DNA of 64,000 nt from Candidatus Niyogibacteria bacterium. GTDB taxonomy: Bacteria > Patescibacteriota > Minisyncoccia > HO2-45-28. The DNA lies in assembly GCA_016181935.1 (NCBI GenBank), contig JACOYI010000003.1, positions 35,741-99,740 of the forward strand, written 5' to 3'. Below are positions 1 to 64,000 of the stretch, piece by piece (the stretch's first letter is position 1; every line of letters begins with the position of its first letter). The notes beneath the pieces were generated by a model, which did not search any database, was not told where the DNA came from, and saw only the letters and a list, made by a program, of their open reading frames with translations. Both the position numbers and the translations under genes were made by a program.

Positions 1-1721
1 TAAGCGAAACAATAAAATTCATTGAGGTTTTTACGACGCGGCCCGATACGCTTTTTGGCGCGACGTACATTGCGATATCGCCGGAGCTTGCGAAATCATG
101 GCTCGATAGCGGATGGCAGGCGCCGGCCGACGTCGGCGCATTCATCGGGGAGTGCCTGAAAGCGCGCGAAGTTCCCCAGACGGACGAGGAACCCTCCTTC
201 GCTGAAGCTACGGCGGGCAAGGAGAAAACCGGCATTTTCACCGGCGTCTACGCCCTCAATCCCGCGAACCAAGAAAAAATTCCGGTCTGGGTCGCGAATT
301 ACGTGCTCGCGGGGTATGGCACCGGCGCCATCATGGCGGTGCCGGCGCACGACCGGCGTGATTTCGAATTCGCGAAAAAATACGGCCTGCCGATAAAAAT
401 CGTCATCTGTCCGCATTATCCCGAAAAAACCTGTCCGATGCTGGATGCGGCCTATGAAGGCGAGGGACATCTGGTGGGGTCGGGCGAATTCGACGGGGTG
501 CCGTCCGAGGAAGCGAAACGAAAAATTGCGGAGAAGATCGGCGCGACAATCAAAGTGAATTATCACCTGCGCGATTGGCTCATCAGCCGCCAGCGCTATT
601 GGGGGCCGCCGATTCCAATGATTTTTTGCGGTCCGCCAGTTGGCGGATGCGGCTGGCAACCGGTGCCGGAAGAGGATCTGCCGGTGCTCTTGCCCGACGT
701 AAAGGATTTCCATCCCACGGGAACCGATCAATCGCCGCTCGCGACCGTCGAGTCATTCGTAAAGACGAAATGCCCGAAGTGCGGGGGTGAGGCGCGTAGA
801 GAAACCGATGTGTCCGATACGTTTTTGGATTCGGCGTGGTATTTTTTCCGGTATCCGGATGTCAAAAACAAAAAAGAACCCTTCGGCAAGCTCGGGGCAA
901 AAACATGGCTACCCGTGGATATGTACATCGGCGGCGCGGAGCACGCGGTTCTGCATCTTCTCTACACGCGATTTATTACGAAAGTGTTCCATGACTGGGG
1001 GCTTGTTGATTTTGACGAACCCTTCAAAAAATTCCGCGCGCACGGATTGCTTATCAAGGACGGCGCCAAAATGTCGAAGTCGAAGGGGAACGTCGTGAAT
1101 CCGGATGACTATATCAAAAAATATGGCGCCGATGTGTTCCGGATGTATCTCATGTTTTTGGGCCCCTTTGAACAAGGCGGCGATTTTCGGGATGAGGGAA
1201 TTGCGGGGATTGCGCGATTTTTGGAGCGGGTGAAAAAACTCGCCAAAAAAGAATGGGGTGCCTCGGCGGACGAAACGATACTGCACCGGTCGGTCAAAAA
1301 GATCTCGGATGACATCGAGGGGCTGCATTACAATACGGCGATCGCTCAACTGATGATGTTGCTTTCCGCGTTGGAAAAGATGGAATGCGATAGAGCTAGT
1401 GTCAAGGTGTTTTTAAAACTCCTTGCGCCTTTCGCGCCCTTCATCGCAGAAGGGTTATGGCATAAGCTCGGCGAAAAAGAAAGCGTCCATCGTGCAGAAT
1501 GGCCAACATACGATGAATCAAAAACGCGGAGCGCGACCGCGACCATTGTTGTTCAAATCAACGGCAAGGTTCGCGACCGGTTTGAAGCAGAGACCGGAAC
1601 AGGGGACGTGGAATTAAAAGCGAAAGCGCTTGAACTTCCCAAGATCAAAAAACTCATCGGCGGCAAAGCGCCGGCGAATATCATCGTCATCAAAGACCGT
1701 CTCGTGAATATCGTTTTGTGA
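1..1721 (+). CDS. leuS: leucyl-tRNA synthetase, C-terminal ~570 aa (5' end lies outside the window)
   Basis: Frame 3 is open from the window start. The upstream translation contains TTRPDTLFGATY and the ORF has AVPAHDRRDFEFAKKYGLPI and the KMSKSKGN motif, which are class Ia LeuRS hallmarks. Confidence 0.9.
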   Translation, partial: SETIKFIEVFTTRPDTLFGATYIAISPELAKSWLDSGWQAPADVGAFIGECLKAREVPQTDEEPSFAEATAGKEKTGIFTGVYALNPANQEKIPVWVANYVLAGYGTGAIMAVPAHDRRDFEFAKKYGLPIKIVICPHYPEKTCPMLDAAYEGEGHLVGSGEFDGVPSEEAKRKIAEKIGATIKVNYHLRDWLISRQRYWGPPIPMIFCGPPVGGCGWQPVPEEDLPVLLPDVKDFHPTGTDQSPLATVESFVKTKCPKCGGEARRETDVSDTFLDSAWYFFRYPDVKNKKEPFGKLGAKTWLPVDMYIGGAEHAVLHLLYTRFITKVFHDWGLVDFDEPFKKFRAHGLLIKDGAKMSKSKGNVVNPDDYIKKYGADVFRMYLMFLGPFEQGGDFRDEGIAGIARFLERVKKLAKKEWGASADETILHRSVKKISDDIEGLHYNTAIAQLMMLLSALEKMECDRASVKVFLKLLAPFAPFIAEGLWHKLGEKESVHRAEWPTYDESKTRSATATIVVQINGKVRDRFEAETGTGDVELKAKALELPKIKKLIGGKAPANIIVIKDRLVNIVL

Positions 1722-1746
1722 TTGCGCCGGCGCGACTTACGCGCTA

Positions 1747-2415
1747 GTGTGGAGAAAGATTTTTGACAAAGGAGGCGCCCCCATGGCTTTACTCCGGCAA
1801 CTTCCCAACGCAATAACGCTTACCCGTCTCATCGGCGGGCCGGCGCTTGCGTATGTTTTTGCGAATGGAAGCGAGCGGCCGACCGCTTTTTTCACCGTAA
1901 TTTTCGTGTGGTTTTTCTGCCTCGTGGCGACGGATTGGCTGGACGGATTTCTTGCCCACTTGCTCGGAGCCCAAAGCCGGTTCGGCGCGATTCTCGATCC
2001 GCTTGCGGACAAGGCGCTGGCGTGGTCATTCCTCGGATTTTTCTTCTTCGGGACCCGCGTGTTCAACGCGTGGATGTTCGTGCCGCTCGGGATTCTCGCG
2101 ATTTTCGATCTGTATTCCACGATCCGCCGCTTCATTCAGCGCAAAGCCCCGGAAACGCATTTGCGCGCAAACTGGTTCGGAAAATGGAAGGCGGTGATGT
2201 CCTATCTCTCCATCGCCTGCCTGCTTTCGGCCACGATCGCCGTCTCGTTCCTGTATGAATTCTGGGACAGCGCTTCCGATGAAATGCTCATGGGCGCCGT
2301 GTTTGTTTCAAAGTTCAGTATGATGATGGCGCAGATTTCCATTGCCGCCGCCGCCCTGTTCGCCTTTTTTTCCACCCTTCTCGAAGGACTCCGCCGCGTT
2401 CCGGCCCAACACTAG
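1747..2415 (+). CDS. CDP-alcohol phosphatidyltransferase family protein (PgsA-like)
   Basis: NAITLTRL...GP followed by DWLDGFLAH...G...ILDPLADK matches the D-x2-DG-x2-AR...G-x3-D-x3-D motif. The protein has multiple TM segments. Confidence 0.7.
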   Translation: MWRKIFDKGGAPMALLRQLPNAITLTRLIGGPALAYVFANGSERPTAFFTVIFVWFFCLVATDWLDGFLAHLLGAQSRFGAILDPLADKALAWSFLGFFFFGTRVFNAWMFVPLGILAIFDLYSTIRRFIQRKAPETHLRANWFGKWKAVMSYLSIACLLSATIAVSFLYEFWDSASDEMLMGAVFVSKFSMMMAQISIAAAALFAFFSTLLEGLRRVPAQH

Positions 2416-2451
2416 AAAGTGTTGGGTTTTTTGTTTATCCTCTGTCTATAT

Positions 2452-4308
2452 ATGTGCGGCATCGTGGGTTATATCGGCCGTCGGAACGCGGTCGAAATCG
2501 CGCTCAAAGGCCTGAAGCTCTTGGAATACCGCGGCTATGATTCTGCGGGCATCGCGTCTTGCGACGCGCGGGGCGTTGTGTTTCTCGAAAAATCACCGGG
2601 CAAGATCGCGTCCTTGGAACGCAAATTGAAGCATATCCCGCCCTCGATCCTGGCCATCGCGCACACGCGGTGGGCGACGCACGGAGAGCCGAATTTCGAA
2701 AATGCGCATCCGCATGCGGATTGCAAAAACGAAATTTTCATCGCGCATAACGGCATCATCGAAAATCACGAAACAATCCGCGCCGCCCTCACACAGGAGG
2801 GGCACCTGTTCCGCTCGCGGACCGATTCCGAGGTTGTTGCGCATTTGATCGAGCGCGAACGTGCGGGCGCTTCGACGCTCGAGGAAGCGGTCATGCGCGC
2901 GCTCGCGCATGTGGAGGGAACGTTCGGGCTCGCGGTGCTCTCGGCGCGGGAACCCAGAAAACTCATCGGCGCGCGCCGCGGCTCGCCGCTTCTGGTCGGT
3001 CTCGGAAAAAAGGAATATTTGCTCGCATCGGATGCGGCGGCCATCGTCGGCCGGACGCGCCGCGTGATCTATCTCGATGACAACGAAATGGCGGTATTCA
3101 CCCCGTCATCGAAAAAGATCCTCGCGATCTCGCAGTCCGCATCCGCCGCGCACAGGGAGGTCGAGAAAACCGTGCGCACCATCGACTGGACCGTGGAGGA
3201 TTCCCAGAAAGGCGGGTTCGGCTCTTTCATGGAAAAGGAGATCTTCGAGGCGCCGTTCGTCATCGAAAACGCCCTGCGGGGGCATGTGCTGGCAAAGGCG
3301 GGCGAGGTGAAATTCGGCGGACTCGATATGATGCGCGATCGTCTTTCGCAGATCAACCGCGTCATATTCGTCGGTTGCGGAACCTCGCATTATGCGAGCT
3401 TGGTGGGAAAATATTTTTTTGAAAAATTCGCGCGCCTGCCGGCCGAGTCGGTGCTGGCGTCCGAATTCCGGTATCAGCCGCCGGTCATGGATTCGAAGAC
3501 CGCCGTATTCGCCATTTCGCAATCGGGCGAGACCGCCGATACGCTCGAAGCCGTCCGTGAGGCAAAGCGCAGGGGCGCGCTGACGCTCGGCATCGTCAAT
3601 GTCGTCGGGTCGTCCATCGCGCGGGAGGTGCAAGCCGGTGTTTATAATCATGCAGGCCCCGAGATCGCCGTTGCGTCCACCAAGGCGTTCATTTCGCAGT
3701 TATGCGTATTGGCGCTATCGGCGATCTATTTCGGGCGGCTTCGCAAGACGCTTCCCGCATCGGAAGCATCGGGCATTCTCTCGGAGCTTTTGAGTTATCC
3801 GGCCCGTGCACGCCGTCTCTTAACGGATGCGCGGTCAAGCGTGGAGCAGGCGGCCGAAGCGTATCATACGGCGGAGCATTTTTTCTATTTGGGCCGGCGC
3901 TTTAACTGGCCGGTCGCGCTCGAAGGGGCGCTTAAACTGAAGGAAATTTCCTACATTCATGCGGAGGGATACGCGGCGGGGGAAATGAAGCACGGCCCGC
4001 TGGCATTGGTGAATGCCGGATTCCCCGCGTTCGTCGTCATCCCGCACGACAGCGTGTACGAAAAGACGGTCTCCAATATCCACGAATTGAAAGCGCGGGG
4101 CGCCAAGATCATTGCGTTGGCAACCGAAGGGGATGATGGAATCGCGAAACTCGCCGACCATGTGATTCCGTTACCGGCGCTCCGCGAGGAATTGTCGCCC
4201 ATTCTGTCGGTGATCCCGCTTCAGCTCTTCGCGCATCAGGCGGCGGTTTTACGGGGGCGCGACGTGGACCGGCCGCGCAACCTCGCCAAAAGCGTGACGG
4301 TGGAATAA
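2452..4308 (+). CDS. glmS: glutamine--fructose-6-phosphate aminotransferase
   Basis: Starts MCGIVGYIG with the Ntn Cys, has two SIS domains and ends ...VTVE. The ORF-track start at 2419 is probably an N-terminal over-extension. Confidence 0.9.
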   Translation: MCGIVGYIGRRNAVEIALKGLKLLEYRGYDSAGIASCDARGVVFLEKSPGKIASLERKLKHIPPSILAIAHTRWATHGEPNFENAHPHADCKNEIFIAHNGIIENHETIRAALTQEGHLFRSRTDSEVVAHLIERERAGASTLEEAVMRALAHVEGTFGLAVLSAREPRKLIGARRGSPLLVGLGKKEYLLASDAAAIVGRTRRVIYLDDNEMAVFTPSSKKILAISQSASAAHREVEKTVRTIDWTVEDSQKGGFGSFMEKEIFEAPFVIENALRGHVLAKAGEVKFGGLDMMRDRLSQINRVIFVGCGTSHYASLVGKYFFEKFARLPAESVLASEFRYQPPVMDSKTAVFAISQSGETADTLEAVREAKRRGALTLGIVNVVGSSIAREVQAGVYNHAGPEIAVASTKAFISQLCVLALSAIYFGRLRKTLPASEASGILSELLSYPARARRLLTDARSSVEQAAEAYHTAEHFFYLGRRFNWPVALEGALKLKEISYIHAEGYAAGEMKHGPLALVNAGFPAFVVIPHDSVYEKTVSNIHELKARGAKIIALATEGDDGIAKLADHVIPLPALREELSPILSVIPLQLFAHQAAVLRGRDVDRPRNLAKSVTVE

Positions 4309-4320
4309 TGCTTGAAGTAA

Positions 4321-4348
4321 AAAACCCGCCGTGGCGGGTCAATTTTTG
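4321..4348. terminator. rho-independent terminator (bidirectional hairpin ACCCGCC-GTG-GGCGGGT flanked by A and T runs)
   Basis: Perfect 7-bp GC stem after the glmS stop, followed by CAATTTTT. An A-run precedes it, so it can also serve the minus-strand small ORF. Confidence 0.7.
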
Positions 4349-4584
4349 GGAAACAAACTTCGGAACGCGTTGCGGAGAAGATACAGACCGGCACAAAGCT
4401 GGATGAAGGTGAGTGCGTAGGCGACCTTAAAGAAAGAAGACGAGACGCCAACCCAGAAACTCGCATTGTGAGCTTGTTGTATCGAGCTAAAATTCTGAGC
4501 GGAACTGAAAAAAGCGGCGCCCGCAAACAGGAGAAAAACAACAAAGAAGAAAACACGTTTGAGCATCTGCATCGCGAGCTGCAT
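4339..4584 (-). CDS. small hydrophobic membrane protein (~81 aa), hypothetical
   Basis: Internal start MQLAMQMLKRVFFFVVFLLFAGAAFF... is preceded by GGAGG 5 nt upstream. The longer ORF-track version overlaps the glyA start and is less likely. Confidence 0.4.
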   Translation of the reverse strand: MQLAMQMLKRVFFFVVFLLFAGAAFFSSAQNFSSIQQAHNASFWVGVSSSFFKVAYALTFIQLCAGLYLLRNAFRSLFPKN

Positions 4585-4669
4585 CAGCACCTCCCGTGGT
4601 TGAATGAGTCCGGGTTCATTAAACCATTTTTTGTTGAAAATACAAGCGGTATCGGGTATCGTGAGAGCC

Positions 4670-5890
4670 ATGAATGAGAAGGTGGTTCTAAAGTTAATAC
4701 GCGCCGAAGAGCGGCGGCAGGCCGGCGTCATCAATCTGATCGCGTCGGAGAATTACGTGTCGCGCGCGGTCCGCGCGGCGTCGGGTTCCATATTCACGAA
4801 CAAATATTCGGAGGGATACCCGGGAAAACGATATTACGCAGGCAACGAGATCGTGGATGAAGTCGAGCGGCTGGCGCAGGAACGCGCGCTCAAGCTTTTT
4901 GGCTTGAATCCCAAAAAATGGGGCGTGAATGTGCAGGCGCTTTCCGGCGTTCCCGCGAATGTTTTTGTGTACTCGGCGCTGGTCAAAAACGGCGACCTGA
5001 TGGCGGCGCAGGCGCTCGATCAGGGCGGCCATTTGTCGCATGGCTCTCCCGTAAGTTTAACCTCGCGATTCTGGAAATGGGTCCACTACGGGGTTTCGAA
5101 AGAAACCGAAACGCTGGATTATGACGGCATTACCGCTTTGCTCGAAAAAGAATTCCCCAAGCTGATCGTCGCGGGATTTTCGTCGTATCCGCGCCGCCTC
5201 GATTTCAAGCGGTTCCGGACGATCGCGGACGCGTGCGGCGCGTATCTGATGGCGGATATCGCGCATGTGGCGGGATTGGTCGCGGCCCGTGCCTATCCTT
5301 CGCCGTTTCCGTATGCGGATGTCGTGACCATGACCACGCATAAAACCCTGCGCGGGCCGAGAGGCGCGCTCATTTTTTTCAAAAAAGAATTGGAGGAAAA
5401 GATCAACAAAGCGGTTTTTCCCGGCGGGCAGGGCGGGCCGCATAACCACCAAACCGCCGCGATCGCGGTCGCGCTTGCGGAGGCAAAGAGTCCGGCGTTC
5501 AAAAAATACGCGCGCCAAACTGTCGCGAATGCACGCGTGCTTGCGCAGGAATTGCAAAAGAAGAGATGGCGCATCGTATCGGGCGGAACGGATAACCATT
5601 TGATGCTGGTGGATGTCTCCCGCGAAGGGCTTTCCGGCAAGGATGCAGAAAAATTGCTGGAGAGCGCGGGTATTATCGTGAACCGGAATGCGATCCCATT
5701 CGATGCGCGTCCTCCGTATAATCCTTCGGGCATCCGCATCGGGACGCCGGCAGTGACCACGCGGGGCATGAAAGGGGGCGATATGAAAAGGATCGCCGAA
5801 TGGCTCGATGGCGTCTTGCGCCGCGCATTAGAACCCGCCGTCGTGAAAGCGGAGATTCGCCGTTTTATCAAAAAATTCCCTCTGCCATGA
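4670..5890 (+). CDS. glyA: serine hydroxymethyltransferase
   Basis: MNEKVV..., LIASENY, the PLP-lysine region TTHKTLRGPRG, and SHMT family length. Confidence 0.9.
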   Translation: MNEKVVLKLIRAEERRQAGVINLIASENYVSRAVRAASGSIFTNKYSEGYPGKRYYAGNEIVDEVERLAQERALKLFGLNPKKWGVNVQALSGVPANVFVYSALVKNGDLMAAQALDQGGHLSHGSPVSLTSRFWKWVHYGVSKETETLDYDGITALLEKEFPKLIVAGFSSYPRRLDFKRFRTIADACGAYLMADIAHVAGLVAARAYPSPFPYADVVTMTTHKTLRGPRGALIFFKKELEEKINKAVFPGGQGGPHNHQTAAIAVALAEAKSPAFKKYARQTVANARVLAQELQKKRWRIVSGGTDNHLMLVDVSREGLSGKDAEKLLESAGIIVNRNAIPFDARPPYNPSGIRIGTPAVTTRGMKGGDMKRIAEWLDGVLRRALEPAVVKAEIRRFIKKFPLP

Positions 5891-6741
5891 TCGTGGGCGG
5901 AAAGGCGATCGCGGAGGAAATTCGCTTTGAACTAAAAAACGAGATTCAGGCGCGAGAACACGCTCCGCGGCTGGATATTATTTTGGCGGGTGATGATCCG
6001 GCATCGGCCGCGTATGTGAAGCGCAAACAGGTATTTGGCAAATCCATCGGCGCAGAAGTCGTGGTCCACGAAACGTCGGAAGATGCTTATCCCGATTCAA
6101 TCGCGCTTATTGCATTCATAAAGGATATCGTTCAAAATCCCGCAACGGATGGGATCATCGTTCAACTTCCGTTGCCGGAATCACTGCGTACGCATACGCG
6201 GTCTGTTTTGGACGCAGTGCCGCCGGAAAAAGATGTTGATTGTCTTTCGTCGGGAGCACTCGAACGGTTTGCGTCGAGGGAGAGCGACATACGGCCGCCA
6301 TCGGTCGGCGTTGTGGATGAAATTTTCCGACGCCATTCCGTCGATATTCGAGGGAAAAAGATCGCGCTGGTCGGCGCTACGGGCGGGCTGGTGGGAAGGC
6401 CGCTTGCGCTCTGGTTTTCGTCGCGCGGCATTCCGTTTTCGGCGGTCAATACAAAAACGCCGCCCGTCCAAATGCGCGAAATTTTGAAAAACGCCGATAT
6501 CGTCATTTCGGGCGTCGGGAAAGCGGGTCTTATAACCGCGGACATGGTGAAGGCGGGCGTCATTGCGATCGATGCGGGGACATCGAGTTCGTTTGGCACA
6601 CTTCGTGGCGATATGGACCCCGCGATCGCTTTGAAAGCCGAATTATTCACGCCCGTACCGGGCGGTGTCGGTCCAATCACAGTCGCGATGCTTTTTCGGA
6701 ATCTGCTTGCGCTTGCAAATAAATCCAAGGGTAGTCCTTAG
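5887..6741 (+). CDS. folD: bifunctional methylenetetrahydrofolate dehydrogenase/cyclohydrolase
   Basis: MIVGGKAIAEEI..., YVKRKQ, GVGPIT. It overlaps the glyA stop by 4 nt (translational coupling). Confidence 0.85.
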   Translation: MIVGGKAIAEEIRFELKNEIQAREHAPRLDIILAGDDPASAAYVKRKQVFGKSIGAEVVVHETSEDAYPDSIALIAFIKDIVQNPATDGIIVQLPLPESLRTHTRSVLDAVPPEKDVDCLSSGALERFASRESDIRPPSVGVVDEIFRRHSVDIRGKKIALVGATGGLVGRPLALWFSSRGIPFSAVNTKTPPVQMREILKNADIVISGVGKAGLITADMVKAGVIAIDAGTSSSFGTLRGDMDPAIALKAELFTPVPGGVGPITVAMLFRNLLALANKSKGSP

Positions 6742-6764
6742 GAATCAGACAAGGACTACCCTTA
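6726..6764. repeat. REP-like palindromic element, copy 1 (CCAAGGGTAGTCC-loop-GGACTACCCTT)
   Basis: 11-bp inverted arms around a 14-nt loop. The element overlaps the folD stop. Related copies lie at 22835, 48791 and 57751. Confidence 0.8.
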
Positions 6765-6804
6765 AAAAAAGAATGGCCCGCCTGAAAGGCGAGGCCGTTT
6801 CTGA

Positions 6805-7551
6805 CTAAAAACTCCAATCTGTCGCGCCAACAGGGATACTCGTTTCGCGGTTTTGCATTCTCTTGTTTTCGAGAAACTCCTTTCCATGCCCGACATCGGT
6901 GTTGATCGGAACGCCGTCTTTGCAGAGCGGGCATTGATCGGGTGGCCACGACGGGATTTCTTTGGTGATGAGCGAGCCGATGGGGATGCCGAGTTTGCCG
7001 GGTGTCACTCCGCCGCGATTCCAAATGGTGAGGGCGAGCACGACTTCCCCGCCAACTTTTTGGACAGAGCGTTTCACCTTTTCAAGCGAACCGCCTTTTG
7101 TCGAAACATCGTCCACCAGAAGGATGCGTTTTCCCCGCACGAATTCCTCATGGCACTCCGCGACCGCGAAATCGTCTTTTCCGACTTTGTCCGTCCACGC
7201 GCATCGGATCGGCGAATCATCCGGATCCTTTTTCGGGCTGGGAAATCGGAGCTGGGAAAGCCAATAGGCAACGCCTTTTGCGAGATCATTGCCGCCCCGC
7301 GCCGGTCCGACCACGGTATCAATGGGGGCAGAAGGATCGACGCAGAAGGCGAACAAGCGGCACATTCTCCAGAATCTTTCCGGATTGGCAAAAAGTTTGC
7401 GCGCATTCACGTATTCATCCGCATGGTCTTTGCTTCGGAGAACGAAATGCCCATGAATAAGGGATTTCGTCACGGTCAGCAAAATCAGGGCCGATTCGCC
7501 GAACGCCGGTTTAACCGTGAAGAGTTGGGACACGGGTTTCCTCCTTATCAA
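6805..7551 (-). CDS. type I phosphoribosyltransferase, orotate phosphoribosyltransferase-like
   Basis: GHFVLRSKDHADEYVN resembles the PyrE N-terminal motif. VVGPARGGNDLA and KRILLVDDVSTKGGS form the PRPP-binding loop. The C-terminus has an extension containing CPLC, and the true start may lie downstream of the listed one. Confidence 0.6.
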   Translation of the reverse strand: MIRRKPVSQLFTVKPAFGESALILLTVTKSLIHGHFVLRSKDHADEYVNARKLFANPERFWRMCRLFAFCVDPSAPIDTVVGPARGGNDLAKGVAYWLSQLRFPSPKKDPDDSPIRCAWTDKVGKDDFAVAECHEEFVRGKRILLVDDVSTKGGSLEKVKRSVQKVGGEVVLALTIWNRGGVTPGKLGIPIGSLITKEIPSWPPDQCPLCKDGVPINTDVGHGKEFLENKRMQNRETSIPVGATDWSF

Positions 7552-7568
7552 AATCCTTCGAAAAAATA

Positions 7569-8240
7569 TTACCGCGATTTGATCTCCCAGTCAAGATGCA
7601 TCCGTGGAAGCATCATGCGGGGATTCCATAGTTTTTTGAGTTTTGAGAGTTCGTCCGAAATCTGATATTTGCCGTCCCGCGAATAATCCGTGCCCGAGAT
7701 CGGCTCCACTTCGTAAAAAACCATTTGCGCGATGCGGCGGCCGACGACAAGCGGGATCGTGAAATGCTGGGAATTGTTCGTCACTTCCATGGTCCAGCGG
7801 TTGAAATAGCCGACGTCGCCCCAGCCCGCATCTTTGCAGACCTCGATGAAATTGCGGCCGAGAGATGAACGCGCGTACATTTTACACACGGCATTGTACC
7901 GCCCGCCAATGAATTCCTGCGTATGCGCGAGAATGGTTTCGCCTGGGCGCAAAAGGATGATTTTATCGGCCGGCTTGATATTTGCGAAATTCAAATTCAG
8001 GCGCTTGGCGGTAATGCCGACTTTATCGGCGCGAAACGGCCCGCCCCAGATACGGTTGGTGGATGCTTCATCGTAGATATTGTGGATCGTATGCGCGCCT
8101 TCGGGATGGTGTTCGCGCCAGAACCAGTCTCCCAACGAAACATCGTAGCTCGTGGTTTTGAGTTTCTTGGGGTCAAAGGGATCAATGATGATGGTCCCTT
8201 TTTTCTTGTGTCTTAATATCGCATCACGCGAAAGAAGCAT
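7569..8240 (-). CDS. dcd: dCTP deaminase
   Basis: MLLSRDAILRHKKKGTIIIDPFDPKKLKTTSYDVSLG is a Dcd/dUTPase-fold N-terminus. The upstream 43 codons of the ORF-track version were judged spurious. Confidence 0.85.
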   Translation of the reverse strand: MLLSRDAILRHKKKGTIIIDPFDPKKLKTTSYDVSLGDWFWREHHPEGAHTIHNIYDEASTNRIWGGPFRADKVGITAKRLNLNFANIKPADKIILLRPGETILAHTQEFIGGRYNAVCKMYARSSLGRNFIEVCKDAGWGDVGYFNRWTMEVTNNSQHFTIPLVVGRRIAQMVFYEVEPISGTDYSRDGKYQISDELSKLKKLWNPRMMLPRMHLDWEIKSR

Positions 8241-8260
8241 AGGGCTACTATACGGTGGAC

Positions 8261-8299
8261 AAAGAAAAATAAAAAGGGCAGCCGAACTTTTCGGCTGCC
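8261..8299 (-). terminator. rho-independent terminator (GGCAGCCGAA-CTT-TTCGGCTGCC followed by a U-run on the minus strand)
   Basis: Perfect 10-bp stem. The minus strand then reads CTTTTTATTTTTCTTT. It lies between the Cys-rich small ORF and the dcd start. Confidence 0.7.
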
Positions 8300-8323
8300 T
8301 CTCTAGAAATGCGCTCGCGGCGA

Positions 8324-8629
8324 CTAGCGAGCTCGCATGTTGTCGAAGTGATATCCGCAACAGCGGCAAACTGCGAGGACGCTATTTTTCACGAAATTCC
8401 TTGTCCTGCCGCACTTTGCGCATCGCTGCATTTGCACGATTTTGTATCGCGCCATCGGTTTTTTGCAACAAAAGACCAAATAGATCAGATGGGTCTTCTG
8501 TCCAAAAACCCCCATCATGGGTTCACGCCGCTCTTCGCCGACATTCTCCCATTTCGGGTCATGATAGAGACACATTCCGTGGGCGCATTGGATGTGCGCG
8601 GTTTTTTGGTTCGGATTGCTATGGTCCAT
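8324..8629 (-). CDS. Cys-rich small protein (~101 aa), hypothetical zinc-binding
   Basis: Start MDHSNPNQ... is preceded by GGAGG with a 7-nt spacer. The pairs CAHGMC, CAKC and CRCC suggest a zinc ribbon. No family could be assigned by eye. Confidence 0.45.
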   Translation of the reverse strand: MDHSNPNQKTAHIQCAHGMCLYHDPKWENVGEERREPMMGVFGQKTHLIYLVFCCKKPMARYKIVQMQRCAKCGRTRNFVKNSVLAVCRCCGYHFDNMRAR

Positions 8630-8738
8630 AGCAATACCTCCCTTGGGAAGGTTCACTTCGTGGCCACCCATTTTCTTGGGTGCCCCAGGCATCATAAAGC
8701 AAAGGTAAAAAAAATCAAGTGCCGCGGGCGGGGCTTGG

Positions 8739-9320
8739 TTAGGCCTTCCAATACTTTATTTCATCAACGAAACGGTGGACATTTTTAGAAAGGCGAATAG
8801 TGTGTTTTATCTTCTTATTTGATTGTTCTAGCTTTTGCATCGTTGGCGAATAGCCGATAGAGCGCATCATGGAAAATGCATCATGCGCCAAGGTTTCGCA
8901 TGTGTTCACAAAATTGATCATGGGATAGCCGCGATCATGGTATAGCGACCCATCGGTTTGTAATAATCCGCGCAAGCACTCTTTTGTATAGATGGCACGT
9001 TGTTTGATCCACGGCGGGACTGCGACATTCTGTTTGTCTTTCGGACCACCATCCCATCTCCATTCGAGAAGCTTGGGAAGATGGTTAGAGTAAACACTTA
9101 CATCTGCGCAAGATCGCTGATTGACGATATTCACGGAGTTATCCGGAAATAATCGCTGTAATGATTTGGCAATATGATGAAGTAGTTTTTTGTACCGTTT
9201 GTCGCAGGTTATGCGTAATCGCACAGCTCGTCCGTTGGGGTTGGAAAGATTGCCATCACCAAGAGCAAGACCTACAATATATGCTCTCAATTTTTTATCT
9301 CGGCTTACGAGTTTTTTCAC
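8739..9320 (-). CDS. LAGLIDADG homing endonuclease
   Basis: YIVGLALGDGNLS and GLLQTDGSLYHD are two LAGLIDADG motifs. The ORF-track N-terminus reads through tRNA-Leu, so the likely start is GTG at 9320, immediately 3' of the tRNA. Confidence 0.75.
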   Translation of the reverse strand: MKKLVSRDKKLRAYIVGLALGDGNLSNPNGRAVRLRITCDKRYKKLLHHIAKSLQRLFPDNSVNIVNQRSCADVSVYSNHLPKLLEWRWDGGPKDKQNVAVPPWIKQRAIYTKECLRGLLQTDGSLYHDRGYPMINFVNTCETLAHDAFSMMRSIGYSPTMQKLEQSNKKIKHTIRLSKNVHRFVDEIKYWKA

Positions 9321-9321
9321 G

Positions 9322-9404
9322 TGCCTAGGGGGAGAGTCGAACTCCCACGGGCTTTCGCCCAAAGGTTTTTGAGACCTTCGCGTATACCATTCCGCCACCT
9401 AGGC
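9322..9404 (-). tRNA. tRNA-Leu(CAA)
   Basis: Hand-folded cloverleaf: acceptor GCCTAGG/CCTAGGC, anticodon stem AAGGT/ACCTT with loop CTCAAAA, long variable arm TGGGCGAAAGCCCGT, T-loop TTCGACT. Confidence 0.85.
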
Positions 9405-9515
9405 AATTTTAGTATGAAAATTCCACCACTCCAGCATCGCCGTTATTGTATCGGAATATCGGAGTTTTATCCACCGTTTGTCAATTTGGTCGGGTCTGAT
9501 ACGCTGGATGTATCT

Positions 9516-10517
9516 ATGACAGATACCGCGATACGAAATGAACAACCGGCAGGCAGCGTTTTTTGGGTGGAAACCGATAAGATCCGGCCCAATCCGATGC
9601 AGCCGCGCCGCGAATTCGATGAGCCGAAACTCAAGGAACTCGCGGAGTCCATCCAGCAATACGGCATTTTGCAGCCGATGGTGGTGGTGCGCGTGGAGCG
9701 CGATACGGATACCGGCCGCGCCGTGGATTACGAACTGATCGCGGGCGAGCGCCGGCTTCGCGCCGCCAAGATCGCCGGTCTCGCGCACGTGCCGGTTCTT
9801 ATCCGCGACGAACCTGCCGATAAAGTGAAATTGGAATTGGCGCTCATTGAAAATGTCCAGCGCGAGGATCTGAATGCGATCGAGCGCGCGCGCGCATTCA
9901 AGCAACTGATGGACGAATTCAATTTGAAGCAGAAAGAAGTCGGCGCGCGCGTCGGTAAAAGCCGCGAATATGTTGCGAACACGATGCGTTTGCTTTCTTT
10001 GCCTGACTTTATCCAAAAAGCCGTCGTGGACGGCCGGCTAAGCGAGGGCCACACGCGCCCGCTCCTGATGCTTGCGGACCGGCCTCAAGAGCAGGAAGCG
10101 CTTTTCAATGATGTTTATTTTAAGCGCCTGACCGTGCGCGATGCCGAGCGCGCGGCGCGACGGATCGCCGTGGAGCGCGCCCGCCGCAGAGACGATATTC
10201 CGGATGCCGAAACGCGTTCGTTCGAGGAGCGGTTGCGCGAGGTGTTGGGAACGCGCGTGTACATCGAGCGAAAAGGCATCGGCGGCAAAATTTCCATTGA
10301 GTTTTTTTCGGAGGATGAATTGCGGAATTTGATCGCGCATGTCGCGTCGGCCAACGCAGAGGCCGCCCATCATCATGCCGAGGCCTTGGACCCGACGCCG
10401 GCGGCCGTCGAGCACACGGCGCCGGAAGAATGGAGCCGTGAATCGGATCCCGCGAATCCTGACGTCTCCGCGACCGCACACGCGCGCGAGGACGATATAA
10501 AAGGGTTTACGGTTTAG
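9516..10517 (+). CDS. parB: chromosome partitioning protein ParB/Spo0J with acidic low-complexity C-terminal tail
   Basis: IRPNPMQPRREFDE...LAESIQQYGILQPMVV...YELIAGERRLRAAKIAGL matches ParB box motifs. The ORF-track start lies inside the opposite-strand tRNA, so the start was moved to 9516. Confidence 0.85.
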   Translation: MTDTAIRNEQPAGSVFWVETDKIRPNPMQPRREFDEPKLKELAESIQQYGILQPMVVVRVERDTDTGRAVDYELIAGERRLRAAKIAGLAHVPVLIRDEPADKVKLELALIENVQREDLNAIERARAFKQLMDEFNLKQKEVGARVGKSREYVANTMRLLSLPDFIQKAVVDGRLSEGHTRPLLMLADRPQEQEALFNDVYFKRLTVRDAERAARRIAVERARRRDDIPDAETRSFEERLREVLGTRVYIERKGIGGKISIEFFSEDELRNLIAHVASANAEAAHHHAEALDPTPAAVEHTAPEEWSRESDPANPDVSATAHAREDDIKGFTV

Positions 10518-12267
10518 CGGGCTTTGCGTGCTCGGCGATCGAGTGTACGCCCCGGATCTTTTTGATCTGGGTTTTTATCTTTCCAAGTTGTCCGGGGTTT
10601 TTGTGCCGGAAACGAACGAGGATGACGGGGTACGCGCTCGCACGCCGTTCAACGGACGCCGTTTCGATGTTGATGCGAAAGCGCGCAAAAGCGCCCGAAA
10701 TGTCCTTTAAAAGTCCTACGCGGTCATTCACGGCGATCTCCAATTCGGTTTCGGTCGGTTTTGTTTCCGGCGGCGCCGCGCCTCGGAGAACATGGCGGAT
10801 CTGGGAGCGGGCGAGCGACGTTTTGACGAATGCAAGCCATTCCGAGCTCGGCCGCCGGTTTTTTTGCGTGATGATCTCGATCATGTCGCCCGACGAAAGG
10901 GGATGGTCGAGAGGGACCATTTTTGAATTCACTTTAACGCCCGCCGCGCGATTCCCGATATCGGAATGAATGTGGTAGGCGAAATCCACGGGCGTCGCAT
11001 TTTCGGGGAGATCCACGACGTCGCCTTTCGGCGTCAGGACGAAGATCCGGTCTTTGAAAAAATCGATCTTCAACGATTCCAAATAGTCATCCGAACGCTC
11101 GGCGTGGCCGAATTCTTTTTGCCATGTGCGAAGCTGGCGGACCCACGCGAATTTTTTCCCCACGAGGCGCGTCCCCTCTTTTGGTTTTCCGGTTTGGGTC
11201 CAAAGCCAGTGCGCGGTGATGCCGTATTCATTTTCACGGTGCATCGCTTCCGTTCGGATCTGGAATTCGGTCGCATTTCCATCGAGGCAGAACACGGTCG
11301 TATGCAAACTCTGATAGCCGTTGGGTTTCGGAAGCGCGATGTAATCCTTGATGCGGCCGGGCATGGGCGGCCACAGGGCATGGATGACGCCGAGCGCCGC
11401 ATAACAATCCTCGATCGTCGGCACAACGACGCGCAACGCCACCAGATCCAGAAGATGGTCCCAATTCATGTCATACCGCAGCAATTTTTTCCATGCGCTA
11501 TAAAAATGTTTTGCGCGCGCCGAAACGAAGAGCGCCGGAATGTTTTCGTCCGCAAGCGCTTTCTCGAGGATCGGTCTTATTTTTTTCAGATGCTCCTCGC
11601 GCGCCGGGATCCGCTTGCGGATCTCGCGCGCCATCCATCGGTGTTCGTCCGGAAAGACATAGGCGAACGCGAGATCCTCAAGCTCGCCCTTCAGTTCCCC
11701 CATGCCGAGGCGATCGGCAATGGATGCGTAAATATCAAGAGTTTCTTTTGCGATGCGAAGGCGCTTTTCTGGCGCGGGATGCGCCCAAAGCGTCTGCATA
11801 TTGTGAAGGCGGTCCACCAGTTTCAGGATGATCACGCGAACGTCTTCGGCGACCGCAAAAAGCATGCGCCGCATGCTTTCCGCGGCGCGCTCCGCTCCAT
11901 GGTAATGGATCTTGTCCACTTTTGTGACGCCGTCGACGAGAAACGCGATCTCATCGCCGAACCGTTTTTTGACGTCGGAGAGCGCCCCGCCGTCTTCAAC
12001 GGTGTCGTGCAAAAGGGCCGCCGCGATCGTCGGCGCGTCTAGTTTGTATGCTGTGGCGCTCTGCGATACCGCGATCGGATGCGTGAAATACGGGTCGCCC
12101 GAAAACCGTTTTTGTTCGCGGTGAATATCTGCCGCGTAATCGAATGCTCTACGGATCAGCGAAAGTTCGGCGCCGGTATAGCGGTTTCCGGAAATGCGAA
12201 CGAGTTCACGATGATAGGCGTCCCAATCCAGGAGTGTTTGAGGTGCGAGATTCGTGAGATCATTCAT
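10507..12267 (-). CDS. relA: bifunctional (p)ppGpp synthetase/hydrolase RelA/SpoT
   Basis: HD domain (HDTVEDG), synthetase motif GRIKDYIALPKPNGYQSLHTTV, and TGS and ACT-like C-terminus. The start MNDLTN overlaps the topA stop (ATGAATGA). Confidence 0.9.
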   Translation of the reverse strand: MNDLTNLAPQTLLDWDAYHRELVRISGNRYTGAELSLIRRAFDYAADIHREQKRFSGDPYFTHPIAVSQSATAYKLDAPTIAAALLHDTVEDGGALSDVKKRFGDEIAFLVDGVTKVDKIHYHGAERAAESMRRMLFAVAEDVRVIILKLVDRLHNMQTLWAHPAPEKRLRIAKETLDIYASIADRLGMGELKGELEDLAFAYVFPDEHRWMAREIRKRIPAREEHLKKIRPILEKALADENIPALFVSARAKHFYSAWKKLLRYDMNWDHLLDLVALRVVVPTIEDCYAALGVIHALWPPMPGRIKDYIALPKPNGYQSLHTTVFCLDGNATEFQIRTEAMHRENEYGITAHWLWTQTGKPKEGTRLVGKKFAWVRQLRTWQKEFGHAERSDDYLESLKIDFFKDRIFVLTPKGDVVDLPENATPVDFAYHIHSDIGNRAAGVKVNSKMVPLDHPLSSGDMIEIITQKNRRPSSEWLAFVKTSLARSQIRHVLRGAAPPETKPTETELEIAVNDRVGLLKDISGAFARFRINIETASVERRASAYPVILVRFRHKNPGQLGKIKTQIKKIRGVHSIAEHAKPAKP

Positions 12268-14359
12268 TCTTTTTTGATTTTCCCTTTTTCCCTCTGAATG
12301 AACAGGATTTGTTCGAACATTTCTCGCCGGTGGGGGTTTCGATGAGCGGTGAGGCGCATTCGATGCAGAGTTTGCCGGTCGGTTTGCGCCATGTTGCGAA
12401 TTTGCATTGAGGCCAGCGCGAACAGCCGTAAAAAAGACGCTTTGTTTTTGTGTGGCGCTCGACGATCGTGCCTTCGTTGCAGAGTGGGCAGGGAATATTG
12501 AGAGAGACCGGCGGCAGGGCCTCCGTGTATTTGCATTCCGGAAAACCCGAACATGCAATGAAGCGTCCGAACCGGCCGTGGCGGACGATCAAGGACTTGC
12601 CGCATGTGGGGCATGCGCGGTCCAAGGGCTCCGTGAGGTCCTCTTTGGCGACGGTCTCATATTTTTCCTTGAGATTTTTCGCGAAGGGCTCATAAAATTC
12701 CTGAAGTATGGGGCGCCACTCTTTCTTCCCCGATGCGATCGAGTCAAGTTTTTCCTCCATGGCACGCGTGAAATCCACATCGATGACATCAGCAAAATGC
12801 TCGACCAGAAGGGCGATCACTTTTTCGCCGATCTCGGTCGGCGCAAATCGCTTATCGTCGTCGCGCGTGACATAACCGCGTTCTTCCAGCGTCGAGATCG
12901 TCGGCGCATAGGTGGACGGGCGGCCGATGCCCGATTCCTCGAGCACTTTAACGAGCGACGCATCGCTGTAGCGCGCGGGGCCTTTGGTTTGGCGTTCCTT
13001 GGATTCGACGCCGGAGAGCGCGAGCGTCTCTCCGTCGGAGAGCTCGGGAAGAATGACATCCGTTGTTTTGTAGGGGTAGATCTTCAAAAAACCGTCGAAT
13101 CGGATGAGGGAACCCGTTCCTTTGAGTCCATAGGATTTCGCTCCCCGCGCATGGATCGCAATGCGGGTTTCGTCGAACAGCGCTTCCGGCATTTGGGATG
13201 CCATAAAACGGCGCCAGATCAATTCGTACAGGCGCGCTTGCGCCGAATCCTTGAATTTCGAATTCAGCGCATCGGGGGTTCCTGCAGGATTTGTCGGCCG
13301 GATCGCTTCATGGGCTTCCTGGGCGAGTTTGGAGGCGGTCTTGAATCGGCGTCCGCCGGGGATGGCATAATCGGGACCGAACGTTGTTTTCAGATATTCG
13401 GACGCGGCAAGGAGAGCTTCGGGCGCGATCGCGAATGAATCCGTGCGCATGTAGGTGATAAAGCCCGTTTCATAGAGTTGCTGGGCGATGGTCATTGTTT
13501 TTTTGGCGGAAAATCCCAAACGGCCGAACGCATCCTGCTGAAGCGTGGATGTCGTGAATGGTGGATTCGGGGAACGCTTGCGTTTTCGTTTTTCGAGCGA
13601 CGCAATGGAAAAGGCCGCTTTTTTCAAATCGTCGGTTACGGCAACAGCTTCCGTTTTATCGAGCATGCCGGGTTTTTCGATGGCTTTTTCGTCGATGCTC
13701 TCGAGGGTGGCGCCGAAGGGGATGCACTCCGCCGTTTGGCTTGTACAATTTTGTTTTTGGAGCATTGCCTCGATGGTCCAAAATGTTTGCGGCCGGAAGG
13801 CGCGGATCTCATTTTCACGTTCAACGATCAGGCGGAGCGCCACCGATTGAACGCGGCCGGCGGAAAGTCCGCTCATGACCTTCCGCCAAAGAAACGGAGA
13901 AAGTTTGTATCCCACCAGACGGTCGAGGATCCGGCGCGCCTGTTGGGCGTCCACCAAATGCTGATCAACGCCGCGCGGATGCTCGATGGCGTCGAGGATC
14001 GCTTTTTTCGTGATCTCGTGAAAAACAATGCGGTCCATCGGTTTCGGTCCGCCTTTTTTCCCGTCGAGCTCCAATGCTTGCTGGATGTGCCACGCGATCG
14101 CTTCGCCTTCGCGGTCCTCGTCGGTCGCGAGAATGACATGGGTGGCCTCCGCCGCTTCTTCTTTCAGTTTTTTGACCACCGGCCGGGCTTTGCGGGAAAT
14201 GACGTAATGCGGTTCGAAATTATTTTCGACGTCCACCCCCAATTCATAACTCGGCAGGTCGCGGATATGGCCGTAGCTTGAATCAACCTTAAAACCCCGA
14301 GGCAAGAATCGGGAAATGGTGCGGGCTTTCGTGGGCGATTCGACAATGACAAGCTGCAT
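12260..14359 (-). CDS. topA: DNA topoisomerase I
   Basis: MQLVIVESPTKARTI Toprim N-terminus, Tyr-recombinase-like core, and C-terminal CxxC zinc ribbons. Confidence 0.95.
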   Translation of the reverse strand: MQLVIVESPTKARTISRFLPRGFKVDSSYGHIRDLPSYELGVDVENNFEPHYVISRKARPVVKKLKEEAAEATHVILATDEDREGEAIAWHIQQALELDGKKGGPKPMDRIVFHEITKKAILDAIEHPRGVDQHLVDAQQARRILDRLVGYKLSPFLWRKVMSGLSAGRVQSVALRLIVERENEIRAFRPQTFWTIEAMLQKQNCTSQTAECIPFGATLESIDEKAIEKPGMLDKTEAVAVTDDLKKAAFSIASLEKRKRKRSPNPPFTTSTLQQDAFGRLGFSAKKTMTIAQQLYETGFITYMRTDSFAIAPEALLAASEYLKTTFGPDYAIPGGRRFKTASKLAQEAHEAIRPTNPAGTPDALNSKFKDSAQARLYELIWRRFMASQMPEALFDETRIAIHARGAKSYGLKGTGSLIRFDGFLKIYPYKTTDVILPELSDGETLALSGVESKERQTKGPARYSDASLVKVLEESGIGRPSTYAPTISTLEERGYVTRDDDKRFAPTEIGEKVIALLVEHFADVIDVDFTRAMEEKLDSIASGKKEWRPILQEFYEPFAKNLKEKYETVAKEDLTEPLDRACPTCGKSLIVRHGRFGRFIACSGFPECKYTEALPPVSLNIPCPLCNEGTIVERHTKTKRLFYGCSRWPQCKFATWRKPTGKLCIECASPLIETPTGEKCSNKSCSFRGKKGKSKKNE

Positions 14360-14553
14360 AATGGAAGGAGCGTTTTTAATTTTTTGAAATGTTGCGGAAA
14401 CGCTTTGAAAATGAAGAAGTATTGCGAGCGAAAATAGCGGTCGGAAAATCCTGACTGGAGCGAAGCGGAAGGAAGGAGGAACGGGAACCGCGTGAAGTTT
14501 TCGCGAGCAAGACGACTATCATTTTCAAGCGCTGGAGCATGTATTGAAAAAAA

Positions 14554-15450
14554 TTAAAAGCGCCCCTTCTTAAAGCCGGTTTTATGGAATAATCCGCCGC
14601 GGTTTTCGATCTTTCCCGCGAGTTCCAACCGCGTGAGCCGTCCCAGTAATTCCGAAATGGATGTCCGGACGGCGTCCGCAAGCATTTCGGCATTCTGCGG
14701 CGTTTCCAAACAACGGAGCAGATTGTTATCATTTTCGTCCATGATGTCAAGTGCGGGGCGGATTTTAACCTCCAATCCCAAGAGTTCATAGACATCATCG
14801 AGCGTCCGGATGAGCGCCGCCCCTTCTTTCAATAGTTGATTCGTTCCCTTTGAATTGATCGAGGTGATCTCGCCGGGGACCGCCCCTACGTCGCGGTTAA
14901 AATCCAGAGCGAAACGCGCGGTGATCAACGCCCCGCTTTTTTCCGGCGCCTCTATGACAATGGTCGCTTCGGCGAGGCCCGCGATGATGCGGTTTCGCTG
15001 GGGGAAGGTCCACGTCTCGGCTGGCATATCGGGTTCGAACTCGGAAACGATGGCGCCTCCGGTCTCCAAAATTTGTTCCGCTAAACGGCGGTTGGTCATC
15101 GGGACAATGTGATTCAACCCGGAACCGAGCACGGCGATGGTCGGCGATTTTCCTGCGAGCGCCCCCGTATGCGCCTCTGCGTCAATGCCGAGCGCCAAAC
15201 CGCTTACGACCGCAATGCCGGCATTGGATGCGTCGCGCGCAAGGTCGCGCGCGGTTTCGAGTCCGTAGCGCGTGGCTCTCCGTGTTCCGACGATCGCAAC
15301 GGAGGGCGCATGCGCGAGCACTTCCGCATTTCCGAGACAATACAAAATTTCGGGCGGTTCGGGAATGTGCCGTAAGCCGTCCGGAAAGCGTTCATCGGTT
15401 CGGGCGAGTTTTTGGATAGAGAATCGCACGTCCTTACTATTATATATCAA
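14554..15450 (-). CDS. dprA: DNA processing protein A (Smf family)
   Basis: HAPSVAIVGTRRATRYG Rossmann motif. The dprA-topA adjacency is conserved in many bacteria. Confidence 0.85.
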   Translation of the reverse strand: MIYNSKDVRFSIQKLARTDERFPDGLRHIPEPPEILYCLGNAEVLAHAPSVAIVGTRRATRYGLETARDLARDASNAGIAVVSGLALGIDAEAHTGALAGKSPTIAVLGSGLNHIVPMTNRRLAEQILETGGAIVSEFEPDMPAETWTFPQRNRIIAGLAEATIVIEAPEKSGALITARFALDFNRDVGAVPGEITSINSKGTNQLLKEGAALIRTLDDVYELLGLEVKIRPALDIMDENDNNLLRCLETPQNAEMLADAVRTSISELLGRLTRLELAGKIENRGGLFHKTGFKKGRF

Positions 15451-15484
15451 ACCAAGGAGTTAAGGGTTACCCTTTGGTTGCGTG

Positions 15485-15512
15485 TTGACAGACATGAAGG
15501 TGGATGTATAGT
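15485..15512 (+). promoter_or_regulatory. sigma70-like promoter TTGACA-N16-TATAGT
   Basis: Consensus -35 with a 16-nt spacer and TATAGT -10, about 30 nt upstream of the GGAGG RBS and ATG at 15543. Confidence 0.6.
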
Positions 15513-15542
15513 AGGGGCGGATTTTACAACTTGGAGGTTCGT

Positions 15543-16694
15543 ATGAACGATCCGCTCTATCGACTTCTCGGCGCCTATCACGAGCGTCTTTTTGACTACG
15601 AGCGTGGGCTCGATTTTCCGGGCGAGATTCATCTGTTCCGGCATCCCGGGATACCGGCAGATGTTCTTTTCGCATGCGTGAAAACAGCGTTCGCGAGTTC
15701 CACCGGCGGGACGCACTGCGACGAATTGCGGCCGTTGAATCCTCATGGCTGGGCAAGTTTTGACGAGGCGATGGAAAAAGTCGCGCATAAAGCGCTCGCC
15801 ATGCGCCAAAAAAATCTCATTCATGGATTGCCCTATGGCGGCTCGAAGGGCGTGATTGTCGGACGCGGACCGATCGCGGCGGGCAAGAATCGTCTTCGTG
15901 TTTTTCTAGAAATATGGCCGCATGCCATCAATTTTTTCAACGGCAAATTGTATACCGGCGCTGATGTCGGCGTCGGAGAGCCGGAGGCGCTTCTGGCGCG
16001 CGGGCGTACGCCGTGGGTGTTCGGTCTTCCGAAAAATTTCGGCGGCTCCGGCGATCCCTCGGAAAACACGGCGTATGGATTGGTCGGCGTGATCGATGCG
16101 TATCGCGACCTGTTCCATCTGTTCCATGCGGGCGGCAAACTTACCGTTGCCATCAAAGGCGTTGGCAAAGTCGGTAAAGAAGTTTTGCGGCTGCTCCACG
16201 AGCGCGGTGATCGGATCTTTTTTGCGGATGTGTTGCCGGATGCGATAGAAAAAATCCAGAGAGAATTTTCCGGCGTTACGCCATGCGTTCCGCACGCGAT
16301 CCACAAACTTCCGCGGGGCGTGGACGTTTTCGTTCCGTGCGACAAGGACGTGGCCGTAACATCGGAAACTGTGGATGAATTTGCGTGCAAAGCCATCATC
16401 GGCGCGGCCAACGACCAATGCCGCGATCCGGCGCTCGAAGAGCGCCTGCACGAACGCGGTATTCTGCACATGACGGATTTTTTGGTGAATGGCGGCGGCG
16501 TCATCACCATCACATCAGAACTCGGTTCATCGGGATACGACGAGGCCGCGGTGAAAGCAAAGATCGATGAAAGCGTCATCGAGCAATCGCGCGCGGTAAT
16601 GCAGGAATCGCTTGAAACCGGCCTCGCACCCTACAAAATTTGCGCGCGGCTCGTTCAAGAAGAAGCCGAACGCACCGGTAATGTCCTTTCGTGA
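15543..16694 (+). CDS. Glu/Leu/Phe/Val-family amino acid dehydrogenase
   Basis: GGSKGVIVG is a GGxKGG-like catalytic lysine motif. GVGKVGKEV is a Rossmann GxGxxG. IGAANDQ is also present. GGAGG RBS. Confidence 0.75.
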   Translation: MNDPLYRLLGAYHERLFDYERGLDFPGEIHLFRHPGIPADVLFACVKTAFASSTGGTHCDELRPLNPHGWASFDEAMEKVAHKALAMRQKNLIHGLPYGGSKGVIVGRGPIAAGKNRLRVFLEIWPHAINFFNGKLYTGADVGVGEPEALLARGRTPWVFGLPKNFGGSGDPSENTAYGLVGVIDAYRDLFHLFHAGGKLTVAIKGVGKVGKEVLRLLHERGDRIFFADVLPDAIEKIQREFSGVTPCVPHAIHKLPRGVDVFVPCDKDVAVTSETVDEFACKAIIGAANDQCRDPALEERLHERGILHMTDFLVNGGGVITITSELGSSGYDEAAVKAKIDESVIEQSRAVMQESLETGLAPYKICARLVQEEAERTGNVLS

Positions 16695-16700
16695 AAAATA

Positions 16701-16733
16701 CCCCCCGCCTTGGCAGGGGGTTGACTTTTTTTC
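16701..16733 (+). terminator. terminator hairpin CCCCCGCC-TT-GGCAGGGGG plus T-run
   Basis: GC stem after the dehydrogenase stop, followed by TTGACTTTTTTT. Confidence 0.55.
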
Positions 16734-16748
16734 CAAAGGGTATATAAT
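16721..16748 (+). promoter_or_regulatory. consensus sigma70 promoter TTGACT-N16-TATAAT
   Basis: Near-perfect -35 and -10 boxes, about 160 nt upstream of the 16908 ORF. Confidence 0.6.
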
Positions 16749-16907
16749 CACCGTCAGTTAGGTCTTTAAGCTTTCTATCCGTTAACCCCCAAAAGGGAGA
16801 AAAAACAGCGTCGGGCGCAGGTTTCCCCCAAAGATCTTCCGGAAACGGAAGCGCATTTCCAACATGGCTCGCTGATCGTTGGGCGGGCTTTCACGAACAG
16901 GTGTGTC

Positions 16908-18479
16908 ATGGAAAACGGAGCAGACAATCTGCAGGTCGTTTCTCTCGATGATCTCGAGCAGACCATCGCGGGCATCGATGCGAAGAAGGAGGAGCAGAAG
17001 GCAGTGGACCAATACACCATGAGCCTCCTGCCCTTCTTCGAGAAGTTGCCGGTACTCGTCGACAAGCTCATCGCCGAACAGTATCGTTCCGGCGGTGGCG
17101 GCGGGCAGGACGAAGTCATCCGCAAGCAGATCCTCGAGCGGGGCGGTCTCGATCCGGTCGCGCAATTTCGCGCTCGGATGATCTACTTCGAGCGTCTGGC
17201 CTTCTACGCAAGGCAGCACGGCGGTGTTCCGAGTTTCGCCGCCGTGATGCGCGCGGTCAAGGAGTATCGGCTGATCAAGGAGGCCGGCAACAAGGCGCAG
17301 GGCGCGCGGAACGCGTACATCGTCGGCGAAACGAAGTATACGCTTTCGCTGGAGGTGTCTTCCGAGCTTCGTGAATTCGCGGAGCAGAAGTTTTTCCCGG
17401 CACTGCGCGCTCTCGAGCGCGTGTCATCCGAGAAAGCGCACATGCAACGCGAAACCGCCCGGCGTGATTTTCGCGCCGACGTCACCATCACGCCGCTTCA
17501 ATTTTTGGGCGGCACGTCCGGAGTGACCATTCTTCCCATCCCGCCTCGTCGGTTCAAAAAAACCGACCGCGAGACCAAGGAAGAAATCGAAATCACCCAG
17601 CCCGGTGGACAGGTGAAAATGGAGTCGAACGGCCGGACATTCTGGGTGCTCGACGCAACCGGCTCGAAGAGATTCATCGACGCAATGGAGCGAGGGCGGG
17701 ACTTGGATGCCAAGGTTCTCGTCAGGAGCATTTCTGAAGCTCCGCCGCTCAAAGTGAAGGAGTGGCGGGAGATCAACGAAGAGACGCTCCGGTCGATGAC
17801 GTTCGTTCACGCTGCGGTTCATGCCTGCTGGCAGAAGATGGGCCAGATGAAGAACGCCCGCGACCGCGCAACGATTCCCGAGTACGAATTTGTGCTCGGG
17901 CCCAAGAAGCCGGGTGTCTCGTTCTTCCGTCTTCCGATGTTCTATTGGAAGACGAGGATGAAGGGTGGCACCGAGATCCCCATTCCGTACTCTGATCTCT
18001 GGGGTCTTATCGAGCGCGACAAGGAAGGCATGCTCCAACTGTTGGAGTACGACTCTTTCGCGTTCGAGTTTCTGGCGGCCTGCATGGGCAAGGTGAAGCC
18101 CGGCGACAAGTACGCCGGCGTTCTCCAGCCGCTTCGGTCCGTTCTCCAGCGGTGGAACGTGGAGACCCGCGAATTGGCGGAGCAGGAAAAAGATCCCGAG
18201 TGGCAGAGGATCATCGCGCAGTGGAAAGAGGAGGCCGCAACCGCGGCCGCAGCTGCGACGCAAGAAGATCAAGCGCATCGGGACCATCTGGCGCGGCTCA
18301 AGGAGACCGATCCGGATGGCTACGAGCGAGCAATCGCAGCCGAACAGGCGCCCGGCGATGACACCGGTGATGACGATCCGGAAGGCGTGCAGCTCGGCGC
18401 CTCGGAATCCGAACCGCCCAGCGGCGAGTCGGACGGCGCGGAAAAGCCGAAGAAGGAGCGGAAGCCCCGCAAGAAGTAA
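16908..18479 (+). CDS. hypothetical protein (523 aa) with Gly-rich loop and acidic/lysine-rich C-terminal tail
   Basis: Long ORF with balanced amino-acid composition, whereas the antisense ORF is R/L/G junk. Codon usage (GAG, AAG, CTC, GAC) is markedly more GC3-biased than neighbouring genes. Confidence 0.6.
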   Translation: MENGADNLQVVSLDDLEQTIAGIDAKKEEQKAVDQYTMSLLPFFEKLPVLVDKLIAEQYRSGGGGGQDEVIRKQILERGGLDPVAQFRARMIYFERLAFYARQHGGVPSFAAVMRAVKEYRLIKEAGNKAQGARNAYIVGETKYTLSLEVSSELREFAEQKFFPALRALERVSSEKAHMQRETARRDFRADVTITPLQFLGGTSGVTILPIPPRRFKKTDRETKEEIEITQPGGQVKMESNGRTFWVLDATGSKRFIDAMERGRDLDAKVLVRSISEAPPLKVKEWREINEETLRSMTFVHAAVHACWQKMGQMKNARDRATIPEYEFVLGPKKPGVSFFRLPMFYWKTRMKGGTEIPIPYSDLWGLIERDKEGMLQLLEYDSFAFEFLAACMGKVKPGDKYAGVLQPLRSVLQRWNVETRELAEQEKDPEWQRIIAQWKEEAATAAAAATQEDQAHRDHLARLKETDPDGYERAIAAEQAPGDDTGDDDPEGVQLGASESEPPSGESDGAEKPKKERKPRKK

Positions 18480-18535
18480 GCAGTGGTTCTGTGAAGCCGG
18501 GAGTGGCATTGCCATTCCCGGCGTTTTATTTTAGA

Positions 18536-20398
18536 ATGAACTTAATGAAATTATTCTCTCGCAATATCGCCATTGCGATTTTGGTTTTGTTGCTGATCGC
18601 GACGCTCTATCCGGTCGTCACGGGTCAGCTGCAGCCGAAAGAGACATTCGCGCTTTCCGATGTCGTGTCCGAGATCCGCACCGGAAACGTGACGTCGATC
18701 ATGATTTCGGGCGACGATCTCGCGATCCGTCTGAAGGACGGGAGCGAGCGCGCATCGAAAAAAGAATCGGAAGCGGGGCTCACGGAAACCCTCAAAAATT
18801 ATGGCGTGACGGATGCGATGCTGGAATCGATCGCCATCACCGTGGAAGGGCCATCCGGATTTTTGTTCTGGGCAGGGGCGGTTCTGCCGTTTCTATTGCC
18901 GTTTGTGCTCGTGATCTTTTTCTTCTGGCTCATTTCGCGCCAAGTCAAACAAGCCAATGTCCAGGCATTCACGTTCGGGAAATCGCGCGCGCGCGTGATC
19001 TCTCCCGACAGCAAAAAAAACCGCATTACATTCGGCGATGTGGCGGGCGCGGACGAAGCAAAACAGGAACTTTCCGAGATCGTTGATTTTTTGAAAAGTC
19101 CCAAAAAATTCCATGCGATCGGCGCGCGCATCCCCAAGGGCGTATTGCTCATGGGCGCTCCAGGGACGGGGAAAACGCTTCTTGCGCGCGCGGTCGCAGG
19201 CGAGGCGGGCGTCCCCTTTTTCCATATGTCCGCATCCGAGTTCGTGGAAATGTTCGTGGGGGTGGGCGCATCGCGCGTGCGCGATCTTTTTAAAATGGCA
19301 AAGCGCTCGGCGCCCGCCATTATTTTCATTGACGAGATCGATGCGATCGGCCGCCATCGCGGCGCGGGATTGGGCGGCGGGCACGATGAACGCGAACAGA
19401 CGCTCAATCAAATTCTGGTGGAATTGGATGGATTCGAGCCGCATGAATCGGTGATCGTGATGGCGGCAACCAACCGCCCCGATGTGCTGGATCCCGCGCT
19501 TTTGCGCCCCGGCCGGTTTGACCGCCGCGTCGTCATTGATCTGCCGGACTTGAAAGCCCGCGAGGCGATCCTCGCGATCCACGGCCGCGGAAAACCGATG
19601 AGCGAAAAAGCGGACCTGCATGAAATCGCCCAGCGAACGCCCGGATTTTCGGGCGCCGACCTCCAGAATTTGATGAATGAAGGGGCGATCTTGGCCGCGC
19701 GAGAAAACCGCAAGCTGATCGAGCAGAATGACCTGCTTGTTTCGATCGAGAAAGTGATGCTCGGCCCCGAACGCAAAAGCCATATTTTGTCGCCTGAAGA
19801 AAAAAAGATATCCGCGTATCACGAGGCGGGACATGCATTGGTCGCCGCCACGCTTCCCGAAGCCGATCCGGTGCATAAGGTCTCGATTGTATCGCGCGGG
19901 CGCGCCGCAGGGTACACCCTTAAACTTCCGGTGGAGGACCGCCACTTGTATTCCAAAAAACATTTTTTGGCGGAACTGGCGGTTGCGCTTGGCGGATACG
20001 CGTCCGAAGAGGTGGTGTTCAATGAACTGACGACCGGCGCATCGAATGATTTAAAAACCGCGACCGCGATCGCGCGGGACTTGGTTACGCGCTACGGGAT
20101 GTCGGAAAAGATCGGCCCGGTATCGCTCGACGAGCCGCACGAAATGGTGTTTTTGGGCAGAGAGCTCGGCATGGAGCGGACATATTCGGAAAAAATGGCC
20201 GAGGCTGTGGATTCAGAAGTCGCGCGATTCATGAAAAACGCGTACCAGACCGCCCTTGATATTTTGAAAGAAAAGCGCGAAGCTCTGGAGGCCATCGCAA
20301 AACATCTGATCGAAAAAGAGACCATTGAGCGCGAAGAGTTCGCCAAACTCATGGGCTCGTTCGGGATTCAGGCGACGCGCGGGGCGTCTGCGGCGTAA
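18536..20398 (+). CDS. ftsH: ATP-dependent zinc metalloprotease FtsH
   Basis: Two N-terminal TM segments, Walker [14 protein letters not shown], second region of homology, and HEAGHA zinc motif. Confidence 0.9.
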
Positions 20399-20420
20399 AC
20401 AACTAAAACACGTTTTTTGT

Positions 20421-20455
20421 GCGCGCGGTAGTTGACCGCGCGCTTTGATTTTTTA
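20421..20455 (+). terminator. rho-independent terminator GCGCGCGG-TAGTTGA-CCGCGCGC plus TTTGATTTTTT
   Basis: Perfect 8-bp GC stem and a T-run directly after the ftsH stop. Confidence 0.75.
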
Positions 20456-20494
20456 ACGCTGAAAGCAACCCCCTGTTCTTTCAAAAGAGGTTCG

Positions 20495-21802
20495 ATGATC
20501 CACCTGGGAACCGATCCAGATGTGCTTTCAGATGCGGCTCGGGTCATGTTGCGGCGCCTCGATGCGCCAAAGCGGAAGACGGATATTCCAGTCCCGCCCC
20601 TGATCGCGGAATTTTTCGGTATGCATAAAGCCGGAAAAGACACGCAATTGGTGGAGGTCGACCGATGGGCCAAACGGAATGGTTTTAATGCATTTATCGA
20701 GCGAGAGTCCGCAGAAGCCGACGAAATCCGCCGGTTCCCGCGCGATAATCCGTACGTTTATGAGATGAGGCATTTTACCTACGCGTTTAAGGCGCTGCTC
20801 GATGCGTTCGGAAGCCGCGATTATCATTTTGTGGCATTGAATCGCGGCATTGTGGATACGCTCGTGTGGCTCGAGGTGGGGCGGCACCAGCAAAAAATCA
20901 CGGAAGAAGCGCAGGCGGCCGCCAAACAGCTGATCTTGGGAGGGCCGTGGCTTGCCAGCGTTGACGCATTTTTTTATCTCACCTGCAGCGTTGAAAAGGC
21001 GCTCGAAAGGGAATATGGGACGACAACCGGAGCCATCAAATACGGCTCACGGATGAACCCGCCCATGCTTGCATTGATGCACGGGTGCCTGGAAAGCGTG
21101 TATCAGGAATTACGCGAGACATTTCCCCAGCTTCCGATCTGCCGGATCGACACGACCAAAAAAACCATCGCTGACGTACGCGACGAGATCCTCTCATTTC
21201 TTTTGAGTTCCGCGATGGAACGCCGGCGTCTGGAGGAAACGGACGTTCTGCCGTGGTGCGGAGCGCTTCTGCGCGAGAAAGCGCGGATGGCGGGTCCGGA
21301 GATCAAATTCCGTCGGGCGGTTTCGCATGATGCGCTCCGGAGTAACGGGTGGCAGATGCAGGGCGTGACGCTGGAAGAGGACATTTTTCTCAAGCCCCGA
21401 AATCAGGAATTGCAAGGCAACGAATGTTTTCATTTGCGCCGGTCGGGCGAACGATGGTATTTCGTGTACAAGCGGGAAGGAGCGGACTCGCGGCATTGGG
21501 CGAAAATCCACATTCCAGTTTCGCAGGAGGGCGCTGCTGAAATTCTTGAGGTATTCGAGCGGGTTGCGGTGGTCAAAAAACGGCGGGAGATCTTCACGCG
21601 CGACCACTTCATCTTGAATCGGGATGACGTGGAGGGGCTCGGCGCATTTACGGAGGTGAAATCGTCAAAACCCACGGATGAGGACCGGCTGTTACGGGCG
21701 GCTCGCAAGCTTGGCTTGGAGGACGGCGACATCCTGCCGGAAAGTTATGTGAATTTGCAAAGAAAAATGGCCGGCGCCGCGCCGATAGCGCAAGCGGTCT
21801 GA
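20495..21802 (+). CDS. P-loop kinase-like N-terminal domain fused to a C-terminal CYTH (CyaB/thiamine triphosphatase-like) domain; hypothetical
   Basis: GMHKAGKDTQ is a Walker A-like loop. The C-terminus FHLRRSGERWYFVYK...VVKKRREIFTRDHFILNRDDVEGLGAFTEVKS matches the second half of CYTH domains. Confidence 0.5.
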   Translation: MIHLGTDPDVLSDAARVMLRRLDAPKRKTDIPVPPLIAEFFGMHKAGKDTQLVEVDRWAKRNGFNAFIERESAEADEIRRFPRDNPYVYEMRHFTYAFKALLDAFGSRDYHFVALNRGIVDTLVWLEVGRHQQKITEEAQAAAKQLILGGPWLASVDAFFYLTCSVEKALEREYGTTTGAIKYGSRMNPPMLALMHGCLESVYQELRETFPQLPICRIDTTKKTIADVRDEILSFLLSSAMERRRLEETDVLPWCGALLREKARMAGPEIKFRRAVSHDALRSNGWQMQGVTLEEDIFLKPRNQELQGNECFHLRRSGERWYFVYKREGADSRHWAKIHIPVSQEGAAEILEVFERVAVVKKRREIFTRDHFILNRDDVEGLGAFTEVKSSKPTDEDRLLRAARKLGLEDGDILPESYVNLQRKMAGAAPIAQAV

Positions 21803-21858
21803 TAATAGAGCCGCCAGCCCAAAGGCCGGCGGTTTTTCTTTTGTGCGTGCGCTTGGAT

Positions 21859-21904
21859 TCGCCCTATCATTCGATAGGGCGCCCCGTCGGATGACGGGGC
21901 GAAC
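21859..21904 (-). terminator. two tandem perfect 8-bp hairpins (GCCCTATC/GATAGGGC and GCCCCGTC/GACGGGGC) 3' of tRNA-Ile
   Basis: Located immediately downstream of the tRNA 3' end on the minus strand. Confidence 0.5.
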
Positions 21905-21914
21905 CTTTGCCGTG

Positions 21915-21986
21915 TGGGTGTGCTAGGATTCGAACCTAGAACCACGAAGGTATAAGCTTCGCGCTCTACCATTGAGCTACACACCC
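21915..21986 (-). tRNA. tRNA-Ile(UAU), hand-folded with anticodon UAU
   Basis: Acceptor GGGTGTG/CACACCC, D-arm GCTC-AATGGTA-GAGC, anticodon stem CGAAG/CTTCG with loop CTTATAC, T-loop TTCGAAT, discriminator A. Confidence 0.7.
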
Positions 21987-22035
21987 ATTTGCCTTGCTCC
22001 TCGCTCACTGCCAGCGATAAGCTCCGTGCTCCCTA

Positions 22036-22083
22036 CCTGCCTGCCTGCCGGCAGGCAGGTACCGATTGAGCTACGGGTGCGTT
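22036..22083 (-). other. tRNA 5'-half-like fragment (GCACCCGTAGCTCAATCGGTA) followed by a perfect palindrome CCTGCCTGCC/GGCAGGCAGG, upstream of tRNA-Ile
   Basis: Matches the acceptor and D-arm 5' strand of the adjacent tRNA but lacks the D-stem 3' strand. A candidate TTGACA -35 lies at 22133 to 22138 on the minus strand. Confidence 0.5.
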
Positions 22084-22218
22084 GAAACCGCCCTTATTCT
22101 AGCACTGTGTGGATAACTTTTCTATCCTATTTTGTCAACCCCCCGTATAATGACCATGTTATTGCTTTTATCTTTTTAAAGGTCGAGTTTGTATTATTCA
22201 ATGAATTTATAAGCGAAT

Positions 22219-22812
22219 ATGCAACCTTCCTTTAATAAATGGCTCCCGATCGCGTTGATGATCGGCGTGCTCGCCGGATTTTCGGTATGGCTGACCGTTG
22301 GCTGGCTTTCGGTGAACATCGCGGGGTGGCTGGGCGCCGTATGGGCTTTGTTTATCAGCTGGGGATTGTATTTTGCCGGAGGCGCCAAACTGTCGCGTCT
22401 TCACAAATATTTCTTCGGGCTGACCGGCGGCATCGTTTTCGGCTGGCTCACGCTTCTTGTTTACGGCTGGATTTTGGCCTATGTGGGTGATCCATGGGCA
22501 TTGCCATTGACGGTGTTTCTTGCCGCCACATCGATCGTGCTTCTTGAGCTGACGGATTGGTTCGAATATGCCCCCGCGTATTTTCTGACCTATGCGGGAT
22601 ATTTCGCGTTTGTGTTCGGTAATTTCGCGCCGGGGGCGACCGTCGAGATGGCGGCGATCTATTTCTGGATCCTTATCATGATCGGCGTCGGGTTCGGCAT
22701 CGTTTCCGCCGTCGTCAAAGACAAAATGTTCGATTGGATGCGTGTTCCTAAAAGTCAGCGTCAAACGGTATTTGATCGCGAAAACCGCGGAATGTACGGC
22801 TTGATGCAGTGA
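22219..22812 (+). CDS. integral membrane protein, hypothetical (W/G/F-rich, ~6 TM)
   Basis: Hydrophobic helices throughout. The overlapping 462-aa minus ORF is antisense junk. Confidence 0.6.
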   Translation: MQPSFNKWLPIALMIGVLAGFSVWLTVGWLSVNIAGWLGAVWALFISWGLYFAGGAKLSRLHKYFFGLTGGIVFGWLTLLVYGWILAYVGDPWALPLTVFLAATSIVLLELTDWFEYAPAYFLTYAGYFAFVFGNFAPGATVEMAAIYFWILIMIGVGFGIVSAVVKDKMFDWMRVPKSQRQTVFDRENRGMYGLMQ

Positions 22813-22834
22813 TTTTTTTGACGTCAAAACCGCC

Positions 22835-22874
22835 CCAAAGGTAGTCCTGCGGGTCAGAAACGGACTACCCTTGG
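22835..22874. repeat. REP-like palindromic element, copy 2 (opposite loop orientation)
   Basis: CCAAAGGTAGTCC-TGCGGGTCAGAAAC-GGACTACCCTTGG. An outer stem AAAACCG/CGGTTTT and a following T-run make it terminator-like. Confidence 0.8.
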
Positions 22875-22974
22875 GACGGTTTTTGATTTGCCCATCCACA
22901 ACTGTTATGAAAAGGCGCGAAGGTTTATTATAGAGAAGGAACGGAATTTGAAAATTTTTGCATGGAGGCGTGTC

Positions 22975-24996
22975 ATGCCCGAAAACAACCGATTCGATGT
23001 TGACCGCGCGATCACGGATGACGCCGAACGAAAAAAGGAAAAAGGCGCCCAAAAGCAGGAAATTCTGTTCGCTGAATATCTGAAGCGCGTTCAAGAAGAT
23101 CCGAAGATCGCCCAGAACGCCCATGCGCGGGTTTTGGAAACGGTCTTGGGCTTCAGCGTGGAGGATATTCCGGAAGCGGAGCGATGGTTGGGCGTCGAGA
23201 AGCGCTATTCTTTGATCGCATCCAAACTTTTCGGCATTGAAAAGCCGACCGAAGAGATCATGCGATACCTGGAGGCGGGCGCCGAAGGGCTTCCGATCGG
23301 CAAGCAAATTCTTTTGATCGTGGGTCCGACCGCGAGCGGAAAATCCACGTTCGTGAATATTCTCAAGCACGCGCTCGAACACTATCACGAGCGCCCGGTC
23401 TTTATGATCAAAGGGTGTCCCCTGTACGAAGAACCGCTTCATTTGCTGCCTCGTCATCTTCGGGATGAATTTTTCGAGAAAACGAGCATCCGGATCCGCG
23501 GGGATCTCTGTCCGCATTGCCGATATCGACTGATGGAAGAATACAAAGGAGAATGGGCGCGCGTGCCCATCGAAACGTTCACATTCTCGATCCAAGGAAC
23601 GCGCGGTATCGGGTCATTTGAGCCATCGGATGAAAAATCGTCCGATGTTTCCGAGCTCGTGGGCCGTGAGAATATCGCCATCAGTTCAAGAAAGGGCACG
23701 GATCATCCGTTGGCATATTCGCTTTCCGGAGAGTTGGAAAAAGCGAATCGCGGCATTTTCGAGGGGCGGGAGCTTATCAAGGCCGACGAAAAGCTTTTGT
23801 GGGTGTTGATCAGCGCCGCCGAAGAAGGGGAGATCAAAGTTCAGGGCTCAACGCTTCCCCATATTTCTGTTGATGTTTTGATGATCGGTCATACGAATCT
23901 TACGGAATACCGGAAATTCGCGGCGCGTCAGGAAAATGAAGCGCTGCACGACCGGATGTATGTGGTCACATTCCCGTATCTGTTGCGGGTCAAGGACGAG
24001 GTGGCGCTGTATCGCAAGCTCATTCGAAGCGAAAACGATTTCTCGGATCTTCGTAAATGCCATGTGGCGCCGGGAACGCTCGAAATGGCGGCGATCTTTG
24101 CGGTACTTTCGCGGCTTCTGGATTCGCAAATGGGCGTGGATGCGTTGACCAAACTCAAGCTCTATAACGGCGACAAAGCGCTCACCGAGATTCAGAACAA
24201 AGAAAAAATGCCGGTGGATCTGCGCGCGCTCATCGAAGAAGGTCAGGCATCGTCGGATATTTCCAAGCGCGAAGGCATGTTCGGCATCAGCCCCCGGGAC
24301 GTATTGGCTGCGCTCAACACGTCGCTGGTCGCTCAAAAAGGGAAAAACGGATGCTTAACGCCGCTTCGGGCGATCCGCGCGATCCGCGAGATCTTTGAGC
24401 ACCGGATGGGATATACGCCCGAGGAGATCGAGCGGTTCCGAACGCTCTTGTCTGCAGGAGAGGGCGGCAGCGTGATGACCGAGTATCATGATTTTGCGGT
24501 TCGAACCGTAAGCCGAGCGTTTTTGCACGCGTACGACGATCTTAAGCGGGACCTGTTCGGAAGGTATATCAACGAGATCGAATTTTACCGCGAAACGAAA
24601 CGAAAATTCGTTCGCGGTCAGACCCATGATATTCGCAGAGACGAGCTGACCGGAAAACCCAAAGAACCGGACACGAAGTTGATGCGGTCCGTGGAAGAGC
24701 AAATCCCGATCGTCGAATCGGAGGCGGAAGCATTTCGGGGCGAGATCTTGGAATTCAAAGCGGGGACTCCGAATTTTTCTTACGATACCTATCCGCCGCT
24801 TGCCCAAGCCATTGATAAAAAATTATTGCACGACAGCCGGTCGGTTTTGACGCTTGTTTTGGATCCCAACCGTCCTCGCGGCGATGAAGAAAAAAAGCGG
24901 GTTGGAGATCTTTTTAACGCGCTAAAAATGCGTGAGCATTGCGAGGTTTGCGCTCGGGAATTGGTGGAAAAGGCCAGTGAATTTTTGAGGGAATAG
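22975..24996 (+). CDS. prkA: PrkA family serine protein kinase (AAA ATPase-like)
   Basis: GGAGG RBS 6 nt upstream. Walker A LLIVGPTASGKSTFV. Length and domain order match PrkA/YeaG. Confidence 0.85.
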   Translation: MPENNRFDVDRAITDDAERKKEKGAQKQEILFAEYLKRVQEDPKIAQNAHARVLETVLGFSVEDIPEAERWLGVEKRYSLIASKLFGIEKPTEEIMRYLEAGAEGLPIGKQILLIVGPTASGKSTFVNILKHALEHYHERPVFMIKGCPLYEEPLHLLPRHLRDEFFEKTSIRIRGDLCPHCRYRLMEEYKGEWARVPIETFTFSIQGTRGIGSFEPSDEKSSDVSELVGRENIAISSRKGTDHPLAYSLSGELEKANRGIFEGRELIKADEKLLWVLISAAEEGEIKVQGSTLPHISVDVLMIGHTNLTEYRKFAARQENEALHDRMYVVTFPYLLRVKDEVALYRKLIRSENDFSDLRKCHVAPGTLEMAAIFAVLSRLLDSQMGVDALTKLKLYNGDKALTEIQNKEKMPVDLRALIEEGQASSDISKREGMFGISPRDVLAALNTSLVAQKGKNGCLTPLRAIRAIREIFEHRMGYTPEEIERFRTLLSAGEGGSVMTEYHDFAVRTVSRAFLHAYDDLKRDLFGRYINEIEFYRETKRKFVRGQTHDIRRDELTGKPKEPDTKLMRSVEEQIPIVESEAEAFRGEILEFKAGTPNFSYDTYPPLAQAIDKKLLHDSRSVLTLVLDPNRPRGDEEKKRVGDLFNALKMREHCEVCARELVEKASEFLRE

Positions 24997-25083
24997 TGTT
25001 ATTGCCCAGCCCAGTAGGACTGGGCTTTTGTTTTCGCGGTATAATCAAGGCGAAGCGCATTTTGACAACACCTAGAGGTTCCG

Positions 25084-26394
25084 ATGCCGATCATCCGTTC
25101 CGATCCGGTCGCGCAGAAAGGAAAAAAGGACGCCGCGCGGCACCGCGAGAAACAAAAAGACGCCATTCGAAGACAATTGCCCGAGATCATTGCGAGGGAA
25201 TCCATTATCACGTCGAAAAAAGGAAAGATCGTGAAAGTTCCCATTCGTATCATGGATATTCCGCATTTTCGCCCCGCACAAGGTTCTGCGGGTGCGGGAG
25301 TCGGACAAGGGAAGGGAAAAGCCGGGGGTGTTATCGGTCGGCGTCCCGGAACCGGAAAACCGGGCGAGGCGGGAGACCGTCCGGGCGAGGAATATCTGGA
25401 AACAGAGATCGAAATGGAGGAATTGATCGAAATGATGATCGAAGACCTCGGCCTTCCGCGGCTGGAAGAGCGGAAGGGCGAAGGAATGGTCGCCGAAACC
25501 CGATTTAAGATCCGCGGCATTCAGAAAACAGGTCCGTGGGTGCTTTTGGATAAACGAAGGAGCGCCCGGGAGGGGTTGCGCCGGTTTTGGGAATTTTTGC
25601 ATTATCTTGTCAAGGAAACCGGCCGCGATGAGCTCGCCTGTTTTGATGCGCTCGAGCAGACGGATGGTATCCTTGCCGACGCGTTGGAATTGCTGAAAAG
25701 CGGCGCCTATGCGCCGATCCATACGGTTTTTGAGCCGTTTCCGATCTTCTATCCCGACGATCTCCGGTTTTTGGAACAGAAAAAGGACATAGAGTATCAT
25801 TCGCAAGCCGTGGTGTTCGCCCTGATGGATACGTCGGGCTCCATGACGGACAAAAAAAAATATCTTGCGCGCTCGGCGCTTTTTTGGCTCGCGGCATTTT
25901 TGCGAACGATCTACGAGCGGGTCGAGATCCGGTTCATCATTCACGATGCCCGAGCCGAGGTCGTAGAGGAGGAGGAATTTTTCAAGAAAGTACTGGGCGG
26001 CGGAACGCGCGCGTGGACCGCGTACGAACTTGCCGGAGGACTTATGGATTCCGAATATCCGGTATCGGAGTGGAATATCTATTTATGGCATTTTTCGGAC
26101 GGGGAAGATTTTGAACCCGCGCGCGCGGCTCTCGAAGCGAAGAAACTGATCGAACGCGGCATTTCCATGTTCGGGTATGGCGAGATCGAACCGAGCAGCA
26201 GCCATTCCGATTCGGCGCTGCTCGCGGCCTTCAAGGAAATACTGGATGTTCAGGTTCACTGGAAAGAGGGGTTCATGGTGGTCGCAGGGCGGGACATGCC
26301 ATTTCTTGCGGTCGCGATCCAGAAAAAGGAGCACGTTCATTTGGCGCTTCGCGAATTTCTGGACAAAGAGAGGTGGGGCCATGCAACGAAGTGA
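25084..26394 (+). CDS. yhbH: YhbH/YeaH family protein (DUF444, vWA-like)
   Basis: Start MPIIRSDP.... Glycine-rich segment GQGKGKAGG. Conserved position in the prkA-yhbH-spoVR triad. Confidence 0.8.
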   Translation: MPIIRSDPVAQKGKKDAARHREKQKDAIRRQLPEIIARESIITSKKGKIVKVPIRIMDIPHFRPAQGSAGAGVGQGKGKAGGVIGRRPGTGKPGEAGDRPGEEYLETEIEMEELIEMMIEDLGLPRLEERKGEGMVAETRFKIRGIQKTGPWVLLDKRRSAREGLRRFWEFLHYLVKETGRDELACFDALEQTDGILADALELLKSGAYAPIHTVFEPFPIFYPDDLRFLEQKKDIEYHSQAVVFALMDTSGSMTDKKKYLARSALFWLAAFLRTIYERVEIRFIIHDARAEVVEEEEFFKKVLGGGTRAWTAYELAGGLMDSEYPVSEWNIYLWHFSDGEDFEPARAALEAKKLIERGISMFGYGEIEPSSSHSDSALLAAFKEILDVQVHWKEGFMVVAGRDMPFLAVAIQKKEHVHLALREFLDKERWGHATK

Positions 26395-27919
26395 CGTAAA
26401 GCGATTGGAAACCGTTGAGCGCCGGAGCCGCGAGATCGCCGAAGAGTTCGGACTTTCCACGACCGATGTCATGTTCGAAATCGTGTCGAGCCAGCAGATG
26501 CTCGAAGGGATGGCGTATCGGTTTCCGACCAATTTTTCCCATTGGACGTTCGGACGGGATTACGAACGCCAGCGCACGATCTATGAACATACGGGCGGCG
26601 GCCTTCCCTACGAGGTCGTGTGGAATTTTGAGGTGCCACGGGCGTTTTTGATGGAATCGAATCCATTCGCATTGAATGCGCTCGTCATCGCGCATGTGTG
26701 GGGGCATGTGGATTTTTTTCTGGAGAGCCGGTATCTCCAGCGCGGCCGCGCTTTTTCCGACATTGCCGGAGAAGCGCGAAGCGCCGCCGAGCGGTTTCGC
26801 GGCTATGAAGAGCGGTATGGAAAAGAAAACATGGAAAAATTCATTGACGCGGCCATGTCCATTGAGTGGCATCAGCATCCGGATCCCTTTTTTGAGGAGC
26901 CGGATGAAGAAGAAATGCGTGAGCGGCTGATCCAGCGAGAACGCGCAATGCTCGAACGCACGCGCGATATTCATTCCCAGTTCAAAAAACCGGAAACGAA
27001 AGCCGAGATCCGTGAGATCGAAAAACGCCTGAAACGTCTGTCACGCAAAACTCCGCCTGGGCCGGTATACGACCTCTTGTGGTATATCACCCGGAAATCT
27101 CCTCTGCCGCTCGAACCGTGGCAGCAGGATGTGTTGTCGGTGGTCCGCAGTCAGGCGCGCGCACTTTCTCCCAACCGCAAGACCAAAATGCTGAACGAGG
27201 GATGGGCGACCTATTGGCATGTCCGGATCATGCGGCGGCTGTTCGAGGAAGGGATACTGGACGCAAAAGAGCACGGCATTTTTTCGGATTTCCATGCGAA
27301 GGTCACGCGTCCTCTGCGCCGCGATTTCAATTGGTACGCGATCGGGCCGGCGCTTTACGAATATGTACGCGAGCGGTGGGATCGCGGGCAATTCGGGCTC
27401 GAATTCGAGGAATGCGGCGATTCCGCAAAAAGAGCGTACTGGGATACGAAAGTAGGCAAGGGGCGGGAGAAAATATTCGAACTGCGGTCGTTTTACACCG
27501 ATCGCATGGCCATTGAGCATTTCTTTGATGCGGATTTCATCCGTCGCAACGATCTGTATCTTTATACGGAGACCGTGGATCCGCAAAATGGGGACATTGT
27601 GGATGTCATTGCGGAAAAGGATCCTGAAACGATCCGGCGCATGTTGAAACACGCCTTTGTTCATTACGGGACGCCCGTGATCCGCGTGGAGGACGGGAAT
27701 CATAATCAGCGCAGCGAACTCTATTTGGTGCATGAATTCGACGGATTCGAATTGGATCCGGCGTATCGCGACCGGACGCTCGAAAATATCCATGAACTTT
27801 GGGGACGCGCCGTGCATCTGGAAACGGTCATTCAGGGAAAGCGGACGCTTTGCACGTATAACGGAAGAAGCGTCTCGACGGATACGGGTTCTTCGGCCGA
27901 CGGATTGATGGAATTATGA
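26381..27919 (+). CDS. spoVR: SpoVR/YcgB family protein
   Basis: Start MQRSDVKRLE overlaps the yhbH end by 14 nt. SpoVR-like length. Followed by a terminator. Confidence 0.8.
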   Translation: MQRSDVKRLETVERRSREIAEEFGLSTTDVMFEIVSSQQMLEGMAYRFPTNFSHWTFGRDYERQRTIYEHTGGGLPYEVVWNFEVPRAFLMESNPFALNALVIAHVWGHVDFFLESRYLQRGRAFSDIAGEARSAAERFRGYEERYGKENMEKFIDAAMSIEWHQHPDPFFEEPDEEEMRERLIQRERAMLERTRDIHSQFKKPETKAEIREIEKRLKRLSRKTPPGPVYDLLWYITRKSPLPLEPWQQDVLSVVRSQARALSPNRKTKMLNEGWATYWHVRIMRRLFEEGILDAKEHGIFSDFHAKVTRPLRRDFNWYAIGPALYEYVRERWDRGQFGLEFEECGDSAKRAYWDTKVGKGREKIFELRSFYTDRMAIEHFFDADFIRRNDLYLYTETVDPQNGDIVDVIAEKDPETIRRMLKHAFVHYGTPVIRVEDGNHNQRSELYLVHEFDGFELDPAYRDRTLENIHELWGRAVHLETVIQGKRTLCTYNGRSVSTDTGSSADGLMEL

Positions 27920-27931
27920 CGTGAGTATCAA

Positions 27932-27961
27932 AGCTCCGCCTTCGCGGCGGGGCTTTTTTTC
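27932..27961 (+). terminator. rho-independent terminator AGCTCCGCC-TTCGC-GGCGGGGCT plus TTTTTTT
   Basis: 9-bp stem with one G-U pair and a 7-T run after the spoVR stop. Confidence 0.75.
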
Positions 27962-27987
27962 TTGACGCAGGCGCGTATAATGGTGGC

Positions 27988-29505
27988 GTGACACAGCCGT
28001 ATTTGCATATCGGGAATTTCCGCAACCTCACGGGCCGCGACCGTCTGCTCTATCGCCTATTTGAAATCATTCCCGCGTTTTTGTCGTGGGGCACGCTCGC
28101 GGGCGTTGTTTTTTTGTCGGAAGTCTGGCCCGCCGGCATCGCGGTTTTCATCATCCTGTTCGACCTGTATTGGCTTATCAAGACGATGTATTTATCGCTG
28201 CATTTGCGCGCGAACTGGAGACGGCTCGAGAATTTTCAGGCGATGGACTGGGAGGCGCGCCTGAAAAATGTGAGATGGGATCATGTGCGCCAACTGGTGA
28301 TCTTGCCGCTTTCGCGCGAAGGGTGGGAGGTGGTGGACGCGACACTGCATTCACTTGCGAATTCAAAATGGCCTCAGGAGCGCCTGATGGTCGTGCTGGC
28401 ATGCGAGGAGAGGGCGCGCGATACGGCGGAAGCGGTGGCAAAAAAAGCGGAGGAAAAATACGGCGCTCTGTTCCGGCATTTTTTGGTCACATGGCATCCG
28501 GCGGGGCTCACGGGCGAAGTCGCGGGCAAGGGCTCGAATATCACGTGGGCCGCTAAAGAAGCGCAAAAGCTCATCGATGCCGAAAAAATTCCGTATGAGG
28601 ATATTCTGGTCTCGGCTTTCGACGTCGACACGCAGGCGGGGCCGCAGTATTTTTTGTGCCTTGCGTATCACTTTTTGACGGCGGAGAAACCGCATCGCTC
28701 GAGCTATCAACCGGTGCCGCTCTATAACAACAACATCTGGAGAGCTCCGGCCGCATCGCGGGTCGTTGCGACCTCGGGCACGTTTTGGCAGATGATGCAG
28801 CAGGAACGGCCCGAACGCCTGTCCACGTTTTCGTCGCACTCGATGAGCTTCAAAATGCTTGCGGATGTCGGCTTCTGGCAGACCAACGTCGTATCCGAGG
28901 ATTCGCGGATCTTCTGGAATGCGCTCCTGCATTATGACGGCGATTACCGCGTGGTGCCGATGGCATTTCCGGTTTCGATGGATGCGAACGTCGGGCGCAA
29001 TGTATGGGAAACCATGAAGCAGGTGTACAAGCAGCAGCGCCGCTGGACGTGGGGGGTCGAAAACGTTCCGTATCTTTTTTACGGATTTTGGAAAAATAAA
29101 AAAATCCCATTCCGGACAAAGGCCTTCCATGTCGCGACGCAGCTCGAAGGATTTTGGGGGCTTGCGACCAACCCCATTCTGATCTTTTTGCTGGGATGGC
29201 TTCCGTTGATGATGGGCGGCCCCGAATTCAACGCGACGCTATTATCGTACAATTTGCCGCGTATCACGCGGTTGTTGATGACCGTGGCGATGCTTGGTCT
29301 TTTCACGTCCGCCGTCATTTCAACGCGGCTCTTGCCGCCGCGTCCGGCGGGATATGGTAAATGGCGCCACATCAGCATGATATTCCAGTGGCTGTTGATA
29401 CCGGTTACGATCGTGGTGTTCGGCGCGATCCCCGGGCTCGATGCGCAATTACGTCTCGCGCTTGGCCGCCCGCTCGGTTTTTGGGTGACACCGAAGCGAC
29501 GCTAG
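27988..29505 (+). CDS. family 2 processive glycosyltransferase (cellulose/PNAG synthase-like) with TM helices
   Basis: QQRRWTWG is a QxxRW motif. DVDT-like and ED motifs are present. N- and C-terminal TM segments. The start codon is GTG. Confidence 0.8.
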   Translation: MTQPYLHIGNFRNLTGRDRLLYRLFEIIPAFLSWGTLAGVVFLSEVWPAGIAVFIILFDLYWLIKTMYLSLHLRANWRRLENFQAMDWEARLKNVRWDHVRQLVILPLSREGWEVVDATLHSLANSKWPQERLMVVLACEERARDTAEAVAKKAEEKYGALFRHFLVTWHPAGLTGEVAGKGSNITWAAKEAQKLIDAEKIPYEDILVSAFDVDTQAGPQYFLCLAYHFLTAEKPHRSSYQPVPLYNNNIWRAPAASRVVATSGTFWQMMQQERPERLSTFSSHSMSFKMLADVGFWQTNVVSEDSRIFWNALLHYDGDYRVVPMAFPVSMDANVGRNVWETMKQVYKQQRRWTWGVENVPYLFYGFWKNKKIPFRTKAFHVATQLEGFWGLATNPILIFLLGWLPLMMGGPEFNATLLSYNLPRITRLLMTVAMLGLFTSAVISTRLLPPRPAGYGKWRHISMIFQWLLIPVTIVVFGAIPGLDAQLRLALGRPLGFWVTPKRR

Positions 29506-29579
29506 CGCTACAACGTTTTTTGTTATACGTTAAAAGGAGAAATTGAAACGGTGAATTTCAGTATAAGGGAGGTTGACCG

Positions 29580-29786
29580 ATGCCGCGACACAAACATTCC
29601 GCTGGAATGTCGGAATCCGAATACCGTCGCAGGGCCAAGCGCGACTTGCCCGGTCTTATCCGGATGGGCATAAAGGCGGCGAAAAAGCTTTTTGGCGATC
29701 AGTACCTCGAATCGATCAATGAATTGGCCGATCGAGATAAGCCGGTTTCCGCTCGGAAGCAAAAAATACCGACTGGTAAGTCGTAG
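29580..29786 (+). CDS. small basic hypothetical protein (68 aa)
   Basis: Strong RBS GGGAGG upstream. Immediately followed by a perfect terminator. Confidence 0.5.
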   Translation: MPRHKHSAGMSESEYRRRAKRDLPGLIRMGIKAAKKLFGDQYLESINELADRDKPVSARKQKIPTGKS

Positions 29787-29799
29787 AACAAGGACTCGC

Positions 29800-29830
29800 G
29801 AGCCGACTTCTGTCGGCTCATTTTTTATTA
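29800..29830. terminator. bidirectional rho-independent terminator GAGCCGAC-TTCT-GTCGGCTC plus TTTTTT
   Basis: Perfect 8-bp stem shared by the small plus-strand ORF and convergent recG. Confidence 0.8.
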
Positions 29831-29837
29831 TTTCAAC

Positions 29838-32045
29838 CTATTCAAAATGCAGATTTTCGAATCGCGCGGCGAATGATTTGAGGCGCGGGTGGCGCCCGAG
29901 TTCGGGGTCGCGTTCCAAAAGCGCCCGCGCTTCGGCGCGCGCCGCTTCCACCATTTTGATATTTTTGAGCGCTTCCATGCCTGCGTCCGAAATGCCCCAT
30001 TGCCCCGAGCCGGAAAGTTCGCCTGCGCCGCGGAATTTGAGATCATACTCGGCAAGTTCGAATCCGTTTTTGGCTTCCACCAACGCCTGCAGACGCGTGA
30101 GCGTACGCGCCGTCGTGGAATCGGTGAAAACAAAACAATAGGGCTGATGCGTGCCGCGCAACACGCGGCCGCGCAATTGATGCAGTTGCGCGAGCCCGAA
30201 CCGGTCCGCGCCCTCGATCAGGATGAGGGTGGCGTTCGGCACATTCACGCCGACCTCGATGACCGAGGTGGCGATCAACACATGGATTTTCCCCGCGCGA
30301 AAATCGCGCATGACGCGTTCTTTTTCTTTTGGCAGCATTTTACCGTGGAGCATTTCCACATTAAATTCCGGAAAAACATCGCGCGAAAGTTTTTTATGCT
30401 CGGCTTTCACGGATTTCATTTCGAGCACCATTTCCGAGTCCGACCCGTCTCGCCCGACGCGAGTCGAGGCGGAGTTTTCCTCGATTCGCGGGCAGATGAT
30501 GTAGGCCTGCCGGCCCTTTTTGATCTCCGAGCGCATCTGTTCGTAGGCGCGGGCGCGTAGTGCGGGCGGTACGACGGTCGTGATGATCTTCTTGCGTCCC
30601 GCGGGCATTTCGTCAATGAGGGTGAGTTCGAGGTCGCCGTAGAGGGTGAGCGCGAGGGTACGCGGAATGGGGGTTGCGGTCATGCTCAAAAGATGAGGGA
30701 TGCCGAGCGCGGTTGCCGAAGCAAGGTGGGTCCGCCTCGGCGAGCCCTCGGCGAGACGGGCCCGCTGGGCGACGCCGAAGCGGTGCTGTTCATCAATGAC
30801 GGCAAGCGCGAGTTTCCTGAATTTCATCGAATCCTGTATCAACGCATGGGTGCCGATGATGATGGGAATTTCTCCGGAAGCCGCCCATTTCAAAAATTGC
30901 GCGCGGCTCGTGTGCGTATCCTTTGTGGGAAATGCCTTGGACGGGAAGCGACGGCATTCCGACGAGGTGATGAGCCCGACGGGGATACGGTACGGGGCGA
31001 AATGCGCGCAAAAGTCCTGATAGTGCTGGCGCGCGAGGATCTCGGTGGGCGCCATGTAGGCGATCTGGTGGCCGCTCTTGGCGCACGCATAAGCGGCGAT
31101 CGCGGCGACAATGGTTTTGCCCGAGCCGACATCGCCCTCGAGCAGGCGCGCCATGGGCAGGGGACGCGAAATATCCGTAAGAACCGCTTTGATCGCGGCT
31201 TTTTGGGCGTTGGTCAATGCGAAAGGGAGAGACGAAAGAAAGGGTTTGAACGCATCGGGCGCGATGCGGACCGGAGTGGCATGCGACCGGCTTCGCGCCA
31301 TTTTTATTTTCTGGCGGTCGAGCTGGATCAAAAAAATTTCCTCGAACGCGAAGCGTTTGCGCGCCGCAAGAGCGATCCGCGCGTCGGGCGCTTTGTGGAT
31401 GGCGTGGAGCGCGGTCTTTAAGCTCGGCAATTTGTAGCGCGCGAGGATGTCATGCGGGATAGGGTCATCGAATGCGCCTGCCTCGCCGGCAGGCAGGCCC
31501 GAAAATTTTTCCAAAAGTTTTCCGGCGGCATACGCGAGCCATTCGGAGGTCACGCCGCGCGATTCGGGATAGACCGGTGTGAGTGTTTTTTGTTCGGTCT
31601 CTTCCACGAATGAACCCGGTGCGCGATATTTAGGATTCGCAAGAAAAAGTCCGCGCTTTCCTTCGCCCACGCGCCCCGCAAACGAGTATTCAATTTCTGG
31701 CTTCAGGGTTTTGGCAATGTAGGGCTGGTTGAACCAGATGGCGCGGATTTTTCCGGTGCCATCATCAATGACGGTTTCGGCGAGTGCGATTTTGGTGCGG
31801 AATGTTTTTGTAATTTTCGCCGATACGACATGCCCCGTAATGACGGCGCGGTCGCCCGCGGCGAGGTCGCGGATGGCTTTGGGTTCGTGGAACGATTCGT
31901 AGCGCGCGGGAAAACGCCAGAGAATGTCGCGCGCGGTTTTGAGCCCTGCGTTCAGGAGCCGCTCCTTTTGCTTGGGCGTCAGGCGCAGATGGAGTTCCAG
32001 CGGGTCGTCGAGATGCATAGGATTAACGGTATCGCGTTCGCTCAA
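29838..32045 (-). CDS. recG: ATP-dependent DNA helicase RecG
   Basis: Wedge domain, helicase motifs (GDVGSGKT, DEQHRFG, SATP), and C-terminal helicase domain. Confidence 0.9.
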   Translation of the reverse strand: MSERDTVNPMHLDDPLELHLRLTPKQKERLLNAGLKTARDILWRFPARYESFHEPKAIRDLAAGDRAVITGHVVSAKITKTFRTKIALAETVIDDGTGKIRAIWFNQPYIAKTLKPEIEYSFAGRVGEGKRGLFLANPKYRAPGSFVEETEQKTLTPVYPESRGVTSEWLAYAAGKLLEKFSGLPAGEAGAFDDPIPHDILARYKLPSLKTALHAIHKAPDARIALAARKRFAFEEIFLIQLDRQKIKMARSRSHATPVRIAPDAFKPFLSSLPFALTNAQKAAIKAVLTDISRPLPMARLLEGDVGSGKTIVAAIAAYACAKSGHQIAYMAPTEILARQHYQDFCAHFAPYRIPVGLITSSECRRFPSKAFPTKDTHTSRAQFLKWAASGEIPIIIGTHALIQDSMKFRKLALAVIDEQHRFGVAQRARLAEGSPRRTHLASATALGIPHLLSMTATPIPRTLALTLYGDLELTLIDEMPAGRKKIITTVVPPALRARAYEQMRSEIKKGRQAYIICPRIEENSASTRVGRDGSDSEMVLEMKSVKAEHKKLSRDVFPEFNVEMLHGKMLPKEKERVMRDFRAGKIHVLIATSVIEVGVNVPNATLILIEGADRFGLAQLHQLRGRVLRGTHQPYCFVFTDSTTARTLTRLQALVEAKNGFELAEYDLKFRGAGELSGSGQWGISDAGMEALKNIKMVEAARAEARALLERDPELGRHPRLKSFAARFENLHFE

Positions 32046-32090
32046 TAAAAAAAGCCCCGCGCGTGTCGTGCGACACGGCGGGGCGTCGGT

Positions 32091-32489
32091 CTAGCGGGTC
32101 CATTCCTCGGGGAGGGGTTGGTCGAGCCTGAATACCAGCCCTTGGCGGGTCCTGGAATTGAAGACGACTTCCCACTGCCATTGGGTGAGAGCGGAAGCTG
32201 GGTAATCAAAGAGCGGTTCACTGGTCAGGAATCGGCCCAGGAATCGGATATTGCTTGGCTCGTCTTCTTGATGTCCCATCGCGACGGTCGTTCCTCGGAG
32301 CGCGACCTCGAAGGAAATTTTAAACTCGTTCCAGCGCCCGAGCCGCTGTTGGAATTCGCGTGTGGGAGCGAGCGTGAATTCCACGATGACTTTCTTGTGT
32401 TCTCGGTATGACCGGAGTTCCTCCTCGATAATGCGAGACAAGCCCGGAGCATTGGTGACACAGGAATAGGGCAGGCGTTCGGATGCCAT
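32091..32489 (-). CDS. hypothetical protein (~132 aa)
   Basis: Start MASERLPY is preceded by AAAAGGAG. The ORF-track N-terminal extension was judged spurious. Confidence 0.45.
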   Translation of the reverse strand: MASERLPYSCVTNAPGLSRIIEEELRSYREHKKVIVEFTLAPTREFQQRLGRWNEFKISFEVALRGTTVAMGHQEDEPSNIRFLGRFLTSEPLFDYPASALTQWQWEVVFNSRTRQGLVFRLDQPLPEEWTR

Positions 32490-32645
32490 AACGGCTCCTT
32501 TTAATGTGCGGGTGCCTCTCGAGGCCGAGGCACGGCAAGCCCTTACAAAAGGCATAACGCCTTTTGCGACCCGTTCGTGAATGGAATGAACAGGAATTGA
32601 ACTATAAGTATTATATACTATCTAGTGTAAAAAGTCAAGTTTTTG

Positions 32646-32717
32646 TGCCCCCATGAGGAATCGAACCTCAATTTCAGCCTCCGCAGGGCTGCGCTCTATC
32701 CGTTGAGCTATGGGGAC
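32646..32717 (-). tRNA. tRNA-Arg(GCG), hand-folded
   Basis: Acceptor GTCCCCA/TGGGGGC with one G-U pair, D-arm GCTC-AACGGATA-GAGC, anticodon stem CAGCC/GGCTG with loop CTGCGGA, T-loop TTCGATT. Confidence 0.65.
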
Positions 32718-32735
32718 AATAATAATGAAGAGCGG

Positions 32736-32768
32736 GACGGTCCTATCCGTTGAACGACGAGGGCAACA
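32736..32768 (-). other. degenerate tRNA 5'-half-like fragment upstream of tRNA-Arg
   Basis: GCCCTCGTCGTTCAACGGATAGGACCG resembles the acceptor and D-arm of the adjacent tRNA. Confidence 0.4.
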
Positions 32769-32784
32769 GGAATTCCGAAATCCA

Positions 32785-32910
32785 TTTTAGAAGCCCCACA
32801 GGCGTTTTGCACGGCGTTTTTTGGTTATAATTTCTGTGGAACCAAAAAACAAAGTGCCGAGGACGGAGCTTGAATCTCGCCGGAAATTCAAGCGTATTCT
32901 AAAAGGGATT
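32785..32910 (+). repeat. ~135-nt structured repeat element, copy A (terminal stem plus two internal hairpins)
   Basis: P1 TAGAAG/CTTCTA, P2 TTTTTTGG/CCAAAAAA, P3 GCTTGAAT/ATTCAAGC. Conserved linkers are CCCCRCAGGCG and CAAAGYGCCGAGGACGGAGC. Homologous to copy B at 63558 to 63695. Confidence 0.7.
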
Positions 32911-32924
32911 TCGGGATTCGTGTT

Positions 32925-33524
32925 CTAGAAGCCGAGATATCGCCCGATGCCTTCGGCGAGCGATTCCTCGGTTTCCGTTTCTTTCAAGGTTTTTATCAAA
33001 ATGTTCCGTATCTCGATCGGATCGGCGTCGCCTAAGGGAATCGTAATGCGGGGCGAGGTCAATTTCTTGGAAATGATATCGAGCTCTTTGGTATGCGGCG
33101 GGTCGTAGCGGATCCAAAAGGATTCGAGCGATTCGTAGGAATGCAATTTTTCTCCGATCTGAACGCCGCGCGCCGTCACCGCGAATTTCACGATCTTGGG
33201 ACGCCGCGCTCCGTAAAGCGCGATCGTGAAGCCAGCCAAGACCGTTAAAATACCAAATAAAAGGTTTCGAATCAAGGCGGCGACAATAACAAGCGCCGCA
33301 ACGATGATGCCGACGGCCCAGTACCATTCGCGGGATTTGGGAACGAAATCGTATTCGGGCGCCGACCAGCTGACGAGCGGCGTTTTAATGTCCGGTTTCG
33401 GTTCGGGCGTTGCGGCGATTGGCGGCAGTCCGCCAGCTGGCGGAGGCTGCGGTTCCGGCAGTTTTTCTGCGGGCGCTTGTTGTCCGGCATCCGGTTCTTT
33501 GCGGCGGACCATATCCATATCCAT
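32925..33524 (-). CDS. membrane protein with Pro-rich N-terminal region, hypothetical
   Basis: Start MDMDMVRRKE lies just after a terminator. TM helix VGIIVAALVIVAALI. The ORF-track N-terminus was judged spurious. Confidence 0.5.
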   Translation of the reverse strand: MDMDMVRRKEPDAGQQAPAEKLPEPQPPPAGGLPPIAATPEPKPDIKTPLVSWSAPEYDFVPKSREWYWAVGIIVAALVIVAALIRNLLFGILTVLAGFTIALYGARRPKIVKFAVTARGVQIGEKLHSYESLESFWIRYDPPHTKELDIISKKLTSPRITIPLGDADPIEIRNILIKTLKETETEESLAEGIGRYLGF

Positions 33525-33550
33525 TTCTTTATTGTCGCGGTTTCGCCTCA

Positions 33551-33584
33551 AAATGAAAAGCCGTCCTGCTTTGAGTAGGACGGC
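33551..33584 (-). terminator. rho-independent terminator GCCGTCCT/AGGACGGC plus U-run (minus strand)
   Basis: Perfect 8-bp stem followed on the minus strand by TTTTCATTTT, after the stop of the 33602 to 33802 ORF. Confidence 0.65.
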
Positions 33585-33601
33585 CTCGCTATTTTGAACC
33601 T

Positions 33602-33802
33602 TTATTTTTTGAAACGCTCCGGCAGAATTCTGCCGAAAATTTTTTTGATTTTCATCCGGAGCCAGCGCGCATAGACGAAGTAGCCGGCAAGGATGGCAAT
33701 GCCCCACACGAGGAACGGAATGCCGGGCACCAGTGGCAGGATAAGTCCCGCAATCCCCAAAAGAACAAGAACTCCGCCGAGCGCGATCCAGAAGAGCCTC
33801 AT
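33602..33802 (-). CDS. small membrane protein (66 aa), hypothetical
   Basis: Two TM helices, GGAG RBS, terminator downstream. Confidence 0.5.
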   Translation of the reverse strand: MRLFWIALGGVLVLLGIAGLILPLVPGIPFLVWGIAILAGYFVYARWLRMKIKKIFGRILPERFKK

Positions 33803-33833
33803 CGGAAATCTCCGTATCTGCGGCGCGGCATCG

Positions 33834-34009
33834 CTAGATGCCGAAATATTTCATCAGCGCTCCGACGCCGGCAATGGCGAGACCGCCGGCGATTTTGATT
33901 ATCGGCTTTTTCCAATCCCTGTCGTCTTCGCTGTCGCCGAAAGTCATGACATCAAAAGCGCCGAAGAGAACGGCTATGCCGCCAATGAACATCACGAGAT
34001 GTCCCATTT
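33834..34009 (-). CDS. small membrane protein (58 aa), below the ORF-track length cutoff
   Basis: MGHLVMFIGGIAVLFGAF...GGLAIAGVGALMKYFGI. GGAGGG RBS 7 nt upstream of the ATG. Confidence 0.45.
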
Positions 34010-34136
34010 TTCAACCCTCCGTGTTTGGGATGTATGGTCTAGATATTCAATAGCATTTCCATAAATCTTGTCAACCCCGCAGTAGAAAGCGGCGTAGCGC
34101 GCGCATGCCGGACGTCGCTTTTCACTACGGGGTCAA

Positions 34137-34170
34137 CATAAAAACTCCGCCAAGGGCGGAGCCATTTTTC
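34137..34170. terminator. bidirectional terminator CTCCGCC-AAG-GGCGGAG flanked by A and T runs
   Basis: Perfect 7-bp stem with CCATTTTT on the plus strand and TTTTTATG on the minus strand. Confidence 0.6.
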
Positions 34171-34309
34171 AACTGGCGGTGTATTTTAAAAATAGCTCGA
34201 ACGGAATTCGCTCCTCGCCGCGCACACTGATAATTTCAAGTTTTTCTTTGGCGGAATAAATTCAGAATTCGCGAAGCGAATACCAAATGTATTTTATGAA
34301 AAATTTCAA

Positions 34310-34360
34310 AATAAATCAAAAAGAAGAAACCTGCCAGAGCTCCGGGAGGAGATGGCAGGT
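34310..34360 (-). terminator. rho-independent terminator ACCTGCCA/TGGCAGGT plus U-run (minus strand)
   Basis: Directly 3' of the 34365 to 35030 ORF stop. The minus strand then reads TTCTTCTTTTTGATTTATTTTG. Confidence 0.65.
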
Positions 34361-34364
34361 CAGT

Positions 34365-35030
34365 TTAGTTGAACGACACCAGAGGATTGAGAGTGAAGTA
34401 CTCCTCGCGCCCGTGGACGCCAGACGACACGATCCGCAAGAACTGCCGATTGAAGTCTTGCTGCACCGGCAAGCTCTCGTGAGGAGTCAGGATGCCGATC
34501 TCGTGGACTTCGCCGGCTTTCAGGAAGCTCGCGCGATCGAATGGATAGTCCGCCGCAGCGTGGCCGATGTCGCCGTCGAGCGACGTGTCCTCGTGTTCGG
34601 CGTCCCACACAGCGCAACTGTCGTCGAGGTTGTTGGCGAGCAGGATCCTGACATCACGGTCGAGGGTGACGCGGTGTCTTGGCTTCGGCTTCGGTTTTGG
34701 GCGTGGGCCTAGGCTAGGACGTGGTACGCCCCATCCTCCTCCACCTCCCCAACAGTAGATTTGACCCGGAACTCTTCCCACTTCTGTGTGCAATGCGCGG
34801 CCATATTTTGCCCGCTGTCCGCGGTGAGGAGTCCCTGCGACGGCGACAGATTCATCGATCGTCAGGAAGCCAATGTCGCCTTTTTTCAGAAACACCAAAT
34901 CCACGATGTCCCTGTAAGGCGCATAGATGTCGGGAATCGACGCCGAATCGCCTTGGATGTAAGGCATCATCAGGCACCGAATACCCGAGAATTGAGGGAA
35001 CTCCACTGTCCGTCCTGTGTGTGTGTTCAT
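34365..35030 (-). CDS. hypothetical two-domain protein with GGGGGWG...PKPKPKP linker
   Basis: AAAGGAGG RBS. Own promoter with an operator palindrome upstream and its own terminator. Confidence 0.55.
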   Translation of the reverse strand: MNTHTGRTVEFPQFSGIRCLMMPYIQGDSASIPDIYAPYRDIVDLVFLKKGDIGFLTIDESVAVAGTPHRGQRAKYGRALHTEVGRVPGQIYCWGGGGGWGVPRPSLGPRPKPKPKPRHRVTLDRDVRILLANNLDDSCAVWDAEHEDTSLDGDIGHAAADYPFDRASFLKAGEVHEIGILTPHESLPVQQDFNRQFLRIVSSGVHGREEYFTLNPLVSFN

Positions 35031-35089
35031 TGTCCAACCCTCCTTTCAAGGTACGATTACTATCTCAGCACATTGCCAAGGTTTAGCTC

Positions 35090-35142
35090 CATTTTACTAG
35101 ATTATGCATAAAAGTCAATAGTCGGCAAACTTGCCGACTATT
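35090..35142 (-). promoter_or_regulatory. promoter TTGACT-N17-TAAAAT overlapped by a perfect 26-bp palindrome AATAGTCGGCAA-AC-TTGCCGACTATT (candidate operator)
   Basis: The palindrome lies at 35117 to 35142, the -35 at 35113 to 35118 and the -10 at 35090 to 35095, all on the minus strand upstream of the 34365 ORF. Confidence 0.55.
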
Positions 35143-35306
35143 GAGAAAAATCTTATGAAAAAATTTCTTTTGCCCTTACAAAATATGGTTCGAGTCGATT
35201 TGTTTTCAGGTTCTTTGGCAGTTTGGAGTGTGCGCGGCGGAGCCGCTCATTTTTGCCCCGCCACACCCGAGCCGCGCTTTGCGCGGCGAGGAGCGAATTC
35301 CTTTCT

Positions 35307-35375
35307 GGCGGAGGCGGTAGGATTCGAACCTACGAAGCCCTTGCGGACTTAGCAGTTTTCAAGACTGCCCCCATT
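35307..35375 (-). pseudogene. tRNA-Ser(UGA) 3' two-thirds copy (anticodon arm to 3' end, ~85% identical) lacking the 5' acceptor strand
   Basis: GCAGTCTTGAAAACTGC...GTAGGTTCGAATCCTACCGCCTCCGCCA has no upstream GGAGGCG partner. Confidence 0.7.
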
Positions 35376-35382
35376 CTTTCGC

Positions 35383-35418
35383 TTTTACGCGAAAGCCGGG
35401 GTTGCTTTTTATTTTATC
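35383..35418. repeat. left copy of a 38-nt inverted repeat (AATAAAAAGCAACCCCGGCTTTCGCGTARAAGCGAAAG)
   Basis: Its reverse complement recurs at 45505 to 45542 with one mismatch. It contains the internal hairpin CTTTCGC/GCGAAAG. Confidence 0.8.
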
Positions 35419-35425
35419 GACGCGG

Positions 35426-35512
35426 CGGAGGCGGTAGGATTCGAACCTACGAGGCCATTGCTGACCTAACGGTTTTCAAGACCGTCCCATTCAACCGCTC
35501 TGGCACGCCTCC
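35426..35512 (-). tRNA. tRNA-Ser(UGA)
   Basis: Acceptor GGAGGCG/CGCCTCC, anticodon stem ACGGT/ACCGT with loop CTTGAAA, long variable arm, T-loop TTCGAAT, discriminator G. Confidence 0.85.
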
Positions 35513-35543
35513 GCCTCGCCGACAAATCAATGTAAAGCAACCC

Positions 35544-35589
35544 GTCGAATCTGAAGCAGTTCAGATTCGACCCACTCTGGCACGCCTCC
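35544..35589 (-). other. tRNA-Ser 5' fragment (GGAGGCGTGCCAGAGTGGG) fused to a perfect 12-bp hairpin GTCGAATCTGAA/TTCAGATTCGAC
   Basis: Seen on the minus strand upstream of the complete tRNA-Ser(UGA). Confidence 0.5.
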
Positions 35590-35592
35590 GTA

Positions 35593-35838
35593 TCATTTGA
35601 TCAGATTTTCGAGATTAGGCAGGGCTTTGAGGCCGCTCCCGTAAATCGTGTAGAGCGTACCAAGATACGGCTGGATTTGCAAATAACCAAAAACGGTAAG
35701 GCCGATGATGGCGGTCCATTTGACGGCGACGACGACCCGCTGCCAGACAAACACGCGGTGCATTTTTTGCACGAGCTCGAGCGTTTTGCGGGTCGCTTCG
35801 AGGTTTTTTTCAAGAAGAAGTTTGAGCTCGGGGTCCAT
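35593..35838 (-). CDS. small membrane protein (81 aa), hypothetical
   Basis: One TM segment WTAIIGLTVFGYLQI. GC content similar to the core genome. Confidence 0.4.
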   Translation of the reverse strand: MDPELKLLLEKNLEATRKTLELVQKMHRVFVWQRVVVAVKWTAIIGLTVFGYLQIQPYLGTLYTIYGSGLKALPNLENLIK

Positions 35839-35890
35839 GGATCCAGTATAATTGAAAAACCGGCAAAAATAGAGTACAATAAAGCGGGCT

Positions 35891-35935
35891 TGGAGAGGTG
35901 GCTGAGTGGGTTTAATGTGCTCATAAGCACATTAA
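35891..35935 (+). other. tRNA-Ser 5' fragment (GGAGAGGTGGCTGAGTGGG) followed by the perfect palindrome TTTAATGTGCT-CAT-AAGCACATTAAA
   Basis: Canonical tRNA-Ser 5' end without the remainder of the tRNA. Confidence 0.5.
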
Positions 35936-35964
35936 ACGGGCGCTCAAAGCATTGAACCCATAGC

Positions 35965-36051
35965 GGAGGCGTGGCTGAGCGGTTGAAAGCGGCGCCGTGC
36001 TAAGGCGTTAAGGGGGAAACTCCTTCAGAGGTTCGAATCCTCTCGCCTCCG
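35965..36051 (+). tRNA. tRNA-Ser(GCU)
   Basis: Acceptor GGAGGCG/CGCCTCC, anticodon stem GCGCC/GGCGT (one G-U pair) with loop GTGCTAA, long variable arm, T-loop TTCGAAT. Flanked by the processing-stem-like inverted repeat CCCATAGC/GCTATGGG. Confidence 0.85.
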
Positions 36052-37893
36052 CTATGGGTTTTTAATACGCGCCCTGGGTTTTCGCCAAGATGCCGCCGAT
36101 GCTCGCAATGCGAGCTTTGGCGGGACAAGCCGTGCTAAGGCGTTAAGGGGGAAACTCCAGAGGTTCGAATCCTCTCGCCTCCGCAATCTTGGAATGTCTG
36201 CCTCGAAAGGCAGGCATTTCCGTTTATTCACGCGATATTTTTTAGGTTCGATTGCTATTGTGGTTGAAGGAAAACGATTTGCGATCATCGAATAAAAATC
36301 GAGCGGTTTTTTCAAGGAAATACTCAACTTTTCGTCTTTTAGGGTTAGGTTCGATTCAGAAAGCGACATAAAGACCGCCCGCTTCTGTTCCGGCGCGCCA
36401 TTTTCAAACCACATCCGTGCTGCAACGGCAAAATTGAAGGAGTTCTCCGCCCAATCGATCCATTCCTCAATCTTGCGACCGGTGTCTTGTTGGGCTTCTT
36501 CGAGTTGCTTCTTTTGAGCCAAAAGGGTTTTGCGTTGCGGCTCGTATTCCTCGAGCGTTAGGAGTTCGCCGCTGGCGTTTTTCGGCGATGTATAGAGTTG
36601 CGTCAAATTCTGTAATTCGGCAACAACGTCTTTATAGCGCTTCTGTTGGGAGTCGATGACCGCGTTTTGGTTTTTAACGGTCTCAACATTGTCTTTCGAT
36701 AGTTCCTCAAGCGCCCACTGGCTGAACTCTTGGGAAAGTTTGAATCCTTTGATCTCATTGTCAATGAGTTTCTCCAAAACTTCGGCGCGCATGAATTTCT
36801 GGGTGCACTTCTTATTCTTCTGCTTGGTGCAATGGTAATAAACGTAGTGGAGGATTGTCGGCTTTTTCATTTCTTCAATCCTCGTTTTGCATTGGGGACA
36901 AGCATCTTTGCTCTTGTAAGCAAATTTATATTTACACTTCGTGCAAATGAGTTGATGTTTTTCTTCTGCGGTTACCATCCCGCCGCACTCGCCGCATTCA
37001 ATCTTCCCCGTGTAGGAAAAATGGTGGTTGGTGTGCGATCTTGGCTTTCCTTTCCTGCCGAGCTTCACTTGGATACGGTCAAAGTCATCCTCGGTAATCA
37101 TGGGTGTATGCGCGCCTTTGACGAGATCGCGCTCACCTGTTTCTTCGTTCTTTACTCCAAAGTAGCCGTAGTAAAACGGCTCGGTGAGAATTTTATAAAT
37201 TGCGGAGATGGGAAGATGCCGACCGCCCTGCCGTTTTGTTTGCCGTGTTTTTAAACCCCATTTTACTATTTCTTTTTGAATCCTGCGTACTGAATATTCT
37301 TCGCTCAAGAAAAGTTGGAAGAGACGCTGCACGAGAGGGAAACGTTCGGGGTCAGAGATAATATTTCGTTCACCCTTTGGTTTATCAAGATTGTTGAGAT
37401 ATCCGATGGGTGCGATGCCGTTCCTCCATCCCTGAAGGACTTTTGTCCGGTGTCCACGTTTTACGCTTGCGATCATGTCATCGGAATACTTTTTTGCCAT
37501 GCCGAATTCTATTTGCAGGATGAACTTATCATCAGACGAATTGTAATAAGTTTTGAAAGGCGTGCGCACTTCATCAATGTGTCCTTCGTCCATCAAGGTG
37601 ATTACCCAGCCACCGTCTAAGGCGTTGCGGGCAATGCGGTTCGGCTGCCAGACAAGGAAGGCATTTATTTTGCCCTCCTCCATCATGCTCATGAGTTGAG
37701 CAAACACCGGCCTTCCCCGTTTGTGGGCGGATTTTTCCTCTCGGTAAGTGCCGAGGACTCTGAGGTTGTGTTTCTTTGCGTACTCCTTTAGTTCGCGCTC
37801 CTGCGAATCAATCGAAAGCACCTGCTTATCCTTGTCCTCGGTGGACTTCCGGCAGTAGATGACGTATTTAAGTTTCTCGTTTTGGGTTGTCAT
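36052..37893 (-). CDS. large serine recombinase (phage integrase/transposase type)
   Basis: N-terminal resolvase catalytic domain YCRKSTEDKDKQVLSIDSQ, recombinase domain, Cys4 zinc ribbon (CGECGG...CTKC...CPQC) and coiled coil. The C-terminal ~45 codons read through the tRNA-Ser fragment, so the exact stop is uncertain. Confidence 0.85.
   Translation of the reverse strand: MTTQNEKLKYVIYCRKSTEDKDKQVLSIDSQERELKEYAKKHNLRVLGTYREEKSAHKRGRPVFAQLMSMMEEGKINAFLVWQPNRIARNALDGGWVITLMDEGHIDEVRTPFKTYYNSSDDKFILQIEFGMAKKYSDDMIASVKRGHRTKVLQGWRNGIAPIGYLNNLDKPKGERNIISDPERFPLVQRLFQLFLSEEYSVRRIQKEIVKWGLKTRQTKRQGGRHLPISAIYKILTEPFYYGYFGVKNEETGERDLVKGAHTPMITEDDFDRIQVKLGRKGKPRSHTNHHFSYTGKIECGECGGMVTAEEKHQLICTKCKYKFAYKSKDACPQCKTRIEEMKKPTILHYVYYHCTKQKNKKCTQKFMRAEVLEKLIDNEIKGFKLSQEFSQWALEELSKDNVETVKNQNAVIDSQQKRYKDVVAELQNLTQLYTSPKNASGELLTLEEYEPQRKTLLAQKKQLEEAQQDTGRKIEEWIDWAENSFNFAVAARMWFENGAPEQKRAVFMSLSESNLTLKDEKLSISLKKPLDFYSMIANRFPSTTIAIEPKKYRVNKRKCLPFEADIPRLRRREDSNLWSFPLNALARLVPPKLALRASAASWRKPRARIKNP
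36130..36184 (+). pseudogene. tRNA-Ser(GCU) 3' partial copy (anticodon loop to 3' end, near-identical apart from a 3-nt deletion)
   Basis: CCGTGCTAAGGCGTTAAGGGGGAAACTCC-AGAGGTTCGAATCCTCTCGCCTCCGC lies about 78 bp downstream of the complete tRNA and inside the 3' end of the recombinase ORF. Confidence 0.75.
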
Positions 37894-37926
37894 TTTGTGT
37901 ACACCAACATTATGGCCGAACTTTGG

Positions 37927-38253
37927 CTAAAGCCAAGGGCGGAGTGGATTTTCTCCATCTCGCGGATATTCCCAGTTAAGTTCGCGGATTTTCTCATAAA
38001 ACTCCCGTACTGCTTCAACGACCCCCGCTCGCCATTTAAGGAGATCAGCCGATAAGTCGGATTTCCTTTTCTCCTCGGCCGTGAGCTTTGCGCATGCTCG
38101 CCACAGAAGCTTGGTAGTATAGCTCCGGTTTAAATGGAGCCCTTGCCGGTCAATCTCCCTCCATAAGTACCGCGCGCTCATATTCGGGTTTTGTGAGAAA
38201 ATCGCGTATACCTTCTCGAGGTGTAACTCTTGCTGTTCTTTTGAATATTTCAT
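37927..38253 (-). CDS. hypothetical protein (108 aa), island gene
   Basis: AT-rich codon usage typical of the island. Lies between the recombinase and the replication-like gene. Confidence 0.45.
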   Translation of the reverse strand: MKYSKEQQELHLEKVYAIFSQNPNMSARYLWREIDRQGLHLNRSYTTKLLWRACAKLTAEEKRKSDLSADLLKWRAGVVEAVREFYEKIRELNWEYPRDGENPLRPWL

Positions 38254-38324
38254 GGATTATTATTTAATGGTTCGGTCTGCTCTACTGGTACGTTTTGTCC
38301 ACCTTTGTGGCCTACGATGGATTA

Positions 38325-38921
38325 TCATTCCATTCCGTACTGGCGTTTTGACCTTCTTTCCTCCCACGCGGCTTCCTCCTGTGCTTCAGTCCTCATCCTA
38401 TCAGGCAACACCTTTCGCCTTATGAGCTCTTTTTTCATTTCTTCTAAAAGTTTTATCCTATCCTTCTTTTGTGAATCCTTCTCTTGTGCATCCTTCGTGG
38501 CTCCACCGGAACCCGCACGAAGTTCTACAGGAGCCAACATCATAGGTCTGACGGTTCTCTCATCCCGTCTTTTTAATGGCTCTGTGGGAGCCAGCAAACC
38601 CTTACTTTTCCATTCTGATTTATCAAGAAGCCAGTAGGTATTGCTCATGCGTCCGCCGAGGCGCTGTTTCCGGATAATATTCCAAGCCAGAAGTTCTTTA
38701 AGGCCACGCTTAACCGACTTTGTAGAAATGTGATGCTGTTCCGCAATCCGCCTGATAGACGGGAACGCTTTTTGCGCTTTGTCGGCGTGCCGACAAAGGG
38801 AAAGGTAGGCGCACGTTGCATACGGACTCATTAACCTCGCGTAGCCGTTCAAATATGAATCATCAATGATGAACTGCTCTTTTTTGCGCAGATCTCTGAC
38901 TTTGAAATAACCATCGTTCAT
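38325..38921 (-). CDS. helix-turn-helix replication-organizer-like protein (DnaD/phage replisome organizer N-terminal-like)
   Basis: FIIDDSYLNGYARLMSPYATCAYLSLCRHADKAQKAFPSIRRIAEQHHISTKSVKRGLKELLAWNII is a wHTH of the replication-initiator type. Start MNDGYFKV with AGGAAAAG RBS. Charged C-terminal tail. Confidence 0.55.
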   Translation of the reverse strand: MNDGYFKVRDLRKKEQFIIDDSYLNGYARLMSPYATCAYLSLCRHADKAQKAFPSIRRIAEQHHISTKSVKRGLKELLAWNIIRKQRLGGRMSNTYWLLDKSEWKSKGLLAPTEPLKRRDERTVRPMMLAPVELRAGSGGATKDAQEKDSQKKDRIKLLEEMKKELIRRKVLPDRMRTEAQEEAAWEERRSKRQYGME

Positions 38922-39109
38922 AACTTTTCCTGCTCTTTGAGAAGCTGGTTGTACCGATCCAGCCATTCTTTCGGCATTGGCTGATAAACAACTCGGGCAA
39001 GGTTCAAAAGTCGTTGCGCCTGTTCAGCCGCCTCATCGTGCGAAATCTCAATGCCAAACTCCTTTTGGTAAATCGCTCGGTATTTTTCAATGGCTTGCTC
39101 GGAAAGCAT
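38918..39109 (-). CDS. small hypothetical protein (63 aa)
   Basis: Overlaps the downstream gene start by 4 nt. No clear RBS. Confidence 0.3.
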   Translation of the reverse strand: MLSEQAIEKYRAIYQKEFGIEISHDEAAEQAQRLLNLARVVYQPMPKEWLDRYNQLLKEQEKL

Positions 39110-39155
39110 GGAATTGGTGAACGGCCTTCATCGCGGCTGGAACTCGCGACACGGC

Positions 39156-39410
39156 CTAATTTTGTGCGTACAGGCGCGTCTTTATGGCTCGGAGTTCGTC
39201 AAAATATGCCTGCGGTTCGACCTTTAACTCTTTCCGCCAGAATGCCGCGACAAGCTCGTCAAGCTCCTCGCTATGCGGAAAAACAAAATAAGCCCGACGA
39301 TAATCGGTCTTGTCTATGGCCTCAAGAGGCACAAAAAGAGAAAGCGCGGCTGCAAGCGCGAGATCCGCCGTTCGATAAAAATCTTTGGATTGTAGTTTTT
39401 GCATAGTCAT
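39156..39410 (-). CDS. small hypothetical protein (84 aa)
   Basis: Island codon usage. The ATG is preceded by an AT-rich leader. Confidence 0.4.
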   Translation of the reverse strand: MTMQKLQSKDFYRTADLALAAALSLFVPLEAIDKTDYRRAYFVFPHSEELDELVAAFWRKELKVEPQAYFDELRAIKTRLYAQN

Positions 39411-39434
39411 TGTAATTGCTTATTATTTTTTCTT

Positions 39435-39475
39435 GCTTTCAGTAAAACAAAACCTCTCGGCGCGAAATGCCGAGA
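39435..39475 (-). terminator. terminator CTCTCGGC-GCGAAAT-GCCGAGAG plus U-run (minus strand)
   Basis: Perfect 8-bp stem followed by GTTTTGTTTTACTG on the minus strand, after the 39583 ORF stop. Confidence 0.55.
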
Positions 39476-39582
39476 GTACGAGGGAGGAGATTTTTCTTTT
39501 TAGAGAATGGTTTTAGGCAACAAAAAAGAAGGTTTTTGACAAACCCTCTCAACCGGTCAAGCCGGCAAGAAAAATGTACTCT

Positions 39583-40410
39583 CTAACCCTCTAACTCAAG
39601 CCAGAATGTTCTTTTTTGGGCGTCAGTACGGTATCGGATTTTTCCTTGAAGTTTTTCATTCTTTTGCAATTCTTTTTTTGTAAATTCAATAAGCTCCACC
39701 ATACGAGTATGGCGCTGTGGGCTGTAATCAATCAACCGGCTATCACCCTTATCTTTTGGCAGGCGGATCGCTTCAAATACGGCATCTATATTTTTCTGAA
39801 CCCCGAAATGCGGCTCGCAGAGGGTTTGCAAAAGTTTGAAATGCCGCGACCTGCTTGATCCAACGAGAATCTTTTCCCTTTGTTTATAAAATTTAAAGTA
39901 TCCCTTGCCCCCTTCGATAAGCGTGTATGGTTTCGCTGGTTCATCAACCGACACTTTTTTATCAGTTGGTTGGAGCTTAGTTTCCGTGGGAGCGGTTGCA
40001 CCTTTTGGTTTTGCCTTTATGATCTCCCACGCCCTATACACGATCTTGTCATTGTAGCTATGGGGGAACGCCCAATGCTGGATAACGTTATGAAATTCTT
40101 TGGCATCAAGCCCCAGTTTCAAGCCGTTTTCAAAAAGTTTATATGTCTCATCAAATTTCTCTCCAAGAGTTAGATGGAACAGGACTGGCTTGCCATCGCG
40201 CCCCAGAGGAACATCGGGCACTGCTTCATAGGTAACCGCATGATACCCCCGCAGCATTCTTAAGAGTTTACGCTGTGTTGCGAGATCCGGCGTATTCTCG
40301 CCGGTTTCCGAAAGCGTGAATTCTCCATTTTCTGGCGTCAAAAGACGATCCTTTTTAATTGCCTGCAACATCCACCAAATATTTTGAATAAAAAAATCGT
40401 GTGGGGTCAT
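39583..40410 (-). CDS. hypothetical protein (~275 aa), island gene
   Basis: Start MTPHDFFIQ.... Upstream TGTAAT-TGTAAT direct repeat. No recognisable motifs. Confidence 0.5.
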   Translation of the reverse strand: MTPHDFFIQNIWWMLQAIKKDRLLTPENGEFTLSETGENTPDLATQRKLLRMLRGYHAVTYEAVPDVPLGRDGKPVLFHLTLGEKFDETYKLFENGLKLGLDAKEFHNVIQHWAFPHSYNDKIVYRAWEIIKAKPKGATAPTETKLQPTDKKVSVDEPAKPYTLIEGGKGYFKFYKQREKILVGSSRSRHFKLLQTLCEPHFGVQKNIDAVFEAIRLPKDKGDSRLIDYSPQRHTRMVELIEFTKKELQKNEKLQGKIRYRTDAQKRTFWLELEG

Positions 40411-40554
40411 TGTAATTGTAATGTTTAATTTTAATGCCCCCGATTTGCCTCGTTCCTCTAAAAGTTGCACAAAATCCGATAAATGTAAACGTCGCGCTTT
40501 AGTTTTTACGAGTCGATCCTATACAAGATTTACCAAAAATGATAGCGTGATTTT

Positions 40555-41256
40555 ATGAATATAAACACGCTAGTCAAGAAGTTGCACATAATCAAAGATA
40601 AGGGTTTCATAAAAACTCACCGTGCTCACGATACTGGGATTGGTAAAACTCTGGAAGATTTGCTGGAAATAAAAGAAAATAATTTGCAACTCCCTGATGT
40701 CGGAAAGATTGAATTGAAGGCAAAAAGGATCGACTCGGGGAGCATGCTCACTGTTGCCACTAAATCACCCTTACCAAAAGGCGTGAATAGGATTTTATTT
40801 GAGAAGTATAAATATAGGGATAAAGAAGGAAAATATAATCTTCACTCTACCGTGTGCGGTTCGCGAACCAACAGACAAGGACTTAGGGTTGTTTTGAAAA
40901 ACGATAAGTTAATTTTGAAAAATACCTACAACGTTGAGGCATATTGGCCTCTTTCTATTTTCGATGATGTTTTAAAGAGCAAATCAAATAAGATATTGCT
41001 CATTTTTGCTGAAACAAAAGGCGAGAGAAAAACTCCAAGCGAAAAATTTCACTACAGCGAGGCCTATTTACTTTCGGGGCTTAATAGTAAAAAGTTCAAA
41101 TCTGCCATAGAAAAAGATAAACTAAAGGTTGATATTCGAATTGGGGTATATCGAAGCGGCAAATTCAAAGGACGCTATCACGATCATGGCACTGGATTTC
41201 GAATCAATAAAAAAGACTTCCTCCAACTTTTTGATCATTACAAAAAGCTCATTTAG
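40555..41256 (+). CDS. type II restriction endonuclease, MutH/MvaI/BcnI-like PD-(D/E)xK family
   Basis: LPDVGKIELKAKR is a PD...ELK catalytic motif as in MutH. LLIFAETKGERKTPSEKFHYSEAYLL and YHDHGTGFRI resemble conserved MvaI/BcnI blocks. Convergent with and overlapping the methyltransferase by 8 nt. Confidence 0.65.
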   Translation: MNINTLVKKLHIIKDKGFIKTHRAHDTGIGKTLEDLLEIKENNLQLPDVGKIELKAKRIDSGSMLTVATKSPLPKGVNRILFEKYKYRDKEGKYNLHSTVCGSRTNRQGLRVVLKNDKLILKNTYNVEAYWPLSIFDDVLKSKSNKILLIFAETKGERKTPSEKFHYSEAYLLSGLNSKKFKSAIEKDKLKVDIRIGVYRSGKFKGRYHDHGTGFRINKKDFLQLFDHYKKLI

Positions 41257-43114
41257 TTTTTCTCAGAACAACGATACTTTCTCTTGTCATCGTTTCTTCT
41301 AGCTCGCCGGCGATATTGGTGGGGGAATTTTTAATTGGCATTCTTTTGCCTGGTATATTGCGTACCACAATATTCTCACAATTGAACCCGATTTGCTCTG
41401 CGAGTTCGGCAATAATAAAATCGGTCGGTAGTCTTACTTGCTTAACTAAACGATTTCCGATAACGAGACAAAAATACTTATTTGGTTTTAATATCTGATG
41501 GGCTTTTTTAAGGCAATCATTTAGTCCGATATAAAAACTCAAAACATCTTTTGCTCTCTTGGGGTCTCGTTCGTCGATCTTTTTTAGAGAATCTTTGAGA
41601 TAATCTGACGCCAATGAATTTCTTAACTCAATGACAGGCTTACCGCCTAGCAACTTGTTGTCAACTCCGGAAGCTTCATTTGGATCATCAAACATATCAA
41701 TCCACTGTGAAGAAAGCCGTGAAAACTGACCGTAGGCGACAGTCGTTCTACTGTCTCCATAGGGTGGGGAGGTGATAATAAAATCAATGGATTCGTCTTT
41801 TATGCCGTTATCTTTTGAAGAATCTCCGTATATAATTTTTGCCCATGTGTTTCTATCAACGTCACGGTAATAACTCTCCATGCCTTTCATGTTGAGCTCC
41901 GTTCTTTTTTTAAATGTGGCTAAAACATCGGGGCTGTGATTTTCAAGATTTTCTTTTTTAATTCTCACAAGCTTAAATTCTCCGCTCTTTGTATTTGACA
42001 CTTTCCTGACAGTTTCACTAAAAGCAACCATGAAGAAATTTCGGATATTTTTACTGGAGATTTCCTGTATAGCTTTTTTTATTTTTGCCAACTCGATGAC
42101 TACTTTTTCTTTAAACCAAAATTCAACGTTATTAAATACCGGCTTCTTAATCTGATTGTTTTTAATCTCGCCGATTTTTTTTAGGAGTTTTAAATACTCC
42201 TTATTGAGAATCGCGGGGTCAATAGGGGTTGTTTTTGTTTTTGCAAGAAAGATGGCAAGTGGGTTTAAATCAATACCATGCGCATTTCGGCCTAACAGAC
42301 GACTCTCAATCAAGGCCGTGCCGGAGCCACAAAAGATGTCGCAAACCGTATCTCCCTTTTTGCTGTAAGTTAGTAAAAGTCGCCTTGCAACGTGAGGGAT
42401 AAACATTGCGGGGTATGTGTGAAAACCGTGAGTGTATGGTTTGGTATTAACTCTTTCAAAATCCCATGAGTAGTCGATCTGTCTTTGAAGTTTATGATCA
42501 GATACTTTTTCTTTCTCGGTTGGCTTTTCGAGATTTCTAATAATTCTTACAACAACACCGCGAACCTCTAACTCTTTTGTGTAAATTGGGAATAGAGTTG
42601 GATTTGCTGGTTGCAATCTGAAACGATCCTTTTCTCGATAAATCCGTTTTAGCGTTGCCTCGTTGTCATTAATAATCGCAACTACAGTTTGTCCGTTATC
42701 AGCGATGTTCTGCTGCCGAATGACAACAATATCTCCGTCATAGATTCCATCGTCTATCATGCTATTTCCTTGCACTCGTAGGGCATAATGATTGCCGAAC
42801 TTTCCAATGTCGTCTTTCGCAACTGTGATTGTTTCTGGAATTTCTATGGCCTCGATGGGCGTGCCGGCGGCAATCGTACCCAAAAGAGGAATTTTAATCG
42901 TTCTGCTGTTTTTTTCTGCCGACATCGCGCGCGGCTGGTTAACCTCGCGCTGTAAATATCCGGCTTCTTGCAGTCTCTTAACATGAAAATGCGCCGTAGA
43001 AACCGAAGCAAGTTTAAAGCGCCTCCGAATCTCCTCTAAGGATGGGGCGTACCTTTTCTTTGCGCTATATTGTTTTATGAATTCCAAAACTTCCTTTGGA
43101 CGCTTTGTTAACAT
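41249..43114 (-). CDS. LexA-like repressor (wHTH plus S24 autopeptidase) fused in-frame to an amino-DNA methyltransferase (motif I FCGSGT, motif IV SPPY)
   Basis: N-terminal ~205 aa: LTKRPKEVLEFI, HLKAL-like helix, IPLLGTIAAGTPIEA (Ala-Gly cleavage site), LRVQGNSMIDDGIYDGDIVV (Ser nucleophile), GQTVVAIINDNEATLKRIY (Lys), VVVRIIRN. The following ~420 aa carry HGFHTYPAMF...DIFCGSGTALIESRLLGRNAHGIDLNP and IDFIITSPPYG. The reading frame is continuous over 621 aa. Confidence 0.85.
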   Translation of the reverse strand: MLTKRPKEVLEFIKQYSAKKRYAPSLEEIRRRFKLASVSTAHFHVKRLQEAGYLQREVNQPRAMSAEKNSRTIKIPLLGTIAAGTPIEAIEIPETITVAKDDIGKFGNHYALRVQGNSMIDDGIYDGDIVVIRQQNIADNGQTVVAIINDNEATLKRIYREKDRFRLQPANPTLFPIYTKELEVRGVVVRIIRNLEKPTEKEKVSDHKLQRQIDYSWDFERVNTKPYTHGFHTYPAMFIPHVARRLLLTYSKKGDTVCDIFCGSGTALIESRLLGRNAHGIDLNPLAIFLAKTKTTPIDPAILNKEYLKLLKKIGEIKNNQIKKPVFNNVEFWFKEKVVIELAKIKKAIQEISSKNIRNFFMVAFSETVRKVSNTKSGEFKLVRIKKENLENHSPDVLATFKKRTELNMKGMESYYRDVDRNTWAKIIYGDSSKDNGIKDESIDFIITSPPYGDSRTTVAYGQFSRLSSQWIDMFDDPNEASGVDNKLLGGKPVIELRNSLASDYLKDSLKKIDERDPKRAKDVLSFYIGLNDCLKKAHQILKPNKYFCLVIGNRLVKQVRLPTDFIIAELAEQIGFNCENIVVRNIPGKRMPIKNSPTNIAGELEETMTRESIVVLRKTK

Positions 43115-43252
43115 GGCTGTGTATTGCTTTTTATCCCGCACTTAAAGTATAATAGAAAATAAATAGAAAGTCGAAAGTCGGGTTATCCCCAGCTTCATGT
43201 GATAAGTTCGATGGGGGTTGAAATATCCTAAAAATGTGATAAAAAATAAGAA

Positions 43253-44035
43253 ATGTTTGCAACCCAAGAAGAACAAAACAAATACATCAAAGAAACCTAT
43301 CCTGAAATCACTGATAATCGTATTGACGAAGCGCATTGGGATCTTCACTGTTCAAGATGTGAAATAACGCGAGGGTTTTTTGTTACCGAAATGGGCTTTG
43401 CCCACCAACAAACCCGTTATAGCGGCGTCTCTTTGAATCAACCACATGGATTCACATTCCATTGCCCAGTGTGCAAGTTGTATAAGCTCTGGATTGTTTT
43501 TGAGATTTCAGGCAACGAAACAAAAGAAGATGGCAGTCAGGGGTGGGTCAAGAGGTGTTACAAAGTGACATCTCTACCAAGCGAAGGATTAGAGGAGATA
43601 GAACAACTTCCAGAAAATCCCTCGTCTCTCCGCATTGCGTATAGGCAGGCAATACGGGCAATGGATGCGAATGCACACATCGCTGCTGCGGCTATGTTTC
43701 GGCGAGCGCTCCAAATCATCACGCGGGAGATTTTGAAAGCTAAACATGGATCTCTGGCAGATGAGCTAGATTCGCTTGTGGGCACAGAGTTCAACGGAGT
43801 AAAACTTACAAACAACTTCGCTACGAATGGTTACATCATTAGGGAATCAGGGAATCAAGGAGCGCACCCCGACAAAGACCCCGACTTATTGGATTTCACT
43901 CAGCAAGATGCGGAGGATCTACAGGGGATTTTCATGGAGCTTGTCAGTGAGCTTTTTATCGCGCCCGAAGCAATGAAAAAAGCTAAGCAGGAGTTTGTGC
44001 AAAGGAGGAAGATTGCGCCACCAAAAATAGTCTAA
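43253..44035 (+). CDS. zinc-ribbon N-terminal domain plus C-terminal DUF4145 domain protein
   Basis: HCSRC...HCPVC Cys pairs. C-terminus AMFRRALQIITREIL...IRESGNQGAHPD matches DUF4145 (R..LE...IR..GN..AH). Confidence 0.6.
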   Translation: MFATQEEQNKYIKETYPEITDNRIDEAHWDLHCSRCEITRGFFVTEMGFAHQQTRYSGVSLNQPHGFTFHCPVCKLYKLWIVFEISGNETKEDGSQGWVKRCYKVTSLPSEGLEEIEQLPENPSSLRIAYRQAIRAMDANAHIAAAAMFRRALQIITREILKAKHGSLADELDSLVGTEFNGVKLTNNFATNGYIIRESGNQGAHPDKDPDLLDFTQQDAEDLQGIFMELVSELFIAPEAMKKAKQEFVQRRKIAPPKIV

Positions 44036-44050
44036 GATAAAAACTTTTCT

Positions 44051-44599
44051 ATGGATATAAACGAGAAAATCGCCCCTATCTATTCAGAGCTACAAGGATA
44101 CCTTGCACAAGCGCCAGAAAAAGATAAAGAAATCTTCGTTGAAGCTGTTTGGGAACGATACAATCAAACCGTTGAGGAGCTCAATAATGTTTCTGGAAAA
44201 AACTATGATGGTTACCGTGTTCAACCAAGAAGATGGGCGAATACCACGAATCCATGTGTAGCTACTCTTGATTATCGCACCAAGCTCGGAGGAATCATTG
44301 CGCGATTACATCGAGAGTATTTTTCGGATGAAGCAGCGCCTTTCAGCGGAATGCCGAATACCGTAATCAATCAAAGTCAACACCAATACCAATCCATTCA
44401 GATGCTTCTCGAAATACAAGATAAAATCAGTGAGAAGTTTTATCAAGCAACTGAAGGTAGTAAAGAAAAAACTTTTTTGGAAAAAGTGAAAAGTTCTCTG
44501 TCCTCTGTTCGGAATGCTACGGAACTACTCTCGTTGATTATGAAAACAGCAAAAGACATAGGACTGTCGGTCGATGAACTTATAAAACTTTTTATGTAA
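44051..44599 (+). CDS. hypothetical protein (182 aa), co-operonic with the DUF4145 gene
   Basis: 16-nt gap from the upstream gene. Island codon usage. Confidence 0.5.
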   Translation: MDINEKIAPIYSELQGYLAQAPEKDKEIFVEAVWERYNQTVEELNNVSGKNYDGYRVQPRRWANTTNPCVATLDYRTKLGGIIARLHREYFSDEAAPFSGMPNTVINQSQHQYQSIQMLLEIQDKISEKFYQATEGSKEKTFLEKVKSSLSSVRNATELLSLIMKTAKDIGLSVDELIKLFM

Positions 44600-44601
44600 A
44601 T

Positions 44602-44781
44602 ATGGGAAAAGAAACATACAAGCTCAAAGTATTTTGTGTTAACTGCAATTTTAAGGGCGAGATCGAGATTCCGAAGGGGGTTGCTTACAAAAGCCAAGAG
44701 TGTCCGAACTGCGGAGTTACGGGATTGGAACGCGTGCTTGAGCCCGCAAGATTGATTCCTGATATTCCCAACTATTTTTAG
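44602..44781 (+). CDS. small zinc-ribbon protein (59 aa), below the ORF-track length cutoff
   Basis: MGKETYKLKVFCVNCNFKGEIEIPKGVAYKSQECPNCGV has CxxC-N19-CxxC. The start abuts the upstream stop. Confidence 0.4.
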   Translation: MGKETYKLKVFCVNCNFKGEIEIPKGVAYKSQECPNCGVTGLERVLEPARLIPDIPNYF

Positions 44782-44948
44782 TTGTGAGTTTGCCGTGACA
44801 AACAATTCAAAAGAACTACCGCAAAACTCATGAGTAATCTGGAAATGGTTGCCAGCTTCTGATACCCTGAAAGTAAGTTCTAATATCGTTCAAGATTTCC
44901 CGCAGGATTGAGCGCCCGTTCGAGAGACCGGGAATCCTCAAAAACAAA

Positions 44949-44975
44949 ACGCCCGCTAACAGCGGGCTACGAAGA
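44949..44975 (-). terminator. terminator hairpin GCCCGCT-AACA-GCGGGC with U-run on the minus strand
   Basis: The minus strand reads GCCCGCTGTTAGCGGGCGTTTTGTTTTTG at the 3' end of the 44967 ORF. Confidence 0.5.
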
Positions 44976-45320
44976 TGTTTTAGGGAGAGAACGAAGTTTA
45001 CGCATTGCAAAATAGTTCGTAATCGCTTTAAGAATTTCCGGCTCGTTTACAAATTTTCCGGAAGTTGTAAGATTTCTCATTGTTTCGTCAAGTTGAACCA
45101 AATCCAGTGCTGTAACAAATTGAACAAGCGACCCGACAACTCGCGGATTGTCGTTTGTCTCGATGATTTCGCCAATCGCTCTGATAAAGATAGTTCGATC
45201 CTCGCCGCCGCTTGAATCATAGAGTTCGAGGAGTGCGCCCGACCCACCCCAATCTGCATAATCGTAATCAGAGATTCCGGCAAAACATGCCAAAATTTCT
45301 GCTTGCCAATTCTTTTCCAT
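44967..45320 (-). CDS. hypothetical protein (117 aa), acidic, possible immunity/accessory protein
   Basis: Clean ORF in the island. Confidence 0.45.
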   Translation of the reverse strand: MEKNWQAEILACFAGISDYDYADWGGSGALLELYDSSGGEDRTIFIRAIGEIIETNDNPRVVGSLVQFVTALDLVQLDETMRNLTTSGKFVNEPEILKAITNYFAMRKLRSLPKTSS

Positions 45321-45445
45321 TATTTCTCCTTCTATAATTTTGTTAAGGTTCTACGTTTAAGGTTACTATCTTTTAAAACAAAAGGCGAGTTTTTAACCCC
45401 GACCGACCCCCATCAAATCATTCTCTAGAAAAGAGCGCGAAAAAG

Positions 45446-45473
45446 CCTTATGATTCTCATATTGGGTAGTTCT
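45446..45473 (+). other. highly degenerate tRNA-Ser 3'-end-like remnant (GTAGTTCTAGACTGGCTCACTCCGC)
   Basis: About 65% identical to GTAGGTTCGAATCCTACCGCCTCCGCC. It has the same spacing to the 38-nt repeat as the complete tRNA-Ser(UGA) on the left side. Confidence 0.3.
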
Positions 45474-45504
45474 AGACTGGCTCACTCCGCTTTAAGCGTA
45501 AATA

Positions 45505-45542
45505 AAAAGCAACCCCGGCTTTCGCGTAGAAGCGAAAGCGGC
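45505..45542. repeat. right copy of the 38-nt inverted repeat
   Basis: AATAAAAAGCAACCCCGGCTTTCGCGTAGAAGCGAAAG is the reverse complement of 35383 to 35418 with one mismatch. Confidence 0.8.
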
Positions 45543-45787
45543 GGCTTGCGTCTTTTTGATGCCTCCGCGATAATGGGATGACCGTGCGGGAACGGGGATC
45601 GCTTAATGATTAATCGTAGTTATAAAACATAATATGGCATTTGAAGAACCCAAGACAGGGCAGGAAGAGATGGATGAGGACAAAAGTTTTTTTAGGCAAG
45701 TAGCAGAACAGAAAGAAGAAGATGCGCGTGAGGCGCAAAAAGCGGCGGAAGCGGAAAAAGGAGACAAAAAAGCCGCGTAAAAGCAGA

Positions 45788-46108
45788 ATGCGATCATTTA
45801 TGCCGGATGATACGATCCAAGACGCGAAGACCGGTCTTGAATTTCACGCAAAAAAACTTGCGGCGCTTATCATCGTTTCGTCCATGCCGCAGAGCGTAAA
45901 AGAGGCATGGGTCGCGCTATTGCCGATCATGAAACTGCCGCAAATCGCGCGGTTCCTCGATATTCTCGAGGCGAAGTATTTGAATGAAAAAACGAAAATG
46001 GTGGATGAAACCTACAAACATGAATTGGCGGATTTTTTGCATGAAGTTGAAGAGTCGGATAACGAACGCGAACTCGCGCTGATTAAAAAGATCGATGCAT
46101 TGGCATAA
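45788..46108 (+). CDS. hypothetical protein (~106 aa)
   Basis: Start MRSFMPDD. Preceded by a possible 48-aa ORF at 45634 to 45780. Ends 2 nt before the 891-aa ORF. Confidence 0.35.
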   Translation: MRSFMPDDTIQDAKTGLEFHAKKLAALIIVSSMPQSVKEAWVALLPIMKLPQIARFLDILEAKYLNEKTKMVDETYKHELADFLHEVEESDNERELALIKKIDALA

Positions 46109-46110
46109 CT

Positions 46111-48786
46111 ATGGCGCTTGAAAATCCCGAATCAGAGGAGGGAAAGCCGCTAAAATCCGCGCTCGATATCACGAATAAACGGGCGCGGGAAGCCGCGGCC
46201 GAAACTGCCGAACAAGAGCATGAGGAAGCGGTGGTCCAACACCGGCAGGCGCCACCGTTGATGGAAAAGCCGCCGGAAGAGAAAAAAGAAGAAAAGCCGG
46301 AAACCGCTCCGGAAAAAAGAGCGGGTATGGTAGAACGTGCAAAAGGGGCATGGGAAAATTTAAAACAACTCTCACGCAAACATCCGATATGGACCGAGGC
46401 GCTCCGCACGACGGCGAGCGTTGCCGCGTCCATTGCGGGCATCCGGAGTATTTATGATGTTCCAGAATATTTTAGGGAGCGCTTTGCGGTGCGCGGATTT
46501 CGCGGAAAAGGGGGCCTCGACGCGGCAACCGAGAAACTGCTTGCCGCGCGATGGGAATTGAAAAAGGAAAAACCGGCGGAAAAGCGCGGCGAAATCAAAC
46601 ACGCGATCGCTGATCTGAATCGCCGCCTGAAAATGACGAAAGAGGGCGTGAAAAAAGGTTCGGAACAGCGAACGAAACTTGCCGAAATTTTGCGCGAGAA
46701 TCGGCTTGGAGAAAAACAAGTACGCGAAGAGCGGCAGGCGAAAGTCAAAGAAATTCTCGATAATTACACAACCACCAAGGTAACCGGCATGCAGGCGGCG
46801 CGCGAGGCAATGAACTCGGCGTTCGTGGCAACAGGCGCGTTTGCCCTGCGGCCCGTTGCATACGGGCTTATGGAAGGCGCCGAACGCTATCACCGGTTGG
46901 CAAAAGAAGCGCGAGTCAAAGGCGGCAAGGTAAGCATTGTAAAAGACGTATTGGCGCGGGGCATTACGGAAACGTTCAAGGAAGCGGTCGGAAGGGGCGA
47001 GCAAAAAACGAAATTGGAAAAAGGAATGAGCGCCGTGCGCGCGTGGGGCAAGGTCGCGCGCTATGCGGGTATCGGCGCCACATGGCGTCCGGAATCGGCA
47101 GATGAGATGATCGGGAAGGCGCTCGACGCGTTTTCCGGAAGATTGACGTTCGAGAAGATGGGGGAAAATTTCGTTGAAAATATCAATCGGCTGGGAGATA
47201 CGCTGAAAAAGCCGTTTGAATGGGGGGACGCTGAAAAAGCAGAGGTTTCTGCTCCCGCCGCTACGGGCGTTGCGGGACTTGAAGCCGAGATTTCAGGGCC
47301 CCCGCCGGTCGTTGAAGCGATGACGCCGGAAGTCCCGATCGAGACCGCTGTCGAAGCGGGATTTGTCGGACATTTGGAATACCAAGGCGGAAAATCCGTT
47401 TGGAATGAGGGCGAAAAACAGCTCATCCAACGATTCAAAGAATTTAAAACATTGGGCGGTGAGCGTTCATACATGGCCGATGCGCTCAAAACGTACAACA
47501 TTGACCGTATCAAAGACACGATCGCCGAAAATCCCGAAAAGTACGGTCTTTTGGCAAAAGATGCGAATATTGTGACCGCCGAGCAATTGAAGGGCGTCCA
47601 TTGGGATCAGGCGTTTGAGGATACATTCGGAAAATCGGGGCTCACGAAAGAATTGACGCCGGAACAGATCGAGGGGGTTTTGCGGAGTAATTTGTCGATG
47701 AAGGCGGCGCTTGCTCAAAGTGTTGCGGCGCACGAGGCCGCGCCGTTGATGCCCGCAGCAGAGGTTGCGGGGCCATTGCCGGAGCAGTTGGAATACCCGC
47801 CTCCGAATCCGGATGCGTTCGTTCGCGAACAGGAATTGGTGGATATCCGTTCGGTCGAAGGAGAATCGGGTCTTACGGTGCGCGACTATATTGTGACGCG
47901 GCGGGAATCGGTTGTGGGCGGGATGCGGATCGAGGAAGGAGTCGCGGAAGCGCCATCCGGCCTCAAACAATTCAAAGTGGCCGCGTTATGGAATGAAAAA
48001 GCAAACGAGTGGAACGGCGAACCCGTGGAAATTTTGGATCCGTACGGGAAAACCGATGCGCTTCCGAATGCGGAGCGGGTAGCGACGCTGGATACGGAGG
48101 CGCAACAGGTCATTGCAGACCGGAATCGGGATTTCGGGGAGGCGGAGAAAAATATCATTACCGCGCGCCAAACCGCGTTCGGGACGACCGCGGAAGCGGA
48201 GCGCGCAACATTCGAGCGCCTTACGAAAGATTGGGGCATCGAGCGCGACCGATGGGCATCGGAAGATCCTCTTGAATTTTGGAGAAAAAATCCGGCGCTT
48301 GATACAAAAACCCTTGAAAATATCTTTTTTGTCAATCGGATGTCCGGAAATACGTTGGATTGCGAAGTGATCAAAAAATACATCGATAGCGGTTTTCTTC
48401 CGAAAATTCAGGAAACGCTATCGTTGCCGCAAGCAATGGACCTCGTTAAAATTTTGGAATATCCGGAATCGGCAAAAGTTCCGGTGCTGAATGTCATTGG
48501 CGAAGGGTGGCGGGAGAGCGGGCTTTTTTCGGATGTTGAATGGGAAGTAAAAGACGGTAATCTGAAGATCTCATTCGATGTAAAAAACAATCCGGTGGAT
48601 GTGGATCTGTGGATTTCGCGCGACGGCACGATGGCAGTGGATGGCCACGGCATGCGGAATTGGCATCTGGATAAACCGGCGCCGGTATCGGATGTGAATC
48701 TCAAAGAAGCAATGGATTTTATTGTGCGAAAAGACGGGAAAGGCGCGGTGGCGATCCAGCCGGCGAGCGCCGGCCGAGGCCGTTAA
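46111..48786 (+). CDS. large hypothetical protein (891 aa), charged/alanine-rich, no recognised domains
   Basis: Long ORF with core-like GC. The antisense ORFs are junk. Confidence 0.6.
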   Translation: MALENPESEEGKPLKSALDITNKRAREAAAETAEQEHEEAVVQHRQAPPLMEKPPEEKKEEKPETAPEKRAGMVERAKGAWENLKQLSRKHPIWTEALRTTASVAASIAGIRSIYDVPEYFRERFAVRGFRGKGGLDAATEKLLAARWELKKEKPAEKRGEIKHAIADLNRRLKMTKEGVKKGSEQRTKLAEILRENRLGEKQVREERQAKVKEILDNYTTTKVTGMQAAREAMNSAFVATGAFALRPVAYGLMEGAERYHRLAKEARVKGGKVSIVKDVLARGITETFKEAVGRGEQKTKLEKGMSAVRAWGKVARYAGIGATWRPESADEMIGKALDAFSGRLTFEKMGENFVENINRLGDTLKKPFEWGDAEKAEVSAPAATGVAGLEAEISGPPPVVEAMTPEVPIETAVEAGFVGHLEYQGGKSVWNEGEKQLIQRFKEFKTLGGERSYMADALKTYNIDRIKDTIAENPEKYGLLAKDANIVTAEQLKGVHWDQAFEDTFGKSGLTKELTPEQIEGVLRSNLSMKAALAQSVAAHEAAPLMPAAEVAGPLPEQLEYPPPNPDAFVREQELVDIRSVEGESGLTVRDYIVTRRESVVGGMRIEEGVAEAPSGLKQFKVAALWNEKANEWNGEPVEILDPYGKTDALPNAERVATLDTEAQQVIADRNRDFGEAEKNIITARQTAFGTTAEAERATFERLTKDWGIERDRWASEDPLEFWRKNPALDTKTLENIFFVNRMSGNTLDCEVIKKYIDSGFLPKIQETLSLPQAMDLVKILEYPESAKVPVLNVIGEGWRESGLFSDVEWEVKDGNLKISFDVKNNPVDVDLWISRDGTMAVDGHGMRNWHLDKPAPVSDVNLKEAMDFIVRKDGKGAVAIQPASAGRGR

Positions 48787-48790
48787 ATTC

Positions 48791-48835
48791 CCCCAAGGGT
48801 AGTCCTTTTCTGACCCGCAGGACTACCCTTGGGGC
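48791..48835. repeat. REP-like palindromic element, copy 3
   Basis: CCCCAAGGGTAGTCC-TTTTCTGACCCGCA-GGACTACCCTTGGGG begins 5 nt after the stop of the 891-aa ORF. Confidence 0.8.
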
Positions 48836-48887
48836 GGATATGTAAAAACCCCCCGAGCCGGAAACGGCTCGGGGGTTGTTCGCTGCA

Positions 48888-49787
48888 TCACTTCGGCTGT
48901 GGCTTCAGCATCTCGGGGCTCAGGATGAACTGCTGGCTCGATGGCACCAGCATCACGCTGACGTTCGGCGCCAGCTTGCTCGCGAAGATGTACTGAACGA
49001 GTTGCGGCGAGAGCGACTCGGCGAGCTTTTTGTTGGCCTCGGCCTGTTTGGAGGCGGTGATCAGGATCGCTTCTCCGGCGCCGCGGGCCGTTTCGATCGC
49101 CTGATCGGCCTTGGCTTTTTCACTCGCGACCTTTTCCCGCTCTGCAAGCGCGAGCTGGCTCTGCCTCTGCTTTTCCTCGATCGCGTTCTGGAACTCCGCG
49201 CTGAAGGAGATGTTGTCGATCAGTAGATCTTGAACGGCGATCGAGTGGATCATGAGCTCGGTCGTCAGGCGTTCGCGAACCTCCTTGCGGATGGCTTCGC
49301 GATTCGGTGCGATCTGGACACTCGAATACCGGACGGTCGCATCCTTGAACGCCTGCAGGACGCGCGGGCGCACGAGGACGTCAAAGTACTCCGGGCCCAC
49401 TTCGCGGTACAGTTCCTGGATGTTCTCGGGCGAGACCTGAATGTTGATGGTGGCGGCCACGAACACGTCCTGCGTTTCGAGACTGAAAGAATCCAGCTTG
49501 TCGAACTTGTGGCCCTGCACCTGAATCGAAGCCCTGGTGATGCTTCTCCATGGCGCGACCCATTGCAGGCCGTCGCTGGTCTGGTTCACGATGGCGCCGA
49601 ATGAATAGACGATGCCCACGTGGCCGGCCGGAACTTGGTAGGCCGAGTTCCAGCCGGTCCACAGAAGGGCCGTGACCGCGGCGACCCACAACGCGATGCT
49701 CCGCGGAAACGGCGCGCGCGTTCCGGCGGTAGTGGCGTAAAGCACGCCGCCCACCATGACGAAAAGGACAGAGATGAGGTAGCCCAT
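48888..49787 (-). CDS. SPFH/band 7 domain protein (HflC/prohibitin-like)
   Basis: N-terminal TM segment, PAGHVGIVYSFG, coiled-coil C-terminus. Confidence 0.8.
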   Translation of the reverse strand: MGYLISVLFVMVGGVLYATTAGTRAPFPRSIALWVAAVTALLWTGWNSAYQVPAGHVGIVYSFGAIVNQTSDGLQWVAPWRSITRASIQVQGHKFDKLDSFSLETQDVFVAATINIQVSPENIQELYREVGPEYFDVLVRPRVLQAFKDATVRYSSVQIAPNREAIRKEVRERLTTELMIHSIAVQDLLIDNISFSAEFQNAIEEKQRQSQLALAEREKVASEKAKADQAIETARGAGEAILITASKQAEANKKLAESLSPQLVQYIFASKLAPNVSVMLVPSSQQFILSPEMLKPQPK

Positions 49788-49892
49788 GGCATTTTCCTTT
49801 TTGAAAGGTGCCGCTGCATTCCCGCAGCTGGGGTGTCGCTTGGCGCGACTCTGGAAAGAACTAACTTCTTATACCTTAAAAGGATTATTTTG

Positions 49893-50528
49893 TCAACTAT
49901 GCGCGACGACGGCGCCGATGACGGTCTGGGCGCCGGATTTTTTTAATGCGCGCGCGGCTTCGATGAGCGTCGCGCCGGTGGTGGAAATGTCGTCCACGAT
50001 AATGACGGTTTTTTGCGGAATATGATCACCCCGCGCCGCAAACGCGCCGCGCAAATTTTTCAATCGTTCGTTGCGCTTGAGCGTTGATTGCGGCGGCGTT
50101 TCGCGGATTTTAACAAGCGCATCCGCAAATGGCAGATTCAACTGCGCCGCGAGCGCGCGTCCCAACAGTTCGGCTTGATTGAATCCGCGCTCGTGCCGGC
50201 GCGCGGCGGTTGTAGGGATTGCGACGATTTCGGTATCGCGAGGATTTTTTTTGAGCGCATCCGCGAGTAATTCCGCAAGCGCCGAAGCAATGTCGCGCGA
50301 ACCGCGGTACTTCAATTGTTTGAGCGCTCGTTTAATGCCGTCGTTTTGGTATGGAATGCAGGCATAAACCTGCATTCCGGCGTCTAGCCGATAGGTTTGC
50401 GGCGTACATTGCGAAGCGCAGGCGGTGCATATATAAGAACCGCTCCCTCCGCACCCGAAACAGAAACGCGGAAAGAGTATTTGGGCGCAAAAATCCCACA
50501 TTTTGTGGATAAGTCGAAGTCCTTGCAT
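49893..50528 (-). CDS. comF: ComF family phosphoribosyltransferase (competence protein ComFC-like)
   Basis: N-terminal CxxC...CxxC zinc finger followed by the PRTase motif VIIVDDISTTGATL. Confidence 0.75.
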   Translation of the reverse strand: MQGLRLIHKMWDFCAQILFPRFCFGCGGSGSYICTACASQCTPQTYRLDAGMQVYACIPYQNDGIKRALKQLKYRGSRDIASALAELLADALKKNPRDTEIVAIPTTAARRHERGFNQAELLGRALAAQLNLPFADALVKIRETPPQSTLKRNERLKNLRGAFAARGDHIPQKTVIIVDDISTTGATLIEAARALKKSGAQTVIGAVVAHS

Positions 50529-50572
50529 GTTATTGTATGATACGCTGAATACAGGCGACGGCCTACGCATGC

Positions 50573-51706
50573 ATGCCCGACTTTTCATTCCTCAAGAATT
50601 TACCGGGTATTCCGAAGTTCCCGCCGTTTTTTAAACGCGAGTCGAGCGTGCTTGGAATTGACGTCGGTTCCTCGTCCATTAAAATCGTTCAGCTTCGCCG
50701 CGAACAAGAGCGCGCCGTGCTGGAGACCTACGGCGAACTGTCGCTCGGTCCCTACGGAAGCGTTGCCGGAGGACAAGCGGTGCGCCTGACCGAGGACAAA
50801 GCAAAAGAAGCGCTCGCCGATCTGATGCGGGAAGCGGGCGTCAAGGCGAAAAGCGCGGTCGTCGCGATACCGCTTCGCGCAAGTTTTGTAACCGTGATCG
50901 AAATGCCGCAAATGGAAAAAAAGGAATTGAAAGAGGCGGTGGAATATGAATTGCGCCGGTATATACCGGTGCCGCTCGCCGAGGTGTTGCTCGATTGGTG
51001 GGTGATTCCGGAAGGATTTGCGGTGAGCTCGGAAGAAGTGGGGGACGAGGGGCTGGTGAAAAAGAAAAAGTTCATTTCCGTACTTATTGCCGCGATCTAC
51101 AGCGATGTGATCGAAAAATACCGGTCCTTCATCACGGCGGCGGGACTGTCCATCGCCGCCTACGAGATCGAAGTGTTCAGCGCCGTGCGTTCTCTTCTCG
51201 GCAATGAATTGGCGCCGGTTCTGATCCTTGATTTCGGGGCGTCGTCCACCAAGATCGCGGTCGTGGATTACGGCATCGTGCGGATGGCGTATTCGTACGA
51301 GCACGGGTTTCAGGAATTGACCGAAAGCATTGCGCGGTCTTTGGGCGTGGATTTTGCCCGCGCCGAAGAAATGAAACGGACGATCGGTCTTTCCGATAAA
51401 CCCGAGCATCGGGAATTGCAAAACGCCATTCTGCCGACGCTCGACCTCATGTTCGTGGAAGCCGGCCGGGTGCTTCTCGATTACCGGCGCCGGACCGGAC
51501 GATCGATCACGCGTGTGATCATTCACGGCGGGGGCGCCGCACTCAAAGGGCTTCCGGAAAAGATCGCGCAGAAATTCGGCATCGAAGTGAATCTGGCGGA
51601 GCCCTTCAACCGTTTGAAATATCCGTTGCTGGTTCAGCCTGTGGTAAAAGAGGTTGGTCCGCCGTTTTCCACCGCCATCGGATTGGCGCTCCGCGGTCTT
51701 AAATAA
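50573..51706 (+). CDS. pilM: type IV pilus assembly ATPase-like protein PilM
   Basis: VLGIDVGSSSIKIV actin-like fold motif. Second ILDFGASSTK motif. Confidence 0.85.
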   Translation: MPDFSFLKNLPGIPKFPPFFKRESSVLGIDVGSSSIKIVQLRREQERAVLETYGELSLGPYGSVAGGQAVRLTEDKAKEALADLMREAGVKAKSAVVAIPLRASFVTVIEMPQMEKKELKEAVEYELRRYIPVPLAEVLLDWWVIPEGFAVSSEEVGDEGLVKKKKFISVLIAAIYSDVIEKYRSFITAAGLSIAAYEIEVFSAVRSLLGNELAPVLILDFGASSTKIAVVDYGIVRMAYSYEHGFQELTESIARSLGVDFARAEEMKRTIGLSDKPEHRELQNAILPTLDLMFVEAGRVLLDYRRRTGRSITRVIIHGGGAALKGLPEKIAQKFGIEVNLAEPFNRLKYPLLVQPVVKEVGPPFSTAIGLALRGLK

Positions 51707-51743
51707 TTTTTTAGTTTTTATATTTTAATTTTTAAATCGAAAC

Positions 51744-52328
51744 GTGCCTGTCGAACAACCCACATTCATTCCCCGAACACCGATCCCGCCGTCCGGCAGG
51801 CGGGGAACGGGTATTGGATGGTTCGTAACGTTCGGTTTTTTGGCGCTCATCGTGTCCGTTTTAATGACGGCGGGGTTATGGCTGTATCGCGGACTTTTAA
51901 TGTCGCAGATCGACGGGTACACCGAAACATTGAAACAGGTGGAAAGCGAATTCGAGCCGTCATTGATCTTAGAATTGCGCCGTACTGCGCAGGCGATCGA
52001 TGTGGGCCGCGAATTGCTGAAAAATCACGTGGCGACATCGCGCCTTTTGAAATTCATCGAAGACAATACGCTTCCCGAAACCAGTTTCTCACGGTTCATT
52101 TATAAAGACGGGACGCTCGTGCTTTCGGGTTCCGCGCGGTCGTACGCGTCTTTGGCGCAGCAAGCGCGCGTATTTGAAGAATCGCCATTCCTTGAGCGCG
52201 CGACGTTTTCGGATTTTACGCTGGGCTCGGGCGGACTCGTGAATTTCCGCGCGGAACTCGTGATCGAACCCGAGCTTATCACTTACACCGGCGCCGCGGG
52301 CGCCGCAACAACAACCCAAGGAGATTGA
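51744..52328 (+). CDS. pilN: type IV pilus assembly protein PilN-like
   Basis: N-terminal TM segment and periplasmic domain, positioned after pilM. Confidence 0.55.
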   Translation: MPVEQPTFIPRTPIPPSGRRGTGIGWFVTFGFLALIVSVLMTAGLWLYRGLLMSQIDGYTETLKQVESEFEPSLILELRRTAQAIDVGRELLKNHVATSRLLKFIEDNTLPETSFSRFIYKDGTLVLSGSARSYASLAQQARVFEESPFLERATFSDFTLGSGGLVNFRAELVIEPELITYTGAAGAATTTQGD

Positions 52329-52329
52329 T

Positions 52330-52875
52330 ATGCGTTTGATCATCGCATCATTATTGTTCGCCTCCTCGATCGCCGTATTCATATTCGGGGTGCGTCCCGT
52401 GTGGCAGGACATCGGAACATTGGGCGCAAAAAAGGATACATTCAGTACGACGATCGAGCGCATCAACGAACTTCGTCGAGCGCGCGATACGCTGATCCAA
52501 ACCTATAATTCCATTTCGCAAACCGACATCCGGCGCGTCAAAAAAATTCTGCCTGATACGCTCAATTCCGGCCTCATTCTCGTTGAATTGTCCAATCTGG
52601 CGTCGCAAAGCGGATTTTTGCTGAAAAGCACGGATGTTTCCGCAGCCGCCGGACGTTCGGGCGCTCCGGTCGTTCGCGGCGCAAACCAGCGTTTTGCCGA
52701 GGTGCAACTGAAACTCGTCGTATCGGGCCCCTATGAGCGATTCCGGTCCTTTTTGCAGAATTTAGAAAAAAACTTGCGCATCATCGATGTAACATCGCTG
52801 TCCTTTACGTCGCCGGGGCAGCCCAGCGCCTCCGTGGATTTTTCCATAGAGGCGAAAAGCTATACACAACCATAA
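52330..52875 (+). CDS. pilO: type IV pilus assembly protein PilO-like
   Basis: N-terminal TM segment and coiled-coil, in the pilMNO position. Confidence 0.55.
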   Translation: MRLIIASLLFASSIAVFIFGVRPVWQDIGTLGAKKDTFSTTIERINELRRARDTLIQTYNSISQTDIRRVKKILPDTLNSGLILVELSNLASQSGFLLKSTDVSAAAGRSGAPVVRGANQRFAEVQLKLVVSGPYERFRSFLQNLEKNLRIIDVTSLSFTSPGQPSASVDFSIEAKSYTQP

Positions 52876-52877
52876 GT

Positions 52878-53171
52878 ATGTGGAAACGAACGCTTGTTTT
52901 GGGGATCATCATCATCGGCGTAGGGGCGGCCGCGCTTTTTTGGCAGCGTTTTTTGCGTTCGCGTTCCGTAGAACCCGTGGTCCGGACGAATGGGCAGGCG
53001 GCAGGTTCGCAAGAATTGCTGACTCTGTTGGGTTCGCTCGAGGGGCTTACATTCGACACCTCATTTTTTGACGACCGTCTGTACAAAAGTTTGCAGGATT
53101 TTTCACCCGAGATTCAGGTCCCGCAAACGCGCGGGTCGCAAAATCCCTTTGTCGCGCCATCCGGCCGATAG
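52878..53171 (+). CDS. small membrane-anchored protein in pilus operon (PilP-position), hypothetical
   Basis: N-terminal TM segment, 97 aa. Confidence 0.4.
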   Translation: MWKRTLVLGIIIIGVGAAALFWQRFLRSRSVEPVVRTNGQAAGSQELLTLLGSLEGLTFDTSFFDDRLYKSLQDFSPEIQVPQTRGSQNPFVAPSGR

Positions 53172-53176
53172 CCCGT

Positions 53177-54886
53177 ATGGACACCGCTTTCGTTGACCGC
53201 TTGGTGGAACGAGGGCTCATCACCGAGCGCGATGCGCTCGGCGTGAAGCGTGAAGCGGCGGACGACGCCGCGTTTGAGCGGTTGCTTCTTGCGCGCGGCG
53301 TTTCCGAGTCGGACGTGCTCGGCGTCAAGAGCGAATTTTACGGCGTTCCGGCATTTGAATTGCAGGGTTCGAAAGTGAACGCCGAAGTATTGAAAAATAT
53401 TCCCGAGGAATCCGCGCGCCACTACCGATTTATACCGCTCGGCATCCGGGACGGCGTATTGGAATTGGGGATGGCGGATCCGTCGAACATCGAAGCACGG
53501 GAAGCGATCAAATTCATTGCGGCCAAAAACAATATCCCGTACAAAATTTACGTCATTTCGGCGTCGGACTTAAACGCCGTCCTTGAGGAATACAAAAGTT
53601 TGGGGGGCGAGGTGACAAAAGTTCTTTCCGAATTCGAGCTCGCGGTTTCCGGAGAAAAACTCACGATCCCGACGCTCGAAGCGGCCGAAAATGTGCTAGT
53701 GGAGGAAGCGCCCGTGACCAAAATGGTGGCGGTCATTATTCGCCACGCGACCGAAGGCAAGGCGTCGGATATCCACATTGAGCCGTCGCGCGATAAATTA
53801 CGCGTCCGGTTCCGGGTGGACGGGGTGCTCTACACCAGTTTGATTTTGCCGATGGCGATCCACGAATCGCTCGTATCGCGGATCAAGATCATGACGAAAC
53901 TGCTTTTGGATGAAAAACGAAAGCCGCAGGACGGCCGGTTCAGCGCGCAGGTGGACCAGCGCCAGATCGATTTTCGCGTCTCCACGTTTCCGACCGCATT
54001 CGGCGAAAAAGTCGCGGTCCGCATTTTGGATCCGGAAACCGCCATTTTATCGCTTCCGGAACTGGGATTGGAAGGGGAGAATCTCTCGGCTGTTGAGGAG
54101 GCGCTCGCGCGTCCCTACGGCATGATCTTGGTCACGGGTCCTACGGGGTCCGGAAAGACGACGACGCTTTATGCGATGCTCCAAACATTGAACCGCGAGC
54201 GCTACAATATCGTGAGTTTGGAGGACCCGATCGAATATAATATTGAGGGCGTCAATCAATCGCAGGTGCGCCCCGAGATCGGCTACACATTCGCGAACGG
54301 CCTTCGTTCCATCTTGCGTCAGGACCCTGATATAATGCTGGTAGGCGAGATCCGCGACAAGGAAACGGCGGAACTCGCGATCCATTCGGCGCTCACCGGA
54401 CATCTGGTTCTCTCAACGCTCCATACGAATGACGCGATCGGGGCCGTTACGCGATTGATGGATATGGGGGTGGAGCCGTTTTTATTGGCGCCGACGCTCG
54501 CTTGCGTCATTGGCCAGCGGCTCGTGCAAACGTTATGCGCCGAATCGCGCGAGCCCATGAAAGTGGAGGGGACGCTCGAAGAGCGCCTGGAAGCCGAGCT
54601 CGCGGATATTCCTGCGCTCATGCGCAAAAAGATCGAATTGCCGAAAGATGTGTATGAGGCGTTGCCGTCCGCTGTGTGCCCCAAGGGTACGCGGGGGCGC
54701 CTCGGCGTATTTGAAGTGCTATCCACGACAAAAGAATTCGAGCGCGTTATTTTGCGGGAGCCGACCCAAGAGGCCATTCAAGCGGAGTTTCGCCGGCAAG
54801 GGCGCCTGACCATGCGGGAAGACGGGATCATGAAAGTACTCGACGGCCGGGTCGGGCTTGAGCAATTGGTGCAGATCACATTGTAA
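53177..54886 (+). CDS. pilB: type IV pilus assembly ATPase PilB/GspE
   Basis: Walker A VTGPTGSGKTTTLYA. GspII N-terminal domain. Asp box and His box. Confidence 0.9.
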   Translation: MDTAFVDRLVERGLITERDALGVKREAADDAAFERLLLARGVSESDVLGVKSEFYGVPAFELQGSKVNAEVLKNIPEESARHYRFIPLGIRDGVLELGMADPSNIEAREAIKFIAAKNNIPYKIYVISASDLNAVLEEYKSLGGEVTKVLSEFELAVSGEKLTIPTLEAAENVLVEEAPVTKMVAVIIRHATEGKASDIHIEPSRDKLRVRFRVDGVLYTSLILPMAIHESLVSRIKIMTKLLLDEKRKPQDGRFSAQVDQRQIDFRVSTFPTAFGEKVAVRILDPETAILSLPELGLEGENLSAVEEALARPYGMILVTGPTGSGKTTTLYAMLQTLNRERYNIVSLEDPIEYNIEGVNQSQVRPEIGYTFANGLRSILRQDPDIMLVGEIRDKETAELAIHSALTGHLVLSTLHTNDAIGAVTRLMDMGVEPFLLAPTLACVIGQRLVQTLCAESREPMKVEGTLEERLEAELADIPALMRKKIELPKDVYEALPSAVCPKGTRGRLGVFEVLSTTKEFERVILREPTQEAIQAEFRRQGRLTMREDGIMKVLDGRVGLEQLVQITL

Positions 54887-54908
54887 CGGAGATAAAAACA
54901 AATCACCT

Positions 54909-55289
54909 ATGGCGAACGGAAAAAAGGTTTTGATCATTGACGACGACGAATTTTTACTGGACATGTACGCGGTCAAATTCCGCGAATCGGGTTTTGATGT
55001 TCAGGTGGCCTCATCCGGCGGCGATGCGGAGGCCGCGATAAAAAACGGTTTCTCGCCTGACGTGATCCTCTTGGATCTTGTGATGCCGGGCATGGACGGT
55101 TTTGATTTTTTGAAATCCATAAAGACCTTGAGACCCGCATTGCATGCCAAGGTCGTCATTCTTACGAATTTAGGGCAGAAAGAGGATATCGATAAAGGAT
55201 TAAAACTCGGCGCCGCCGATTACATCGTAAAAGCGCATCATACGCCGTCGGAGGTGGTCAATAAAGTCAGCGCGATGCTCTCGACATGA
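54909..55289 (+). CDS. single-domain response regulator (CheY/PilH-like receiver)
   Basis: KVLIIDDDE. Phospho-acceptor Asp in ILLDLVMPGMDG. Conserved Lys in YIVKA. Confidence 0.75.
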   Translation: MANGKKVLIIDDDEFLLDMYAVKFRESGFDVQVASSGGDAEAAIKNGFSPDVILLDLVMPGMDGFDFLKSIKTLRPALHAKVVILTNLGQKEDIDKGLKLGAADYIVKAHHTPSEVVNKVSAMLST

Positions 55290-56350
55290 ACGACCACAAA
55301 ACAAAACTCGACGCGCTCGCGATCCAGACCGCGTCTCAAGGCGCATCGGATTTGCATCTGTCCGTAGGCCGTCATCCGGCGCTCCGGATTGCGGGCGTTC
55401 TTTCGCCGCTTTCCTCGGAGCCGTTATTGACGCGCGAGGATACGGAAGGGATGGTGTTTTCCATTTTGACCGACGATCAAAAGGCGCGCCTTGCGCGGGA
55501 TCGGACCGTTGATTTTTCGTATGCGGTGGAAGACCGCGCCCGTTTCAGGGTCAACGCATTTTTTGAGCGCGGATTTGTTTCCGTGGCGTTCCGGCTGATC
55601 CCCGTCAAAATCCCGACGCTTGACGAGTTGAATCTGCCCCCGATCCTTGCGGATTTCGCCCGCCGCCCCCAGGGATTTTTTCTGGTGGTCGGCCCTACGG
55701 GACACGGAAAATCCACGACGCTTGCGTCCATGGTGGACGTCATCAATCACGAGCGTGCGGAGCATATTTTAACGATCGAGGATCCGATCGAATATATTTT
55801 TTCGGACGATAAATCCATTATCAATCAGCGCGAAGTGGGCACCGATGCCGCTGATTTTCCGTCGGCGCTCCGCTCGTTGTTCCGGGAGGACGTGAACGTC
55901 GCGATGATCGGGGAGATGCGCGATTCCGAAACGATCTCGACGGCCGTCACGGCGGCCGAAACCGGCCACCTGATCCTGTCGTCGCTTCACACCAACAGCG
56001 CCTCTCAAACGGTCCACCGCATCATTGATGCATTTCCGTCGGACCAGCAAACCCAGATCCGTTCCCAGCTGTCGAGCACGCTTCTCGGCGTTTTTTCACA
56101 GCGGTTATTGCCGAGGATCTCGGGCGGACGGGTCCCTGCGTATGAGATGCTTATTGCGAACACGGCCGTGCGCAACCTCATTCGGGAAAATAAAGTCCAT
56201 GAGATCGATCTGTTCATTGAGACGAGCTCCTCGGAAGGCATGATGAGTTTGAATCAATCGTTGGTCGAACTGGTGCGCAAGGGAGAGATCACGCTCGAGG
56301 CCGCGCGCGATTATTCATTGAATGTGAAGGGACTCGAACATCTATTATAA
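55286..56350 (+). CDS. pilT: twitching motility ATPase PilT
   Basis: Walker A VVGPTGHGKSTTLAS. AIRNLIRE motif. Confidence 0.9.
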   Translation: MNDHKTKLDALAIQTASQGASDLHLSVGRHPALRIAGVLSPLSSEPLLTREDTEGMVFSILTDDQKARLARDRTVDFSYAVEDRARFRVNAFFERGFVSVAFRLIPVKIPTLDELNLPPILADFARRPQGFFLVVGPTGHGKSTTLASMVDVINHERAEHILTIEDPIEYIFSDDKSIINQREVGTDAADFPSALRSLFREDVNVAMIGEMRDSETISTAVTAAETGHLILSSLHTNSASQTVHRIIDAFPSDQQTQIRSQLSSTLLGVFSQRLLPRISGGRVPAYEMLIANTAVRNLIRENKVHEIDLFIETSSSEGMMSLNQSLVELVRKGEITLEAARDYSLNVKGLEHLL

Positions 56351-56440
56351 TGAATCCTATGCATGCAAGTTTTGCCGATAGCGATTCTCGACACGCGGGA
56401 CTGCCCCTGCGAGGCATTCCCGCTCTGTCCTCGGCTCGCT

Positions 56441-56485
56441 CGTTTCGCTTAAACGCTACGCGTGATTATAAGCGAAACGCCGTGC
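56441..56485 (+). other. perfect 10-bp hairpin GTTTCGCTTA/TAAGCGAAAC with 15-nt loop in the pilT-pilC intergenic region
   Basis: The spacer is 188 bp long, much longer than other intergenic gaps in the operon. Confidence 0.4.
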
Positions 56486-56537
56486 CCGCTCGCCTGCGGA
56501 CGGTCTCGAATTCACTATCGGCAAATCTTGCGTAAAT

Positions 56538-57746
56538 ATGCTTTTCTACTACAAAGCCAAAACGCGCGAAGGGGAGGATAAATCCGGCTCGATCGAGGCG
56601 GCTACACAGGATTTAGCCGTTGCCGCGCTTCAACGACGGGAATTGATCATCGTGTCGCTCGAGGCGGCCGAAGAGCGCGGTTCGTGGCTTTGGCGCAATT
56701 TAGCCGCATTCGAGCGCGTCAAGGATCGCGACATTGTCATTCTTTCGCGCCAAATGGCAACGCTCTTTGGCGCAAAGGTGGCCGTGGTGGACGCGCTCCG
56801 GATCTTGGTGACCGAAACCACCAACGAACAGATACGCAAGGGGCTTACGGCGGTCGCGGATGATATTCAGGGCGGACTTCCCATTTCGCAGGCCATGGCC
56901 CGACAGCCCAAGATTTTCACCCCGTTTTATACGCAAATGGTGCGTTCGGGCGAGGAATCCGGAAAACTGGAGGACGTACTAAATTATCTGGCCGACTATT
57001 TGGAGCGTTCCTACGATCTTATCTCCAAAGCGCGCAATGCCCTGATCTATCCGTCCTTTGTGGTCGTGACGTTCGCGGTCGTGATCAGCATTATGCTGGT
57101 GGTGGTCGTTCCCCGCCTGTCCTCGATCCTTATTGAATCCGGCCAAGCCGTTCCTTTGTATACCCGCATCATCATCGGGTTATCCGATTTTTTGCGCGTA
57201 TTCGGTATTTTCATTATTTTGGGACTCGTGATCGCGGGCATTGTGGTGTGGCGGTATCGCGAAACTGCGCGGGGCCGTCGGGCGACCGCGCGGTTCCAGC
57301 TGAGCATCCCGATCGTGCGCGACCTGTATCGTCAGCTGTATCTCGCGCGGTTTGCCGATAATTTGCAAACGCTCTTATCGGGCGGCGTGCCGGTGGCGCG
57401 CTCGCTCGAAGTGGCGTCCGATGTGGTGGGGAATGAAGTTTATGCGTCCATTCTTCGCGAAACGCGCGATGCGGTCAGCGCCGGCTCCTCGATCTCCGAT
57501 GCGCTTGCGCGCTACGAGGATGTTCCGCCGCTCGTGTCCCAGATGATCAAGATCGGCGAGGAAACCGGAAAACTAGTGCCGATCCTGGAAACGCTTGCCA
57601 AGTTTTATAACCGCGAAGTCAACAACACGCTTGAGCGCATCGTCAGCTTGATCGAGCCAGCCCTGATCGTGGGCCTTGGCCTCGGTGTCGGCATCATCGT
57701 TGCCGCTATTTTGGTTCCGATCTACAACCTGTCTATTGGGATTTAA
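56538..57746 (+). CDS. pilC: type IV pilus inner-membrane platform protein PilC/GspF
   Basis: Two GspF repeats and three TM segments. Confidence 0.85.
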   Translation: MLFYYKAKTREGEDKSGSIEAATQDLAVAALQRRELIIVSLEAAEERGSWLWRNLAAFERVKDRDIVILSRQMATLFGAKVAVVDALRILVTETTNEQIRKGLTAVADDIQGGLPISQAMARQPKIFTPFYTQMVRSGEESGKLEDVLNYLADYLERSYDLISKARNALIYPSFVVVTFAVVISIMLVVVVPRLSSILIESGQAVPLYTRIIIGLSDFLRVFGIFIILGLVIAGIVVWRYRETARGRRATARFQLSIPIVRDLYRQLYLARFADNLQTLLSGGVPVARSLEVASDVVGNEVYASILRETRDAVSAGSSISDALARYEDVPPLVSQMIKIGEETGKLVPILETLAKFYNREVNNTLERIVSLIEPALIVGLGLGVGIIVAAILVPIYNLSIGI

Positions 57747-57750
57747 GAGT

Positions 57751-57829
57751 AGCCCCAAGGGTAGTCCTTTTCTGATTCCTAAGGACTACCCTTGGGGCTA
57801 TTTTCTGATTCCTAAGGACTACCCTTAAG
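57751..57829. repeat. REP-like palindromic element, copy 4, plus a tandem partial fifth copy
   Basis: AGCCCCAAGGGTAGTCC-TTTTCTGATTCCTA-AGGACTACCCTTGGGGCT followed by a loop-plus-right-arm repeat. Confidence 0.8.
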
Positions 57830-57925
57830 TTATCCACAACGGCAATTATTTTACCGTCCCAAGTCGTCTATAATGGATGTATCAATGTTTTGGGATTATT
57901 TTAACAATTAACTAAACAGCTTTTT

Positions 57926-58441
57926 ATGCTACAAGCTACAAGCTACAAGCTACAAGCTCGCAAGGGGCTGCAAGCCCGCAAAGGTTTTACGTTGATCGAG
58001 CTTTTGGTGGTGATCGCCATTATCGGTGTATTGGCGTCGGTCGTATTGGCATCGCTCAATACCGCGCGCACCAAGTCGCGCGACGCACGCCGCATCGCGG
58101 ATATTAAACAGCTTCAATTGGCGCTCGAGCTTTCTTTTGATTCGGTCGCTACTTATCCGGCTACTTTAGCGGAGCTTGCTCCAACGTATATTCCGGTGGT
58201 TCCGCTCGATCCCCTTCTCGCTTCCTATAATTACGAGCGGTGTTCGGCTACGGTGTATCATATCGGCGCTGCGCTTGAAGAACCCACGAATCCTGCGCTT
58301 GACTCGGATTCTCGAGGCAACGACACAGACGTAAATATAACGCTTCCTAACGGTTGTACTACATGGGGTACTGACAGTGCTGTTTGTTACACTCCAACAA
58401 CGGGAGGTCAGGGATCTCATTGCTACGACGTTTTGCCGTAA
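57926..58441 (+). CDS. pilA: type IV major pilin (PilA-like) with an unusually long 20-aa leader that contains a heptanucleotide repeat
   Basis: KG-FTLIELLVVIAIIGVLA prepilin cleavage and N-methylation motif. C-terminal Cys pair. Confidence 0.8.
   Translation: MLQATSYKLQARKGLQARKGFTLIELLVVIAIIGVLASVVLASLNTARTKSRDARRIADIKQLQLALELSFDSVATYPATLAELAPTYIPVVPLDPLLASYNYERCSATVYHIGAALEEPTNPALDSDSRGNDTDVNITLPNGCTTWGTDSAVCYTPTTGGQGSHCYDVLP
57929..57956 (+). repeat. (CTACAAG)x4 tandem heptanucleotide repeat inside the pilin leader coding sequence
   Basis: Four perfect units start 1 nt after the ATG and are followed by a degenerate unit CTCGCAAG. Confidence 0.9.
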
Positions 58442-58456
58442 CGCGTTGATATTGGC

Positions 58457-59242
58457 GTGGGGTCTTTCGTTTTTCTTCTCGGTTTGATTCTTGGCAGTTT
58501 TGCGAATGTCGTCGTAATGCGCTTGAATACCGGCGAGTCCCTGATCTACGGGGGCTCGCGGTGTTTTTCGTGCTCGCGGCGGCTTCGGTGGTTTGAACTG
58601 ATTCCCGTTGTTTCCTATTTCGCATTTCGCGGCAAATGCCGTTCCTGCGGCGCCGGCATTTCCCTGCAATATCCGTTGGTTGAACTTGCGAGCGGCCTCC
58701 TATTTTTATTTATTTATCTCAAAAGCACCCAAAGTCCGCCAACTGGCGGATTTGAGTGGATAACGTTTGCGCTCACAATAAGTTTCTTTTGGCTTTTATT
58801 GACGCTTTCGGTCTATGACATCCGGCATCAGATCCTGCCGGATATGCTGGTGGGAGCCGCGGCGGCGGCCGCCATCGTGTTTGTGACGGCCCAAAGCATC
58901 CAAAACCCTTCTCTTATCCTTGTGCACGGCTTTGCGGGAGCGGCCCTATTTTTGTTTTTTGGGGCACTTTGGTTTTTTTCGCAGGGACGCTGGATGGGGC
59001 TGGGGGACGCGAAATTAGCGTTTGCCGTCGGCCTTTTTTTGGGGCCGGTTCCCGCGCTCGTCGCCCTTTTTCTGTCGTTTTGGACGGGCGCCGCCGTTGG
59101 TATCGCCTGGGTGCTTCTAAACCGCATCCGGACGCTTAAAATCCCCATTCCTTTCGGTCCTTTTTTGGCGGCGGGTGCCTTTGTCGCCTATCTTTGGGGC
59201 GATATTCTTATCGAGCAGTACCTTCGATTGGTGATATACTGA
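58457..59242 (+). CDS. pilD: prepilin peptidase (A24 family) PilD
   Basis: Cys4 motif (CFSCSRRL...CRSCG) and catalytic Asp residues in TM regions. Confidence 0.85.
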   Translation: MGSFVFLLGLILGSFANVVVMRLNTGESLIYGGSRCFSCSRRLRWFELIPVVSYFAFRGKCRSCGAGISLQYPLVELASGLLFLFIYLKSTQSPPTGGFEWITFALTISFFWLLLTLSVYDIRHQILPDMLVGAAAAAAIVFVTAQSIQNPSLILVHGFAGAALFLFFGALWFFSQGRWMGLGDAKLAFAVGLFLGPVPALVALFLSFWTGAAVGIAWVLLNRIRTLKIPIPFGPFLAAGAFVAYLWGDILIEQYLRLVIY

Positions 59243-59246
59243 AATA

Positions 59247-59942
59247 ATGAATCGAGGGTTTATCCAGCACTACAACGTCGAAATTTTCCGGCGCCTAAAG
59301 CGTATTCGACATTGTAGTGCTGGGTTTACGCTCCTCGAAATGGCGGTGACGGTTGGCGTTGCCGCGATGATCTCGAGTTTGATCCTTGCGAATTTTCCGC
59401 AATTTTCAAGGCGGCTTGAAATGTCGAGAACGGCGCAGGCCGTGGCGCTTTCGTTCCGCGAGGCGGAAGCCGCCGCGCTCGGTGTGCGAGAGTTCACGTT
59501 CAGCGGAGTCGGTTTTTTCCCCGCCTATGGTTTGCATTTTGAAAAACCATCGGCAATAAATGGCGATGGCCGGCAATTTTTTCTTTTCGCGGACCTTGAC
59601 GAGGATCGGCTTTATGATGGAACGAAGGATGATAATTTTGACGGCGAGCCCGATGAGCGCGCGGATATTTTTACGATCAGCGGCGCGCCAAAGATCGTCG
59701 ATCTCTGTTCCGGCAGAAAATCCCGCAGCAGTTCCGCCGGTTGCAGGCTTGACAGCTTGGATATCACGTTCGTCCGTCCCAATCCGGATGTGAAGATCAA
59801 ACGGAACAACGATCCGTTATCCGATTTTTCCGATGCGGAGATCGTCGTCCGGATTCCGACCGGAGAATGCCGCCGCATTACCATTTGGTCGACGGGACAA
59901 TTATCCATTGAGCCGATCGAAATACCATGCCAATTGGAATAA
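59247..59942 (+). CDS. minor pilin/pseudopilin with long leader (…RHCSAG-FTLLEM)
   Basis: Prepilin N-terminal motif. The leader coding region carries a 20-bp inverted repeat at 59265 to 59325. Confidence 0.65.
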   Translation: MNRGFIQHYNVEIFRRLKRIRHCSAGFTLLEMAVTVGVAAMISSLILANFPQFSRRLEMSRTAQAVALSFREAEAAALGVREFTFSGVGFFPAYGLHFEKPSAINGDGRQFFLFADLDEDRLYDGTKDDNFDGEPDERADIFTISGAPKIVDLCSGRKSRSSSAGCRLDSLDITFVRPNPDVKIKRNNDPLSDFSDAEIVVRIPTGECRRITIWSTGQLSIEPIEIPCQLE

Positions 59943-60496
59943 AAAAAGGGTTCTCGCTTCTTGAGACCATTATTGCGATCGCGATTTTGACTCTCGCGAT
60001 GACCGCGGTCTTCACGCTCGTGTCCCGCGGTATACGCTCGATCTCATTGGCGTCCAATGAAATGACCGCATATTTTTTGGCGTCAGAAGCGCTTGAATTC
60101 ATTCGAAATACGCGGGACGGTAATTTGTTGGCGGATGATCCTCCGCGCGATGCATTCGATCCCGATATCTTTGCGGTATGCGAAACGTTCGAGGGCTGCG
60201 TGATCGACGTACACGCGAAAAATAACGACGGTTCTATCGAGTATTGTTCCGGCGGCATTTGCCCGCCGATCCGATTCAATCGCGAAAGCGGTATCTATAA
60301 TCATGATCCGCCGACCAGCGCCAATGAAAATACGATTTTTACGCGCCAGCTCCATATGACGTGCCGGCTACCCTGCGCAGAAACCGATCCGCAGGAGTTC
60401 GAAGTCCGTGTGGTCGTCACATGGCAGCAGCTGGATGCGCCGCGGACGCTTCGGTCATTCGCGCTTTCCGTTGGTTTATTCGATACCGCCTTTTAA
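59927..60496 (+). CDS. minor pilin/pseudopilin (MPIGIKKG-FSLLET)
   Basis: Canonical short leader and hydrophobic N-terminal helix. Confidence 0.7.
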   Translation: MPIGIKKGFSLLETIIAIAILTLAMTAVFTLVSRGIRSISLASNEMTAYFLASEALEFIRNTRDGNLLADDPPRDAFDPDIFAVCETFEGCVIDVHAKNNDGSIEYCSGGICPPIRFNRESGIYNHDPPTSANENTIFTRQLHMTCRLPCAETDPQEFEVRVVVTWQQLDAPRTLRSFALSVGLFDTAF

Positions 60497-60497
60497 T

Positions 60498-61094
60498 ATG
60501 AGAATGCATACCGCCGGATTCACCCAGCACTACAGCGTCGAAATATTTCGGTGCGCGAAGCGCATTCGACATTGTAGTGCTGGGTTCACGCTTCTTGAAA
60601 TGATCGCCGCGCTCGGCGTCTTCAGCGTCATCATCATTATTTTTTCCTCCACGTTTTTGAATCTGCTCAATGCCGAGCGCAAGGCGCAGATCGCCTCGAG
60701 CGTGCAGGATAATCTGCGTTTTGCTATCGAGGTGATGTCAAAGGAGATCCGGACGGGAACCCAATATCAAGTTCCGCCTCAGCCGACGAATACCGCAATA
60801 ACCTTCGTGAACGCGAATGATGAATCGATTACCTATCGCGTGAGCGGTCCGGATATTGCGAATAATCCATGCAGCGATGAGAAGCCCTGTATCGTTAAAA
60901 GCGTGAACGGTGGCGATTTTTTGCCGCTCACCTCCGATCAGATCGCAATCGATGACCTGTTGTTTTTTGTGGGCGGAATTCAGCCGCGCATTCAGATCAT
61001 CATTCGCGCGCGCGCAACCGTTCAAAATGTCGAAACGCAATTGAATCTTCAGACGACCGTTTCCCAGCGCAACATAGTGCGGCCAACACCATGA
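60498..61094 (+). CDS. minor pilin/pseudopilin with long leader (…RHCSAG-FTLLEM), paralogous 5' module
   Basis: The same ~85-nt 5' module as the 59247 gene, with an inverted repeat at 60523 to 60584. Confidence 0.65.
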   Translation: MRMHTAGFTQHYSVEIFRCAKRIRHCSAGFTLLEMIAALGVFSVIIIIFSSTFLNLLNAERKAQIASSVQDNLRFAIEVMSKEIRTGTQYQVPPQPTNTAITFVNANDESITYRVSGPDIANNPCSDEKPCIVKSVNGGDFLPLTSDQIAIDDLLFFVGGIQPRIQIIIRARATVQNVETQLNLQTTVSQRNIVRPTP

Positions 61095-61513
61095 AAGGTT
61101 TTACATTATTAATGACGCTTCTCTATATCACGGCCGCGCTCTCGATCGGCATCGGGGTTGCGCTTTTAGTTGCGGGAGAGGTGGGGCTTTCGGGTACCGG
61201 CCGCGATTCGCAATTTGCGTTTTACGCCGCGGATTTCGGCGCCGAATGCGCGCTCTATTGGGACTTGAAGCATCATAGGTTCGAGATTCCGACAGAAGAA
61301 AACGGTCTTCCGGATCAATTTACGATTCAATGCGGCGGCGCGGGTTTGAATGTATCATTCGTATCCCCGAATAAATTCATATTCGCTTCGCTTAATCCGC
61401 GTTTCGATGTAACATTTGAACGGCTGGACGGGGGCGGCGGGCAGATCACCGCGCGCGGATATGCGGGGCAGGCGGGCCGCCGCGTCGAGCGCGGGCTTCG
61501 AGTAGAGTATTAG
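61091..61513 (+). CDS. minor pilin-like protein (MKG-FTLLMTLLY)
   Basis: Short leader and hydrophobic N-terminus. Confidence 0.55.
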   Translation: MKGFTLLMTLLYITAALSIGIGVALLVAGEVGLSGTGRDSQFAFYAADFGAECALYWDLKHHRFEIPTEENGLPDQFTIQCGGAGLNVSFVSPNKFIFASLNPRFDVTFERLDGGGGQITARGYAGQAGRRVERGLRVEY

Positions 61514-63541
<2,028 letters not shown>

Positions 63542-63557
63542 CCATGAACCGGAAAAT

Positions 63558-63695
63558 CCTTTTCGGAGGCCCCGCAGGCGCTTTGCAAGGTGTTTTTTGG
63601 CTACAATTGCGCGAAGCGAGCCAAAAAACAAAGCGCCGAGGACGGAGCATGAGCGTCGCCGGACGCTCATGCGTACTCCGAAAAGGATTTTTAAG
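63558..63695 (+). repeat. ~135-nt structured repeat element, copy B (upstream of gatC)
   Basis: P1 TCGGAG/CTCCGA, P2 TTTTTTGG/CCAAAAAA with a different loop, P3 GCATGAGCG/CGCTCATGC. Same conserved linkers as copy A. Confidence 0.7.
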
Positions 63696-63713
63696 GTTCA
63701 TGGCATCATTCTT

Positions 63714-63998
63714 ATGATCACACGCGAAGATGTAAAAAAAATGGCCGACCTCGCGCGCATTGAATTGGATGCGAGCGAGGGCGCCGCGCTCGCAGGCGAT
63801 CTCGAGCGGATTTTGGATTACATTGAAAAATTGAAAGAAGTGAACACAAAGGGCGTGGAGGGTGCGGCGACGACCGCGCTCGTCAATGAATTCCGACTCG
63901 ATGCCGCGCGGTCATTCGAAAACAGTGCGGCGCTCTTGGATGCCGCTCCGCATACGGAGCATGGGCTTGTATCGGTCAAAAAAATCATCGAAAAATGA
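63714..63998 (+). CDS. gatC: Asp-tRNA(Asn)/Glu-tRNA(Gln) amidotransferase subunit C
   Basis: MITREDVKKMADLARIELDASE...LERILDYIEKL is a typical GatC. The ORF-track N-terminal extension reads through the repeat element. Confidence 0.8.
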   Translation: MITREDVKKMADLARIELDASEGAALAGDLERILDYIEKLKEVNTKGVEGAATTALVNEFRLDAARSFENSAALLDAAPHTEHGLVSVKKIIEK

Positions 63999-64000
63999 AT

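Follow-up and report, generated by a model that had tools for sequence, protein, structure and literature searches.

What are the short palindromes that recur close behind genes in this 64-kb stretch of DNA (referred to as the window), and do they belong to the gene ends themselves or to a dispersed family of repeats? The window is CPR-related; CPR genomes are roughly 1 Mb in general, and the size of the host genome was assumed from that. Using a pattern search of the window for GGGTAGTCC-N8-20-GGACTACCC, we obtained exact matches at 6729-6761, 48797-48828 and 57759-57791 and no match across 100 dinucleotide-preserving shuffles, so that none is expected by chance. A fourth palindrome at 22839-22870 carries one mismatch in its left arm (AGGTAGTCC), and an additional right arm is located at 57816-57824. 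This recovered, in the same places, the four palindromes and one extra unit that an initial annotation of the DNA had described. All eight occurrences of the exact 9-mer in the window fell within hairpin elements, and a search of coding and non-coding sequence across the 64 kb found no solo 9-mer outside them. In copies 1 to 4 the arms extend beyond the 9-mer, to 13, 22, 16 and 20 bp, respectively, and all window copies are strong hairpins (z -4.4 to -8.7).

Copy 1 (6724-6766, minus strand), a hairpin doublet, has perfect arms of 13 bp (6727-6739 and 6751-6763) around the spacer-loop TTAGGAATCAGACAA; its reference orientation (TTKTCTGATTCCTAA) is read on the minus strand and its folding energy is -21.7 / -24.1 kcal/mol (z -5.8 / -5.7). 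The folD gene (5800-6741, plus strand; PF00763 and PF02882) reads into this copy, which overlaps its last five codons and stop and supplies the final codons (K-G-S-P) together with the TAG, the latter sitting in the loop. An ordinary terminator-like hairpin (6777-6793, minus strand) lies between copy 1 and a convergent phosphoribosyltransferase gene (6805-7551, minus strand). Copy 2 (22826-22883, reference orientation on the minus strand) represents the second loop subtype, with 22-nt arms (22826-22847 and 22862-22883) at 91% around the spacer-loop TGCGGGTCAGAAAC and a folding energy of -29.4 / -38.9 kcal/mol; on the plus strand it is followed by TTTTTGATTT, which is terminator-like. It begins, counted from its extended stem, 13 nt after the stop of a DUF1097 membrane-protein gene (22219-22812, plus strand), and a PrkA gene (22888-24996) lies downstream. 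Copy 3 (48787-48839, plus strand; -34.5 kcal/mol) has 16-bp perfect arms (48791-48806 and 48819-48834) around TTTTCTGACCCGCA and follows an 891-aa ORF (46111-48786, plus strand) whose stop precedes the arms by 4 nt; a separate hairpin, a G+C-rich terminator (48845-48880), stands between copy 3 and a convergent SPFH gene (48888-49787, minus strand). Copy 4 (57746-57804, plus strand; -48.3 kcal/mol, z -8.7) has 20-bp perfect arms (57750-57769 and 57781-57800) around the spacer TTCTGATTCCT, its stem extends to 24 bp with a T-rich tail 3' of it, and the stop codon of pilC (T2SSF; 56538-57746, plus strand), located within a type IV pilus cluster, abuts the extended stem; a pilin gene (57926-58441) lies downstream. 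Beside copy 4, an extra spacer with a solo small unit (57801-57829, plus strand) repeats the spacer and right unit in direct orientation (57768-57793 and 57801-57826), and this tandem partial copy ends in a complete small hairpin, CCTAAGG-ACTAC-CCTTAAG (57811-57829). The gene context given in the initial annotation was confirmed by Pfam, except that the 891-aa ORF had no Pfam match.

Apart from one mismatch, the loop of copy 1 is the reverse complement of that of copy 4 (TTTTCTGATTCCTAA), and the loops of copies 2 and 3 correspond in the same way, again but for one mismatch. Each of the two loop types is present in both orientations in the window, as had been proposed on the grounds that the loop forms are mutual reverse complements, and orientation showed no link to the direction of transcription or replication. 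On the other hand, the idea that the ~14-nt segment is a free loop was not borne out: it includes the inner half-stem of each of two inverted small units. On this basis we read each element as a REPIN-like doublet, in which two inverted small units surround a spacer of 7-11 nt, so that a single DNA or RNA strand would fold into one long hairpin. The small unit is laid out as stem-GG-GTAGT-CC-stem and takes the forms CCCCAAGG-GTAGT-CCTT and TCCTAAGG-ACTAC-CCTTGGGG in the window; an intermediate doublet form at L060 has GATTCCTAAGGACTACCCTTGG in common with it. The outer arms of the window type co-vary with each other and not with the inner half-stems, and the two-unit reading draws on homology (to L060 and to the solo unit) rather than on present-day pairing.

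REPINs of Pseudomonas fluorescens are REP doublets that form hairpins and go together with a RAYT (PMC3116915, PMC3337134). The window elements resemble them in that two inverted short palindromic units and a short spacer make up one long hairpin, and in being mostly extragenic, dispersed and present in both orientations. Unlike REPINs, they are much shorter (~40-60 nt), their inner half-stems are eroded and their density in the 64-kb window is ~1 per 13 kb. There are further parallels with E. coli REP/BIME, TnpA-REP (YafM) and the GTAG-tagged REP superfamily (PMC2817692, PMC3733652, PMC3479197): as in REP/BIME, short palindromes lie 3' of genes, some of them in frame inside genes, and head-to-head as well as tail-to-tail dimers occur.

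The family had been taken to be specific to this genome. However, near-identical elements, loop included, are present in at least two other CPR (Patescibacteria) MAGs, JACOVJ01 and JACPFZ01, and the arm unit is found across many CPR lineages; being common to several genomes, the family is not genome-specific. In 14 exact-type copies, drawn from the window and two further CPR MAGs, the inner 13 pairs were paired essentially always, compensatory double changes were seen at three pairs (AU to GC, 11:3; UA to GC, 12:2; and CG/AU/UG), and the covariation score was attained in none of 500 shuffles. At the site of copy 3, L086 also has a copy after the orthologous 897-aa gene; the element is retained in both genomes, at 73-81% nt identity and with a compensatory arm change. 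Conversely, an in-frame copy sits in the comF-like gene of L086 but is missing from the window orthologue (82% aa identity), giving a filled and an empty version of one site.

The link to a transposase comes from relatives. In other CPR genomes, CC[A/G]AGG-GTAGT-CCT[T/C]GG units with the same arms flank a gene for a Y1/HUH transposase of 220-240 aa, and PF01797 genes flanked by units with the same GGGTAGTCC core were found at L025, L065, L039 and L049. The first RAYT-linked loci were found via the DNA pattern that fixed the 9-mer, and 80 relatives of the Y1 gene were gathered by protein similarity alone. Among these protein-anchored relatives, a perfect unit, defined by a 5-nt loop and a stem of 6 bp or more (background 0.11 per 170 nt), lay within 130 nt upstream of the gene in 58 of 80 and around the stop in 56 of 78 (~72% at each end), and GG..CC closed 131 of ~150 units. 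P0091, one of the proteins found by similarity alone, is 75% identical to the L049 protein, and its gene is flanked by CCGAGG-ACTAC-CCTCGG twice and by CCGAGG-GTAGT-CCTCGG once, with arms that are the variant of the window-type copies L067, L082 and L086a. The class of the 5-nt core tracks the protein tree of the 80 relatives; a GTAGT core was present at only two of the loci (L117 and L136), and sister CPR lineages have other core pentamers (CGAGG, TTCAA, YCTTG and others).

The best NCBIfam model for the CPR protein was REP_Tyr_transpos (E 1e-8 to 1e-10), with scores of 33-41 bits against the curated RAYT cut-off of 80, and its AlphaFold model (pLDDT 87) best matched 4ER8, the E. coli RAYT-REP complex (E 2.5e-5, TM 0.62), which relates the fold to TnpA-REP (YafM). 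Across 40 sequences, the HUH histidines were invariant, as were the Y..H-L-N-P residues. As with TnpA-REP, inverted units stand on both sides of the rayt gene and lie near or at its stop codon, and as in REPIN/RAYT systems the units flank a Y1 transposase gene, and enzyme and repeat co-evolve; unlike in those systems, the CPR enzyme is longer, scores below the curated RAYT level and has no gene in the window. A tblastn search (E up to 5) found a Y1 transposase gene neither in the 64-kb window nor in the eight closest-relative loci; the partner enzyme of the window-type subfamily is therefore so far unseen, and we only infer mobilisation by a RAYT here. Collectively, these data make it likely that the elements are REPIN-like doublets of a CPR-wide repeat system with a RAYT-like Y1/HUH partner.

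We regard it as unlikely that the Y1 gene and its two hairpins are instead an active insertion sequence of the IS200/IS605 type, with the doublets as MITE-like, purely selfish derivatives rather than the REPIN population of a domesticated single-copy RAYT. As in IS608 and ISDra2, whose transposases are the next-best fold matches, a Y1/HUH protein (assigned by Pfam to Y1_Tnp and, as stated, under the RAYT cut-off) is encoded between hairpins near both gene ends that bracket the gene exactly like IS200-type ends, and the enzyme is expected to act by recognising single-stranded hairpins. However, the CPR gene appears to be single-copy. Protein clusters at 90% identity mostly have one member on one or two contigs, and the genes lie within contigs as long as 213 kb; a multicopy IS would make assemblies collapse or break. 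Unlike in IS200/IS605, the hairpins are dispersed without the gene, the genes are far fewer than solo units and doublets, and no tnpB gene is present. RAYT and not IS200 is best by both family and fold, the IS200 model scoring below the RAYT model.

Very unlikely, in our estimate, is a role as immobile host hairpins that stabilise or terminate transcripts, are selected at each gene end and resemble RAYT units by chance. The bias towards gene 3' ends on which this draws, and which also counts in favour of the doublet reading, is strong: all four window loci begin no more than 25 nt past a stop (p ~4e-4 under uniform intergenic placement), at least four and probably five copies in relatives are located 7-9 nt past one, and the window-type family lies mostly 6-23 nt 3' of stop codons. 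The hairpins are very stable and, like intrinsic terminators and inverted DUS/USS pairs, are G+C-rich and sit just 3' of genes; T-rich tails are found only at copies 2 and 4 (plus strand) and copy 1 (minus strand), and retention after the 891/897-aa gene with a compensatory arm change would also suit selection. Yet the 3'-end association claimed initially is not absolute, as 2 of the 14 copies, both in relatives, lie in frame within protein-coding genes and use the element's single open reading frame (it carries stops in two of three frames on each strand), and the L034 copy lies between divergent gene starts. Furthermore, in contrast to terminators or DUS/USS pairs, this is a conserved family whose spacer is near-identical at unrelated locations and in different genomes, which occurs in both orientations relative to transcription and lacks solo 9-mers; an orthologous site is filled in one genome and empty in another, and ordinary intrinsic terminators stand directly beside copies 1 and 3.

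It is extremely improbable that the elements belong to the canonical GTAG-tagged REPs (GGGTAG head, TCCTT...AAGGA hairpin, complementary CTACCC), with an ordinary RAYT as their enzyme and no relation to the CPR small-unit system. Such an arrangement is seen at L077 (Thermodesulfobacteriota), where a bona fide RAYT (118 bits against the cut-off of 80) adjoins GGGTAG-TCCACCAG-TCTCG-CTGGTGGA-CTACCC, and a CCCAGGGTAGTCC-[GC hairpin]-GGACTACCCTGGGC family recurs in MAGs of Acidobacteriota, Verrucomicrobiota and Planctomycetota. The window, however, is CPR-related, its arms are identical to units flanking the CPR-type enzyme, and in its solo unit at 57811-57829 the core sits in the loop, as the CPR grammar has it. 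In canonical REPs the stem is preceded 5' by a GT(A/G)G head that stays unpaired, whereas the window elements have their GTAG within the 5-nt core, flanked by GG and CC and base-paired in the doublet, with no unpaired tail. Finally, inverted pairs of DNA-uptake sequences doubling as terminators (compare DUS/USS in Neisseria and Haemophilus), which would fit type IV pili and dependence on imported nucleotides, are scarcely credible: the arms are a conserved 9-mer in both orientations at gene ends, and a complete type IV pilus cluster and two comF-like genes are present in the window, but every exact 9-mer is part of a palindrome, with no single copy in 64 kb, the elements are too sparse given that known uptake sequences have a density far above ~1 per 13 kb, the spacer is conserved along with the arms, and the 5-nt core varies by lineage in step with the transposase and not with uptake genes.

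For the REPIN-like doublets, we propose that a RAYT-like enzyme, encoded elsewhere in the genome or formerly so, would recognise the unit hairpin on single-stranded DNA, with the 5-nt core probably serving as specificity determinant, and would cut and copy the element, which could land in either orientation. Copies would persist where harm is small, mostly a few bases past a stop codon, with occasional survivors in frame within a variable protein loop. Once transcribed, the hairpin (-22 to -48 kcal/mol) would probably protect the upstream mRNA 3' end, and a hairpin with a U-tract 3' of it may aid termination; RNA stabilisation or termination by the hairpins is plausible. Since the RAYT-like gene of related genomes is bracketed by the repeat unit, we interpret the elements as a new lineage within the REP/REPIN mobile repeats already known, and not as a new kind of element.

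The family of REP-like palindromes proposed for the window by the initial annotation proved real. Searching for the exact pair GGGTAGTCC-N8-20-GGACTACCC gave three sites (6729-6761, 48797-48828 and 57759-57791), which lie in the elements here called copy 1 (6724-6766), copy 3 (48787-48839) and copy 4 (57746-57804), and the same pattern had no match in 100 dinucleotide-preserving shuffles of the window. In copy 2 (22826-22883), the pair at 22839-22870 has one mismatch in the left arm, and an additional right arm was found at 57816-57824, within an extra spacer and unit adjoining copy 4 (57801-57829). Beyond the 9-mers, the arms of copies 1 to 4 extend to 13, 22 (at 91%), 16 and 20 bp, and RNA folding of both strands yielded -22 to -48 kcal/mol (z -4.4 to -8.7 against shuffles). 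Each of the two loop types occurs once per orientation, as had been claimed. A REP unit is an imperfect palindrome of 20-40 nt that forms a stem-loop, and in a REPIN two inverted units share one hairpin; the window elements are short palindromes of this kind. REP families classically count tens to hundreds of copies per genome, and the window holds five units or doublets at four loci in 64 kb, with none expected; other classes of small unit were not detected in it. When the window was searched against Rfam, tRNAs alone reached the gathering score, copy 4 giving sub-threshold matches to hairpins of miRNA-precursor type. An explanation as inverted pairs of DNA-uptake sequences (DUS/USS), which are very abundant short motifs that also occur singly within genes, is contradicted because all exact 9-mers of either arm lie within palindromes, with no single copies and no comparable abundance in the window.

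Regarding position, Pfam confirmed that the upstream genes are folD, a gene for a DUF1097 membrane protein and pilC (T2SSF), the 891-aa ORF having no Pfam match. The folD frame runs into copy 1 and ends at a TAG inside the loop, and the stops upstream of copies 2, 3 and 4 lie 0-13 nt ahead of the extended stems. All four window loci begin no more than 25 nt after a stop, for which we calculated, using heuristic gene calls, p ~4e-4 even with insertions confined to intergenic DNA. Across the 14 copies of the same type in the window and in two related metagenome-assembled genomes (MAGs), JACOVJ01 and JACPFZ01, about nine overlap a stop or follow one at a distance of 7-23 nt, examples in the relatives being 8 nt past the stop of LemA, 9 nt past that of GroEL and 7 nt past two others; one copy is placed between divergent gene starts and two are in frame inside genes. 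The copies are thus, like REPs, mainly extragenic and often downstream of genes, and the suggested association with gene ends is strong, the two intragenic copies being among the exceptions. On the mRNA of the upstream gene, the reference orientation is seen for copies 3 and 4 and the opposite one for copies 1 and 2, so we rejected a link between orientation and transcription. A link to the direction of replication was likewise rejected, as the GC skew has one sign, being positive over the window and dipping weakly at 36-42 kb, where GC content is low, and orientations are 2:2.

An intrinsic terminator consists of a G+C-rich hairpin followed immediately by a U-tract on the transcribed strand. 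T-rich tails accompany copy 2 (TTTTTGATTT, plus strand), copy 4 (TATTTTCTGATT, plus strand) and copy 1 (ATTTATTTGC, minus strand), and copy 3 has no such tail. The loops of the elements (11-15 nt) are longer than those of typical terminators, and ordinary terminators adjoin copies 1 and 3 and are present elsewhere in the window. The hairpins may plausibly act at the RNA level.

The family had also been described as genome-specific, and this does not hold, since near-identical elements are present in JACOVJ01 and JACPFZ01. We scanned a genome collection, with one genome per species, for the 9-mer pair and obtained at least 101 loci; the scan gives no copy numbers per genome, as only part of the matches are listed and many of these are long hairpins that arose by chance in unrelated bacteria. 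Among the matches listed, the same arms with the same spacer, TTTTCTGATTCCTAA, were found on seven contigs of the Candidatus Niyogibacteria MAG JACOVJ01, a partial sample of which contains at least eight copies, and on a JACPFZ01 contig binned as Gottesmanbacteria (locus L086). The latter is syntenic with window 45.5-50.2 kb at 73-88% nucleotide identity, which assigns the window to a relative within the candidate phyla radiation (CPR; Patescibacteria). Both carry a copy in the same orientation after the orthologous 891/897-aa gene, the two copies having different spacer subtypes and arms that differ by a compensatory change (GGGTAGTCC/GGACTACCC versus GGGGAGTCC/GGACTCCCC). Scanning metagenomes for the window-type element with the pattern GGTAGTCCTTDTCYRRTTCYTAAGGACTACC returned no matches, and hence neither extra copies nor a cognate REP-associated tyrosine transposase (RAYT). 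The 9-mer arms are shared by a different family, CCCAGGGTAGTCC-(G+C-rich inner hairpin)-GGACTACCCTGGGC, which was seen repeatedly in MAGs of three phyla outside the CPR, namely in the Acidobacteriota MAG CAZIDA01 (L011, L041, L062 and L070), Methylacidiphilales (L021 and L038), Chthoniobacter (L063) and Gemmataceae (L098), and which looks like a canonical GTAG-headed REP class.

The comparison with L086 also revealed a filled and an empty site. Where the window encodes ...SALAELLADALKKNPRDTEIVAIP in a comF-like phosphoribosyltransferase gene, L086 encodes SALAELLANALPPRVVLRNQKRTTLGGNPYGDTEIVAVPI; the added residues (L086 31-83) are specified by a full element, the flanking protein is 82% identical, and the window orthologue (49893-50588, minus strand) has no insert. 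A second in-frame copy was found in a class-V aminotransferase gene (L005 4512-4550), where it encodes residues 122-135, RVVLRNQKRTTL, and is enclosed by a complete Pfam match. Both copies encode ..RVVLRNQKRTTL.. through the one open frame of the element, two of the three frames on each strand containing stops. The view that these are simply host-encoded, immobile hairpins is contradicted by the filled and empty site, by the intragenic copies, by the conservation of the spacer and by the occurrence of both orientations.

A probable structure of the element is suggested by many other CPR genomes, in which the 9-mer lies within a fuller architecture, A-GG-GTAGT-CC-A' followed by A-GG-ACTAC-CC-A' (for example TACACAGG-GTAGT-CCTGTGTA with its inverted partner), that is, two small palindromic units in mutually inverted orientation. 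Locus L060 contains an intermediate form, ATTCCAAGGGTAGTCCTTGGA-GAGTG-ATTCCTAAGGACTACCCTTGGAAT, whose right half is identical as a string to that of the window element, and the 'partial' copy at 57801-57829 ends with a complete solo unit, CCTAAGG-ACTAC-CCTTAAG. Because of the intermediate and the solo unit, we read the window element as a probable doublet whose inner half-stems have eroded and which would now fold only as one long hairpin. Alignment of the 14 window-type copies showed the inner 13 pairs to be essentially always paired, with compensatory double changes at three pairs. The observed covariation score was reached by none of 500 column shuffles, a control that overstates significance as the copies share kinship, and sliding the partner gave scores well under that of the true pairing. 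In canonical REPs, the 5' foot of the hairpin bears a GT(A/G)G head that is conserved and unpaired (PMC2817692, PMC3733652). The GTAG of the window elements, by contrast, belongs to the 5-nt core flanked by GG and CC and is paired with CTAC in the doublet; the cores of related CPR lineages differ. An ordinary RAYT serving a canonical GTAG REP is exemplified by L077 of a Thermodesulfobacteriota MAG, in which a bona fide RAYT (3297-3856; 118 bits to the RAYT model NF047646) sits 50 nt downstream of GGGTAG-TCCACCAG-TCTCG-CTGGTGGA-CTACCC; as an account of the window elements such a system is improbable, matching the CPR context and the solo unit more poorly.

A REP population is expected to share its genome with a cognate RAYT gene that the same REPs flank. 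With regard to such a partner enzyme, tblastn with five RAYT-type proteins against the window and all loci (E up to 5) detected no gene that would serve the window-type subfamily, and no Y1 transposase gene was seen in the window or in eight loci of its closest relatives. At L025, on the other hand, palindromes lie on both sides of a 243-aa ORF with the motifs YH.., LMPNHFH and YIHLNPVK, and homologues in L065, L039 and L049 are bracketed likewise, all four proteins scoring above the Pfam gathering threshold for Y1_Tnp (PF01797). In L039 and L049, the stop codon of the gene is the TAG of GGGTAG, within the unit. These four loci had been picked via the DNA pattern, and the test was repeated starting from the protein, using 80 relatives (37-49% identity) retrieved from metagenomes through protein similarity alone. 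A perfect unit (5-nt loop and a stem of 6 bp or more; background 0.11 per 170 nt) lies within 130 nt upstream of the start at 58 of the 80 loci and around the stop at 56 of 78, so that most of these genes are flanked by two REP-like units, in many pairs mutually inverted, of which the downstream unit lies at the stop or close to it. GG..CC closure was seen in 131 of about 150 units. The 5-nt core varies by locus (GTAGT in L117 and L136; at other loci CGAGG, TTCAA, YCTTG, GGAAC and further pentamers), the cores on the two sides of a gene are frequently reverse-complementary, and core classes cluster on the protein tree; as in REPs, palindromy is kept by complementary mutations, seen in the window-type copies, and the repeats co-evolve with the enzyme. 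Away from the gene, we counted 26 GG-closed units in 248 kb, versus about two in shuffles. By the published definition (PMC2817692), a RAYT gene lies between two REPs that are often inverted, the downstream REP sitting at the stop codon, and the enzyme co-evolves with its repeat; the CPR genes are alike in all these respects.

The arm unit of the window itself flanks RAYT-like genes at L025, L065, L039, L049, L117, L136 and L182/L183. A protein 75% identical to the L049 enzyme, which came from the protein-similarity search only, is flanked by CCGAGG-ACTAC-CCTCGG and CCGAGG-GTAGT-CCTCGG, and this CCGAGG/CCTCGG arm variant also occurs in the window-type copies L067, L082 and L086a. At another relative, P0035/L184, the flanking palindrome is different and imperfect. 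L049 additionally contains a unit inside the RAYT-like gene itself (4249-4273, TTCCAAGG-ACTAC-CCTTGGAA), which encodes FQGLPLEQ in an alignment-variable stretch of the protein.

The best NCBIfam model for the CPR proteins is NF047646, with E-values of 1e-8 to 1e-10 and scores of 33-41 bits that stay under the 80 bits of its curated cut-off; the IS200 model gave poorer scores or none. Using an AlphaFold model (pLDDT 87), the top fold match was 4ER8 (chain A; E 2.5e-5, TM 0.62), the E. coli RAYT in complex with a REP hairpin, followed by the ISDra2 and IS608 transposases; this link to 4ER8 comes from the fold search alone, a PDB sequence search with the RAYT profile having given no matches. H78 and H80 (HUH) and Y138..H140-L-N-P143 are invariant in 40 sequences, and the protein of the relatives is accordingly predicted to combine a Y1_Tnp fold, an HUH motif and a catalytic tyrosine. 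At E <=1e-20, databases contain at least 7,747 matching proteins, labelled 'transposase' by NCBI in Parcubacteria, Paceibacterota and Patescibacteria MAGs and, for some, 'REP element-mobilizing transposase RayT' by JGI. The nearest rival explanation is an active IS200-type element with MITE-like derivatives, the main point of difference being whether the gene is multicopy; a RAYT gene is expected to be single-copy in its genome. Since most clusters at 90% identity have one member on one or two contigs, cluster sizes appear to favour a single-copy gene over a multicopy insertion sequence.

Several further features of the window were recorded. A conserved non-coding repeat of ~130 nt is present at 32770-32899, 63554-63678 and, diverged, at 56385-56510, and in the relatives at L040 5768-5903, L072 3394-3513 and L005 3846-3971. 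In it, an extended -10-like TTTGGCTATAAT precedes GCCAAAAAACAAAGCGCCGAGGACGGAGCTTGAAT..ATTCAAGCGTA with its two hairpins; the repeat has no open frame and no Rfam match even at E up to 1, and could represent either a small RNA or a shared promoter with a leader. A low-GC island (36052-46000; 41-47% versus ~55%) adjoins tRNA-Ser(GCT) and encodes a large serine recombinase (36055-37893, minus strand), an MvaI/BcnI-family restriction endonuclease (40555-41253), an unusual fusion of a LexA DNA-binding domain, S24 peptidase and N6/N4 DNA methyltransferase (41252-43141, minus strand) and an HTH protein; it contains no REP copies. A DnaA-box-like motif, (A)GTTATCCACA, is found at 57830-57838 (plus strand), directly following the last unit of copy 4, and at 22108-22116 and 50504-50512 (both minus strand), and is often located beside REP units and RAYT genes in CPR loci (e.g. 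L104, L109, L110, L122, L126, L142 and L152). The DnaA-box-like motif is weakly enriched in the window (16 matches with at most one mismatch versus 7.5 expected; three exact copies), and TTATCCACA was rejected as part of the element, given this weak enrichment and its variable spacing to -10 boxes. The TTATCCACA motif and an extended -10-like TGCTAGAAT lie upstream of a tRNA-Ile with anticodon TAT (21914-21986, minus strand; ARAGORN). The window also holds two genes with a phosphoribosyltransferase (ComF-like) domain, at 6805-7551 and 49893-50588 (both minus strand), and a complete type IV pilus cluster at 50.5-59.2 kb (PilM, PilB, PilT, PilC, pilin and prepilin peptidase), a gene content consistent with a DNA-uptake apparatus.

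REP/REPIN sequences and RAYTs have been described chiefly in Proteobacteria and in few other phyla. Full-text literature searches returned no paper in which RAYTs or REPs are tied to CPR bacteria, nor any relevant occurrence of the motif, absence there not being proof that the system is undescribed. The kind of element is already known; what is new is the CPR lineage, the longer, sub-threshold enzyme, the tight placement after stops and the hairpin grammar, which reads as a variable 5-nt core in a GG/CC-closed loop and has no unpaired GTAG head. Collectively, our data suggest that the RAYT-like enzymes of CPR bacteria form a large and coherent clade whose genes would be bracketed by stem-GG-N5-CC-stem units, the core co-varying with the protein. 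More speculatively, and as a model that we consider rather improbable in its entirety, CPR bacteria, though tiny-genomed, would widely keep a distinct REP/RAYT-type system in which the transposase reads the loop-displayed 5-nt core of a GG/CC-closed hairpin, not an unpaired GTAG tail, and doublets would be retained a few bases past stops because they serve the host as hairpins protecting or terminating 3' ends and as stop codons in most frames. If true, this would amount to a new recognition grammar for Y1 transposases and to persistent, possibly beneficial, mobile hairpins in streamlined genomes. The CPR clade would offer a natural table of enzyme-to-hairpin pairs, which could help to decode how Y1/HUH enzymes read single-stranded DNA and could aid the design of programmable single-strand DNA tools. 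The finding also bears on the annotation of CPR MAGs, with regard to repeat-supplied stops and C-termini, in-frame inserts of 13-16 residues and assembly breaks, and on how ultra-small genomes tolerate or exploit mobile DNA.

Follow-up and report, generated by a model that had tools for sequence, protein, structure and literature searches.

Four of the five tRNA genes in the window, the 64,000-nucleotide stretch of Candidatus Niyogibacteria DNA analysed here, are accompanied by partial copies of themselves within ~20-135 nt, and the question is where these copies came from. A sequence-only reading had noticed them beside every gene except tRNA-Leu(CAA) and regarded them as classic scars of repeated integration and excision, either ancient and collapsed or belonging to a lineage-specific repeat. 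ARAGORN and Rfam agreed on all five intact genes (Leu-CAA, Ile-TAT, Arg-GCG, Ser-TGA and Ser-GCT). Each tRNA was aligned with its own 250-nt flanks by the Smith-Waterman method, using 2000 random segments of the window as the null. The distribution first noticed was borne out: partial copies accompany Ile(UAU), Arg(GCG), Ser(UGA) and Ser(GCU), and tRNA-Leu(CAA) has no significant one in the 250 nt on either side (p = 0.59 upstream, 0.94 downstream), just a weak 12/16 match at 9420-9435.

The long copies were well beyond the null. The downstream copy of Ser-TGA scored 93 against a null maximum of 26, and that of Ser-GCT scored 103. The upstream 5' piece of Ser-TGA (score 33) and both Ile pieces, the upstream 5' piece and the downstream 3' piece at 21843-21861 (score 23 each), were reached by none of the 2000 null segments. 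The upstream pieces of Arg (32740-32764, score 22, p = 0.017) and Ser-GCT (score 21, p = 0.029) are marginal and are backed by comparison with other genomes; scores of 21-23, the level of three short pieces, are matched ~5-10 times for each tRNA in other parts of the window. Covariance models recognised the long 3' copies and no others, the short 5' pieces being too short for such a test; the Ser-TGA 3' copy resembled the tRNA-like part of the tmRNA model (E = 5e-5).

All four genes have an upstream 5' piece, and without exception a 5' piece is found upstream, and a 3' piece downstream, of the working gene. Because of this polarity, the working gene is nested in an older split copy. Across the window and 80 Parcubacteria RecG loci, upstream matches begin at tRNA position 0 and downstream matches finish at the tRNA 3' end, and 13% of upstream and 17% of downstream flanks score at least 24, versus 0.25% of null segments. 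The layout recurs in genomes related to this CPR/Patescibacteria bacterium, whose own genome is tiny. The spacers between tRNA and fragment are 8-76 nt at the four window loci, where the inserts measure ~110-215 nt; dozens of unrelated contigs have spacers of 3-50 nt.

Table 1. Working tRNA genes, displaced pieces and associated elements in the window.
Feature	Position	Strand	Remarks
Working tRNA-Leu(CAA)	9321-9404	-	ARAGORN and Rfam
Old tRNA-Ile 3' relic	21843-21905	-	GGTTCG (21900-21905), 38-nt double hairpin (21862-21899), CGAATCCAAGCGCACGCAC (21843-21861)
Working tRNA-Ile(UAU), inner newer copy	21914-21986	-	ARAGORN and Rfam (75.8 bits)
30-nt leader arriving with inner tRNA-Ile (CGCTGGCAGTGAGCG...)	21987-22016	-	Absent from sister
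Old tRNA-Ile 5' half, positions 1-36	22017-22080	-	Last bases are the anticodon (..GCTTAT); D-loop interrupted by palindrome
Palindrome CCTGCCTGCCGGCAGGCAGG(CAGG), small repeat	22036-22059		DNA fold z = -4.4
Promoter-like site (TG-TAGAAT) of old tRNA-Ile	22096-22124	-	Conserved in sister genome
Faint relic of old tRNA-Arg T-arm (ATAGTTCAATTCCTG)	32591-32605	-	Score 17, alone not significant
Working tRNA-Arg(GCG), inner copy	32645-32717	-	ARAGORN and Rfam
Old tRNA-Arg 5' fragment (GCCCTCGTCGTTCAACGGATAGGAC-CGTCCCGCTC)	32730-32764	-	Acceptor, D-arm, start of anticodon stem; p = 0.017 alone
Old tRNA-Ser(UGA) 3' part, positions 20-89	35307-35376	-	~87% identity to inner gene; direct repeat D1
Trailer of inner tRNA-Ser(UGA)	35376-35414	-	Inverted repeat I2; 97% identical inverted copy at 45500-45538
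Working tRNA-Ser(UGA), inner copy	35424-35512	-	ARAGORN and Rfam
12-bp perfect hairpin (GTCGAAT...ATTCGAC)	35544-35571	-	5' arm starts in old Ser(UGA) D-loop; z = -5.2
Old tRNA-Ser(UGA) 5' fragment, positions 1-24	35565-35589	-	Score 33, 0/2000; 18/19 direct repeat D15
Old tRNA-Ser(GCU) 5' fragment	35892-35916	+	p = 0.029 alone
Perfect hairpin from old Ser(GCU) D-loop (GTTTAATGTGC..GCACATTAAAC)	35910-35937	+	z = -6.5
Working tRNA-Ser(GCU)	35965-36052	+	ARAGORN and Rfam
Large serine recombinase gene	36052-37893	-	ORF continues through tRNA copy
tRNA-Ser(GCU) 3' copy, positions 29-88	36129-36184	+	Identical bar a 3-nt deletion; repeats D4, D5; junction alignment A3
Low-GC island, ~9.3 kb	36185-45480 (right end approximate)		GC down to 39-47%; Pfam matches

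At the Ile locus the upstream fragment and palindrome described by the sequence-only reading are present, but the fragment is really a complete 5' half with the palindrome inserted in its D-loop, and the 3' relic on the other side of the gene had been missed. Without the palindrome, the old 5' half equals the working tRNA of the sister genome at all aligned positions except acceptor positions 3-6, with GAGCACGGAGCTTAT identical in both; the working tRNA-Ile(UAU) of the window differs from that sister tRNA at 9/73 positions. The 3' piece, which represents the remainder of the T-loop and the acceptor 3' strand, has 19/19 identity to the sister tRNA 3' end versus 16/19 to the window's own gene. 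The sister locus L086 lacks a 97-nt block that contains the old 5' half together with the leader (alignment A2), and there the tRNA-Ile itself occupies the old 5' half's distance from the common promoter. The old 5' half begins ~15 nt past the -10 hexamer. The 3' relic with its hairpins is, as a whole unit, ~96% conserved in the sister. The old 5' acceptor strand (GCACCCG) and the 3' relic (CGCACGC) fail to pair, and these two pieces probably derive from different events. In the related locus L003 the outer Ile pieces, when joined, are also called a tRNA by ARAGORN. Separately, tRNA-Ile 3' halves that start exactly at the anticodon were seen in tandem at other loci, and L003, L049 and L051 have 3' halves in tandem.

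At the Arg locus the reported upstream 5'-half-like fragment is orthologous to one in the sister L001 (alignment A1). It has 24/25 identity to the working tRNA-Arg of L007, versus 18/25 to the inner gene. A faint T-arm relic, absent from the earlier description, lies where L001 retains an intact old T-arm and acceptor strand. The outer Arg pieces of L001 have complementary acceptor strands (GCGCCCA/TGGGCGC) and a complementary anticodon stem (TCCCG/CGGGA), both unlike the inner gene. Taken together, the Ile and Arg pieces match relatives' working tRNAs better than their own inner genes, which marks the outer pieces as the older resident allele. L090 and L002 have the 'new' Arg allele without fragments, and therefore the direction of replacement rests on the nesting.

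Both Ser loci carry the pieces first described. At Ser(UGA), the 5' piece (0-24) and the 3' piece (20-89) overlap by GAAT, and their join is called tRNA-Ser(tga) by ARAGORN. The sequence past the 3' part (CCAGAAAGGAATTCGC..) is orthologous to that past the working gene in L091; the 3' piece retains the ancestral downstream flank. The 5' fragment lies immediately 3' of the stop codon of an 81-aa ORF, and the 12-bp hairpin, close after the same ORF, has a terminator-like score. The stem in the trailer of the inner gene does not fold far better than shuffles (z -1.0).

At Ser(GCU), the leader and trailer of the working gene continue the pairing of its acceptor stem, giving a perfect inverted repeat of 17 nt (35955-35971 / 36044-36060; I14). 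The upstream 5' fragment, which is accompanied by a palindrome, starts ~12 nt past a promoter-like site at 35852-35880 (promoter match 10/12); the old Ile and Ser-GCU 5' pieces are thus at a normal distance from promoter-like sites. The near-identical 3' copy lies 135 nt from the gene and spans the anticodon stem to the 3' end. The 5' piece (GGAGAGG) and the 3' copy (CGCCTCC), which is perfectly conserved, do not pair, so the two are likely from different events. This 3' copy is the tRNA end at which a recombinase island is docked. By Pfam, the island encodes a large serine recombinase (Resolvase, Recombinase and zinc-ribbon domains), an HTH protein, an MvaI/BcnI-type nuclease and a LexA-methylase fusion. 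Homologues of the recombinase with 70-77% identity stop within, or abut, a tRNA 3' end, that of tRNA-Ser(CGA) or tRNA-Trp, and share a conserved terminal hairpin; the family habitually docks at tRNA 3' ends. Docking at the exact tRNA 3' end is typical of tyrosine integrases and is not known to be typical of serine recombinases. As in other large serine recombinase elements, the gene is located at the element end by the attachment site and long direct repeats are lacking; unlike those in general, this family docks at Ser-CGA, Trp-CCA and the Ser-GCU copy, and tRNA sequence supplies the stop codon. An empty site for the island was looked for and none was found.

We propose, with a probability of roughly 0.6, that the fragments are relics of serial tRNA-gene replacement by selfish elements that target tRNA genes. 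Such DNA elements would repeatedly interrupt the resident gene within one of its loops, namely the D-loop in both Ser genes, the anticodon loop in Ile and Arg and, in an earlier event at Ile, the T-loop. The genome of this bacterium and those of its relatives seem to hold one gene per tRNA, so that each is presumably essential; the survivors would be those insertions, and no others, that brought along a replacement tRNA, either complete or 3'-partial. The result would be a nested array in which the promoter and 5' piece of the old gene come first, then the new working tRNA between a short leader and a short trailer, and last the old 3' piece. Small palindromic repeats would later settle in the loops of the dead pieces, and at Ser(GCU) the large-serine-recombinase island would later dock onto the 3' end of the displaced copy.

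The driver may be a free-standing GIY-YIG homing-endonuclease cassette. A tblastn search of the four window inserts found neither a nuclease nor a recombinase gene, and we therefore infer this candidate from other genomes. In related loci a GIY-YIG ORF (Pfam E 1e-12 to 1e-17) occupies the interval separating the tRNA from its displaced piece, upstream of the tRNA in L092, L018 and L122 and downstream in L106/L137, L141, L130, L097 and L040. These ORFs are just ~80-90 aa long, with no recognisable DNA-binding domain. Any such genes in the window would have been lost since.

Parts of this scheme have precedents. In the tRNA-dependent lysogeny of actinobacteriophages, integration breaks an essential host tRNA gene that is not rebuilt, and the phage's own tRNA of the same isotype takes over (Guerrero-Bustamante & Hatfull 2024, PMC10865867). 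The order of old 5' piece, new tRNA and old 3' piece is alike, but there a whole prophage with a tyrosine integrase separates the halves; here the host is a CPR bacterium, ~110-215 nt without a gene intervene, and the breaks fall in D-, anticodon and T-loops. SegB, a free-standing GIY-YIG homing endonuclease in the tRNA gene cluster of T4-like phages, offers a second parallel, small GIY-YIG genes adjoining tRNA genes; Seg-type nucleases cut the nuclease-free allele and are copied in along with flanking tRNA sequence (PMC2330249). SegB cuts leave 2-nt 3' overhangs, and the hairpin element described below has a 2-nt CG on each side. Nested partial tRNA duplicates are not described as an outcome of Seg homing, and the short CPR ORFs, absent from the window, are putative nucleases. 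Group I introns are likewise selfish elements that invade tRNA loops, and they occur in tRNA genes of the same phylum, Patescibacteria (PMC13011429); introns, however, splice out and leave one gene, whereas here replacement leaves remnants of the old gene in place. Intron models searched against these loci gave no match.

The sequence-only reading favoured a different origin, classic integration scars. Spelled out, this would have tyrosine-integrase islands enter the 3' half of the tRNA, supply a new 3' end and later be almost entirely deleted, so that the displaced 3' piece remained a few dozen nt away. Displaced tRNA 3' fragments do mark genomic island ends and are well documented (Islander, PMC4383910; fragment survey, PMC9897764). 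The direct repeats of the tRNA 3' part have this form, the Ser-GCU 3' copy has the extent usual for an identity block of anticodon-loop integration, and the tandem Ile 3' halves elsewhere begin exactly at the anticodon. However, the mechanism does not produce upstream 5' pieces, which are present at all four genes. No tyrosine integrase, nor any ORF, lies between a tRNA and its fragment in the window, and the sole recombinase is of the serine type and encoded by an island outside the repeat pair. The spacers are too uniform for random collapse, and the outer 5' and 3' pieces fit as one older gene split by an insert with a different whole-tRNA allele. We consider this origin unlikely. The footprints are those of mobile DNA, with a live island adjoining the Ser-GCU 3' copy, but they are not classic attL/attR scars, and nothing points to excision.

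The palindromes are separate small repeats and no part of the tRNA homology. The Ile palindrome recurs as a 20-mer at other loci: in L049 it sits within the D-loop of a dead 5' half of tRNA-Ile, in L080 it is flanked by two tRNA-Ser genes, and in L092 it separates a tRNA-Ser from that gene's displaced 3' end; a fifth copy (L096) has no tRNA nearby. The 38-nt double hairpin, located in the T-loop of the old Ile 3' end, is a doublet that combines two 18-nt hairpins in inverted orientation, CCC(CG/TA)TCGAATGA(CG/TA)GGG, and the hairpin loops imitate the T-loop (TCGAAT). Near-identical copies of the doublet were found in 58 metagenome stretches, 45 of them distinct. Nearly all, in either orientation, have CG on both sides within a T-loop-like site, usually in a tRNA fragment next to an intact tRNA, and the neighbours cover ~15 isotypes. 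After in silico removal of the element from the metagenome sites, no complete tRNA spanned the junction, and so the element is never in a complete tRNA. It has no coding capacity and a fixed target, the CG of TTCGAA in the T-loop, and no RAYT or IS200-type gene was seen near it. These features identify it as a mobile repeat. The suggestion of a lineage-specific tRNA-associated repeat is partly right in that it holds for this element.

Rickettsia palindromic elements provide a comparison of the REP/REPIN/MITE type for such repeats; REPINs were reportedly described by Bertels and Rainey in 2011. The doublet resembles them in being noncoding, near-identical at dozens of sites and directed to a fixed target, and differs in that it targets the T-loop of tRNA gene fragments and mimics that loop.

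Whatever their origin, the pieces could now be kept by selection as RNA or DNA signals (structures that aid processing or stability of a leader or trailer, terminators, decoys that attract tRNA-binding enzymes or nucleases, or protein-binding palindromes). Between window and sister, the conservation of the Arg 5' piece and of the hairpin-bearing Ile 3' relic exceeds that of the surrounding intergenic DNA, with the hairpin differences in loops, which hints at a present function and is a poor fit to pure junk. The hairpins in the dead pieces, four in all, are far more stable than shuffled sequences (z -3.8 to -6.5, the former for the two hairpins of the Ile 3' relic), the CCTGCC..GGCAGG palindrome is recurrent upstream of tRNA genes, and the terminator-like hairpin after the Ser-UGA 5' piece has been noted. 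On the other hand, the sister genome lacks the Ile 5' half, L090 and L002 lack the Arg pieces, and length, break point and spacing vary between loci. The double hairpin is near-invariant at 45 unrelated sites, which fits a recently mobile repeat better than a locus-specific function. As a general account, selection for signals appears slightly less probable still than integrase scars.

Serial replacement also accounts better for the outer alleles than a history in which each gene was locally duplicated in tandem and the surplus copies then decayed at random. The almost identical Ser-GCU 3' copy so close to its gene and the tandem 3' halves in three other loci would suit duplication, but random decay is not expected to give a constant polarity, the outer pieces represent other alleles, matched by the genes of other genomes, and the spacers between copies are not duplicated; this origin is very improbable. 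Chance similarity or mis-assembly of strain variants can hardly be credited even though three pieces score only 21-23, all sequences come from metagenome-assembled genomes or metagenome contigs and the L003 repeat array contains a scaffold gap, since the long copies are far above any null, the short pieces are consistent in position and strand and conserved at orthologous sites of an independently assembled genome, and the layout is repeated across many projects and assemblers. As a minor point, the motif TGGCAG(T/C)GAG found after the Ile 5' half is common to L003 and L042.

The window is part of a 135.5-kb contig of a metagenome-assembled CPR/Patescibacteria genome from NCBI, Candidatus Niyogibacteria. 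The closest available genome is GCA_016177385 (the sister), with a RecG 80% identical by tblastn and a CYTH protein 63% identical. Comparison loci from relatives and metagenomes carry L-numbers, L001 and L086 being the sister's Arg and Ile loci. ARAGORN and Rfam agreed on five intact tRNA genes in the window, which confirmed those folded by hand in the sequence-only reading. tRNA-Ile(UAU) and tRNA-Arg(GCG) are odd for bacteria, yet they are standard at these syntenic sites across Parcubacteria (loci L001-L080). The CCA end is encoded in none of the tRNA genes inspected at the window's Ile and Arg sites and in L001-L080. Pairing of leader with trailer was rejected as a general feature; it is strong only for some few Ile genes of other loci and for tRNA-Ser(GCU) here, where both flanks lengthen the acceptor stem into a perfect 17-nt inverted repeat. 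The tRNA-Ile(UAU) genes of L074, L049, L043 and L003 have similar flanks, ATTGAAAAT..GT before the tRNA and AC..ATTTGCAAT after it.

Coordinates of features in the window and, in the last four lines, in comparison loci
Feature	Position	Remarks
tRNA-Leu(CAA)	9321-9404 (-)	
Ile 3' relic	21843-21905	GGTTCG + CCCCGTCATCCGACGGGGCGCCCTATCGAATGATAGGG + CGAATCC + acceptor strand; T-loop with the 38-nt double hairpin at its central CG
Direct repeat of tRNA-Ile 3' part	21843-21861	
Double hairpin in Ile 3' relic	21862-21899	
tRNA-Ile(UAU)	21914-21986 (-)	
Old Ile 5' half	22017-22080	
Ile palindrome	22036-22059	
tRNA-Arg(GCG)	32645-32717 (-)	
26-nt inverted repeat	34199-34224 / 35280-35305	96%
Conserved 221-aa gene	34365-35030	
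Direct repeat of tRNA-Ser(UGA) 3' part	35307-35376	
39-nt inverted repeat	35376-35414 / 45500-45538	97% identical; new Ser(UGA) trailer / just right of island
tRNA-Ser(UGA)	35424-35512 (-)	
tRNA-Ser(GCU) leader / trailer repeat	35955-35971 / 36044-36060	
tRNA-Ser(GCU)	35965-36052 (+)	
Island	36052-45480	Large serine recombinase, HTH_36 protein, MvaI/BcnI-type nuclease, LexA-methylase fusion
Direct repeat of tRNA-Ser(GCU) 3' part	36129-36184	
Region of lowered GC content	36185 to ~45480	
MvaI/BcnI-type restriction nuclease	40555-41256	In low-GC island
LexA-methylase fusion	41249-43141	LexA DNA-binding domain + S24 peptidase + N4/N6 DNA methylase in one ORF
Possible degenerate tRNA-Ser end	~45470-45492	
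Insert with GGGGTCGCGAG...GTGACC, L042	~7660-7790	
Second double hairpin type, L018	~12530-12570	TCCGCCAGAGGCGGA + CCAGCCTTTGGCTGG
Serine recombinase unit, L091	1260-2950	~1.7 kb
tmRNA gene and GIY-YIG ORF, L080	20142-20327 and 20473-20871	ORF ~146 nt downstream of tmRNA gene

In every case in the window, a 5' piece lies upstream and a 3' piece downstream of the complete gene. The same polarity was seen across 119 tRNAs from 80 Parcubacteria loci, where upstream matches begin at tRNA position 0 and downstream matches end at the 3' terminus; scores of at least 24 were reached by 13% of upstream and 17% of downstream flanks and by 0.25% of controls. Four lines of evidence support a nested layout, an older gene being split by an insert that holds the present one. 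The outer pieces of Ser(UGA) comprise positions 0-24 and 20-89 with the overlap GAAT, and ARAGORN calls their join tRNA-Ser(tga). At the sister's Arg locus, the outer pieces complement each other in the acceptor stem (GCGCCCA/TGGGCGC) and in the anticodon stem (TCCCG/CGGGA), neither stem being like that of the inner gene, and about 100 nt with the working tRNA-Arg occupy the place of the old anticodon loop. The inserts in the window are about 110-215 nt and contain no gene, and the spacers are 8-76 nt and contain no ORF.

Sequence comparison identifies the outer pieces as the older resident allele. The Arg piece is identical at 24/25 positions to the working tRNA-Arg of L007 compared with 18/25 to its own neighbour. 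Without its palindrome, the Ile 5' half differs from the working tRNA of the sister only at acceptor positions 3-6, and the Ile 3' relic is identical at 19/19 positions to the end of the sister's tRNA versus 16/19 to the window's own gene. The sequence after the Ser(UGA) 3' piece is orthologous to the downstream flank of the working gene in L091. Promoter-like sites precede the old 5' pieces of Ile and Ser(GCU) with the usual spacing, and the one at Ile is conserved in the sister. A 97-nt block consisting of the old Ile 5' half and its leader is missing from L086, where the tRNA itself is found instead, an observation from one locus. A TGGCAG motif after the Ile 5' half was considered by eye as a sigma-70 or sigma-54 site and was unsupported as either.

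At nine related loci, eight of them distinct since L137 duplicates L106, a short ORF lies exactly between the tRNA and the displaced piece, and its product has a GIY-YIG nuclease domain (Pfam E 1e-12 to 1e-17). It is upstream of the new tRNA, with the old 5' piece left behind, in L092, L018 and L122, and downstream in L106/L137, L141, L130, L097 and L040, followed there by the old T-arm-to-3'-end, usually with the double hairpin. SegB of phage T4 is a free-standing GIY-YIG homing endonuclease encoded beside tRNA genes (PMC2330249). The window inserts resemble such a homing cassette in their presence/absence polymorphism, at the Ile locus only, and differ from the cassettes of these related loci in having no nuclease ORF; tblastn found no GIY-YIG match in the window. 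Given this lack and the small size of the inserts, we infer their derivation from nuclease cassettes from the architecture shared with the related loci; it would require later loss of the nuclease genes from the window.

The hairpins are elements separate from the tRNA fragments. A metagenome scan with a 21-base pattern found the 38-nt double hairpin in 58 stretches, 45 of them distinct, and the copies vary almost only in their loops, an invariance of the stems that is partly imposed because the search pattern fixed most stem bases. Its flanks read ..TTCG and CGAA.. in 45/45 sites, in both orientations, and nearly all restore a T-loop-like site in which CG stands on either side of the element; one site is instead the TTCG of a tRNA-Arg(UCG) anticodon loop. 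An intact tRNA lies within 400 nt in 33 of the 45 sites (about 15 isotypes), and the rebuilt flank usually matches the T-arm-to-3'-end of that nearby tRNA. The possibility that the element is an intron-like insert of complete tRNAs was rejected: its removal in silico yielded a tRNA across the junction in 0/45 sites, so that it is confined to incomplete copies. Read from its sequence, the double hairpin consists of two inverted copies of an 18-nt unit, CCC(CG/TA)TCGAATGA(CG/TA)GGG, whose loops imitate the T-loop. As in MITE/REPIN-like elements, there are many near-identical copies at unrelated sites, a defined target and a short flanking duplication. GIY-YIG ORFs adjoin it at about 7 of the 45 sites, and no transposase was identified.

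The fragments are probably the split remains of replaced gene copies. Regarding their cause, we tentatively propose, with a probability of roughly 0.3, that CPR/Patescibacteria host undescribed selfish elements specialised on single-copy tRNA genes, namely GIY-YIG cassettes and the T-loop double hairpin. Very small GIY-YIG cassettes would invade tRNA loops by homing and bring along a replacement tRNA, either whole or 3'-partial, such that tRNA genes would be serially overwritten, often by alleles of other lineages. The double hairpin, its two loops mimicking the T-loop, would enter the T-loop of the displaced copy at its CG, and its role might be to destroy the target left over for the nuclease. 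On this view, the remains of four such events would lie in the window, together with one live serine-recombinase island using the same tRNA ends. If this is true, the tRNA genes of minimal genomes are contested, repeatedly overwritten sites rather than static housekeeping loci, and there is a concrete route for the horizontal replacement of tRNA alleles. A tRNA-linked GIY-YIG nuclease of 80-90 aa, a T-loop-specific mini-repeat and a serine recombinase family docking at tRNA 3' ends are candidate site-specific tools or systems. In the searchable literature, whose coverage is incomplete, we found no description of the nested tRNA architecture or of a T-loop-specific double hairpin.

The sequence-only reading had taken the fragments for scars of repeated integration and excision or a lineage-specific tRNA-associated repeat. 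Footprints of tRNA-targeting mobile DNA they are, collapsed repeats of classic integrases they are not, and the lineage-specific repeat held for one component. That integrase islands collapsed here is unlikely. Three fragments are direct repeats of the 3' part of the tRNA, like the attL/attR scars of tyrosine integrases. Unlike in such scars, no integrase island lies between gene and fragment, and the sole recombinase is of the serine type and lies beyond the fragment. Furthermore, integrase scars yield 3' fragments only, since rebuilding the gene retains its 5' part, whereas an upstream 5' fragment is present at 4/4 genes (Ile, Arg, Ser-UGA and Ser-GCU). In tRNA-dependent lysogeny, a host tRNA is disrupted and a replacement copy is brought in (PMC10865867). 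The window is similar in that the resident tRNA was split and not rebuilt, as the rejoining outer pieces and the complementary outer stems of L001 indicate, and in that the incoming DNA has a complete tRNA of the same isotype but a different allele; it differs in having no prophage with a tyrosine integrase between the halves. A present regulatory or processing function of the fragments, which would be compatible with selfish elements as their source, is quite unlikely, and the unusual conservation of two relics hints at it. Given this conservation, one may ask whether dead pieces of tRNA have come to serve in pre-tRNA processing. Tandem duplication followed by decay is improbable; the outer pieces are unlike the inner genes and match the genes of other genomes.

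Chance or mis-assembly is the least probable explanation, and the partial copies are real by both a significance test and outside support from other genomes. For each tRNA, alignments to the 250 nt on either side of it were compared with a null of 2000 segments drawn at random from the window. The downstream copies of the Ser genes scored 93 and 103, where the null reached no more than 26. The 5' piece upstream of Ser(UGA) and the Ile pieces on either side of their gene were above every null segment. Taken alone, two upstream pieces were marginal, the Arg one with p=0.017 and the Ser(GCU) one with p=0.029. Leu(CAA) was indeed the exception, with no significant partial copy in its 250-nt flanks (p=0.59). 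At other places in the window, each tRNA gave a few matches that scored 21-23, and short pieces therefore need outside support, which is present. The upstream Ile fragment, described earlier as 5'-half-like with a palindrome, is a fragment as claimed but proved to be the whole 5' half with the palindrome inserted in its D-loop; the Ile 3' relic and a faint Arg T-arm relic had been overlooked. At gathering and permissive thresholds, Rfam matched tRNAs and the long 3' copies, the only fragments that its models recognised, and gave no family for hairpins or spacers. A search of the whole window, including the far end of the island, found no further tRNA fragments above noise; a degenerate tRNA-Ser end is possible at the position listed in the table. 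An exact look-up of an 81-aa ORF gave no match.

Copies of the palindrome of the Ile 5' half occur in four other loci, three of them tRNA-fragment settings. In the hairpins after both Ser 5' pieces, one arm is the old D-loop and the other its exact complement, and no further copies of these sequences were found in the fetched loci. The second type of double hairpin sits in the D-loop of a dead tRNA-Ile copy, and its first hairpin adjoins the T-loop element in L107 and L145. A roughly 100-nt insert with a conserved motif, GGGGTCGCGAG...GTGACC, is found in L042, L075 and L070, in the T-loop of displaced tRNA-Ser 3' fragments or beside dead 5' fragments; Rfam gave no match to this insert, and the window lacks it. 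Many double-hairpin copies in the metagenome loci L093-L150 lie within about 100 nt of a contig end. Repeats of tRNA fragments probably break short-read assemblies of CPR genomes. The nested architecture accounts for one class of contig breaks in CPR metagenome assemblies and for one of tRNA calls that are false or partial.

The Ser(GCU) 3' copy is the docking point of a live element. Its recombinase has Resolvase, Recombinase and zinc-ribbon domains (Pfam), and junction alignment places its gene at the element end; in both respects it is like the large serine recombinase integrative elements. Homologues with 70-77% identity lie on three other contigs, and each of them stops within the 3' end of an opposite-strand tRNA (Ser-CGA, Trp-CCA) or abuts it. 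They have in common the junction ...ATTCCnAGnTTG|CGG and a conserved hairpin at the terminus, and their elements lack long direct repeats at the ends. The family docks at the exact 3' end of tRNA genes, with the stop codon coming from tRNA sequence, and the ORF in the window continues about 40 codons further, through the tRNA copy. Neither relatives of the recombinase nor matches to the double hairpin were found in viral contigs, and a phage origin is therefore unsupported. Right of the island, a long imperfect hairpin followed by a T-run was seen by eye, which is possibly the original, displaced terminator of tRNA-Ser(GCU); the terminator scan left it unflagged. Relatives were fetched via homologues of the 221-aa protein for the sister's Ser loci or the island's empty site, and their contigs were non-syntenic at the Ser loci. 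The sister's own contig breaks off shortly ahead of the place where the tRNA-Ser loci are expected. The far ends of L081 and of the window resemble each other, but in conflicting orientations, for which reason the match was discarded.

The 26-nt inverted repeat brackets the gene for the 221-aa protein, which has >1000 homologues at E<=1e-5 in the protein database. In L091, from another Niyogibacteria genome, a unit inserted directly after tRNA-Ser(UGA) is flanked by 57-bp inverted repeats and has as its sole content an ORF for a large serine recombinase, which is absent from the gene calls. The tmRNA gene of L080, near which a GIY-YIG ORF lies, also ends in a tRNA-like T-arm, and tmRNA may be a target of the same elements.

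Follow-up and report, generated by a model that had tools for sequence, protein, structure and literature searches.

Structured, probably mobile MITE-like repeats dispersed between genes of Candidatus Niyogibacteria

RESULTS

A structured element lies in three intergenic gaps of the window

The window, the whole 64-kb stretch of Candidatus Niyogibacteria (CPR/Patescibacteria) DNA that was analysed, carries three copies of a structured element, A, B and C (Table 1). GatC, LigA and RecG encoded in the window are 100% identical to proteins recorded for Candidatus Niyogibacteria bacterium. One neighbor of copy A is a hypothetical gene encoding 260 aa (32925-33707, minus strand), whose stop codon borders the element; on the other side lie a pseudo-tRNA fragment and tRNA-Arg(gcg) (32645-32717, minus strand). 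Copy B occupies the entire spacer between the stop codon of ligA (63539-63541) and the ATG of gatC (63714), and copy C is flanked by genes with Pfam matches to T2SSE ATPase (55286-56350, plus strand) and T2SSF (56538-57746, plus strand). The element is non-coding; the only open reading frame across it, at 56350-56535, has no Pfam match.

An earlier note on this DNA had reported two similar structured elements, A and B, and both are present, with 84% column identity in alignment (nhmmer E about 1e-47 to 1e-49). The length of about 135 nt given there fits the inner part but not the full extent: the closing helix continues to 23-28 bp, and the element is ~160 nt long (range, 147-177 nt in six copies). 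The count of two also fell short, since a third, diverged copy, C, lies on the minus strand and is 46-55% identical to the other copies.

Table 1. Copies of the element, their settings, the parts of copy B and the candidate target-site duplications in the window
Feature	Position	Strand	Remarks
Copy A	32765-32924	+	Covariance model 168 bits; between a hypothetical gene and pseudo-tRNA/tRNA-Arg, antisense
Copy A arms	32765-32792 / 32897-32924	+	Inverted repeat, 89% complementary
Copy B	63541-63706	+	Covariance model 178 bits; between ligA and gatC, sense
Copy C	56361-56537	-	Diverged; nhmmer E=2e-4; covariance model 51 bits, E about 1e-11; between T2SSE and T2SSF, antisense
L002 copy (JACOVJ01)			Between ligA and gatC, antisense
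L004 copy (JACOVJ01)			Between infC and rpmI, antisense
L012 copy (CP066691.1)	L012 9723-9869		Between a hypothetical gene and ligA, sense
B P1 5' arm	63544-63568	+	Partner 63676-63702
B junction J1/2, GCCCCGCA	63569-63576	+	C residues pair with GG..GG of J2/3
B P2 arm	63577-63637	+	P2a, 5'-side bulge, P2b, variable apical part
B junction J2/3, GAGGACGGA	63638-63646	+	Most conserved block, 0.90 mean pairwise identity
B P3 hairpin	63647-63672	+	Conserved loop UCGCYGGA
B J3/1	63673-63675	+	Conserved GUA
B P1 3' arm	63676-63702	+	Directly after J3/1 GUA
B direct repeat	CATGA 63543-63547 / TATGA 63713-63717	+	Candidate target-site duplication; second repeat holds the gatC start codon
C direct repeat	TATGC 56358-56362 / TATGC 56537-56541	+	Candidate target-site duplication; second repeat holds the T2SSF start codon

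The surroundings of copy A show two further features. A tRNA-like 5' fragment (GCCC..GTTCAACGGATAGGAC; 32725-32760, minus strand) just upstream of tRNA-Arg(gcg) is also found in the related genome JACOVJ01 (L020 1559-1590) and may be a degraded tRNA duplicate. Downstream of tRNA-Arg lies a near-consensus sigma-70 promoter, TTGACT-17-TATAAT (32638-32610, minus strand), which shows that this CPR genome uses canonical promoters.

The family is narrowly and patchily distributed

The covariance-model search proposed in the earlier note was carried out and, like a profile search, found copy C; variation among the copies is compensatory rather than random. The model was built from four copies and then used to align all six. 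A filter-free scan of the 64-kb window returned no copy beyond A, B and C, the remaining low scorers being plain hairpins, and about 240 kb of related DNA, likewise scanned with filters off, gave no additional copy. When 185,579 species genomes were scanned for an exact two-block pattern, two true matches (L002 and L004, both in a further Niyogibacteria MAG, JACOVJ01, assembly GCA_016177385.1) and five chance matches in Streptomyces were obtained; the exact pattern had 0 matches in viral contigs and only two chance matches in metagenomes, both in GC-rich DNA (L008 and L009). The family is therefore rare, or its blocks are too variable for exact patterns. Retrieval of the loci around LigA and RecG homologues added one copy, L012; it comes from CP066691.1 (assembly GCA_016432485.1), a complete genome of 837 kb with a LigA 68% identical to that of the window. 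With three copies inside the window and three outside it, the family is known from six copies at five loci in three Candidatus Niyogibacteria genomes and, because the ~240 kb of other related DNA is empty, its distribution is narrow and patchy.

Copy B is identical in an independent Logan assembly (L018), and in two Logan assemblies the ligA-gatC element is oriented as in the window. One Logan contig (L019) stops within copy B, at the palindromic loop of P3, where such a break is a usual de Bruijn assembly artefact. A candidate seventh copy at L004 4069-4131 (21 bits) proved to be a plain terminator-like hairpin. It is a version, CCCCGAGGGGAGTCCTT..., of a GC-rich hairpin, CCCCAAGGGTAGTCCT/AGGACTACCCTTGGGG, that recurs at gene ends in the window (48791-48834 and 57744-57809) and is terminator-like or REP-like.

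Compensatory changes maintain a three-way junction

The element consists of a closing helix of 23-28 bp, formed by terminal inverted repeats (P1), and a three-way junction with two internal hairpin arms (P2 and P3). The arms of the terminal inverted repeats are 23-32 nt long and 78-89% complementary, and the termini of the element read GGGAATC...GATTCCC. Both strands of copies A and B fold with much greater stability than dinucleotide-shuffled controls (plus strand, z = -3.3 for A and -7.8 for B; minus strand, -5.3 for A and -8.0 for B). Of 310 pair cells in the six-copy alignment, 96.8% hold standard pairs, and both sides have changed in 33 of 52 pairs across the six copies and three genomes; none of 500 shuffles matched any of five measures, and in a control in which the 3' partners were slid by 1-3 columns, pairing fell to 32-54%. 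The six-copy alignment was fitted to the model; an unfitted MAFFT/RNAalifold alignment of four copies already has 18 of 52 pairs compensated. For a repeat, this is unusually clean compensatory evolution. The data strongly support the view, put forward in the earlier note, that selection acts on single-stranded secondary structure and that the element is not a passive repeat.

Some details of the helices differ from those first proposed. P1 of copy A had been given as TAGAAG/CTTCTA; the helix exists, but its inner segment is TAGAA/TTCTA, of 5 bp, and the next pair is unformed (3' side ATTCTA). The P2 stem, described as identical in A and B, has one compensated pair (U-A versus C-G) and two G.U pairs in A, so that compensation was rightly assigned to it and identity was not. 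The compensatory changes in P3 and the conserved single-stranded blocks in A and B are as described. In copy B, P2a is GGCGCUUU/AAAGCGCC and P2b is GUUUUUUGGC/GCCAAAAAAC; the 5' bulge reads GCAAGGU in B and GCANGGY across copies. The apex of P2 in B is variable and comprises UAnAAU and a small hairpin.

Conservation is concentrated in the unpaired parts. Mean pairwise identity is 0.82-0.90 in the unpaired junctions and the P3 loop, 0.56-0.65 in the helices and 0.3-0.4 in the flanks; within the element, the lowest value, 0.56, belongs to the terminal inverted repeats. The J1/2 consensus is GCCCCRCA, and pair 33-112 between J1/2 and J2/3 covaries, being CG in four copies and UA in two (C and L012). 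The alignment also has a CGCNGG motif in both J1/2 and the P3 loop. All six copies are structurally intact. These observations show purifying selection on the fold as well as on the unpaired bases of the junctions and loop. A search for pseudoknots among the P3 loop, the P2 bulge and J1/2 found no consistent covariation. A guide-like pairing of the P2 loop of copy B (GGCUACAA) with 8 nt at the ligA stop (TTGTAGCC) was treated as chance; copy C has a 7-nt AU palindrome match of guide-like appearance, and A, L002 and L004 have nothing similar.

Strongly conserved junctions and a conserved P3 loop next to covarying helices, together with covariation even in the two short junction pairs, speak for a family of functional structured RNA genes encoded by the plus strand, such as trans-acting ncRNAs, protein-binding scaffolds or small self-cleaving ribozymes, possibly spread via an RNA intermediate in a SINE- or retrozyme-like manner. 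On all the evidence we consider this explanation unlikely. The UAnAAU motif of the P2 apex is missing in the L012 copy, and the Rfam check suggested in the earlier note returned no matching family: at the gathering threshold of Rfam 15, the whole window yields tRNAs only, and a relaxed cutoff of E<10, applied to both strands of copies A, B, C and L012, brings up nothing but unrelated miRNA-type hairpin noise. The classes without a match include hammerhead, twister, twister-sister, pistol, hatchet and HDV-like ribozymes as well as riboswitches and T-box elements.

The plus strand appears to be the form under selection

Among the cells that are not Watson-Crick pairs, the plus strand has 10 G.U against 3 A.C (about p=0.05), and RNA folding energy (MFE) favors the plus over the minus strand in six of six copies, whether these are sense or antisense to host genes (about p=0.03). 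In the four antisense copies, the mRNA-sense strand has 7 A.C mismatches versus 2 G.U, so selection for the fold at the level of host mRNA is not favored. Numbers as small as 10:3 and 6/6 suggest, weakly but consistently, that selection sees the plus strand of the element itself, be it RNA or single-stranded DNA. The same two biases, being independent of the direction of host transcription, also count in favor of a plus-strand functional RNA.

Orientation and context argue against a regulatory leader

All six copies lie between co-directional genes and occupy the stop-to-start gap, and the flanking genes are unrelated housekeeping genes that are otherwise closely spaced or overlap. Relative to these genes, four of the six (A, C, L002 and L004) are antisense, and B and L012 are sense. 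Scans found no sigma-70-type promoter or intrinsic terminator at copies A, B and C (0 terminator-like sites). This weighs against an independently expressed RNA, as do the lack of spare DNA in the stop-to-start gaps and the antisense position of four of six copies with respect to the only evident transcription. In the earlier note, a small ncRNA or a ribozyme had been listed as an option; of this, the conserved junction bases and the weak plus-strand bias hold up, whereas a promoter, a terminator and an Rfam match are missing. An internal promoter built on UAnAAU, which resembles a -10 element, was rejected: the sole -35-like sequence, TTGCA, is 13 nt away, the scans reported none, and the motif is missing in L012.

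Copy B does lie upstream of gatC, as the earlier note had observed, and its sense orientation directly before the gene would suit a cis-regulatory leader (a riboswitch or a T-box-like or ribosomal-leader-like element) of gatC or of other downstream genes. Orientation and context effectively refute this explanation, which we regard as extremely improbable. The orthologous ligA-gatC copy of JACOVJ01 is inverted; other copies precede, or are antisense to, tRNA, T2SSF, rpmI and ligA, whose functions are unrelated; ligA and gatC overlap without a leader in most relatives; and no Rfam family matches. The opposite ligA-gatC orientations in two genomes also raised the possibility of an invertible promoter (inverton), which was dismissed in that there is no promoter within the element.

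That orientation relative to genes is irrelevant would likewise be compatible with an element acting as DNA, either a protein-binding or cruciform site of the kind proposed for REP/BIME, with a nucleoid protein, gyrase or a recombinase as its ligand, or a recombination site that, like integron attC, is used as folded single-stranded DNA. The near-perfect Watson-Crick pairing (290 of 310 cells), the strong folding of both strands and the recurrence of CGCNGG in J1/2 and the P3 loop point the same way. We nevertheless judge a DNA-level element improbable: ordinary double-stranded DNA sites need no three covarying helices; the size and the GTAG/CGTC-type signature of REP are lacking; the neighbors are housekeeping genes, not cassettes, and no integrase is adjacent; and a weak plus-strand asymmetry is unexpected for a symmetric cruciform.

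Filled and empty sites point to insertion

The ligA-gatC site is filled in the window and in JACOVJ01, in opposite orientations, and has no element in seven other loci (L010, L011, L014, L017, L023, L024 and L025), where the two genes form an ATGA overlap in five cases and have an 8-nt spacer in two. The T2SSE-T2SSF site is filled only in the window, relatives having -4 to 8 nt there, and upstream of tRNA-Arg, where the window has copy A, JACOVJ01 has no element (L020 1537-1602).

Direct repeats of 4-7 bp, variable in length and containing the downstream ATG, flank four of the six copies: those of B and C are listed in Table 1, L002 has TTATGAT on both flanks, and L004 is flanked by CATG. No flanking direct repeat is visible at copies A and L012. 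These repeats take in start or stop codons, which selection would preserve regardless. Deletion of the element together with one repeat restores an ancestral-looking ATGA-type junction. Since the survival of both genes after insertion into an ancestral ATGA overlap needs at least ATGA to be duplicated, an insertion that generates a duplication is implied by these junctions, in all probability, at least for L002. Variable-length repeats would also suit target-primed reverse transcription and, with it, a functional RNA that spreads via an RNA intermediate; the window has no reverse transcriptase.

Copies B and L002 have sublineage features in common and occupy one locus in opposite orientations, which points to one ancestral insertion that was later flipped by recombination between its own inverted arms or to two independent insertions into the same ATGA target. 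The unpaired spacer of B is located toward gatC, the arrangement seen in the antisense copies, and its position mildly favors inversion in situ.

A search of the window for transposases, reverse transcriptases, HUH genes, Y1 transposases and RAYT found none, and the retrieved loci of relatives also lack a transposase. The sole recombinase in the window is a large serine recombinase with Resolvase and Recombinase domains (36052-37893, minus strand), which belongs to an unrelated island and abuts tRNA-Ser(gct) (35965-36052). Its region extends to about 44600 and includes an HTH protein, an MvaI/BcnI-type restriction endonuclease (40555-41256), a DUF4145 protein and a LexA/S24 and N6_N4 methylase fusion (41249-43141); it looks like an integrated island with a restriction-modification system.

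Copies fall into old sublineages

LigA of the window and of JACOVJ01 are 77% identical in protein and 73% in DNA, with 53% identity at four-fold degenerate sites. Between these genomes, the elements are 77% (B versus L002) and 78% (A versus L004) identical, and within the window A and B are 70% identical. Because identity between genomes (77-78%) exceeds both that of A and B within one genome (70%) and that of four-fold sites (53%), the family comprises two or more old sublineages, which purifying selection has maintained and which have not been homogenized. Concerted evolution or gene conversion among copies was rejected on the same grounds, within-genome pairs being less alike than cross-genome pairs. 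Copies in one genome are just 46-70% identical, and no recent burst is apparent from these values. Retention of the element sequence well above the synonymous-site level is also what a functional RNA would predict.

Other hairpin families share the same spacers

A second, unrelated family of long-hairpin repeats, about 205 nt in length, is represented in the window (14364-14569, between dprA and topA; z=-6.9) and by two copies in CP066691.1 (L012 9478-9716 and 12026-12222), with which the window copy has 71% column identity. In CP066691.1, the spacer between ligA and gatC is filled by one of these copies, which has AGATAA direct repeats on its flanks. A third palindromic element (L022 12032-12219), with a terminal inverted repeat CAAACGAAACGGCGTTT.../...AAACGCCGCTTCGTTTG and internal hairpins, also fills a ligA-gatC spacer, that of another relative. 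Since three different element families use this spacer, the junction is a hotspot. Directly after the L012 copy lies an inverted repeat, AATGAATCCCGTTAGAAAG.../...CTTTCTAACGGGATGAATT (L012 9868-9975), so that the 530-bp spacer upstream of L012 ligA holds three distinct palindromic elements in a row. Elsewhere in the window, a palindrome of 21-29 nt, ACCCAGCACTACARCGTCGAA/TTCGACATTGTAGTGCTGGGT, occurs twice (59254-59333 and 60522-60585), within two ORFs downstream of pilus genes.

DISCUSSION

A probable MITE-like family in a streamlined genome

We favor the interpretation that the element is a non-autonomous, dispersed and apparently mobile intergenic repeat family of Candidatus Niyogibacteria, structured and MITE-like, and regard this as probable. 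The interpretation follows from terminal inverted repeats, dispersal, occurrence in both orientations, filled and empty sites, direct repeats, location in operon spacers and the presence of other hairpin families there. Like MITEs, the element is non-coding and shorter than 400 bp, ends in terminal inverted repeats and has dispersed copies with filled and empty orthologous sites. A structured MITE-like repeat had been among the options listed in the earlier note, and it is the one that fits best, the unrelated neighbors included. With no Rfam counterpart, the family is best filed as a new one among structured miniature mobile repeats.

Copies of such an element would arrive by transposition in trans, as the 4-7 bp flanking repeats that rebuild an ATGA-type junction suggest. 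The folded plus single strand would be under selection, most likely as the form recognized during mobilization, and once inserted, the element could simply be transcribed along with the host operon and form a long hairpin there, in the manner of bcr1, ERIC and Correia.

Several observations do not sit easily with a MITE. Its termini are the least conserved and its junctions the most conserved parts, the reverse of a classical transposase-recognized MITE and typical of functional RNA. That all six copies are intact suggests constraint in situ rather than selfish decay. Neither a transposase nor a cognate IS was found in the window or in the retrieved loci, and direct repeats are lacking at A and L012. 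The conservation pattern, together with the plus-strand bias, leaves some room for a mobile RNA, a ribozyme or folded single-stranded DNA. In the mobile-RNA version, the three-way-junction core would be functional, and a CPR-specific enzyme would recognize the plus-strand transcript or single strand and might also cleave or reverse-transcribe it. This would account for junctions being conserved above termini, for the G.U and energy bias of the plus strand, for duplications of variable length and for the excess of antisense copies. We think it unlikely to be correct; if it were, the family would count among SINE- or retrozyme-like elements of bacteria or would represent a new class of small ribozyme or protein-binding RNA.

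Taken as a MITE-like family, the repeats are of interest because they show active small mobile elements persisting in CPR genomes, which are very small and dense and in which stop and start codons often overlap, and because hairpins of ~160 nt are tolerated within essential operons of these streamlined genomes. They offer a test case of how insertions between translationally coupled genes are neutralized, and they could serve as a strain-level marker of Niyogibacteria genome dynamics and as a lead to the mobilizing enzyme. They also call for caution in annotation: a strongly covarying structure in front of a gene is not, on that ground alone, a riboswitch.

Comparison with known systems

REP sequences are GC-rich palindromes of 20-40 nt, and REPINs are simple hairpins; they are mobilized by RAYT transposases without target duplication. 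REP, BIME and REPIN resemble the present family as structured, multicopy extragenic palindromes whose hairpins evolve by compensation, and in their case the folded single strand is recognized by an enzyme. The unit described here differs in its length of ~160 nt and its three-way junction, and the window has no RAYT gene. The ncRNA and ribozyme classes of Rfam 15 likewise combine multi-helix junctions, conserved unpaired nucleotides and covarying stems, yet none of these families matches.

Closer in size are ERIC/IRU of enterobacteria and Correia/NEMIS of Neisseria, imperfect palindromes of 100-160 bp found in either orientation in transcribed intergenic regions of operons, where they form long hairpins within mRNA; ERIC has an orientation-dependent effect on the stability of flanking mRNA, and Correia hairpins are RNase III substrates (PMC2229807). 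They share with the present family their size, their location in operon spacers and their occurrence in either orientation, and they are functional analogues for co-transcribed hairpins. They differ in having conserved termini and TA duplications and in forming simple long hairpins, which lack the three-way junction and its conserved unpaired positions.

Among described elements, bcr1 of the Bacillus cereus group (Okstad 2004, Klevan 2007) comes nearest. It is about 155 bp long, with a closing stem and two stem-loops in a 'cruciform-like' fold, has 5-bp direct repeats, is distributed in a non-conserved way between related strains and shows compensatory changes that keep the structure; its copies differ in stability, and some have lost the structure (PMC3184786). 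The fixed 5-bp duplication of bcr1 contrasts with the 4-7 bp repeats seen here, which are missing at two copies, and its copies without structure contrast with six of six intact ones. The host phylum of bcr1 is unrelated to the CPR host, and membership in bcr1 is implausible. The likeness is architectural only and extends to size, fold, patchy sites, short direct repeats and compensation.
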